A stretch of DNA of 34,434 nucleotides, taken from positions 1 through 34,434 of IMG/VR virus record IMGVR_UViG_3300023197_000025; one strand, written 5' to 3'. This DNA is from a virus (Duplodnaviria > Caudoviricetes). Below the pieces are notes generated by a model. That model saw only the letters and a list, made by a program, of their open reading frames with translations. It did no database searches and had not been told where the DNA came from. The position numbers and the translations under genes were made by a program. Positions 1 to 34,434 of the stretch are shown here, in pieces (the stretch's first letter is position 1; every line of letters begins with the position of its first letter).

Positions 1-1
1 G

Positions 2-283
2 CCGGACAAGCACGAGTTCATCGTGAAGGACCCCGAGTCGATGCGGCGGTTCCTCGAACCGCTGATGGACTACCTTGTGGTCCGCTACGAAGTGGCGTCG
101 CTCCTGCTCGAAGTCGTGCTCCCGGCGGTCGAGAACGACGAGCACACCTCGAAGGAAGGCTTCCTCCGGCTGATGCCCGCCGCGGACCAACTCCGGGCGG
201 GGAGTGGCCGGGAAGTGAAGTACGATACTCGGTACTTCGAGAACGAGTGGGAGATGAGCGCCGAGGAACTACTTTCCGAGTAG
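2..283 (+). CDS. C-terminal part of a LAGLIDADG-type homing endonuclease (5' truncated by window)
   Basis: Frame is open from base 2; RFLEPLMDYLVVR...EHTSKEGFLRLM...KYDTRYF resembles the helical C-terminus of single-motif LAGLIDADG proteins; the catalytic motif would lie outside the window. Confidence 0.6.
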   Translation, partial: PDKHEFIVKDPESMRRFLEPLMDYLVVRYEVASLLLEVVLPAVENDEHTSKEGFLRLMPAADQLRAGSGREVKYDTRYFENEWEMSAEELLSE

Positions 284-868
284 CATCTTTTCCGCCCGCT
301 CCGCCTCCTCATCGAGGCCTCGCTCGCGGAGGTCTTCGATGTAGTCTTCAACACTTTGGTCGTCAAGACTCCCGACTGACGCGCCGAGCGATTGCTCGCG
401 GCGACGCTTCGTGGAAGGCATCGCGGTCTGGTCGCCTTCCTCCACGACTTCGGTGACGTTGCCGTTGTCGTCAACGTGGACGATGGCGAAGTCCTCCGGG
501 TCGTGGCGCTTGGTCGCGTCCTCCGGGTGGTCTTTGCGACCGGCGGTCTGACCGAGGTGAATCATCACACCGTGCTTGCCACGGAACGGACGCTCGCAAT
601 AGGGACACAACCGGGCGACCTGCTCGGACTCCCGCTCGTCGGGGTAGTCCATCTCGACCTCGCGGGTGCCAGCGGTCTTCGCGCTGTCGAGGTCGATTTC
701 CGGGGGAATCTCGCCCTGCTCGCCGTGGCCATCGTTCGAGGACTGCATGACGTGGAGATGCAGGGCGCGAGCCAACGGTTCTGCATCACACCCCTCAACG
801 GGGCACTCGACCGTTCGCTCCTCGTTCTTGTGGGTCGTTTTCTTCTGACCCCCATCTGATTTGAGCAT
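269..868 (-). CDS. Protein with two C2H2-type zinc fingers, putative DNA-binding regulator
   Basis: CPVEGC...HLHVMQSSNDGH and CPYC...HLGQTAGRKDH motifs; acidic composition. Confidence 0.8.
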   Translation of the reverse strand: MLKSDGGQKKTTHKNEERTVECPVEGCDAEPLARALHLHVMQSSNDGHGEQGEIPPEIDLDSAKTAGTREVEMDYPDERESEQVARLCPYCERPFRGKHGVMIHLGQTAGRKDHPEDATKRHDPEDFAIVHVDDNGNVTEVVEEGDQTAMPSTKRRREQSLGASVGSLDDQSVEDYIEDLRERGLDEEAERAEKMLLGK

Positions 869-967
869 CGTAGGCTTGCACCTGTTTCACATACAAAGAC
901 GGAAGCTTTACCCTTAAGTCTTGGTAATTACATCACACAAGCGGGACGCAAAGAATCGAAACGACAG

Positions 968-976
968 GCTTTTAGT
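968..976 (+). promoter_or_regulatory. Putative TATA box for the RNA cluster
   Basis: TTTTAG about 25 nt upstream of the structured element starting at 997. Confidence 0.4.
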
Positions 977-996
977 CTTGGCTCCCCTCTAATAGA

Positions 997-1057
997 GTGA
1001 AGGGAGTCGGTGAGAGCCGGTCCCTGATTCCGAGGTCGGAACCCTCGCGGGCTTCAC
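997..1057 (+). ncRNA. Putative structured small RNA (multi-way junction)
   Basis: Outer stem GTGAAG(997-1002)/CTTCAC(1052-1057) encloses a GAGA-tetraloop hairpin and a second hairpin. Confidence 0.4.
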
Positions 1058-1120
1058 CCACCCGATACGGTCCACACGCTCCTCGGGGCTTTTCTCCCCA
1101 GTTCGCACCTCTCCGTTCTC

Positions 1121-1134
1121 CCGAACCCTTTAAC
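1121..1134 (+). promoter_or_regulatory. BRE/TATA promoter upstream of the tRNA cluster
   Basis: CCGAACCCTTTAAC matches haloarchaeal promoter consensus; it lies inside an 11-bp inverted repeat (1077-1087/1136-1146). Confidence 0.55.
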
Positions 1135-1272
1135 TCCCGAGGAGCGGTACGTGGGCTTGAGGGTGAACCTGCTCGGTTCCCCTCGGAAGGTTGTGTCCCG
1201 CCGCGATTCGTTCCGGTTGGGATTCGAGGCGACTGGTCATCGCCTCACTTCTTGCACCTGTGCTACTGCCGT

Positions 1273-1346
1273 GCCGTCGTAACTCAGTTTGGCAGAGTGC
1301 CTGCTTCGTCCGTAGGAAGACGCTGGTTCGAGTCCAGCCGACGGCT
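1273..1346 (+). tRNA. tRNA-Thr(CGT) with atypical C37-C38
   Basis: Full cloverleaf: acceptor GCCGTCG/CGACGGC, D stem ACTC/GAGT, anticodon stem CCTGC/GTAGG, loop TT-CGT-CC, T arm GCTGG-TTCGAGT-CCAGC, discriminator U. Confidence 0.88.
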
Positions 1347-1347
1347 T

Positions 1348-1427
1348 GAGCCGGGCGAGCCGGTCCCGGTGTGGAGGCCGCGTGACCTTGCCCGTAACGG
1401 GCGAGGGCGCGGCAATCCATCCGGCTC
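1348..1427 (+). ncRNA. Long stem-loop RNA element between the two tRNA-like genes
   Basis: GAGCCGG/CCGGCTC closing stem, with inner stems TGGA/TCCA, GCCGCGT/GCGCGGC and CCTTGCCCG-TAA-CGGGCGAGG. Confidence 0.5.
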
Positions 1428-1445
1428 TATCTTTGCCCTCTGCTC

Positions 1446-1583
1446 GGTCGTGTGGCCCAGTGGTTAGGGCGCTCCCATCAGTCCCGTGTTGAACGGTAGC
1501 CCAAAGCCTGACGGCAGAACGGTTCCGTGTGCCACGGCGGCGCAAAACGGGAGCAGTCGCGGGTTCAAATCCCGCCGCGACTG
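1446..1583 (+). tRNA. tRNA-scaffold RNA with a 72-nt segment in place of the anticodon loop (identity undetermined)
   Basis: Acceptor GGTCGTG/CGCGACT, D arm GCCC-AGTGGTTA-GGGC, anticodon stem CTCCC(1472-1476)/GGGAG(1549-1553), T arm GCGGG-TTCAAAT-CCCGC. Confidence 0.75.
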
Positions 1584-1587
1584 TGCC

Positions 1588-1622
1588 GATGGCCCTGCTG
1601 GCGTTGCGGGCCGTCTCCTTTC
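1588..1622 (+). terminator. Hairpin plus pyrimidine tract ending the RNA cluster
   Basis: GATGGCCC.../...GGGCCGTC stem followed by TCCTTT. Confidence 0.4.
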
Positions 1623-1654
1623 GCTAGGACGCCAAAGACTCGAAGCACGTACCC

Positions 1655-2347
1655 ATGACTCTTGCCATCGCCAACATCGTCAGTCGCATCGTCACGCTCC
1701 TGATTCCCGGTCGCTCGGCTTCCCCGAGCGGTGCCAACGCCGTCCGCACGGCCCACAGCGAACTCGAAGACCTCGCCGAGAAGGAGTTCGAGGCCGTGCT
1801 GGAGGAGCCGGACATAGTGGAGGACGCTGAGGCCGAGTTCTTCGGCGACCCCAAGGTGGAAGTCCGACTCCGCGAGACGCCGTTCGATGCGCCTCAGCGG
1901 CTCGTCTTCGACCTCGATGACCCGCAGTTCGAGGCCCTGCTCGAAGCCTTCGACCTCGACATGGACTCGATGGAGGAACTGGCTGGTGAGGCCGTTCCGG
2001 TCCAGTTCGTTCGCGGCAATCCCGTCGTGGACTGGCCGTCCATCCTCGCCGAGAAGCGCGCCGAGGAACGGCGACAGGCCCGCGAGGAGATGGCCGAGGA
2101 AGCACCCGAGGAAGTCGTGACGGAAGACGACGCCCCGGACGAGCAGGAGGCCGATGAGGTCGCCGTCGAGGACGCCGAGCACCAGCCGTCCGATGGCCTC
2201 GACGTGGGCGCAGAGGCCGACGAGAGCGACGACGGCGACGAAGACGAGTCCTCGGCGGTCAACGTCGAGGAGACAACCGTCTCCGCCTCATCGGACGAGT
2301 CCTCGAACGAGGTGGCAACTGACGGGGGTGAGACGACCGATGGCTAA
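1655..2347 (+). CDS. Hypothetical acidic protein
   Basis: 230-aa ORF, haloarchaeal codon usage, D/E-rich tail. Confidence 0.85.
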   Translation: MTLAIANIVSRIVTLLIPGRSASPSGANAVRTAHSELEDLAEKEFEAVLEEPDIVEDAEAEFFGDPKVEVRLRETPFDAPQRLVFDLDDPQFEALLEAFDLDMDSMEELAGEAVPVQFVRGNPVVDWPSILAEKRAEERRQAREEMAEEAPEEVVTEDDAPDEQEADEVAVEDAEHQPSDGLDVGAEADESDDGDEDESSAVNVEETTVSASSDESSNEVATDGGETTDG

Positions 2348-2492
2348 CCACTGTGCCTGTCGGCCCTGTGGCCCGCACTGCTCGTGCAACTGCCACGAGC
2401 ATGACCCGAGCCACAACCGACGAGGCCGACGTGCTGACGAGTCTCTGGTAGCCAACGACCCGGACGTACCTACACGGGGGTATCCGCCGTGA
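2340..2492 (+). CDS. Cys/His-rich microprotein (metallothionein-like N-terminus)
   Basis: ATG overlaps the upstream gene end; MANHCACRPCGPHCSCNCHEH...; 50 aa. Confidence 0.6.
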   Translation: MANHCACRPCGPHCSCNCHEHDPSHNRRGRRADESLVANDPDVPTRGYPP

Positions 2493-2552
2493 GAAAGCGA
2501 CTGCCTCCGAAGCACAAACTCCCACTCCCGGCGAAGTTCCCCTCGCCGCTCC

Positions 2553-2603
2553 CACCGGGCGGGTAAGCAGGCCCGACACACGGTTCGACTCCGTGTCCCG
2601 GCG
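2553..2603 (+). ncRNA. Miniature tRNA-like structure (acceptor-like stem, hairpin, T arm)
   Basis: CACCGGG/CCCGGCG stem, hairpin CGGGT-AAGCAG-GCCCG, T arm ACACGG-TTCGACT-CCGTGT. Confidence 0.5.
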
Positions 2604-2613
2604 TGAGGTCCTG

Positions 2614-2678
2614 TAAGTCTCGAAGTGGTGCGCTTCGAGTCTTTCGTAAGACTGGAAAAACTCGGACCTCAAGTCTTT
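2614..2678. promoter_or_regulatory. Tandem pair of bipartite palindromic operator/promoter motifs
   Basis: TAAGTC-TCGA-N11-TCGA-GTCTTT followed by TAAGAC-N20-GTCTTT. Confidence 0.65.
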
Positions 2679-2737
2679 GAGTGCAGGCCGTTGGTCGCTC
2701 AAAGACTGCGGTTCAACCGACGGCACCCGTTCCAACC

Positions 2738-3892
2738 ATGTCCCGATACAGCAACTCCGGCGGTAGCACAGGCTCGAACAGCGGCGACTACGACGACACG
2801 ACCCTCAAACTCCAGAAGTACGCGGCCATCAGCGTCACGGGCAACCGCGTGAACGCCTACAACTCGGAGTACGGCGACAAGTTCATCGTCGGCTTCGAGG
2901 ACGTGGACGTTCTCGACGGAGTGGTGTTCCAGCGCGAGGACAAGCCCGGTACGTGGAAGGTCTTCTCGGCGGGCAAGTGGTTCAACCTCAACCCCGACGA
3001 CGGACTCGTGTACGAGTCCTACGACCCCGAGGCCGACGAGTACGAGGGGCAGATGAGCGCACAGGACGTGCTCGACCACCCGCGCGTTCTCGGCTTCTCC
3101 GAGACGTTCGGTGGCGACGACTACTTCTACAAGCCCATCGGCGTCATCATCGAGGAGGGCGGCGACGTGGCCCTCAACGATGAGGTCGTCGGCACCGAGG
3201 ACGGCCTCTCGGAGGAGCAGGCCGAGCGTGCCCGCTCCGAGACGGTCATCCCGGTCGGCGAGGTGTCCATGCTCCTGTCGAACAAGGCGTGGACGCGGAC
3301 GCTCGCCAAGAAAATCACCCAGTCCGGCGAGGCGGCGGTCGCTGACGGCGACGACGCCTACGAGGACTTCGGCTGGCTCACCACGGACGAGCCGGAACTC
3401 CGGCCCGAACTCGACGGGCGGGAGATGGAACTGTGGCTCACCGAGGAGCCGATTCCGGGCGAGGACTCGGACGGCACCTACACCACGCCGAACCTCAAGG
3501 ACGTGAAGACTGACAACTTCATCACCATCGAGAACGGCATCCAGTCGGACGGTGACTCGGGGTCTTCGTCTTCGGACGGAGCCACGTCGGACGAGTCTAC
3601 CGGGAACTTCGGCAACTCCAGCGGCTCCGTGAGCAACAGCGACAGTTCTTCGGAGTCCGCGCAGGCCGCTACTGACGGTGGCCAGCCGGAGGACGATGCC
3701 GACGACGGTGACGACGGTGACGGTCTGCCCGGTGACGTGCCCGACGTGCTGGACGACCTTCTCGACTACTTCGCCCGGACGCAGGGCGAGGCCTCGGCGG
3801 AGGAACTACGCGAGTTCGCCGCCGACGAGGTGGACGACCCGGACGCCGTGGACTGGGAGGCCGCGGCGGACGAAGTGGCGTCTCGGGCGTAA
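2738..3892 (+). CDS. Large acidic protein heading the replication module (function unknown; SSB-like role possible)
   Basis: Start refined to the ATG at 2738 (MSRYSN); globular N-terminal part, S/D/G-rich linker, small C-terminal helical domain. Confidence 0.85.
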   Translation: MSRYSNSGGSTGSNSGDYDDTTLKLQKYAAISVTGNRVNAYNSEYGDKFIVGFEDVDVLDGVVFQREDKPGTWKVFSAGKWFNLNPDDGLVYESYDPEADEYEGQMSAQDVLDHPRVLGFSETFGGDDYFYKPIGVIIEEGGDVALNDEVVGTEDGLSEEQAERARSETVIPVGEVSMLLSNKAWTRTLAKKITQSGEAAVADGDDAYEDFGWLTTDEPELRPELDGREMELWLTEEPIPGEDSDGTYTTPNLKDVKTDNFITIENGIQSDGDSGSSSSDGATSDESTGNFGNSSGSVSNSDSSSESAQAATDGGQPEDDADDGDDGDGLPGDVPDVLDDLLDYFARTQGEASAEELREFAADEVDDPDAVDWEAAADEVASRA

Positions 3893-3920
3893 AGACTCGA
3901 CCCTTCCGCCTTCGACTCAT
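3891..3920. promoter_or_regulatory. Bipartite operator/promoter motif copy
   Basis: AAAGAC-TCGA-N11-TCGA-CTCAT, intergenic. Confidence 0.55.
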
Positions 3921-3983
3921 GGACAGCAACCTAAACCGCGACCAGCCGGGGTTCGACCTCGACTGGAACCCTGACGACAACAC

Positions 3984-4289
3984 ATGGACGCACCAGACTT
4001 CCCCGAGACAGTAGAGGTAGAACTCGATGACGGCTCGACCGTCACCGTGCGAGAGACGCAGGACGAAATCTCGGCCAGTGCGGGGCGCAAACTCCAACTG
4101 GACGAGTTCGAGCCTATCAACTCGCAGATGACGGTCACGGCGTCGAAGCCCGAGGCTGGCTTCGCGTCGAAGGACGACCACGACGAGTGGGTAGAGGCAC
4201 AGGCCCGCTACGCACGAGTCGCCGCCGAGCGCGACGTGATGCGGCGCTACGAGCAGTACGTCCGTGAAGAAGCGTTCGGCGACGACTGA
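3984..4289 (+). CDS. Hypothetical protein
   Basis: 101-aa acidic ORF with typical codon usage. Confidence 0.85.
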   Translation: MDAPDFPETVEVELDDGSTVTVRETQDEISASAGRKLQLDEFEPINSQMTVTASKPEAGFASKDDHDEWVEAQARYARVAAERDVMRRYEQYVREEAFGDD

Positions 4290-4414
4290 CGTAGCGCATC
4301 GACCGTTCCTGACCGGAACGAACTGACCTGACCATCGACCCCGCGGGCCGGTAGGGGCAGGGGGCTGACCCCTCCCCGCCGACAGCCCGTGGGGTCGGAC
4401 ACAACCTTCAGACC

Positions 4415-5875
4415 ATGAACGTAGAAAACATCGAGAATCCGACGTTGTATGAGGTAAAACAGTTGACCCGTGACTACGGTCTGGTGGGGGAGGAGGACAC
4501 CGTACTGGTCGTCTTCCTCTCCTTCCTCGGTGGTGGCTTCGTGTTGATGACCGGCCTCTCATCGGGCGGCAAGGACGAAGTGGTGAACGCCGCCGAGTAC
4601 GCGGTCCCCGACGACTGGGTGTTCAAGGTGCCCACGTCGATGAGCAAGACCGTGCTGTACCAACAGCACGTAGACATTAACTCCTCGCCGGTCCACCGCC
4701 ACAAGGACATTTCCAACATCGCGGGCAAGGACTGGCTGGAGGACATTTGGAAGGCTCACGGCGACGGACGCTCCATCACCCACTCGTGGACCGAGGTCAT
4801 GGGGCAGGACCGCGAGGAACGGAGTCAGACGCTTCAGCCGCCGAACTGCATGATTCTGTTCCTCGCGGAGGACAACCAGCAGGTCGATATGAACGACTAC
4901 CCCGAGGTTCGGAACCGGGCGCTGGTCGTGACCATCGACGATTCGCAGTCGCTCACCGAGAAGGTCAACGAGCGGCAGGCTCGCCAGCAGGCGGGCATCA
5001 TCGAATACAACCACAGCGAACAGCGCACCAAGGAGATTCGGGAGTACGTCAGCAGTATCCCGATGCATATGTACGGGGACGAGGGCAACGGCGGCTTCCT
5101 CAACCCCGTCGCTCCGGCGCTGGACAACCAGAACCCGCTCCCACAGCACTTCACCGAGGCTCGCCGTGACTTCCCGCGGCTGAACGACTTCATGCAGAGC
5201 GTCACGCTGTTCCACTACGACGACCGCATGGAGGTTCCGAAGAAGCGGTGGTCGGACGAGATGCGGGTGGACAACATGGTGACGCTTCTCGTGACGCCCG
5301 CCGATGCGTGGCTCGGGATGCGCGTCTTCGGCGAGAAGATGGTCCTGAGCGCGCTGAACCTGCGCGACAAGGACTTCGCCCTGCTGGATATTCTCCGGTC
5401 GAACTACGGCAACCAGTTCGACGTGGGGACGCTCCAGATGAAGATGCGCGACCGGGGCTGGAACATCACGGACAGCGACGTTCGGTCGTCGCTGAAGAAC
5501 ATGAAGGTCAAGGGCTACGTGCGGGTGGACAAGACGGCGACACCCCACCAGTGGTCCGCCTCGGAGTTCGCATCGCAGGTCAGCCGCGGCGTGAACCTCG
5601 ACTGGCCGACGGTTGTCGAGGACACGAAGGACCTCGTTCGGGACCACTATCCCGATGAGGTCGCCGGGGACTACATCTCGCGGTTCTGCGAGGGCGATGG
5701 TCTGCTGGTCACGCACCCGTTCGACGGTCACACGGTGAACCTCAAAGAGCAGACCGCGAACGAACTGGAGGAGAAGGTCGAAGACCAGCAGGTGAAGGAA
5801 GCGACCGAGGCGTTCGGTGGTGGCCTCGGTGGCGACGACGATGACGACGACCCGTCGCAAGGTACACTCACATGA
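4415..5875 (+). CDS. P-loop (AAA+-like) ATPase with C-terminal winged helix; putative replicative helicase
   Basis: Walker A-like GLSSGGKD, ARRDFPRL sensor-like helix, wHTH-like DSDVRSSLKNMKVKGYV; adjacent to primase. Confidence 0.65.
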   Translation: MNVENIENPTLYEVKQLTRDYGLVGEEDTVLVVFLSFLGGGFVLMTGLSSGGKDEVVNAAEYAVPDDWVFKVPTSMSKTVLYQQHVDINSSPVHRHKDISNIAGKDWLEDIWKAHGDGRSITHSWTEVMGQDREERSQTLQPPNCMILFLAEDNQQVDMNDYPEVRNRALVVTIDDSQSLTEKVNERQARQQAGIIEYNHSEQRTKEIREYVSSIPMHMYGDEGNGGFLNPVAPALDNQNPLPQHFTEARRDFPRLNDFMQSVTLFHYDDRMEVPKKRWSDEMRVDNMVTLLVTPADAWLGMRVFGEKMVLSALNLRDKDFALLDILRSNYGNQFDVGTLQMKMRDRGWNITDSDVRSSLKNMKVKGYVRVDKTATPHQWSASEFASQVSRGVNLDWPTVVEDTKDLVRDHYPDEVAGDYISRFCEGDGLLVTHPFDGHTVNLKEQTANELEEKVEDQQVKEATEAFGGGLGGDDDDDDPSQGTLT

Positions 5876-6003
5876 GGCCCACAAAGCGAGATGCGGGGTT
5901 TTGTCCGTTCTGTGGGTCTGGTGAAATCGAACAGCATGGTTCAGGCTACCGCTGTACGAGTGAATCCTGCGAGGTGTCTTACACCTTCTGGATAGAAGCC
6001 TAA
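5872..6003 (+). CDS. CPxCG zinc-ribbon microprotein (43 aa, below ORF-track cutoff)
   Basis: ATGA overlap with the helicase stop; MRPTKRDAGFCPFCGSGEIEQHGSGYRCTSESCEVSYTFWIEA; ends 1 nt before the primase ATG. Confidence 0.7.
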   Translation: MRPTKRDAGFCPFCGSGEIEQHGSGYRCTSESCEVSYTFWIEA

Positions 6004-6004
6004 C

Positions 6005-7228
6005 ATGGACGCGGAACGAGCACTCTGGAAAGCCAGCACAGTCTTCGCACCGGACTTCCCACGCCGCTGTTCCGATGACGGCACGATACAGACCCCGAGG
6101 AACAACCGCGCCGAGTTCGTGGACGCACTGAAACGGGCCAGCGAGACGGATATGCCGGGCTACTACTCGGTGTATTCGTTCCCTCGGGGCGAGCCGAAGG
6201 ACGGCAACATCCCACACGTCGATTGCATCTTCATCGACCTCGACGTGGAGGGCGACGCCTACGACCCCAACGGGGGTAACACAGACTTCGGGGCGTGGCG
6301 TCGTGACATGAGCGCCCTGCTCGCTCGCGCTCGGATGATTGCCGACGCCATCATCGAGGCGGAGCAGGAGGACCACTTCCGTGTGACCCTTTCGGGCCAC
6401 AAGGGCCTCCACCTCTACCTCGACTTCCCGATGGTCAGCCCGGAGAACGGCGAGTTCGGGCAGTTCAAGAACGGTCTTGCCGAGTACGGCGAGACGGTGA
6501 TGGACTGGCTGGACAGCATCGCCGGGGGCGTCAACATCGACCCGTGGGTTGACGTGGACGCTTCGGACCTCGCCCGGCTCGCTCGGCACCCGAACACCCG
6601 CCACCACGGGGCGGCCTACGACGACGAGGAACGCTGGTGTGTTCCCATCACGGTCGAAGAACTTGCCGACCTCCACTGGGAGGACTACCTCGACTACACC
6701 AGCGCGCCGCGGTGGCCTGACGGCTACGAACGGAACCCCTCGGAGTCGGCGGGGCAGAAGGTCGTCCAGCACATCCGCAACGCGGCGACCTCATCGCGTC
6801 GAAGCCGGGGTAGCCGCTCGTCCTACGACCCCGGCGCGGTCAAGGCCTACAAGGAGGAATCCAACGATGACATAGAACTCGAAGACGTGCTGTTCCTCAC
6901 CTCGAACAAACCCTGCATCAAGGCGTTCCGTCAGCGTGACGACGCCTACAACTACGGTGAATCGTCCCGAGCGATGGAACTCAACATCATGGGGCGTTTC
7001 ATCGAGATGGACGTTCCCATCGAGGTGATGCACGAGTTCTTCGAGCCGATTCCCGGCTACGACGAGGACTTCACACAGCACCTCATCGAGGACCTAATCG
7101 GTCGCGGCTACAAGGAGTTCAACTGCGAAAACATCGTCGGCACGGAAGAAACGCCGGGTAGAGCGCCACAGTTCTGTCTCAAGGAAAACTGTGGTGTCTA
7201 CCAGCGGGCCGACGACCTCGAAGCATAG
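6005..7228 (+). CDS. Archaeo-eukaryotic primase, catalytic PriS domain fused to a PriL-like Fe-S domain
   Basis: AEP motifs FIDLD, SGHKGLHLY and D...RLARHPNT; C-terminal four Cys (KPC...FNC...FCLKENC). Confidence 0.85.
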   Translation: MDAERALWKASTVFAPDFPRRCSDDGTIQTPRNNRAEFVDALKRASETDMPGYYSVYSFPRGEPKDGNIPHVDCIFIDLDVEGDAYDPNGGNTDFGAWRRDMSALLARARMIADAIIEAEQEDHFRVTLSGHKGLHLYLDFPMVSPENGEFGQFKNGLAEYGETVMDWLDSIAGGVNIDPWVDVDASDLARLARHPNTRHHGAAYDDEERWCVPITVEELADLHWEDYLDYTSAPRWPDGYERNPSESAGQKVVQHIRNAATSSRRSRGSRSSYDPGAVKAYKEESNDDIELEDVLFLTSNKPCIKAFRQRDDAYNYGESSRAMELNIMGRFIEMDVPIEVMHEFFEPIPGYDEDFTQHLIEDLIGRGYKEFNCENIVGTEETPGRAPQFCLKENCGVYQRADDLEA

Positions 7229-7312
7229 CGCGCTAAAGACCCCTGTCCTTGCGGTTGCACCGTGTTCCCGAGCGTTTGGAGCACGGTGAGCCTTTCCCAC
7301 TCGAAGTTCACT

Positions 7313-8590
7313 ATGGACGAAACTCCTCACATCGACTCGCAGAAGCGCCAGCAAGTCTTCACCCCCATCCAGAACGGCGGTGCGACCTACGCCGAAATCG
7401 CCGACGCGGTTGGTTGTTCGCAATCGACCGCTCGGGACCACGTTTCGGCGCTCAAGCACGAAGATGGTGTTTCCATCGGCGAGCGCCGCATCGACGGCGC
7501 GAAGGAGTTCTACTGGCGAGCAGAAGCCGAGGAACACCCGACGAACGAAACTGCCGAGCGGTACACCAAGACGACCGAGAAGGCGGAGACAACCAAGACC
7601 CTCAACGAGAAGGCACAGGCGATGGAGCGTCGCCTCACTGCCCTGCTGGACGAGACACAGCCTGCCGTCGCCGACGGTGGCCTCGTTCAGGAGCCGAGCC
7701 ACGAAGACGTGGTGATTCACGCCACGGACGACCACGTTGGGGACGTGACCGAAGACGAGTTCGGAAACGTCACCTACGACCCGGAGACGTGGCGTGAGCG
7801 TCGGACGAAGACGTTCGATACGTGCTTCGACCTCGTGAGCCGCCAGCGGTCGGCGGGCTACACCTTCGACACCTTGCACCTCCTTCTCGGTGGTGACATG
7901 GTGACTGGTGAGGGCATCTACCCCGGTCAGGCGCACAACCTCGAAATGCCGCTCGATGAGCAGGTCGAGGCCTGTGCCAAGTTCTACATGACGCAGATTC
8001 GCCGGGCCGCTAACGAGTTCGAGAGCGTTCAGGTCGTGTGCCAGTCGGGCAACCACGGTGAACTCCGGTTCTCGTCCGCTTCGGGTGGGGCCAACGCCGA
8101 CCGGCTGATGTACCTGATGCTCGATGGTATGGTGCGGCAGTCCGAACTGGACAACGTGACGTTCGTTCGGAACAACAGCACGCACTTCACCAACTTCGAG
8201 ATGCGGACGCACCAAGGCCATCTGCGTCACGGGGACGACTCGCTGGAGCACATCGGCACCTCATCGGGCAAGCGCCGCTGGTTCAACTGGCGCGACAAGC
8301 ACCAGTTCGATGTGGCCTACCGTGGTCACTTCCACAAGTTCCAGTACGATACCCTCACGCGGACCTACGAGGAGTTCGTGCTCGATGAGGGGGGCCAGCC
8401 GGTGATGGAGGACGGCGAACCTGTGACCGAGACGGACACGCAGATGCTTCCCGTCATCATGTCAGGTTCGCCGAAGCCTCCCGAGGAGTTCGAGGAGTCC
8501 ATCGCGCGGTGGTCGCAACCCGCCGCAACCATCCACGGCGTTTCCGATTCCCGACCAGTTACGTGGTTCTTCCCGGTGGACTTCGAGTAG
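7313..8590 (+). CDS. HTH-fused calcineurin-like metallophosphoesterase
   Basis: N-terminal HTH (TYAEIADAVGCSQSTARDHV); DDH, GDMV, GNHG, HGD and GHFH motifs; start refined to the ATG at 7313. Confidence 0.85.
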   Translation: MDETPHIDSQKRQQVFTPIQNGGATYAEIADAVGCSQSTARDHVSALKHEDGVSIGERRIDGAKEFYWRAEAEEHPTNETAERYTKTTEKAETTKTLNEKAQAMERRLTALLDETQPAVADGGLVQEPSHEDVVIHATDDHVGDVTEDEFGNVTYDPETWRERRTKTFDTCFDLVSRQRSAGYTFDTLHLLLGGDMVTGEGIYPGQAHNLEMPLDEQVEACAKFYMTQIRRAANEFESVQVVCQSGNHGELRFSSASGGANADRLMYLMLDGMVRQSELDNVTFVRNNSTHFTNFEMRTHQGHLRHGDDSLEHIGTSSGKRRWFNWRDKHQFDVAYRGHFHKFQYDTLTRTYEEFVLDEGGQPVMEDGEPVTETDTQMLPVIMSGSPKPPEEFEESIARWSQPAATIHGVSDSRPVTWFFPVDFE

Positions 8591-8595
8591 GGGGT

Positions 8596-8626
8596 AAAGA
8601 CTCGAAGCGCGAAGCGTCAAGTCTTT
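8596..8626. promoter_or_regulatory. Bipartite operator/promoter motif copy
   Basis: AAAGAC-TCGA-N11-TCAA-GTCTTT, intergenic. Confidence 0.7.
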
Positions 8627-8673
8627 AGGACAGGACCCCGTTCGATAGAGTAAGTTCCCTCTCAAACGTCTCC

Positions 8674-8997
8674 ATGTCAGGAAACACAAGCAAGGTCGGC
8701 CAACGGGTTGACCAAATCGCGGTGGACGATGAACCTCACGAGAAATACTACGATAGTGGAGTTCCGATACTCCTAAATACCGCTGTGGGCCAAGTGGTAT
8801 CGAAGTCGGTCCACGCCTACACGGTCCACTGCTCGCAGTGCAACATCCCTGCGAGGTTCAACGAGAAGTCGGAGCCAGTCTGCCCCGAGTGCGGCCTCAT
8901 CTGTGCCGGTGAAGGTGCCACTTCGCAAGAGCGGGTAGTCTGCGACCCGAAAGCGGCGGGCCGTGTTGATACCGACGGAGCAGAGGCCCAAGCATGA
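8674..8997 (+). CDS. Zinc-ribbon protein
   Basis: CSQC...CPECG; the true start may be internal. Confidence 0.7.
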   Translation: MSGNTSKVGQRVDQIAVDDEPHEKYYDSGVPILLNTAVGQVVSKSVHAYTVHCSQCNIPARFNEKSEPVCPECGLICAGEGATSQERVVCDPKAAGRVDTDGAEAQA

Positions 8998-9443
8998 CGG
9001 AACAGGAATCTGAATCTACGACCTCTGAAGTATCGGACACCGTAATCGACCCCGACTCCTCGCTCGACCTCGACGGAGTGAGCGAGGACGAGATGGCCGA
9101 AATCATGGAGTCCGTGCGGGTCAGTGGCCCGGAGGGGAAGATGTCCCTGAAGGCGGCCACCCTCGACCTGCTCGTGGCTCACAAGGAAATCGAGGACTAC
9201 AAGAAGGGCGCTTTCTCCCTCTATCAGGCCCTCGATGAGCGACAGGCCGAGGCTGAAGCGCAAGGGCAGGAGGCCGTCGCGGAGGTCATCGAGGAAGTGA
9301 AGAAGTCCGCGTTCGGGGTCTACGCTCGCGTCCACCGTGGCGATGCCGAAGTGCTCGGCGACCGTGACGGTAAGTACGCCGGGTACTTCGAGAGCGACCA
9401 GTCACCCGACGAGTTCGAGGTGGAACATGACACTGCGGACTGA
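8994..9443 (+). CDS. Hypothetical protein
   Basis: 149-aa acidic ORF, ATGA overlap. Confidence 0.85.
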   Translation: MTEQESESTTSEVSDTVIDPDSSLDLDGVSEDEMAEIMESVRVSGPEGKMSLKAATLDLLVAHKEIEDYKKGAFSLYQALDERQAEAEAQGQEAVAEVIEEVKKSAFGVYARVHRGDAEVLGDRDGKYAGYFESDQSPDEFEVEHDTAD

Positions 9444-9708
9444 ACACCTCAAGCGAGACAACCGCGGGGAGGACTTCCCCGAGCCGGACGGAGAACTCGT
9501 GGAGGTACTGACCTACAAGGTTGACCGGATGACGGTGCTCACTCGGGTCGAGGACAGGCTCGATGACGCCGTTGCGGTCGAACCCGAAGAAGTCCCGACG
9601 AACGACGAGGGGGAACCCCTCTGTGTCGGGAAGGATGACGGCCAGTGCTCGCGGACGGTAGACGAGCCGGGCGAGGTCTGCTGGCAACACGAACCGGACG
9701 ACGACTAA
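9427..9708 (+). CDS. Hypothetical protein with C-terminal CCCH motif
   Basis: Start refined to MTLRTEH; LCVGKDDGQCSRTVDEPGEVCWQH. Confidence 0.75.
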   Translation: MTLRTEHLKRDNRGEDFPEPDGELVEVLTYKVDRMTVLTRVEDRLDDAVAVEPEEVPTNDEGEPLCVGKDDGQCSRTVDEPGEVCWQHEPDDD

Positions 9709-9724
9709 CTGCGGCAGTTCAACT

Positions 9725-10198
9725 ATGACCCTTCTGGACACAATTCTTCCGTGGCGGAGCAACAGCACTGACGAACAGACCGGCGACAACTACGAGGAGC
9801 GCGTCAAGGACCGATGCGACCACGACTGGGAGGAGTCGGTCGAGAGTGAAGGCATCCTCAACCTCCGTGATGCTCACCTCGAAGACGGCTTCATCGTCAT
9901 CCCGGTCTTCGAGCGGGTCGCCTCCTACTGCGAGAAGTGCGGACAGCAGTACGTGGAGACGAAAGACTACGTGGCAGAGTCCCACTGGGGGTACACCCGG
10001 CAGAGTGGCAAAGTCGCTGTGCCGGTGGCCTTCCAACTCGACGCGGACACCAGCCTCGCAGACGCCCTCTACGAGCCGGTGCGCGATGAGGCCGACTACG
10101 CCGTGGACCAAGACGGCGAAATCGAGGCCATCGAGGGCGAGGGTGAGGGTCGCGTCCTCGTGAACCAGTCCGAACGGGCCGAAGGTGCTTCCGACTGA
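9725..10198 (+). CDS. Hypothetical protein, probable zinc binding
   Basis: CDH...CEKCG motif. Confidence 0.8.
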   Translation: MTLLDTILPWRSNSTDEQTGDNYEERVKDRCDHDWEESVESEGILNLRDAHLEDGFIVIPVFERVASYCEKCGQQYVETKDYVAESHWGYTRQSGKVAVPVAFQLDADTSLADALYEPVRDEADYAVDQDGEIEAIEGEGEGRVLVNQSERAEGASD

Positions 10199-10344
10199 TG
10201 GACACCACCGAGCACCAGTGCGTCCGAGTCGAGGGGGCTGATGAAGTCCAACTTCACGACGAGAACGGTCTGGTGGCGACGTTCAGCGGCGACGACTACG
10301 AAGGCGACAGCATCGACGTAGAACTACACGAGTACGACGCCTAA
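10198..10344 (+). CDS. Small acidic hypothetical protein (48 aa)
   Basis: TGATG overlap; MDTTEHQCVRVEGADEVQLHDENG... Confidence 0.65.
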   Translation: MDTTEHQCVRVEGADEVQLHDENGLVATFSGDDYEGDSIDVELHEYDA

Positions 10345-10415
10345 CCGGCCTCCCAGTCTGAAAGATTGCGGTTCCGCCTCCCGCGATGAAAGCCGGAACG
10401 AGGCGGGGCACAACC

Positions 10416-10736
10416 ATGAAGGTAGAAGCAGAGCGGACGACCACTCGCGGCGACCACAAGTCGGAGACGTACTCCGGCGAGCGGTTCGTGAACCCACCGG
10501 GTGTACGCCCGAAGGTTGACAACCAGAAGGTGCTCGGTGGAGTCACGGCCACCAAGGAACTCGATGGGGGTGATGTGACGTTCATCGACCCCGATAACGA
10601 GTTCCGCGAGTTCTCCTCGGTGCTCGACGTGACTGTTGGTCCGATGGGGGAGAAGGCCCGCGTGACGTTCATCGCCGCCTCATCGGAAATGGTCCCGCTC
10701 GGGAACGTACTCTACGCAGAGACAGCAGACCGATGA
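10416..10736 (+). CDS. Hypothetical protein
   Basis: Start refined to MKVEAER after CACAACC. Confidence 0.8.
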   Translation: MKVEAERTTTRGDHKSETYSGERFVNPPGVRPKVDNQKVLGGVTATKELDGGDVTFIDPDNEFREFSSVLDVTVGPMGEKARVTFIAASSEMVPLGNVLYAETADR

Positions 10737-11149
10737 GTGAACAACCACACCCGACGGTACAGCCCGGTGGCGGTGACGAGGGGGTAGAAACCCACGTCCT
10801 CGAAGACGCCATCGAGACAGTCTACGACCGGCCTGACACCCACGGCAAGCCGGAAGATTCGTTCGATGCCATCGCGGCAATCTGGAACGGCTACCTCCGG
10901 GCGAACGGCTTCCGAGAGGAACTGGACGCCGTGGACGTGTCCTGCATGATGGTGGGCATGAAGATGGCTCGCATCGTGACGGGGCACTACCACGACGACA
11001 ACTGGGTGGACATAGCCGGTTACGCCGAGAACGGTGCCCGGCTCCAGCGCAAGCAGGAGTTCCGGTGTCCCGAGTGCGGAGAACAGGAAGGAATCCTGCC
11101 CGAGGATGACTTCTGCGCCAACTGCGGAAGCAAACTCAACCATGAGTGA
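10733..11149 (+). CDS. DUF6378-like (all-alpha NTP pyrophosphatase-like) protein with C-terminal zinc ribbon
   Basis: HGKPEDSFDAIAAIW...MKMAR...DNWVDIAGYA; CPECG...CANCG. Confidence 0.75.
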   Translation: MSEQPHPTVQPGGGDEGVETHVLEDAIETVYDRPDTHGKPEDSFDAIAAIWNGYLRANGFREELDAVDVSCMMVGMKMARIVTGHYHDDNWVDIAGYAENGARLQRKQEFRCPECGEQEGILPEDDFCANCGSKLNHE

Positions 11150-11330
11150 CACCACAGCACTTCAGAGTATCGTAGAGAACGAGGAACAGGCCGAGGCGAT
11201 GCTGGACGACCTCGAAGGACTCCCGGTCGAAGACGAAGACCGATGGGAACTCCGCCTCGAAATGGACGAGGACGACCTCTCCGCCGTCCGCGAGGAGTTG
11301 GAGGAGATGGTCGAAGATGGGGGAGACTGA
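11142..11330 (+). CDS. Small acidic hypothetical protein
   Basis: MSDTTALQSIVENEEQ..., overlaps neighbouring genes. Confidence 0.75.
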   Translation: MSDTTALQSIVENEEQAEAMLDDLEGLPVEDEDRWELRLEMDEDDLSAVREELEEMVEDGGD

Positions 11331-11496
11331 CCCCTACCCCGACGACGAAGACCCGGAACTTCACCGCGAGATAGACGAACTCGCGCTCGAAATCGAACGG
11401 ACCATCGCGGAGACAGAGCAGTTCCTCGATGACCTCCCCGAGTTCGAGCCGCGAAGTAACCACGCCCGTAAGATGGAGAAGGTCATCCAAGGATGA
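11317..11496 (+). CDS. Small hypothetical protein (59 aa)
   Basis: MGETDPYPDDEDPELHREIDELALEIERT...; fills the gap in the operon. Confidence 0.7.
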   Translation: MGETDPYPDDEDPELHREIDELALEIERTIAETEQFLDDLPEFEPRSNHARKMEKVIQG

Positions 11497-11705
11497 GCGG
11501 CGACGACGAGCGGAATCCGAACGCCGAGTGGGCGTACATCTTCAACGTCCTCGGCAAGGAGTCCCTGCGAGGGGTACTGTTCGAGGTCGCCACGTCCCTT
11601 GAAGAAAACGACGATGAGCGCGTCGTCGTCGTGGAGTTCGAGGACGACAAGGCACTCGAAATCACTGAGCACGTCAACCAACTGGAATCCCAACTCAACA
11701 CATGA
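11493..11705 (+). CDS. Hypothetical protein
   Basis: 70 aa, ATGA overlaps. Confidence 0.8.
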   Translation: MSGDDERNPNAEWAYIFNVLGKESLRGVLFEVATSLEENDDERVVVVEFEDDKALEITEHVNQLESQLNT

Positions 11706-12136
11706 CTGTCCGAGAAGACACCATCGCAAGCATCGAAATCGAAAACCGCGAAGTCGCCGTCGATGTGGTCGCCCCGACGCGGCTGGAGATGCTGTTCAAC
11801 GTCTTCCCCCGTCTCCCCGACGCGATGGACGACGTGGAGGACTACGACGCCCTCACGCCGCAGGAGCAGGTCGATGCGGCCCACGTCCTCATCGACGCGA
11901 CGACCGACCTCCCGCTCGACCTCATCGAGCAGTTGCCGACCAGCGCGGTCGAAAAACTCGGGGATGCCGCCTCGTTGGTCATCGACCAGCAGGTTCGGCA
12001 CTGGAAGCGCCGCGACCAGAAACTCGAAGACCACCTCGAAGGTGTCCCCAACGACGAGCGCGTGCAGGCGATGTACGAGTTCGTGACCGCAGAGCCGACC
12101 CACGGCGGGCCAACGATGAGCGGTCGGGTCGAGTAG
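11702..12136 (+). CDS. Hypothetical protein
   Basis: 144-aa acidic ORF. Confidence 0.8.
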   Translation: MTVREDTIASIEIENREVAVDVVAPTRLEMLFNVFPRLPDAMDDVEDYDALTPQEQVDAAHVLIDATTDLPLDLIEQLPTSAVEKLGDAASLVIDQQVRHWKRRDQKLEDHLEGVPNDERVQAMYEFVTAEPTHGGPTMSGRVE

Positions 12137-12140
12137 ACCG

Positions 12141-12296
12141 ATGTTCACCCTCGCTATCTCCATCATCGTGCTCGGCCTCGTGGCACTGTCTGACTACCAA
12201 GGCGAGTTCAACCTCGGCCTCGGCGGCCCGCTCATCGTGGACGCTCTCGCGTGGTACGTCGTCGGGGCCTACCTCGGAGTGTTCCCCACGCTATGA
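12141..12296 (+). CDS. Small membrane protein (51 aa)
   Basis: MFTLAISIIVLGLVALSD...LIVDALAWYVVGAYLGVFPTL, two hydrophobic segments. Confidence 0.7.
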   Translation: MFTLAISIIVLGLVALSDYQGEFNLGLGGPLIVDALAWYVVGAYLGVFPTL

Positions 12297-13267
12297 GCGC
12301 CCCACAGACTACGGACGCGGATGGCAACGTCGGGGCTGACCCCGAGAACATCGACCTGACCGTGGACCCGGAGAAGGTCGAAGCGGGACTCGACTACGTG
12401 TCGAAGTCTCGGGTGAAGACCTTCAAACAGTGCCCCCGGAAGTTCTGGTTCAAGTATTGGACCGAGAACAGGCCGCCGGGGAACTACTACACCGAGCGTG
12501 GCACCGAAGTCCACGAAGCCTTCGAGGTGTTCCACGAGAACCTGAAGCAACATCTCGATGAGGTCGGCGAGCGTCCCGAGTTCTTCGCGGACCTGATGCC
12601 GGGAGACTACACCCTCTGGAGCCAGTGGCTCGAACCGTACCTCGGCAACTTCTGGAAGTTCGAGTTACGGCGCTGGCGTGAGGCCGAAGACGCCGTGGCA
12701 CAGGCTGATGCCCTGCTCTCGCACGGCAGTCTCGACCTCGACGCCGAGACGCTGAACTCGTGGGAACCCATCGAGGTTGAAGCCGAGGCGTGGCTCGGCG
12801 AGCCGCCCGAGGACCGCGAGGTTCCCGACGACGCCTACATCAACCCTGACGGGCCGCCGGTCGGCGAGATTCCGTGGATGGGTTCGGCTGACGCCATCTA
12901 CCACTCGGCTTCGGTTCCGGGGGTCAACGGCGGCGGCGTCACCATCCTCGACTACAAGACCGGCTCGGTTCCCGACCCGCGCTACCGCGACGAAGGCATC
13001 TTCCTCGAAGGCGAGTTCTACGGCTGGCTGTTCGAGGAGTTCTTCGACGTGGACGCCGTGGCGGGCTACTACCCGTCCGAGGACGAACTCATCATCTCAC
13101 CGTACCCCGACAAGGAGCGACGGTGGAAAATCAAGAAGGCCGTCCTCGGGATGCAGAAGGACCCGACGGACAAGGAGAACTTCCCCGTCGAGGAGCAACC
13201 CCTCTGCCACTACGGCCACGGGAAATGCTTCTTCTACGACGAGTGTCCGTCAACATGGAACGAGTAA
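12293..13267 (+). CDS. PD-(D/E)XK nuclease, AddB/Cas4-like with four Fe-S cysteines
   Basis: SKSRVKTFKQCPRKF, RGTEVH, GSAD, ILDYKTG and C-terminal LC..GKC..DEC; start refined to MSAPQ. Confidence 0.88.
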   Translation: MSAPQTTDADGNVGADPENIDLTVDPEKVEAGLDYVSKSRVKTFKQCPRKFWFKYWTENRPPGNYYTERGTEVHEAFEVFHENLKQHLDEVGERPEFFADLMPGDYTLWSQWLEPYLGNFWKFELRRWREAEDAVAQADALLSHGSLDLDAETLNSWEPIEVEAEAWLGEPPEDREVPDDAYINPDGPPVGEIPWMGSADAIYHSASVPGVNGGGVTILDYKTGSVPDPRYRDEGIFLEGEFYGWLFEEFFDVDAVAGYYPSEDELIISPYPDKERRWKIKKAVLGMQKDPTDKENFPVEEQPLCHYGHGKCFFYDECPSTWNE

Positions 13268-13359
13268 CCGCTCTGTTCGTGCTTCTTCTGTTCGGAATCG
13301 GCGTCTCGGGCTTCACCGCTGTCGTGACCGAAATGTGCTACCGGCTCTCGAAGACATGA
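13255..13359 (+). CDS. Small membrane protein (34 aa)
   Basis: MERVTALFVLLLFGIGVSGFTAVV... Confidence 0.55.
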   Translation: MERVTALFVLLLFGIGVSGFTAVVTEMCYRLSKT

Positions 13360-13493
13360 TGTGGGGGCTGTTCGCTGTTGGCCTCCTCGTCCTCATCGGT
13401 TGCACCGCCCTGCTCATCGGATTCATGCGGCTCCTGTTCTACCTCTGCGAACTCGGCCACGCCGCCGTTTCACCTCTGGTTCCAGAACGATGA
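13356..13493 (+). CDS. Small membrane protein (45 aa)
   Basis: MMWGLFAVGLLVLIGCTALLIGF...; ATGA overlaps. Confidence 0.6.
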   Translation: MMWGLFAVGLLVLIGCTALLIGFMRLLFYLCELGHAAVSPLVPER

Positions 13494-13627
13494 CCGAAGG
13501 CAACGAAACCATCACGCTTCACTCGGAATCGCTGAACCGCATCGAGGAACTACTGCGAGAGGAGACGACCCGGACTGGCAACCCGACGCCGGAAACCATC
13601 GCCAACACCATCGACGCACAACAATGA
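13490..13627 (+). CDS. Small hypothetical protein (45 aa)
   Basis: MTEGNETITLHSESLNRIEELLREE... Confidence 0.6.
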   Translation: MTEGNETITLHSESLNRIEELLREETTRTGNPTPETIANTIDAQQ

Positions 13628-13649
13628 CGCCACTGACCGAGTAGGAAAG

Positions 13650-13680
13650 TAAGACTTAACTCGCCACACCTTGACTCTTT
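13650..13680. promoter_or_regulatory. Bipartite operator/promoter motif copy
   Basis: TAAGAC-TTAA-N11-TTGA-CTCTTT, intergenic, followed by a structured leader. Confidence 0.6.
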
Positions 13681-13783
13681 GAGTGAGGGCAGTGCGCCCG
13701 CACTCTTGCGTCTCGAACCCGTCGCCGGTCCCAACAGACCACGGGGCCGCGTCGGCGGGACGCAACCTTCCGAGGGTTCCGAC

Positions 13784-13951
13784 ATGAGCGAGAACATCGA
13801 ACTCGAAGACGAACAGGTATCGACTCTCGACCGCCTGCTCGACCTCGCCGAGGACGCGACGACACCCGGTAGCGCCGTCTACCTCGATGAGGACAGCGCC
13901 GAGCAGGTCAGCGACCTTCGCAACACCATCAATCAGCAGGTCAACAACTGA
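13784..13951 (+). CDS. Small acidic hypothetical protein
   Basis: Start refined to MSENIELED. Confidence 0.75.
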   Translation: MSENIELEDEQVSTLDRLLDLAEDATTPGSAVYLDEDSAEQVSDLRNTINQQVNN

Positions 13952-14319
13952 TGTACCAGAATCACCCACCCCAACTGGAACTGCGCGAGACGATGAGCCA
14001 CCCGTTCGACCCCGCGGAAGTCGTCGGGTTCACTGCACGGAACACGCTGTTCGGAACGGACGCCGTGGTGCTCAAAGCCGAGGCGCTTCCCGAGCACGAG
14101 GCGTTCGCAGTTCCGAGTGACGCGGAACAACTCATCCGCGAGGGGTACGACCTCGTGGTTCTCCGCGATGAGACGGTGTACGTCCTCCCGAGCGGCAAAT
14201 TCGAGGATTCGACCTATCCTCACACCTTCGAGGGTAGGGGTAACAGGGAGACGATGCGGGTCATCGACCCTGATGACATGGTAGTGTGGGACTGCGGCAA
14301 GGTGGAGGTGTCGAACTGA
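13951..14319 (+). CDS. Hypothetical protein
   Basis: 122 aa, TGATG overlaps. Confidence 0.8.
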   Translation: MYQNHPPQLELRETMSHPFDPAEVVGFTARNTLFGTDAVVLKAEALPEHEAFAVPSDAEQLIREGYDLVVLRDETVYVLPSGKFEDSTYPHTFEGRGNRETMRVIDPDDMVVWDCGKVEVSN

Positions 14320-14780
14320 TGGCGTCGCTGGCCGAGTTCTCTGACCGGGACGCACCTCGGGCCGACTTTCGCCATCCGGTCCATCATCCCACGGAGAGGA
14401 CTTCGGTCATCGGCTTCACTGGGTTCGAGTGGACTCGCGGCGAGTCGGTCGCGGTCTTCACCCGTGACCCACAGGAGCACTTCTTTCGGAAGTACGACGG
14501 CTACGCGGTCAGCGTCCCCATCCTCGAAGCCATCTTCGACCGTGGCGTGAAGACGGTCTACATCGAGGAGACGACCGACAAAGGACAGGTGTTCGAGTTC
14601 GACATAGCATCGTTCTCGGACGCGCCGCTCATCGCGTATTCGCCGCAGAGCGATACCATCGTAGAGGGCGAACAGGCAATCAAACAGAGTCGCGGCGAGT
14701 TCCACGACCACCAGCGAGTCGTTGCCATCGAGATGGCGCGACGAACGTGGGCCGTGGGCGAAGTTTCCTTCGAGAGGTGA
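14319..14780 (+). CDS. Hypothetical protein
   Basis: Start refined to MASLAEF. Confidence 0.8.
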   Translation: MASLAEFSDRDAPRADFRHPVHHPTERTSVIGFTGFEWTRGESVAVFTRDPQEHFFRKYDGYAVSVPILEAIFDRGVKTVYIEETTDKGQVFEFDIASFSDAPLIAYSPQSDTIVEGEQAIKQSRGEFHDHQRVVAIEMARRTWAVGEVSFER

Positions 14781-14786
14781 CACAAC

Positions 14787-14972
14787 ATGGACCCAACCAA
14801 CGTTGACTACGACGAGCACGAGATGCGCGAAGACGACCTCGAAGACGAGGTTCCCGAGCGGGACGAGTGGATAGAGAGTGACGGCTCGGGGTGGGACGGC
14901 GACGACCACATCCACGAGCCGGAGAACGAACGCCAGCAAGACGAGTACGCCTTCAGCCAGTACGAAGCGTGA
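14787..14972 (+). CDS. Small very acidic protein
   Basis: 61 aa, D/E-rich. Confidence 0.7.
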   Translation: MDPTNVDYDEHEMREDDLEDEVPERDEWIESDGSGWDGDDHIHEPENERQQDEYAFSQYEA

Positions 14973-17900
14973 CTCACGAAGAACTCTACATCACCACGAC
15001 CGAGACGCTGTACCCGTCTGACACCGACTTCGAGCAGGTCATCATCCGCCTGTACGGGCGCACGCGAGAGAAGGAAGCCCGGACGGTGACGGTCAAGGGC
15101 TTCGAGCCGTACTTCTACACTCGTCAGCAGGACGCCGATGAGGTCGCCGTGGCGAACCACGAGAACTTGGTTCGCTTCGAGGAGACGGACACCCTCGCGC
15201 TCGAAGACCGCTTCGCCGCGGACCTGCCGTGGCGTGAGGAGACTGACCTCGTGAAGGTCGTCGCCGAGTACCCCGGCGCGGTGCGGCAACTGCGAGAGAA
15301 GTTCGAGAAGACGTGGGCGGCGGACACGCTGTTCACCGAGCGGTTCCGCATCGACAAGAACGTAGAGACGGGCGTTCGGGTTCCGACCCACACGACCCGT
15401 GAGGATGGCTCACACATCATCGTGGACCACGACGAGGTAGAGCCGTCCACCATCGAGGATGTGGAGCCGCGGGTGATGACCTTCGACATAGAGACGGACG
15501 ACCGTGACTCCGGGTTCCCTGACCCCGGCGAGGCTCGCATCCTGTCCATCGTGGCCCACGATTCCTACGACGACGAGTACGTGGGCTTCATCGACCTCCA
15601 CGGGCGGAGCATCGAGGACCACTTCGACCTCGACGGCAAGCCCGCGGGGTTGGACGACATGGGCCTCACGGAACTGGATGAGTTGATGTTCCGGCCCGAG
15701 GAACGGCAAATGCTCATCGAGTTCGCGTCGTGGGTCGATGAGAAGAACCCGGACCTCATCACGGGCTGGAACTCCGGCGACGACTCCACTGACGGGTTCG
15801 ACCTGCCCCACCTCATCGAGCGGATGAAGTCGGTCGGTGCCGCTCCGCAACGGCTGTCCCGTGAGGGGATGGTTGACGTGGAGGAGTGGGACGACGACTT
15901 TACGCCGGACGTGACGGGCCGTGCGCTCTACGACTTGATGGACGGGTGGGAGGACACGAAGTTCACGAACCCCCGCTCGACCAAACTCGACTACGTGGCG
16001 GAGCAGGCGCTCGATGATGCGAAAATCGAGCACCCGGACATGGGGTTCTACGAGATGTACCGTGAGGACCCCGTGAAGTTCCTGAACTACAACGCGAAAG
16101 ACACCCGCCTCACGGTCGAAATCACCGAGGAGGAGAACATCCTCGGGTTCAAGAAGCGGCTGAAAGACATGGTGGGGGTGGACTGGCGGCGGACCCACGA
16201 GAACAACGAGTTCATCGAGATGAGCGTCCGCCGGAAGTGCTTCGAGCACGACCTCGCCCTCATCACGAAGTACGACAACCCACACGTCCGGCAGGCGATG
16301 GAAGGTGGGTCCGACGAGGTGAACTACGAGGGGGCCTACGTGTTCCCGTCGTTCTCCGGGGTCAAGGTGAACGTCTGCGGCGTGGACCTTGCGTCGCTCT
16401 ACCCGATGACGCAGTGGATGCTGAACGCCTCCCCGGACGTTCGCATCGACCAGAAGAAGGCGTGGAAGCACGACATACCCCACGTCGTCGCCGAGAACGG
16501 GCAGACGTTCCGCAACGACAAGGACGGCATCATCCGCGAACTCGTGGACGAGTACCACGAGGTGAAGGCCGAGTTCAAGGCCGAGCGGAACGCCGCCGAG
16601 TACGGCACCGACGAGTGGGAGGAGGCCGCCGAAGCCTACTCGGTGACGAAGACCATCTACAACTGCGTTACCGGCGACCACGAAGTGATGACCGCCGATG
16701 GCGTGGTCAACATCAAGGATGTGGAAGTCGGCGATGAAGTCTACTCCCTCGACCCGAAAACGGGGCGCGTGGAACTGAAGGAGGTGACGGAGACGTTCGC
16801 CTACCCGGACTACGACGGCGACCTCATCGAGATAGACACCGACTCTATCGCACAGACGCTCACTCCGAACCATCGAACCATCGTCAAGCAGAACGATGGG
16901 TACGTACAAGAGGACAACTACTCCTTCGTGGAGGCTGGCGACCTGAAGCAGTCGGCTGGCTACGAGATGCCCACGTCGGTCGGGTCGAATCCGAACATCC
17001 ACGGGCCGGGGATGGATACGTTCTCCATCGCCGAGGAGAAAGTCATCGGCGGTTGTGAAGTCCGAGTCCACCCCGACGTTCACGGTCGGACGTTCACCTC
17101 GAACCTCCCCGACGACGTGGAAGTAGAGTACGACGACAACACGAGTGCGTACTTCATGGACGCTGACGACTACCTCGCTCACCAGCAGACCATCGAGGAG
17201 ATGTGCGAAGACAAGACCACCGAGGTCCACGCGAAACGGAACCAGAAGTTCGTCCCCATCTTCTACGATGGTGATGCCTTCGTGGAACTGCTCGCGTGGT
17301 ACGTCACCGAAGGGTCGGTCTATCGTGATGGTGACACCGTAACGGTCAACATCGCGCAGAAAGAGGCTGGCGACCGGCCTGCCGTCCGTGACGTTCTGGA
17401 ACGGTGTGGCCTCGACTACAAGGCGGACGAACCGCAGTTGTGGTTCACGAGCCACGTCCTCGGCGACCTGCTCGAAGACCTCTGTGGTCGTGGGTCCGAG
17501 AACAAGCGACTCCCCGACTTCGTGTGGGACCTTCGGCCTGAACAGAAGCGACTCCTGTTTAAGACGCTCATCGCTGGCGACGGCGACAAGGGACAGAATC
17601 GGTACTCTACGAAATCTGAGGACCTGCGTGACGACTTCATGCGGCTCGCCGTCGAGTTCGGACAGAACACTCACTACAACTACGACGAGTCATGGGACGG
17701 CTACCGTGTTCGATGGAACGACGGTAACAACCACTTCCGCATGAATCGGTCGTCGGAGCGGCGTGAGTCCGAGTCCGATGAGGGGGTCTACTGCCTCGAA
17801 GTCGAAGACAACCACACGTTCCTCGCTGGCCGTGACGGAAAGTTTCAGTTTACTGGAAATTCGTTCTATGGGTATTCGGGGTGGGACAAGTCGCCGCTCT

Positions 17901-18895
17901 ACAATCCGCACGACGCGGCGGCGATTACCCTCACCGGCCAGCGGGTCATCAAGCGCACCGCGGAGTACGTGGACGAGGAAACTGTCGCCGAAGTGGCATA
18001 TGGCGACACGGACAGCAACTATGTCGAGTTCCCGACAGATTGGGGGCAGGTCGAGACGCTGGAGTACGCCGAGGAGGTCTGCGAGACGCTGACCAACGAG
18101 GTGTACCCCGAACTCTGCGACGAGTTCAACATCCCCCGAGAGCAGAATCGGTGGGAAATCGAGGTCGAGATGCGGGCACAGCGGTTCTTCATGTCCGGCT
18201 CGAAGAAGCACTACGCCTACCTCAAGACGTGGGACGAAGGCGACGACTTCGAGAACGTGGTGGGCATCGACAAGCCCGCACCCGAGGTTGACTGGGAGAA
18301 CGACCACTACGGGAAGTTCTCGGTCACGGGATACGCCTGCGTCAAGTCGAACTTCGCGCTCATCACGAAGGAGACGCAGGAGGACGTTCTCGAAGCCATC
18401 GTCCGTGGGGCCGACAAGAGCGAGGTCGCTGACCGCGTGTTCGAGGCCGCGAGCCGGATAGACGCCGAGGACCCCGACTGGGAGTACCTTGGCATCCCGC
18501 AGGGCCTCGGGAAGGGCATCGACCCCGACCGGCCCGACCACGATGACTTCTACTCGTGGTCAACGACCGGCGACCATCCGCGCGATGAGGCTCCGCGGGC
18601 GGCATGGTTCGCCAACCACCTGCTCGACGTGGAGTTCGATGAAGGGTCGAAGCCGATGCGGGCGAAGGTCAAGCCGACCCACACGGTCAACGGTGAGGAG
18701 GTAGACGTAATCTCCTACGAGTCCGAGCGTGACCTCCAGACCGCCGACCGTGACTTCAAGATGGACGTGTCGGAGATGCAGAGGAAGACGCTGAAGAACC
18801 CGCTCGAAGACGTGCTCGACTCCTTCGGGCTGGAAGTAACTGCCGCACTTCGCGGGGATGCAGTATCCCAAAGTGGCCTCGATGCCTTCATGTAA
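14969..18895 (+). CDS. polB: Family B DNA polymerase containing an intein
   Basis: Exonuclease FDIET and GWN..FDLP; motif A DLASLYP; motif B KTIYN|SFYG; motif C YGDTDS; GTG start overlapping the upstream stop. Confidence 0.97.
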   Translation: MTHEELYITTTETLYPSDTDFEQVIIRLYGRTREKEARTVTVKGFEPYFYTRQQDADEVAVANHENLVRFEETDTLALEDRFAADLPWREETDLVKVVAEYPGAVRQLREKFEKTWAADTLFTERFRIDKNVETGVRVPTHTTREDGSHIIVDHDEVEPSTIEDVEPRVMTFDIETDDRDSGFPDPGEARILSIVAHDSYDDEYVGFIDLHGRSIEDHFDLDGKPAGLDDMGLTELDELMFRPEERQMLIEFASWVDEKNPDLITGWNSGDDSTDGFDLPHLIERMKSVGAAPQRLSREGMVDVEEWDDDFTPDVTGRALYDLMDGWEDTKFTNPRSTKLDYVAEQALDDAKIEHPDMGFYEMYREDPVKFLNYNAKDTRLTVEITEEENILGFKKRLKDMVGVDWRRTHENNEFIEMSVRRKCFEHDLALITKYDNPHVRQAMEGGSDEVNYEGAYVFPSFSGVKVNVCGVDLASLYPMTQWMLNASPDVRIDQKKAWKHDIPHVVAENGQTFRNDKDGIIRELVDEYHEVKAEFKAERNAAEYGTDEWEEAAEAYSVTKTIYNCVTGDHEVMTADGVVNIKDVEVGDEVYSLDPKTGRVELKEVTETFAYPDYDGDLIEIDTDSIAQTLTPNHRTIVKQNDGYVQEDNYSFVEAGDLKQSAGYEMPTSVGSNPNIHGPGMDTFSIAEEKVIGGCEVRVHPDVHGRTFTSNLPDDVEVEYDDNTSAYFMDADDYLAHQQTIEEMCEDKTTEVHAKRNQKFVPIFYDGDAFVELLAWYVTEGSVYRDGDTVTVNIAQKEAGDRPAVRDVLERCGLDYKADEPQLWFTSHVLGDLLEDLCGRGSENKRLPDFVWDLRPEQKRLLFKTLIAGDGDKGQNRYSTKSEDLRDDFMRLAVEFGQNTHYNYDESWDGYRVRWNDGNNHFRMNRSSERRESESDEGVYCLEVEDNHTFLAGRDGKFQFTGNSFYGYSGWDKSPLYNPHDAAAITLTGQRVIKRTAEYVDEETVAEVAYGDTDSNYVEFPTDWGQVETLEYAEEVCETLTNEVYPELCDEFNIPREQNRWEIEVEMRAQRFFMSGSKKHYAYLKTWDEGDDFENVVGIDKPAPEVDWENDHYGKFSVTGYACVKSNFALITKETQEDVLEAIVRGADKSEVADRVFEAASRIDAEDPDWEYLGIPQGLGKGIDPDRPDHDDFYSWSTTGDHPRDEAPRAAWFANHLLDVEFDEGSKPMRAKVKPTHTVNGEEVDVISYESERDLQTADRDFKMDVSEMQRKTLKNPLEDVLDSFGLEVTAALRGDAVSQSGLDAFM
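16664..17860 (+). mobile_element. Intein (399 aa) with LAGLIDADG endonuclease at polymerase motif B
   Basis: Begins CVTGDHEV, block B LTPNH, LAGLIDADG-like LLAWYVTEG and FKTLIAGDG, ends QFTGN before Ser+1. Confidence 0.95.
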
Positions 18896-18897
18896 CC

Positions 18898-19617
18898 ATG
18901 ATAGAAGTTACGTGTTCCCACTGCGGTTCTTCCATCGAAAAGTACCCCTCAAAAGTCGAACGGACAGACAACCACTTCTGCGATGGTGAGTGTTACGGGA
19001 ACTGGCGTTCCGAGAACGTCAGCGGCAGGGAACACCCGCAATCTGACCGAGTAGAAGTGGAGTGCTCATGGTGTAGTGAATCCTTCGACCGGCCTCGTTC
19101 CAGAGCAGAAAAATTCGAGACTCAATTCTGTTCTGGTGAGTGCGAATCAGAGTGGAAGTCCGTGAACCTCATCGGGCAGGAAAACCCAAACTGGAGTCGA
19201 GAAACAACCGAGTGTTCGTGGTGTGATGCAAAAATCAAGGTAGTACCCTCCCGGTTCGATGTAGCGGAAAAGTTGTTCTGTTCGTCCGACTGCTACGGAA
19301 ACTGGCTCTCCGAGAACGTCACTGGTGACTCCCATCCGAACTTCAAGGGAGGGTATCGACAATACTACGGAGACGAGTGGGAACAGGTCCGCGAGGAAAT
19401 CAGAAACAGAGATGGTGGAGTGTGCCAAGCCTGTGGGAAAAGTCGAGATGACAACGGCAGGCGTCTCTCGGTCCACCATATCGTTCCTGTACGGGAGTTT
19501 GATGACCCGAACGAAGCCCACACCCACAACAACCTTGTTCAGGTCTGCGATGACTGCCATCCGAAGTTAGAAAATCTTCCTGAAATGGAGCAACGGAAAA
19601 TCGTAGGAGAAACGTAG
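18898..19617 (+). CDS. HNH endonuclease with three N-terminal CxxC...FCxxxC repeats
   Basis: CQACG...LSVHHIVP...NNLVQVCDDCH; lower GC than neighbours. Confidence 0.92.
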   Translation: MIEVTCSHCGSSIEKYPSKVERTDNHFCDGECYGNWRSENVSGREHPQSDRVEVECSWCSESFDRPRSRAEKFETQFCSGECESEWKSVNLIGQENPNWSRETTECSWCDAKIKVVPSRFDVAEKLFCSSDCYGNWLSENVTGDSHPNFKGGYRQYYGDEWEQVREEIRNRDGGVCQACGKSRDDNGRRLSVHHIVPVREFDDPNEAHTHNNLVQVCDDCHPKLENLPEMEQRKIVGET

Positions 19618-19619
19618 GC

Positions 19620-19889
19620 ATGGGGGTCAGGGACCTCGACCTCCCCGAACCTACTCCGACACCACCGGGGATACCCGCAGAACACATCGACCCTGACGAC
19701 TACCGGAGCCTCATCGAGTTCGAGATGAAATCCTGTCCCGAGTGTGGCGAGGAGCACATCGTGGACGACCTCCTGCCGCCGACGACCGTACAGCCGATGG
19801 ACGTGGGTTCCTACACCGGAATTACCTGCCCGTCCTGCGAAATCGAGTCCGACTACACTGCGTGGGGCCTCAACGCCCTGTTCGACTGA
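19620..19889 (+). CDS. Zinc-ribbon protein
   Basis: CPECG...CPSC. Confidence 0.8.
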   Translation: MGVRDLDLPEPTPTPPGIPAEHIDPDDYRSLIEFEMKSCPECGEEHIVDDLLPPTTVQPMDVGSYTGITCPSCEIESDYTAWGLNALFD

Positions 19890-19891
19890 CC

Positions 19892-20440
19892 ATGATTCCG
19901 CAATCTGTCTTCGAGAGCATCTACCGACAGGGGTACAACGACGCCAAATACAACCGTCAGTTCCGGTTCCTCGGGTCCGACCACGTTCCCGAGCCGAACC
20001 AGAACGAGGTGGACGCCGCGTTCACGAAGTTCCAAGAGCAGTACCCGTTGATGCAGTGGAACCAGCGGGTCATCGAGTTCGTCGGCGACCCGGACAAGGG
20101 GACAGACGTGAGGGTGATGCCTTCCGAAGCGGTGAGCGACTGGAAACCTGCCTGTGTTCTCGCTCGGGACTGTGGGAAACTTCACGAGGTCATCGAACAC
20201 CCCGAACGGCTCACGCAGTACGCCAGTGGGGCCTCACCGGAGGTGGGGGCGAGGACCGTTTCCGTGGACGGCGAGGGTCTTCCCGACCCGTTCGACTCCG
20301 GGGAACTGACCTTCCGAGTCGAAACCGAACACTCGCGGCCCGGTCACGTCGATGTAGAAGTAGACCTCGTGTCGTTCGAGGCCGAGGGCGACCTGACCGA
20401 TGACTTCACGCTCGAACTGGAGGGAACCTTCGATGGGTAG
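19892..20440 (+). CDS. Hypothetical protein
   Basis: Start refined to MIPQSVF. Confidence 0.8.
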   Translation: MIPQSVFESIYRQGYNDAKYNRQFRFLGSDHVPEPNQNEVDAAFTKFQEQYPLMQWNQRVIEFVGDPDKGTDVRVMPSEAVSDWKPACVLARDCGKLHEVIEHPERLTQYASGASPEVGARTVSVDGEGLPDPFDSGELTFRVETEHSRPGHVDVEVDLVSFEAEGDLTDDFTLELEGTFDG

Positions 20441-20684
20441 AATCGCCGCGGCCATCCGTGAACGCGAGGTCCGCCACATCGTTGCCGAGTGCGGCATCTG
20501 TGGCGAAGAACACCTGAACACGAAGAAGAAGCCGGTGCGGAGGTGGCCGGACTACATCGAGAGCATCATCGAAGTCTCTGCGGCGGCCCATCGGGATGAA
20601 ACCGGGCACGACGAACTCGACGTGAACATCGAGGAGCAACCCACGGTCGAGACGCCCATCGAGGCGACCATCAACGTGGAGTAG
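20433..20684 (+). CDS. Small C2H2-like zinc-binding protein
   Basis: CGICG...AAAHRDETGH; start MGRIAAA. Confidence 0.75.
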   Translation: MGRIAAAIREREVRHIVAECGICGEEHLNTKKKPVRRWPDYIESIIEVSAAAHRDETGHDELDVNIEEQPTVETPIEATINVE

Positions 20685-20861
20685 TGTCGCCACTGCTCGA
20701 AGTATTGTGCCGGTGAGAAAGGAACAGAGGCCGGTCCACGCCTAAATGAGCCAGCCTGTTCCCTCTGCCTCGCCCTTACAGACGGACCCTAAAAACTCTT
20801 TCCGATTCTCAGATTGAGTGTCTGAAAAACACCCGTGCAATAGCGGGTAACTATTCTGTAA

Positions 20862-21089
20862 ATGACCAAAGACTCAGAGCGCCGTGAGTCGCGTCTTGAG
20901 CCGTTTCTCATCACGGCAGTAGTGTGCATCATATCGGTGGCGCTCGCCGTCAGCACGCCGCCGCTGGCCGTCCGAGCGTTCGCCGCAGTAGCAGGCGTCG
21001 CCGCGCTTTTTCTCCCGCTGGTCTACGCCGTCACCCGTGACGGTCACATCAGTATCCCCCGGTGGGCCTACCGAGGGCCATACCAGTAG
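20862..21089 (+). CDS. Small two-helix membrane protein
   Basis: Two hydrophobic segments; its own AT-rich upstream region. Confidence 0.7.
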   Translation: MTKDSERRESRLEPFLITAVVCIISVALAVSTPPLAVRAFAAVAGVAALFLPLVYAVTRDGHISIPRWAYRGPYQ

Positions 21090-21105
21090 AGTATCAACTC
21101 GTTGT

Positions 21106-21167
21106 AAGGGGGAAATACAAAGGGGGTTAACACAAAGGGGTTAATCCCCGTTTTCTGACCCCCTTTG
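21106..21167. repeat. Three direct and one inverted AAGGGG(G) repeats
   Basis: AAGGGGG 21106, CAAAGGGGG 21118, CAAAGGGG 21133, CCCCCTTTG 21159, in an AT-rich spacer. Confidence 0.7.
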
Positions 21168-21279
21168 AGTAAAACTCCGATGAGGCCGGTGCTGTTGTCT
21201 ATTGCTGTGTTCTGGTCCCCGTGTAGTAAAACGGAAAGTGGACACCAGATTTAGAAGCCTGTGAACCGTAACTGCGGAT

Positions 21280-21783
21280 ATGGATGACGACCAGACAGAA
21301 ACTCTCAGTCTCGAAGTCGAGGCTGGCAACGCAAAAGAAGTCATCCAATCCGTCTTCGAGACTGTAAGTGGTGAAGACGTACAGAGAATCCGGGTCGAAG
21401 TCGAGGCCACAGACGGGTTTTGCCTTGACTCATCCGAAGTCATACAGAACGGCGTCGATGAAGGCGTGAACTTCCGGCTCGGGTCAAAGTCGTGTTCGCT
21501 GGCAGTCCTCTCATATCATCTCCGTGACGAAGACTGGCTCGAACTTGATGAACTCCGCGAGGGGTGCCCGATGCCGCTCGATGAGAAGTTCCCGAAAGAG
21601 AAAGCGTCGGGTATCCTGTGGGACCTCGCCGAGCGCGGAGTCATCGAGAAGAAAAACCACCCGGAGGATGGACGGCTGAACGTGTACCGTATCACGGAGT
21701 TCGGTGCCAAGTCGGTAGAAAACCTACTGGACGAAAAAAACGTCTCTGCCGAGGAAGCCATCCACCGCCTCGATGGGGATTAG
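21280..21783 (+). CDS. Winged-helix (MarR-like) transcription regulator, candidate repressor
   Basis: KASGILWDLAERGVIEKKNHPEDGRLNVYRITEFG; converges on the integrase gene. Confidence 0.8.
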   Translation: MDDDQTETLSLEVEAGNAKEVIQSVFETVSGEDVQRIRVEVEATDGFCLDSSEVIQNGVDEGVNFRLGSKSCSLAVLSYHLRDEDWLELDELREGCPMPLDEKFPKEKASGILWDLAERGVIEKKNHPEDGRLNVYRITEFGAKSVENLLDEKNVSAEEAIHRLDGD

Positions 21784-22937
21784 CCCATCTTGTCGAGGGC
21801 ATCGCGGCGGTCTTCGGGCGGTGCGGCGTCGTACTTCATCGTCGTTTCGGGTCGCTGGTGACGTAGTTGCTGTTGGGTAGCCGCGAGGTCTTCTTCTCGG
21901 GTCATGTACGTTCCGACTGAGTGTCTGATAGAGTACCAACTCATCTGCCGGTTCTCGTAGGGGATTCCAGCACGGTCGCAGAGCCTTCGGATGAGCCGCC
22001 CGAGGGACTTTGAGGAGAACGGGTTGTTCTTGTCGGTGAGCCACAGCCGGTTCGTGTCGTCGTACTTCGGGTAGTGGCTACGCTCGTAGAGCCAGTTCTC
22101 CAGCGCATCCGCCGTCTCGTTCTTGATGCTCACCTCCCAGTTTTCGGTGTTCTTTGAGGACTCCTCCTTGGGGATGCGGAGCACGGCGTTCTCGGTGTCA
22201 ACCCACTCGGTCGTGGCGTTGGCGACCTCATCGGGACGTAGCCCGGCGTCGAGGCTGGCCCACACCAGCGAGGTGTAGCGCCAACTCGGAACCTTGGCTT
22301 CCTCCCAGTCGGCAACGGACACCGCGTCCGGGGGCTTCCCGAGGTAGTCGGCGACGTAGGGTCGCATCCGCTCGCGTCGCTCCTCGTCGGTCTTGACCGT
22401 GCTGTACGTCGGGAAGGTCCCGTATTCGAGGGCCGCCTGTCGGATGGTTTTCCGCTCGGAGACGGTGAGGTGGTCTTGTGGGTTCTGACTGTTCGAGACG
22501 GTGAACGTCCGGTCGGGGTCCCATTCGTCCTCGCCGTGCTCGTGCTCCCGCCACTTGTAGTATCGCTTCATCGAGTGGAGGGTGTGGTGCTTGTGTGACT
22601 GGCTCTTGTCCGCGTAGGCCAGTACCTCGATGAACTCGTCGGCGAGGTCGGCGTCCGGGTCGGATACGTACTCGTCCTTTTGTTGCCACACCCACCGTTG
22701 GAAGATGCCGACCCGGTACATCGTGCGTTTGGCTGTGGCCTCCGTGTAGCCTTCCTTGTCGGTGGGGTCTTTGCCTTCGAGAAGGAGCCATCGGGCGAAA
22801 TCCTCCCGCTTGTTCCGGTAGTCGAACTCCTGCTTTTCGGAGAGCATCTTCGCGCACTCATCGGGAACGAGCGGAAAGGGTATCTCGACTGTGCGACTGC
22901 TGTATTGGTCGGATATGGAAGTGGACTCGTCGGGCAT
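21780..22937 (-). CDS. int: Tyrosine recombinase/integrase (haloarchaeal type)
   Basis: GLRPDEV (R), PKEESSKN (K), YSIRHS, LRH and TTMKY (Y nucleophile). Confidence 0.95.
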   Translation of the reverse strand: MPDESTSISDQYSSRTVEIPFPLVPDECAKMLSEKQEFDYRNKREDFARWLLLEGKDPTDKEGYTEATAKRTMYRVGIFQRWVWQQKDEYVSDPDADLADEFIEVLAYADKSQSHKHHTLHSMKRYYKWREHEHGEDEWDPDRTFTVSNSQNPQDHLTVSERKTIRQAALEYGTFPTYSTVKTDEERRERMRPYVADYLGKPPDAVSVADWEEAKVPSWRYTSLVWASLDAGLRPDEVANATTEWVDTENAVLRIPKEESSKNTENWEVSIKNETADALENWLYERSHYPKYDDTNRLWLTDKNNPFSSKSLGRLIRRLCDRAGIPYENRQMSWYSIRHSVGTYMTREEDLAATQQQLRHQRPETTMKYDAAPPEDRRDALDKMG

Positions 22938-23013
22938 GGGTGGGTTGCTACCTTGTTCGGGCGGATACCCGACGAGTTGGGCCGTCTCGCGTGGGATTTT
23001 GAGGGGCGAAGCG

Positions 23014-23034
23014 TTAGCCGCCGAAGGCGGCTAA
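23014..23034. repeat. Perfect 9-bp hairpin abutting the attP core
   Basis: TTAGCCGCC-GAA-GGCGGCTAA. Confidence 0.85.
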
Positions 23035-23077
23035 TCTTGAGTCCGCCGCCGTTTCCGGCCTGACAGGCTACCCCCGT
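23034..23077 (-). other. attP candidate: 5' half of tRNA-Leu(CAA), ending just past the anticodon loop
   Basis: Minus strand reads ACGGGGG-TA-GCC-TGTCAGGCCGGAAAC-GGC-G-GCGGA-CTCAAGA-T and then loses tRNA similarity; about 100 bp upstream of the integrase. Confidence 0.75.
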
Positions 23078-23162
23078 GGCTCGCTTGCGCTCGCCACGTC
23101 CACGTTTTGCGGCCCAACACGCCGGAATCCTCCTTCACGGTTCACGTTTTCCACCGTGACTG

Positions 23163-23176
23163 TCTTAAAGATTCTC
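23163..23176 (-). promoter_or_regulatory. TATA promoter driving the half-tRNA and integrase
   Basis: Minus strand GAGAATCTTTAAGA. Confidence 0.5.
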
Positions 23177-23266
23177 CGTCCACGGATTAGGTCCACCCGA
23201 CGTTTTGCTACCCAAACGGGCGGATACCACACAGTTTTAGACCCGTCAGTGGCAACACTCACCCGA

Positions 23267-23350
23267 GCCACGGTAGCAAAGTCAGGAAAATGCGGGGCAC
23301 TCAAGATGCCCTCCCGTAGGGGTCCGCAGGTTCAAATCCTGTCCGTGGCA
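23267..23350 (+). tRNA. tRNA-Leu(CAA)
   Basis: Acceptor GCCACGG/CCGTGGC, anticodon arm GGGCA-CTCAAGA-TGCCC, long variable arm CCC-GTA-GGG, T arm GCAGG-TTCAAAT-CCTGT, discriminator A; TTTTAG box at 23235. Confidence 0.93.
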
Positions 23351-23458
23351 TCTTCTCGATGAGGTTCGCGCCGCATAGCGTTGCCACTGGCCGTTCGTAA
23401 AGACTCGAAGTAAGAGTTGAGGTGTACCCTCAAGTAGCCTTGGGGCGTCAAGGTACGT

Positions 23459-23599
23459 ATGACCGAACTGAACGCCCGCGAGGCAACCTTTGTCGTGGAG
23501 CGTATGAGCGAAGTGGAGAACTCCGAGAGCAGTTCCCCGACAGCGAAGAAAGAAGCCAAGCGCGTCCGACAGAAGGTCGAACGACGCCTCATCGAGTAA
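23459..23599 (+). CDS. Small hypothetical protein (46 aa)
   Basis: MTELNAREATFVVERMSEVENSESSSPTAKKEAKRVRQKVERRLIE; preceded by an operator-like motif at 23399. Confidence 0.6.
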   Translation: MTELNAREATFVVERMSEVENSESSSPTAKKEAKRVRQKVERRLIE

Positions 23600-23707
23600 C
23601 CAGAAGAAAAGAGTACCCGCCCGCTGTCCCACTCGATGAGGCCGGTGCAGGGTGTCGTCGGACTATCCCTGCGTGTCCGTTCTGGTTCTAAACCCTATGC
23701 CGCTACA

Positions 23708-23818
23708 TCATCCGCAGGCGGCCCACTGACCACAGGGGCACGTCGCGCATCCACCTTGGTACATGAACTCGGAAGAATCTCTACCACAGGCAGGGCACTC
23801 GGCGGGGAAGTTACCCAC
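23708..23818 (-). CDS. CPxCG zinc-finger microprotein (36 aa)
   Basis: GTG start overlapping the upstream stop; MGNFPAECPACGRDSSEFMYQGGCATCPCGQWAACG. Confidence 0.65.
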   Translation of the reverse strand: MGNFPAECPACGRDSSEFMYQGGCATCPCGQWAACG

Positions 23819-23969
23819 CGTTCTGCCCCGCGGCCTTCCGGTTCAGGTAGCCACGGTAGGTTTTCCGAAGCGTCTCGCCGAACAGCGTCCCGATGAGGAT
23901 GCCGTGGTGGAGTGCGGCCTCCGGGGGCATCTTCGAGACGTAGGGGAGAAGGTTGGTGAGCAGGCTCAT
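23811..23969 (-). CDS. Small hydrophobic/basic protein (52 aa)
   Basis: ATGA overlap; MSLLTNLLPYVSKMPPEAALHHGILIGTLFGETLRKTYRGYLNRKAAGQNGG. Confidence 0.65.
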   Translation of the reverse strand: MSLLTNLLPYVSKMPPEAALHHGILIGTLFGETLRKTYRGYLNRKAAGQNGG

Positions 23970-24478
23970 GGTTTCAGCGTCAGGTAGGAGTGGTCATGGA
24001 GGAGCGTCTTCGCGTCCTGTGCGCCGTGCTTCGGCTTGAAGTCCACACCCCGGAGGTGTTTCATCGGGGCGTCGCGCCAGTCGATTTCCTGATGCGCGTA
24101 GACCTCGCGGCCACGCTTGTCGTCACGCCGCGGGAACAGCGTGATGTGGAGTTGGTACTCCTCCGAGGGGAGTAGGTCGTACTCGTCCCGCTCGGCGATG
24201 AGCACCCACGAGCCTTCGCTCTCGCGGCCATCAGGATGTGACTTGTAGCACGCGATGGGGTTCCGCACGAGGCCGAGGTCCACGAACTCCCGCTCGATGA
24301 CCTCCTCCGGCTCGCCGACTTTCCCGGCGTACTGTCTCTCACCGACCGTGCCGACCCCGTAAGCCGGGGTGTATTCGGTCAGGAACTCGTGAATCCGGGG
24401 GTAGACGTAGCCCCGGAACTTCTCCACGTAGTCGTCATCGGCGTCGATGGCGAAGTGGGGGAGAACGAGGCCGGTCAT
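23966..24478 (-). CDS. Hypothetical protein at the end of the late operon
   Basis: 170-aa ORF with typical codon usage. Confidence 0.85.
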   Translation of the reverse strand: MTGLVLPHFAIDADDDYVEKFRGYVYPRIHEFLTEYTPAYGVGTVGERQYAGKVGEPEEVIEREFVDLGLVRNPIACYKSHPDGRESEGSWVLIAERDEYDLLPSEEYQLHITLFPRRDDKRGREVYAHQEIDWRDAPMKHLRGVDFKPKHGAQDAKTLLHDHSYLTLKP

Positions 24479-24690
24479 CGGGCATCAGCCTCCTCACCAT
24501 ACTTTGCCGTCTGAAGCGCGTCGTGTAGGACTGCTTCAGCCTGTGGAGTGAGGTTCTGTTCGAGAACGTCGATGACCGGAACACCGTGTTTCCGCAAGGC
24601 GACCACCATCCGGCGGTGAGCGGGGTCGAGCGGAATCTCGACCGTGATTGCATCCGGCTCGTCGTCGGTAGAGTTGTTACTGTCGGACAT
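24475..24690 (-). CDS. Small hypothetical protein
   Basis: 71 aa, ATGA overlap. Confidence 0.75.
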   Translation of the reverse strand: MSDSNNSTDDEPDAITVEIPLDPAHRRMVVALRKHGVPVIDVLEQNLTPQAEAVLHDALQTAKYGEEADAR

Positions 24691-24734
24691 ACGTAAAATC
24701 TCGATGAGGCGTTTACTGGATGCTGAGAACTCGT

Positions 24735-25136
24735 TTACAGGACCCGGCGAATCTGGATGACGTAACTCATCGTGAAGTCACGGTCTTTTCCGTTTATGTC
24801 AGCGAACGCGAGTTTCTCTGAATCAGAGATGAACTCCTCCACTTGGATTCTGTTAATTACGTTGTTGGTTCTCGGCTCTAATTCTACTTGACCGTAAGTT
24901 TCATTCTGACCGATTATATTGATATTAGGAGGATTTGATACACCCTCCCCACGGTAAATACTGATACCGAATCTGTTTGAATATCCGTCTCCGCTGACGT
25001 TGGTGACGTGGACGCGAATTTCATCCACGTACCAGAGTTCATCGGAGTTGGGGGACCACGATTCGAGGATTTCAGTGCTACCGTTTGGGCTATACGAACC
25101 GCTAATCGCCTTGTAATCGAGAGCAGGGTCAGCCAT
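24735..25136 (-). CDS. Putative tail adhesin/receptor-binding protein (low GC)
   Basis: Immediately downstream of the tail fibre; beta-rich; markedly AT-rich codons. Confidence 0.55.
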   Translation of the reverse strand: MADPALDYKAISGSYSPNGSTEILESWSPNSDELWYVDEIRVHVTNVSGDGYSNRFGISIYRGEGVSNPPNINIIGQNETYGQVELEPRTNNVINRIQVEEFISDSEKLAFADINGKDRDFTMSYVIQIRRVL

Positions 25137-25167
25137 AGTATCGAAGTTGTAGTGTTGTAGTTGTCTA

Positions 25168-25905
25168 TCAGCAGTACGGCGCGTATCCGCTGAACATCAG
25201 GGTATCACCCTGAACTTGTGACGCGGATTTTCCAAGGTCGCTCGCGTGCTTGCCATCCACCATGTCGGCGTTGAAGTTGTTGCCGCTACCTTCACCAGAT
25301 GCCGACACGTCGGAGAGGTCGCCAAGCGAGTGAGTGTGGCCCGAGGAAGCGAACGCAGAAGCATGATTACCGTCCAACTGGTCTGCGTTCAGACCACCGC
25401 CGCTCCCCTCCGATGAGACACCAGAAAGGTCACCGACAGCGATATTCGAGCCAGTAGCCCATGTCTTTGTGGCGACCTCGTTACCCCCGTACTGAAGCGT
25501 ACCGGAGACGTTGACGGTGCCACCAAGGGTGAGCGTCCCGGTCGAGTCGTGGACTTTGTAGCCGCCCATGTCGAGGACACCAGTCATGGTGTCCCCGTCA
25601 CGGTGCATCAGGTCGTGCCACTGCGAGGCGGCTCCATCCCACACGCGGAGTCGGTCGTTGGTCTGGTCGTGGTAGAGATGCGATTCTTCGGGGGACTCCG
25701 GCTCGCCACCGGAACCACCTTTGTCGCTCTCGATGCGGGAGTTCGTGAGCGGGATGAGGTGGTCCTTCACGTCACTGATGACGTTGCTGGCGAAGAAGTT
25801 GTCCCAGTCGTCAACGGGTTGCTCTCCCTCGACGTATTTGTAGCCGTCAGGCCACGTCGAGCCGGAAGCACCCCACGACTTGAGGTTCGTGCTGTAATTT
25901 GCCAT
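25168..25905 (-). CDS. Tail fibre protein
   Basis: GDTMTG motif; repeated GDLS..S..G.G...NAD..DG.HAS units; HTH metal-knot tripeptide; follows the baseplate genes. Confidence 0.8.
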   Translation of the reverse strand: MANYSTNLKSWGASGSTWPDGYKYVEGEQPVDDWDNFFASNVISDVKDHLIPLTNSRIESDKGGSGGEPESPEESHLYHDQTNDRLRVWDGAASQWHDLMHRDGDTMTGVLDMGGYKVHDSTGTLTLGGTVNVSGTLQYGGNEVATKTWATGSNIAVGDLSGVSSEGSGGGLNADQLDGNHASAFASSGHTHSLGDLSDVSASGEGSGNNFNADMVDGKHASDLGKSASQVQGDTLMFSGYAPYC

Positions 25906-25911
25906 GTGTAG

Positions 25912-26565
25912 TTACTCGATGAGTCCGGCGTAGGTTCCGCCGTTGTCTTTCGGATTACCGTTGCTGTCGAGGCCGTCGTAGCCCCTGCTGGAGTCGAAGT
26001 TCGAGTTCTGGTACTCCGTCGGGGTGACGTAGGTGAACGTGCCGCGGATGGTGGCCTCGATGCGGAAGCCAGCCGCGGCGTGCTCGGTGATGATGCTGAC
26101 GAACTCGTTCTGGTCCAGCGATACTTGGTCGAGTGCCGTGCCGGGAACGTCCAGCCGTGCGACGCCGTTCTCGGCCAACTTCTCGTAGCCGATTTCCGAC
26201 GGGGAGCAGTCCAGAATCGTCGCCGCGTTGTTGATGACGTGGGCTGGCGTCCCCTCGGAGGTCATCTTCTGGTACTCCGCGATGACCCGAGCACGGTACT
26301 GTTCGACCGGCTCGTTCTCTCGCGGAGGGACCCCGACGAGTTGAGCCAACCGCCGCAACTGGTCGATGGTGTTCGCTTCTTGAACCGTCACGGCCTCATC
26401 GAGCGTCTGCACGTCGGACTCAAGTCGTCCGAGCGCCCGCCCGATGGTATCGACCAGTTTGTAGTTGCCCGTGGACTCGTCTTTCGGCATCCACGGCGGG
26501 AGACGGCGGAGGAGGTAGTCCGTAGGAGTATCGTCCGCGGTCTGTGCGATTGTGGCCTCTCCCAT
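25912..26565 (-). CDS. Baseplate wedge protein (P2 gpI/Mu gp48-like)
   Basis: Lies after baseplate J; LRRLAQLVGV...EQYRARV...GT motif. Confidence 0.7.
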   Translation of the reverse strand: MGEATIAQTADDTPTDYLLRRLPPWMPKDESTGNYKLVDTIGRALGRLESDVQTLDEAVTVQEANTIDQLRRLAQLVGVPPRENEPVEQYRARVIAEYQKMTSEGTPAHVINNAATILDCSPSEIGYEKLAENGVARLDVPGTALDQVSLDQNEFVSIITEHAAAGFRIEATIRGTFTYVTPTEYQNSNFDSSRGYDGLDSNGNPKDNGGTYAGLIE

Positions 26566-26567
26566 AG

Positions 26568-27797
26568 TTACTTGCTGGAGACGTTGAAGGAGAGCGAGGA
26601 GTCCGTGCCATCGGCGATGGCGACCTCACTATCCGCGATACTGATGTTCGACTGGTTCGTGCCACTGGAACTCGTGTCCACGACGAGATTCTGAACGTCG
26701 TACACACCATCCACGTCACGGATGGCGTATTCGACCTCGCCGTACAGCACGTCTTCGCCAGTACCGAGGCCCGCAGTTTCGTTGCCCGACGTGCGGATGC
26801 CGCCGATGTAGTCCACGATGCTGTCGCGGAGGGCGTCCTTGCCGGGGAAGTCATCGGCCTTCGTCACGTCAGCGGAGACGTAAATCTGCGTCTCGGTCGG
26901 ACGTGAGAAGTCGATGTTCATGGTGTCCCCGTTTGGGAGGTCAGCCGTCGCCGAGACAGCGTTCCCGTGGACACCCGAGTACGACGTGTCACCCGCGGCC
27001 TTCGTGTCGAGGATGGCCTGTGCGAGTTCTTGTTTGTCTCCACCGGAGATGACCAACTCGAACGAGTGGTCGGGGAGGCCACCCGAGCCGGTGTTGTCCG
27101 TCGAGGAGTCGTTCACGAAGATGGTCGCCGACCGAACGCCGTCAACCAGTTTCACCTGATTGAGGAGCGCCGGGGCAGAGGCTCGGGACCCTTGTGCGAG
27201 TTCGTTCTTCGCTCGCTTGCGAAGTTCCTCGTCGTTCTCCCGAGCCGCACCACCGTTCGTCTCGTTCGGGTTCGTCGCATCCTCGACGCCAACCGGCGGG
27301 TCCGGCATGACCGTCAAGGTGTTCGCCCCGAGGTTCGCCTCCGGGCCACCTTCCACGGCCTCTACGGGTAGGGTAACACTTCGCCCACCCTCGGGGATGG
27401 TCCCCGAATCCGTTGTCTCGAACTTGATGGGGTCGATGGAGTCCGTCTGGACTATCGTCCCTTCGGGAACCACGTAATCGGTGGTCGCGTCCGACGACCG
27501 GCTAAACTTCACCTTGCCGGTCGCGTACTCGGGCGGCTCACGCCGAATCCCGATGAGGGCCGTCAGCAGGTCGAGTGCCTGACCTTCCGCGTAGTCGATT
27601 TGCGACGCATCGAGGACGAGGCCGATGCTCTCCTGCGTTTCGGCCAGCCGGGCCGCGATGGGCCGATAGAACGTGCGGACGATGGAGAGGTCGTTGTCGT
27701 TGAGGTCGTCGCCCCAGTGCTCTTTCGCGTCCGCGATGAGAGCATCGAGGATTTCCTCCTCGGTGTCCAACTGGGGTCTACCGTTGACAATCTCCAT
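26568..27797 (-). CDS. Baseplate J/gp47 family protein
   Basis: AEGQALD..GIRR, ATGKVKF, VPEGT, V.VEAVEGG..AN and GGAARENDEELRKR motifs. Confidence 0.92.
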   Translation of the reverse strand: MEIVNGRPQLDTEEEILDALIADAKEHWGDDLNDNDLSIVRTFYRPIAARLAETQESIGLVLDASQIDYAEGQALDLLTALIGIRREPPEYATGKVKFSRSSDATTDYVVPEGTIVQTDSIDPIKFETTDSGTIPEGGRSVTLPVEAVEGGPEANLGANTLTVMPDPPVGVEDATNPNETNGGAARENDEELRKRAKNELAQGSRASAPALLNQVKLVDGVRSATIFVNDSSTDNTGSGGLPDHSFELVISGGDKQELAQAILDTKAAGDTSYSGVHGNAVSATADLPNGDTMNIDFSRPTETQIYVSADVTKADDFPGKDALRDSIVDYIGGIRTSGNETAGLGTGEDVLYGEVEYAIRDVDGVYDVQNLVVDTSSSGTNQSNISIADSEVAIADGTDSSLSFNVSSK

Positions 27798-27800
27798 GAG

Positions 27801-28130
27801 TCAGTTCTCCGTGAACTCCCGCGAGAAGACCTCATCGGTCACGTACACGACCTCGACTCGATACGTGTCCGGGTTCTCGTCGGGTTCCTTGATGCGGATA
27901 CTTTCGATGCTGTCCAACTGGTCGTGACTCCGGGCGACGCGGGAAATTTCGAGGCGAATCTTCTGCTTCGCCGACTCGCGCTTGGTGAGGCCCGGAAGCG
28001 TCTCCTGCATGAACTCGGTGAGTCTGACCATCACCGACTGCTCGAAGGCTTCCCGGCCTGTCACCTCGCCGAGGTCGTTCCGCTCGTCCAGAGTGACAGA
28101 GAAGTTACTATTGAGTGCGAGGTCTTTCAT
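27801..28130 (-). CDS. Baseplate protein, gpW/gp25-like
   Basis: 109 aa between spike and J; DLGEVTGREAFEQSV. Confidence 0.7.
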   Translation of the reverse strand: MKDLALNSNFSVTLDERNDLGEVTGREAFEQSVMVRLTEFMQETLPGLTKRESAKQKIRLEISRVARSHDQLDSIESIRIKEPDENPDTYRVEVVYVTDEVFSREFTEN

Positions 28131-28160
28131 GGGTAGAAACTCGATGAGGCGGCGAGCAGG

Positions 28161-28763
28161 CTACTGCGGCGGGTCGGTGGTCTTCGTGGTCGTAGACTTC
28201 GACCCTCCACCGCTGTCCGTGTCCTCGATAGTGCTGTCGCCGTAGTTGTGCGTATGTTGGTCGAAGTCGATGCCGTCTATCTTCACGTCAGAAGCACCGT
28301 CGATGGTCACGGTATCACCATCCACGTCTACCGCCCCGGATGGGGCTTTGATGGTCACGTCAGCGTCCGACGTAACCTTTGCTTCCTGCTTGGCGTCCAC
28401 CGTGACGTTCTTCTCCGCCGTGACGGAGACGTTGCCCGACGCTGAGAGGTTCAGGTCGTAGTTCCCGTTCGAGTTCTCGGACAGCGCGACCTTCGTCTTG
28501 TCGTCCACCTGAATCGTCATCTCGCCCGGCTTCATGTTGTCCGGGTGGGACTTTTCGCGGGCGAGATAGCCGATGATGAAGCGCGTGTCGTCATCGAGCA
28601 CTTCCATGATGGCTTTCTCCCCCGGCTTCGGCATCCGAATCGTACCGGAGTAGGGCTTCATCACCGGAACCTTCCCAATGACGCTGCCGACCCGAAGGGC
28701 CTGCACGTTACAAAGCACGACGCCCTTCTTGTACGTAACCGAGGTAATGAGTCCGTGTTCCAT
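28161..28763 (-). CDS. Baseplate spike (gpV/gp45-like)
   Basis: N-terminal OB-like region (P.PGE..I), beta-helix repeats, C-terminal HTH iron-binding motif (DQHTHN). Confidence 0.8.
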   Translation of the reverse strand: MEHGLITSVTYKKGVVLCNVQALRVGSVIGKVPVMKPYSGTIRMPKPGEKAIMEVLDDDTRFIIGYLAREKSHPDNMKPGEMTIQVDDKTKVALSENSNGNYDLNLSASGNVSVTAEKNVTVDAKQEAKVTSDADVTIKAPSGAVDVDGDTVTIDGASDVKIDGIDFDQHTHNYGDSTIEDTDSGGGSKSTTTKTTDPPQ

Positions 28764-28765
28764 CG

Positions 28766-30187
28766 TTAGAACTTGCTGTCGTCTTCAATCCAGTTGCCGT
28801 CGTAGACCTGTTCCTCGTTCATGTATTCGCCCGACTGCGGGTCGAAGTACCGGACGAACGCCTCGATGGGAACGTCCGGGTACATCCCTACGTCAAGGGA
28901 AACTGACCACGAGCCACGCGAATCGAGGTTGTGCTCGATGCCGGTGATGACGTAGATTTCGTTGTGCGTGAAACCGCCACAGGCCTCTGACTTGATTTCC
29001 TGTGGTGTATGGCCAACACGGCCACTTTCCAGCGTCGGGTTCTCGAAGTGTTCGTCCCGAGGAACGATGTGGAGGAAGTCCCCAAGGGAAACACCCTTGA
29101 CGGCGGTGAAGTCGCCCGAGGCATCGGGGTCGATTTCGACCGTCCCCGAGTTCTGCTTCTTCATCTCCTCGCGGAGAGCCAACCGGGCGACCGTGCCGAG
29201 CACGTCAGCCTTGGCTTTCGTGTTCTTGACCGTGAACGAGAGGCCGTAGTCTACGTCTGCCCGGCTCGCAACGCCGGTCGCGCGAAAGTCACCGAATCCG
29301 TCTTCGTCGGCGGGGTTAATCCACGACACTACGTCGTCCAGTGTGCCAATACCGGGTTCGTCAACCCACCGACCTTCGACAACGACGTTCTGGACCGGAG
29401 CGCGTGGGTGGCTGATGGACACGTCCTTCCATTTCCACACGCGCTCGTCATCGAACGCGGCGACGTGAAGGGAAGAAGTCGTCTCCGGTGTTCCAACCCA
29501 CAGGCGACCCTGTGAGTCAGCCCACGAAGTCAGTCGGTACTTCTTGTTCAACTTCCAGATGGCCTTCGCCGGGGATACCTTGTTGAAGTCCACGGCGTAG
29601 TGCCCATCGACCATCTGGTAGGTGTCCGACTGTTCGATGTGGGCGATTTGGTTGCGTCGTTCCGATGAGGCCGCCGCAGAGTGAGCGAAGTCGTCCGTCG
29701 AGTCCGTGTCATCGAAGGCGGCACTCCCGACCAACGTCGTCTCCATATCTTCGGGGATAGTGAACTTGATTTCCGTCAGCAGGTCCTTGTTCTGCCGTTG
29801 GTCGAACGCATAGCGGTATGCGTCCTGTAACTTCACTTGGTCCCACTGCTTGTCCACGACCCCGTTCTCCAGCGACCGCTGGAGGTCCTTGAGTTCGATG
29901 TGAACGTACTGGTCGCCGTAGTCTACGGCGTCCGGGTCCCACATCATCGTCTGGATGGAGTCCCCGTCGTGGGCCAGTACCGCAGGTTGACGCGGACGAA
30001 GCGCCCCACCCTCGTAGCGGGTATGAGGCTTCATCTCGTCGCCGACCTCCCACGGAAGTTTCACCCGCGCGAAGTCGTACTCCCGCCGCTTCTGCTTAAG
30101 AGTCATCTCGACGGGGCGAACCTCGAAGGGTTCACTTCCGTTGACCTGCGGGAACTTGAGTGTCCACTTGTGCGTTCCACAACTCAT
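28766..30187 (-). CDS. Baseplate hub protein (gpD/gp44-like)
   Basis: Position before the spike; C-terminal YVITGIEHNLD..WSVSLD. Confidence 0.7.
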   Translation of the reverse strand: MSCGTHKWTLKFPQVNGSEPFEVRPVEMTLKQKRREYDFARVKLPWEVGDEMKPHTRYEGGALRPRQPAVLAHDGDSIQTMMWDPDAVDYGDQYVHIELKDLQRSLENGVVDKQWDQVKLQDAYRYAFDQRQNKDLLTEIKFTIPEDMETTLVGSAAFDDTDSTDDFAHSAAASSERRNQIAHIEQSDTYQMVDGHYAVDFNKVSPAKAIWKLNKKYRLTSWADSQGRLWVGTPETTSSLHVAAFDDERVWKWKDVSISHPRAPVQNVVVEGRWVDEPGIGTLDDVVSWINPADEDGFGDFRATGVASRADVDYGLSFTVKNTKAKADVLGTVARLALREEMKKQNSGTVEIDPDASGDFTAVKGVSLGDFLHIVPRDEHFENPTLESGRVGHTPQEIKSEACGGFTHNEIYVITGIEHNLDSRGSWSVSLDVGMYPDVPIEAFVRYFDPQSGEYMNEEQVYDGNWIEDDSKF

Positions 30188-30189
30188 GG

Positions 30190-30732
30190 TCAGTTCGAGG
30201 GAGCGTCCTGCATGATGGCCGTCACGATGGCGTTGCGACCACGCTGGTACTCGTCACGGCCCGTGGACACGAGGTCGAGCGTCCACTTGAACATCCACTG
30301 ACGGGTGTGGGGGTCCCACCCCTTCTGCTCGCCGAGTTCACCGTCCTTGATGATGCACTCCATACCGCCGGAGGGCGTGAGGGGTGAGAGTATGTCCACC
30401 TTCCCGTCGAAGTCGAGGAGTTTCTGGTAGACCGGAATCTCTCCTTCGAGGAGGACCCCGGTCGCGTGGAACTCTCGGTTCTTGATGGCCTTAATGGACA
30501 CTTCCTCGCCAGCACAACCGTCGGCGTAGCGGTCGAGTTCCTTCGACTTCTTCTGGTTGAAGCGGTCGGGGTAGAACTCGGGTGCGAACGTCCACGGAAC
30601 CTCGTGAGGACTAACCTCGAAGCCCAGTTGCGTGTTCGGGTCATCGGGGAAGTCCCCATCTTTGTACGAGGCTCCACGGACGGACGAACCGCCACCGCCG
30701 CCGCTACTTGCTCTAAGTCGTGCGTTTACCAT
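30190..30732 (-). CDS. Tail/baseplate protein (tube initiator-like)
   Basis: Lies between tape measure and hub. Confidence 0.55.
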   Translation of the reverse strand: MVNARLRASSGGGGGSSVRGASYKDGDFPDDPNTQLGFEVSPHEVPWTFAPEFYPDRFNQKKSKELDRYADGCAGEEVSIKAIKNREFHATGVLLEGEIPVYQKLLDFDGKVDILSPLTPSGGMECIIKDGELGEQKGWDPHTRQWMFKWTLDLVSTGRDEYQRGRNAIVTAIMQDAPSN

Positions 30733-32786
30733 CAGGAACCACCTCCGTTGCCCCCCTCATCGGAGTTAGACTGCGACGAGCCGGTGCCCGGAGACGGCGG
30801 GTTCATCGAGGTCTTCGTGCCGTTCGTCTCCTTCACCACGTCGCGGATGCGCTGTTCGCTCGCGTTGTCCATCCCACCGTTGTTGTTGATTTCGTAGGTC
30901 CGCTGGTCGTTGTAGACGACCTCTTTGCCACCACCCATCCGGCTCGGGCCGGGGCCACCGTAGCCCCCACCGCCGGACGGACCTTTGGTGGCCATCGAAG
31001 ACATGACGCCGCCTGCGGCTACTCCTGCTCCAACGACGAGCGCACCAACGCCGGTCGCGGCAAGTGCCGTTGCCGCAATAGCGGCGGCGGTACTCATCTC
31101 GTAGAGGGCGATGATGGTCGCGGTGATGTACGACCAGAGCGTGCTGAAGAACGTCGTGATACCGGCGAGGATGGAACCTCCGCCGATGAAGGCCAACATC
31201 TGTGCGACGGCGGTGAGTGCAGAGTAGAGGCCCCAAATCACCATGATGGTCTTCCCGACCGAGTAGGCAATCATCGAGGAGACTGCGATGAAGGTCAGGA
31301 GGCCCATCACGAGGTCGTTTTGTAGAAGATTCGACAGCCCGGCAAGAGCCGCGAACAGAGGTCGAAGGGCGGCGATGATGCGCCCAATCGCCATCGAGAC
31401 GTTGTAGGCGATTTGGGCAAGTTGGATGAAGACCGCCCCGAGGTCCATCATCAGCGACCAGTTCTCGTAGGCGGTCTGGATGAGCCAGCGGAAGAACCGG
31501 ACGAGTCCTGACGCGATGAGGCCAGCCGCTTCCGTAGCCATCGCGCTGATGATTTCCTCGTTCTGGACGAGGACATTCACCAGTTCCTCCGCGGCACGGA
31601 CGCCGATGTTGAACAGGTCGTAGAAGGTGCCCTCGTAGGCGGTGAGGCCTTCCATCGCCTCGGCAACACCTTCCAGTTGCTCCGGTGCCCAGTCAAAGAA
31701 CTTCGACTGAATCGGAGCGAACTCCATCATCGTCGGCTGGAAGGTGTCAAAGAGTTCAGCCTTGAACTCTCGCACCTCCTGCTTGGCCTGTTGCATCGCC
31801 CCGCTCATCGACTGAGCGTGACCGAGCAGACCAAGGCCGAGGACACCTTTTTTAGTGATGCGGCGACCACCGAGAGCGGCGGCGACGCCTGCGGCCTGCA
31901 CCCCGAACGCGACCATCATCGGAAGAAGGGCCGCGAGGAGATTGAGGTACTGACTCATCGACGGCTTGAGCCGTCGGAGATTCTTGCGGAACCGGGCCAT
32001 TCCGTCGTTCAGGGACCCGAAGTCGAAGTTCCGCATCTTGTGCCCCAACCACTCCCTACCGTCGAGGTCGAGGTTCATCGCGGAGCCAATATCGACGCTA
32101 AGGAGTTCGTCGCGGAACTGGTCCTTGAAATCTACGTCAAGGTCGGGGTCGATGCGACCACCGCGGCCAAAGAGTTCGTCGTCGGAGATGGCCGCCGACC
32201 CGAGATTTTGCGTGCGGTAATCGTGGCCGCGAACGTCGTGGAGAACGTCCGCCATCGCTTCGTTGAGTTCCCCTTGGTCCATTCCTTCGACGGCGGCCTC
32301 GGAAATGGAACCACCTTCGAGGTCGAACGCATCCTCGATTTCGTTCGTAATTTGCGTGGAGTCGAACGAGTCGGGGAACTCGTCCTCGTCTATCATCTCC
32401 CGCACGCCGGAAAGTTCGACGGTGAAACCCTTCGAGGAGGTGCCGGTAGTGCTGTCGTCACCGCCGCCGTCGTCCGGTGGGTCGTTTTCTCCGCCGGGTC
32501 CTCCGCCCGTTGAGCCGTCGGGTTCATCGAAGCCGATTTCTACGTCGTCCCACTCTTGCGCTGCCTGCGAAAGTTCCGCGCCGAGGTTGTCAACCTTCGC
32601 CTCGATTTCATCGAGCGCATCAAGGAGTTCGTTCAGGTCTTCAGCAACCTCCCCGATGCTCCCGCCGAAGTCGATGCCGTCGAGGTCATCGAACTTCTGG
32701 TCGAGGTTTTCAAGAGCAAGGGATACGGCCCCGATTTCCCCGAGGGCGGAGGACGCATCAAGTTCAAGTTCGATTTCAACTGCCAT
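30732..32786 (-). CDS. Tail tape measure protein
   Basis: Follows the chaperones; amphipathic Ala/Gly-rich helices and several hydrophobic segments. Confidence 0.85.
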   Translation of the reverse strand: MAVEIELELDASSALGEIGAVSLALENLDQKFDDLDGIDFGGSIGEVAEDLNELLDALDEIEAKVDNLGAELSQAAQEWDDVEIGFDEPDGSTGGGPGGENDPPDDGGGDDSTTGTSSKGFTVELSGVREMIDEDEFPDSFDSTQITNEIEDAFDLEGGSISEAAVEGMDQGELNEAMADVLHDVRGHDYRTQNLGSAAISDDELFGRGGRIDPDLDVDFKDQFRDELLSVDIGSAMNLDLDGREWLGHKMRNFDFGSLNDGMARFRKNLRRLKPSMSQYLNLLAALLPMMVAFGVQAAGVAAALGGRRITKKGVLGLGLLGHAQSMSGAMQQAKQEVREFKAELFDTFQPTMMEFAPIQSKFFDWAPEQLEGVAEAMEGLTAYEGTFYDLFNIGVRAAEELVNVLVQNEEIISAMATEAAGLIASGLVRFFRWLIQTAYENWSLMMDLGAVFIQLAQIAYNVSMAIGRIIAALRPLFAALAGLSNLLQNDLVMGLLTFIAVSSMIAYSVGKTIMVIWGLYSALTAVAQMLAFIGGGSILAGITTFFSTLWSYITATIIALYEMSTAAAIAATALAATGVGALVVGAGVAAGGVMSSMATKGPSGGGGYGGPGPSRMGGGKEVVYNDQRTYEINNNGGMDNASEQRIRDVVKETNGTKTSMNPPSPGTGSSQSNSDEGGNGGGS

Positions 32787-32794
32787 GTGTCAGA

Positions 32795-33122
32795 TTAGTC
32801 CTCGTGAACCTCGTGGTCCGGGTTCAGTTCCTTGTTGATGTAGCGAACCGTTTCTTCCTGCCCGAGGTCGCCACCACCGCCGGGCGAGCCACCTCCAGCA
32901 CGGGCGTTTCGGGGACGTGAGGGGCCGCCCCCACCCTGCTGTGTCTGCTGGCGCATCTCCTCGCGTTTCTTTTCCCGTTCTTCGGCCTCCTTGGCCTCGG
33001 CGGCTTCGATGACCTGCCGTTGAAAGGGAGTTAGTTCGAGTTGGCTCTCGATGCCAACAATCGAGGAGTCGTACTTGTCCAGCAGGAGGGTGACGCTACT
33101 CGCCGCCCCCGTCTCGGCGAAA
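32795..33122 (-). CDS. Frameshift extension of the tail assembly chaperone (gpT-like part)
   Basis: Open +1 frame without a convincing start; coding-like from FAETGAASSV... onward; entered at TTT-CGC. Confidence 0.7.
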
Positions 33123-33614
33123 GGTTTCGGCCTTGTCGGCGTCCGAGGAGATTTCCAGAATCTCCTTGGCGATGACGAGGGTCTTCCCACCCTGAAGGCC
33201 GATGCCGTCTTCGCGGAGGTTGCCGTCCTCGTCCACGCCGAGGATTTCGCGCAGACCCTCCTCGGTTTCACCCTCGGCGATGCCCTGCGTGCTGTCGATG
33301 CCCATTACGGCCACGTCGGCCATGATGGACACGAACTCGTCATCGAACTGCGAGGGGTCGATGGTGTCCGTGTCCGGGTCGTGTCCGTCTTCCAGAGCCT
33401 CCTGTGCTTCCTCCGGGTCCATGTCGAGGCGGTCTTCGAGGAAGGCCGCCACCGGCAGGAACTCGGGGTCGGTGAGCGGGCGGAGGTACAGGGTGCCCTC
33501 CATCCCGTAGTAGGTGAAGTCGATGGTTTCGCGGTACTCTTTGCCCCGAATCGCCATCTCGCGGAGACGGCTGATGTTGGGGCTGTCGCTCTCGGAATTA
33601 GTGTCTTCGTTCAT
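33096..33614 (-). CDS. Tail assembly chaperone (gpG-like)
   Basis: Acidic 172-aa ORF between tube and tape measure, with a slippery site near its 3' end. Confidence 0.8.
   Translation of the reverse strand: MNEDTNSESDSPNISRLREMAIRGKEYRETIDFTYYGMEGTLYLRPLTDPEFLPVAAFLEDRLDMDPEEAQEALEDGHDPDTDTIDPSQFDDEFVSIMADVAVMGIDSTQGIAEGETEEGLREILGVDEDGNLREDGIGLQGGKTLVIAKEILEISSDADKAETFRRDGGGE
33117..33122 (-). promoter_or_regulatory. Putative +1 programmed frameshift site TTT-CGC
   Basis: In-frame ACC-TTT-CGC; a slip to TTC joins the downstream ORF. Confidence 0.7.
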
Positions 33615-33687
33615 GGGTATGCAGTCTGTCGGGAGAAAAACGCGAACGGGTCAGTTAGCGTGCTGTACGCCGATGAGGCGGGGCTGT

Positions 33688-34230
33688 TCAGCCCTGCGGC
33701 TGGTCGGACTTCCGGTCCATCGCCACCCAGTCGTAGGCCGTCTCGGTGGCCTCCTCGGAGCGGACCTCGTAGGACTCGCTCGTGACGAGAACGTGCTGGT
33801 ACATCTCGTCCTCGTCGTTCTTCTCGTGGGTGATGTTGATGCTCACCGGGACCGGAACCCCGTGCTCGTCGTACAGGAAGTCGTCCAGCGTCTTGGTCCC
33901 CGGCTCGGTGTCAGAGTCGGACTGAGCCGAGTCGGGAATCATCTTCGTGATGCGACTCCCCTTGAACATCATCGTCCCCGAGTAGGAGATGGAGGTAATC
34001 GAGTAGCCGCTCGCCTTCAGCGAGGACTCTCGAATCTCGGAGATTTCCACCTCCTTCGTGGTGTCCAGCCGGGAGATGGGGACCTCCATGTAGCCCTGCG
34101 GCTGGTTCTCGGAACCATCCTGCGAGCCGTTGAAGGACTTGACTCCCTGCTCGCCACCCTTGGAGATGATGAGGGTGATGTTCGCCGCCGATTCGATGCG
34201 GTCAATTCCGCCGTTAACTTGCTTGGACAT
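33688..34230 (-). CDS. Tail tube protein
   Basis: 180-aa beta-rich protein directly after the sheath. Confidence 0.75.
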   Translation of the reverse strand: MSKQVNGGIDRIESAANITLIISKGGEQGVKSFNGSQDGSENQPQGYMEVPISRLDTTKEVEISEIRESSLKASGYSITSISYSGTMMFKGSRITKMIPDSAQSDSDTEPGTKTLDDFLYDEHGVPVPVSINITHEKNDEDEMYQHVLVTSESYEVRSEEATETAYDWVAMDRKSDQPQG

Positions 34231-34256
34231 GAATTAAAGCCTCCAGAATTGAGTCT

Positions 34257-34433
34257 TTACGCGGTAGCGGACTGACCGACCGTCACGGTGTTGTCGATGA
34301 ACCGGAGAGGTTCAGCGAGGTCCACGTTCACCTCCAGAGCGGCGGTCGTGGCGTCTCCCTTCGAGACGTTGACCGAGTAGGAGATGACCGCGTTGCTGTC
34401 CATCAGGTTGGCGAGGTTCTGCCGGATGAGGTT
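34257..34433 (-). CDS. Tail sheath protein, C-terminal fragment (truncated by window)
   Basis: ...LMDSNAVISYSVNVSKGDATTAALEVNVDLAEPLRFIDNTVTVG, a typical sheath C-terminus. Confidence 0.8.
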   Translation of the reverse strand, partial: NLIRQNLANLMDSNAVISYSVNVSKGDATTAALEVNVDLAEPLRFIDNTVTVGQSATA

Positions 34434-34434
34434 T

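Follow-up and report, generated by a model that had tools for sequence, protein, structure and literature searches.

A selected octamer dispersed through a Hafunaviridae halovirus genome is a probable start site of the viral primase

The window, the whole stretch of 34,434 nucleotides analysed here, is, judged from its sequence, half of the genome of an HF1-like halovirus of the Hafunaviridae; the family's genes for PolB, integrase and baseplate J are present in this partial genome. It carries a dispersed octamer, CGATGAGG on the + strand and CCTCATCG on the − strand, and the results support the view that this word is a selected, non-palindromic, virus-specific and genome-wide signal. Our preferred reading, to which we give a probability of roughly 0.7, is that the viral PriS-PriL fusion primase would recognise the word, which is evenly spaced along each strand, and start there, with the primer pppGAGG.

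Enrichment and spacing of the word

2152, 3178, 5653, 8383, 10084, 12556, 13885, 15136, 17776, 18583, 21178, 23357, 23634, 23891, 24702, 27551, 28142, 29663, 31514, 33671 (span 2152..33678), + strand: 20 exact copies of CGATGAGG, for which the − strand would be the template under the priming model
307, 2286, 6789, 7081, 8259, 10678, 11887, 11920, 13391, 15811, 16822, 19167, 19709, 22226, 23587, 26394, 27830, 30755 (span 307..30762), − strand: 18 exact copies of CCTCATCG
4557..4564, − strand: copy of the 7-mer core (CGATGAG+A), dividing the sole 8-mer gap above 3 kb (2286-6789) into 2271 + 2232
15136..15143, + strand: copy in polB, codon-aligned with relatives

Every coordinate of the 38 copies (20 +, 18 −) claimed in the earlier note proved exact, and the further CGATGAG 7-mers that it mentioned number 24. 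The density is 1.10 per kb, and neither strand is favoured (+/− counts of 20/18 in the window, 27/20 and 30/22 in relatives). Copies within called genes, in both orientations, make up 31 of the 38 and include two in the intein (16822, 17776); another, at 19167, stands in the automatic non-coding list as a seventh spacer copy and actually lies inside the HNH frame, where the earlier note had placed it. The six remaining copies are in spacers, all in + orientation, and those at 21178 and 23634 have a 15-mer in common, both as described before. The all-plus orientation does not extend to a general rule, since the spacers of HSTV-2 hold 7 + and 7 − copies. Spacer copies share a weakly conserved 5' flank of ~12 bases.

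The expectation of 1-2 copies given earlier is correct as a composition figure (1.96, order-1 Markov) but overstates the excess, an order-3 model giving 8.4; composition and low-order Markov nulls were dropped as too lenient. With a hand-made gene set, 29 coding copies were observed against 6.7 expected (maximum 14 in 1000 synonymous shuffles), or against 8.8-12.3 when GATC, AGCT and CTAG were banned. The strict null keeps the proteins and the codon usage and bans all 43 avoided 4-6-mers. With the automatic gene set it gave 11.5, 12.8 and 14.9 copies (maxima 21, 21 and 24; 0/300 each) against the 31 observed, so that the word survives the codon-preserving shuffle with palindrome avoidance that had been named beforehand as the refuting null. 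Under the strict null the Asp-Glu register holds 16 copies against 3.2-4.8 and the Ser-Ser register (TCA TCG) 5 against 0.2-0.3, these being the five TCA copies already reported. The Leu-Ile register, with 10 copies against 8.0-9.6, is not enriched; these ~10 copies, roughly one in three of those in genes, are ordinary coding, accounted for by the encoded proteins and the avoided words. In a single run of the strict null with 12 samples, two 8-mers, an overlapping word and GCTCGGGA, stood above the word, which came third. Five host genomes, a comparison that the earlier note had asked for, carry 0.075-0.16 copies per kb, 7-15 times fewer than the virus.

These results bear on the possibility that acidic proteins, the choice of codons and restriction-site avoidance generate the word as a by-product. 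Such an origin accounts for the Leu-Ile copies and for as many as half of the copies in genes. It is contradicted by the strict shuffles, none of which reached 31 in 900, by the six spacer copies against 0.16 expected, by the even spacing described below, and by variant words of the type CGATAAGG, which require Lys or rare Leu codons. GATC avoidance in particular was rejected as the cause on the strict null, and relatives that retain GATC (L024, L072, L078) nevertheless carry the word. The by-product explanation is thus already largely refuted, and we regard it as scarcely credible. A hammerhead ribozyme core was also rejected; Rfam gives only tRNAs in the window.

The copies are spread evenly along each strand. 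On the + strand the largest 8-mer gap is 2849, and the evenness has p 0.0005, or 0.002 under a codon-constrained null; on the − strand the corresponding values were 0.03 and 0.09. With the 7-mer core added, the largest gap is at most 2.9 kb. Among 34 strand tests in 17 records, 12 gave p<0.05 and 30 gave p<0.5 (Fisher 1e-12). The word is thus strand-specific, non-palindromic, found on both strands and spaced at fragment length, but the spacing is not significantly even in five records (G007, G012, G014, G016 and HRTV-25) or for the HF2-group 8-mer; the 7-mer CATCGAG is evenly spaced, in a test made after that of the 8-mer. The positions on the two strands were mutually independent in all eight records compared, with no pairing of + with − copies in any of them.

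With even spacing on each strand and no dependence between the strands, the results do not favour the self-tag for protection or packaging that the earlier note had suggested, while its proposals of a selected genome-wide word and of the primase as one possible reader stand. A crude scan for methyltransferases that might act on the word ([DNS]PP[YFW]), which C5 enzymes would escape, matched 3 of 14 records (G011, HF2, HJTV-2) and none of HSTV-2, HRTV-7, G006, G008-G010 and HRTV-8. The same spacing speaks against a double-strand DNA binder, whether the C2H2 protein at 269-868 or a transcription, packaging or genome-shielding factor, which would need neither evenness per strand nor independence of the strands. 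The weakly conserved flank of the spacer copies would suit such a protein, and the other half of the genome, outside the window, may encode further readers. No column of the C2H2 protein tracks the word, the best reaching 0.58. The described HF2 promoters, AT-rich class I/II repeats of 29-58 bp confined to spacers, are different repeats in a paper whose main text does not contain the word (PMC8707807). We consider a duplex binder quite unlikely.

Word variants and the residues of the primase

4415..5875, + strand: 486-aa P-loop protein, the likely helicase partner of the primase by its GxxxxGKD motif and its position upstream of the primase; no named family
6005..7228, + strand: 407-aa monomeric primase, the proposed reader, with a predicted AEP catalytic domain (~1-260) and a PriL-CTD-like four-cysteine helical domain (~273-402)
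6968..6970, + strand: codon of Arg322, a residue that is Arg where letter 5 is G and His where it is A
7082..7084, + strand: codon of Leu360 (Leu or Met with G, mostly Gln or Arg with A)
12293..13267, + strand: Cas4-like PD-(D/E)XK nuclease by sequence, a rival reader
14972..18895, + strand: family B DNA polymerase with intein, which would extend the primers
269-868: C2H2 protein, an alternative binder

The window's primase is 66-67% identical to those of Mincapvirus and 46-50% identical to those of Haloferacalesvirus, and 6704 codons could be aligned with HSTV-2, whose primase is gp62. The window's word occurs 47, 52 and 50 times in HSTV-2, HRTV-7 and HRTV-11, against 0-8 times in six other family members. 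Relatives carry words of their own: CGATAAGG, CGAGAAGG, CATCGAG, CATTGAGG and CGGGAAG. CGATAAGG has 45 copies in G006 and 60 in G008 (coding copies 37 against 5.8 and 44 against 8.1 expected), two genomes with a His-type primase, CGAGAAGG has 60 in G010, and CATCGAGG has 85 against 24.5 in HRTV-8. At some homologous sites the variants are converted in place. At the aligned codons of the polB site 15136, G006, G007 and G008 have CGATAAGG and G010 has CGAGAAGG, the encoded residues being Asp-Glu, Asp-Lys or Glu-Lys. HRTV-27 and G020 showed no clear word, and GGTTGGGT was rejected as the word of HRTV-25, with 24 of its 25 copies clustered on one strand. A second IMG/VR scan added one locus, L214, outside the primase set.

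The fifth letter of the word, G or A, follows residue 322 of the primase in all 37 loci compared (Arg with G, 18/18; His with A, 19/19). Words were assigned by hand while consulting the tree; of the 75 primase loci, 40 received one and 37 were used, several of them weak. Residue 322 is the only perfect column among 2844 in ten proteins, and residue 360 is the primase's second best; the Leu360 codon itself lies inside the word copy at 7081. The 120 homologues listed also include the unusual 322/360 pairs His-Met, His-Glu, His-Val and Arg-Glu. The A-type primases do not form one clade (AU p 9e-9, columns 322 and 360 removed). The 37/37 agreement nevertheless corresponds to only two independent switches of letter 5 (sign test p 0.5), and one genome is mixed: G007/L017 has His322, yet over the whole genome its leading word has the G form (32 vs 20), its entry as A-type having been based on 21 kb of sequence surrounding the primase gene. 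It is the only assigned locus with Ala360, and both letters occur there with one shared 5' flank. In two short His loci, L084 and L089, the best word is weak and of the G type. When non-coding DNA alone was used, 12 of the 13 records scoring 3 or more agreed with the rule, and ten His records scoring below 3 split 5 vs 5. Letter 5 changes together with one primase residue; therefore, the word is likely the place where the primase starts DNA strands.

The other proteins were compared in the same manner. The earlier note had offered the primase, the C2H2 protein and the Fe-S nuclease as readers; the first has the perfect column, the second has none, and a column of the third follows the word in 29 of 30 loci, position 321 being Tyr in 15/15 G loci and Trp in 14/15 A loci. 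The word could accordingly be a Chi-like or self signal that stops degradation by this Cas4/AddB-like enzyme or starts recombination-dependent replication; it is dispersed, non-palindromic and present on both strands, and Chi-type signals are read by related nucleases. However, at locus L051 the Cas4 residue is Tyr although the word is A-type and the primase carries His, and the Tyr/Trp exchange is a conservative change next to the Fe-S cysteines. Nor would a nuclease account for the position of the two best primase columns at the initiation site, and we consider it an unlikely reader. A Chi-like signal would have a polar orientation bias; the strand counts given above show no bias.

Strand-specific, evenly spaced sites are also needed for loading or restart of a helicase or of the whole primosome, with the primase residue changing for another reason. 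The footprint of the word is longer than known AEP sites, and letters 2-4 have no matching column in the primase, as would suit this proposal; the helicase has no column for these letters either, and columns in other proteins that were disjoint for them were dropped as variable within groups. The helicase candidate, however, has no perfect column among 466 (best 0.59) and none separating CGAT from CGAG, which makes such a site very unlikely. The primase remains our preferred reader.

Fold of the primase

The AEP motifs (D78, D80, H132/H136, D188) are conserved in 118-120 of 120 homologues, and the modelled catalytic domain resembles CAPP, LigD and RepB' (Foldseek E 7e-5). Cysteines C304, C374, C391 and C396 are kept in 119/120. 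Motifs, modelled fold and cysteines point to an AEP primase with a PriL C-terminal domain, while the residue matching the triphosphate-binding Arg306 of human primase is an invariant Glu325 (120/120). PF04104 matched in 8 of 57 members, one above the cut-off; leads to PF04104, PriCT_1 and PriX in the ESM Atlas all scored below 0.9, and profiles of the whole primase and of its C-terminal domain found no primase among PDB sequences. The model of the C-terminal domain is closest to the pRN1 helix bundle (Z 7.8, rmsd 3.3, 91 aligned), followed by PriX (Z 7.1) and yeast p58C (Z 5.4); these Z scores are middling, and in Foldseek the model had no match at E<=0.001, with PriX at 1.3-2.2.

The invariant His and Gln of archaeal PriL are the counterparts of viral residues 322 and 360 in one alignment (hhalign 94%), and a second alignment pairs them with His303 and Asn348 of human primase; the link to the human enzyme runs through these two steps, at 13% identity. 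In human primase, His303 makes a stacking contact with the initiating GTP, and Asn348 is bonded to the templating base, C or T (PMC5333051). By sequence alignment, residues 322 and 360 are thus matched to the human residues that hold the initiating base pair.

A proposed priming site

Under the priming model, the primase would read single-stranded 5'-CCTC^ATCG-(R)-3'. The C complementary to letter 5 would template the first nucleotide, giving a primer that begins pppG-A-G-G; in His-type viruses the template would be 5'-CCTT^ATCG-3' and the primer pppA-A-G-G. Arg322 and Leu360 would select GTP opposite C, and His322 and Gln360 would select ATP opposite T. The enzyme would bind ATCG and the weaker flank on its 3' side and leave them uncopied, as the pRN1 primase does with GTG. 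Both strands would act as lagging template, the family B polymerase would extend the primers, and selection against long unprimed stretches would limit gaps to ~3 kb per strand.

The proposed site has partial parallels. In the primase ORF904 of the Sulfolobus plasmid pRN1, the helix bundle domain reads GTG, an uncopied element directly 3' of the initiation site, with pyrimidines at the first template positions (PMC13469122). The viral enzyme is alike in its AEP domain fused to a PriL-CTD-like domain, in the uncopied element directly 3' of the start and pyrimidine start proposed for it, and in its best modelled structural match, in a comparison that leaves out the Fe-S cysteines and the helicase fusion; pRN1 has a 3-base site that needs no genome-wide selection, whereas the halovirus word has 7-8 bases plus flank, every ~1-3 kb per strand. 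The primase-polymerase of phage NrS-1 is also an AEP with an 8-base template site, TTTGGTTA (PMC8718748, PMC7102993), present in two copies at a proposed origin (PMC7102993); its structural match is weak (Z 4.7) and it also uses GTG, whereas haloviruses have ~50 evenly spaced copies per genome that change with lineage. Cellular PriS-PriL shares the four-cysteine PriL domain (human p58C) with the His303/Asn348 positions, and Nanoarchaeum NEQ395 is a monomeric one-chain PriS-PriL with a triplet preference (PMC10250227).

For the same virus family, palindrome avoidance and genome-wide sequence features have been described (PMC7230728, PMC8707807); the word, mostly in genes and in both orientations, is neither an avoided word nor an AT-rich spacer repeat. 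Among the literature matches listed, none describes the word or a priming site for these viruses, within a scope that excludes supplementary files and the first genome papers on HF1/HF2, which may bear on novelty; the main texts of PMC7230728, PMC8707807 and PMC8651126 do not use the term primase. Chi sites and DNA uptake sequences are over-represented short words in coding frames that differ between lineages. The halovirus word shares these properties and differs in being virus-private and spaced per strand, and in its link to a residue of the primase instead of to a nuclease or uptake receptor.

For a hidden genome-wide word, the analysis puts forward a reader and a rule that links one base to one residue, checkable with one small enzyme and short oligonucleotides (CCTCATCG, CCTTATCG), and HSTV-2, HRTV-7 and HF2 are word-bearing viruses in culture. 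We lean slightly towards the broader view that the Hafunaviridae have a private, evolvable priming code, in which a word of 7-11 bases is kept every 1-3 kb per strand, two residues switch the first primer base and the whole genome then converts, under constant rewriting that accepts amino-acid changes as its price. If so, priming would be confined to the virus's own DNA and Okazaki fragment length set by sequence. The family would provide a natural set of AEP primases whose specificity is long and can be switched, together with a priming signal that shapes codon and amino-acid choice genome-wide, and how archaeal viruses control the spacing of Okazaki fragments would become directly testable.

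Occurrence and spacing of the word in the window

The 34.4-kb virus record represents about half of an HF1-like halovirus. Alongside the primase gene, it encodes a Cas4-like nuclease, a PolB with an intein, an integrase and myovirus tail genes. The features that we placed on it are as follows.

6005-7228: primase gene, 407 aa, 66–67% identical to the annotated Mincapvirus primase and 46–50% to that of Haloferacalesvirus
1446-1583, + strand: 138-base tRNA match to Rfam, not called by ARAGORN and adjoining tRNA-Thr (1273-1346); likely an intron-containing tRNA
33096-33614 and 32795-33100, - strand: overlapping ORF pair before the tape measure gene; annotations of HRTV-25 and HRTV-27 describe the pair at this position as a frameshifted tail chaperone
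3890, 8595, 8620, 23398 and 34252: TAAAGACT, in spacers or at spacer edges (0.3 copies expected by chance), similar to the alpha motif of the HF2 class I promoter repeats (PMC8707807)

The earlier note had listed 20 copies of the octamer CGATGAGG (the word) and 18 of its complement CCTCATCG, and every coordinate proved exact. It had also named codon-preserving shuffles with palindrome avoidance as a refuting null. We kept proteins and codon usage and banned all 43 words of 4–6 bases that the window avoids, word avoidance having been described for the family (PMC7230728). Under three such schemes of 300 shuffles each, the 31 coding copies compared with 11.5, 12.8 and 14.9, and this number was reached in 0/300 each time. 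The excess is carried by the Asp-Glu register (16 copies vs 3–5 in shuffles) and is also seen in the Ser-Ser register (5 vs 0.3), and the Leu-Ile copies (10 vs 8–10) are ordinary coding. The word occupies 31 of the 76 coding positions that could host it with the protein unchanged. The six spacer copies of the earlier note were recovered against an expectation of 0.16, and the density of 1.10 per kb compares with 0.075–0.16 in five haloarchaeal genomes (sizes rounded). A pyrimidine (C or T) lies immediately 5′ of 33 of the 38 copies. The word is a real feature, and that it should be an artefact is barely credible.

Two other words exceed the codon nulls in window coding sequence, GCTCGGGA (11 vs 2.6) and CCGGCTCG (20 vs 6.5); they are not evenly spaced where tested. 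Besides palindromes, GCAGC, GAAGAG, GAGACC, GAGCCC, GACATC, GCCAGA, CTACAG and AGTACA are absent or nearly absent from the whole window and may be targets of restriction or BREX systems of the host.

The copies are regularly spaced on each strand. The largest gap on the + strand is 2849 (p 0.0001; Greenwood p 0.0005), and evenness on the - strand has p 0.03; under a codon-constrained null the values are 0.002 and 0.09, respectively. The word and its complement take the top two ranks for evenness among 25 single-strand 8-mers with similar counts. The sole 8-mer gap above 3 kb is split in half by a copy of the 7-mer CGATGAG at 4557; for this 7-mer, none of the 60 gaps exceeds 2925. Positions on the two strands are mutually independent. 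A helicase loading site, as another reading of such dispersed copies, appears very improbable.

Word variants among relatives

The window word occurs 47, 52 and 50 times in HSTV-2, HRTV-7 and HRTV-11, and 6, 8, 6, 8, 2 and 0 times in HF2, HRTV-5, HRTV-8, HJTV-2, HRTV-25 and HRTV-27. We examined the surroundings of 95 primase matches, with 25 near-duplicates removed, and found clade-specific variants: CGATGAGG, CGATAAGG, CGAGAAGG, CATCGAGG, CATTGAGG and CGGGAAG. In whole virus records, the strict null was passed by CGATAAGG in G006 (37 vs 5.8) and G008 (44 vs 8.1), by CGAGAAGG in G010 (50 vs 14.7) and by CATCGAGG in HRTV-8 (85 vs 24.5). G017, G018 and HRTV-25 have weak words only, and no clear word was found in whole records HRTV-27 and G020.

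Across 17 records (34 strand tests), evenness reached p<0.05 in 12 and p<0.5 in 30; it was not significant in G007, G012, G014, G016 and HRTV-25. The HF2-group 8-mer is not significantly even, and its 7-mer CATCGAG, tested afterwards, is even (p<0.05) on 5/6 strands. There is site turnover: of the 20 window sites that could be aligned, 5 are at the same place in HSTV-2. Sites 15136, 27551 and 31514 are converted in place to CGATAAGG in G006, and 15136 to CGAGAAGG in G010; these conversions alter amino acids.

Non-coding copies in ten records share a weak 5′ flank, G-N-G-T-T, about 7–11 bases upstream, and their base at -3 is lineage-specific (A or C). Distinct from the dispersed word, GGTTGGGT or TGGGTCTG repeats are clustered on one strand near the primase at loci L042, L103-L105, L044, L045 and L107.

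Primase residue 322 and letter 5 of the word

Words were assigned by hand at 40 of 75 loci, and three of another register were excluded, which left 37 of the form C-N-N-N-R-A-G. In primase alignment A1, position 322 is Arg or His; Arg322 accompanies G at letter 5 in 18/18 loci and His322 accompanies A in 19/19. Of 2844 columns across ten proteins (PolB covered only in part), 322 is the sole perfect one. The runners-up are Cas4 position 321 (0.82) and, inside the primase, position 360 (0.70). That Cas4 reads the word as a Chi-like signal is unlikely, and recognition by a duplex-binding protein is quite unlikely. No primase column tracks letters 2–4.

A-type primases are not one clade (AU p 9e-9): trees of both primase domains place a His/A group nested next to the Arg/G group of the window. 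This indicates two independent letter-5 switches, a number that does not reach significance (p 0.5). When only non-coding DNA was used, 13 records had a clear word and 12 of them followed the rule; in the remaining one the word is a promoter-repeat core described for HF2 (PMC8707807). Ten weak His records were evenly split. Against the simple rule, G007 has His322 yet carries 32 G-type and 20 A-type copies, both with A at -3. No other assigned locus has Ala360. These features hint at either a relaxed enzyme or a genome still in transition. The word copy at 7081-7088 of the window overlaps the codon of residue 360 itself.

The modeled window primase comprises an AEP domain and a helical domain. 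The latter best matches the pRN1 helix bundle (Z 7.8, rmsd 3.3, 91 aligned), followed by PriX (Z 7.1), photolyase helical domains and yeast p58C (Z 5.4), all middling scores. When the viral domain is aligned by profile with 31 archaeal PriL domains (94%, 13% identity), Arg322 falls on an invariant His and Leu360 on an invariant Gln, and a second alignment agrees for both positions. The archaeal profile puts these on human His303 and Asn348 (numbering via 4rr2 offsets), which in p58C stack on the initiating GTP and bond the templating C or T, respectively (PMC5333051). By this alignment, 322 and 360, the best letter-5 trackers in the primase, fall on the pair holding the first base pair. Three results count against the placement: the position of human Arg306 is an invariant Glu in viral primases, direct searches against PDB sequences retrieved no primase, and letters 2–4 have no matching column. 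Additional PF04104 matches in G062 and G040, within frames of 830–880 aa, are probably mobile-element primase fusions.

Proposed priming and known systems

We consider it likely, with a probability of about 0.7, that the word is a priming site of the viral primase. On the putative template 5'-CCTC^ATCG-3', the primer would start opposite C as pppG-A-G-G, purines only, and bases on the 3′ side of this position would be read without copying, like GTG in pRN1 (PMC13469122). Enzymes of the His/Gln type would initiate with ATP, on CCTT. With sites at regular intervals on both strands, lagging-strand fragments would be limited to about 1–3 kb.

Sequence-specific AEPs are already known: pRN1, NEQ395, which reads a triplet (PMC10250227), and NrS-1, with an 8-base site (PMC8718748, PMC7102993). 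Unlike the GTG of pRN1, the halovirus word is long, and whereas the NrS-1 site has two copies per genome, the word has about 50, turning over. The available sections of PMC5862659 do not mention haloviruses. In the literature searched, to which supplements and the original HF1/HF2 papers did not belong, we found no case of a long site that is maintained in about 50 copies per genome, turns over and co-varies with initiation-site residues of its enzyme.

Two records are mosaic. G009 (L134-L137) carries CGAGAAGG all along, with CGATAAGG confined to two blocks, and G007 (L126-L129) has a stretch without CGATAAGG at 18.6–49.5 kb. Word variants could date recombined blocks in these viruses.
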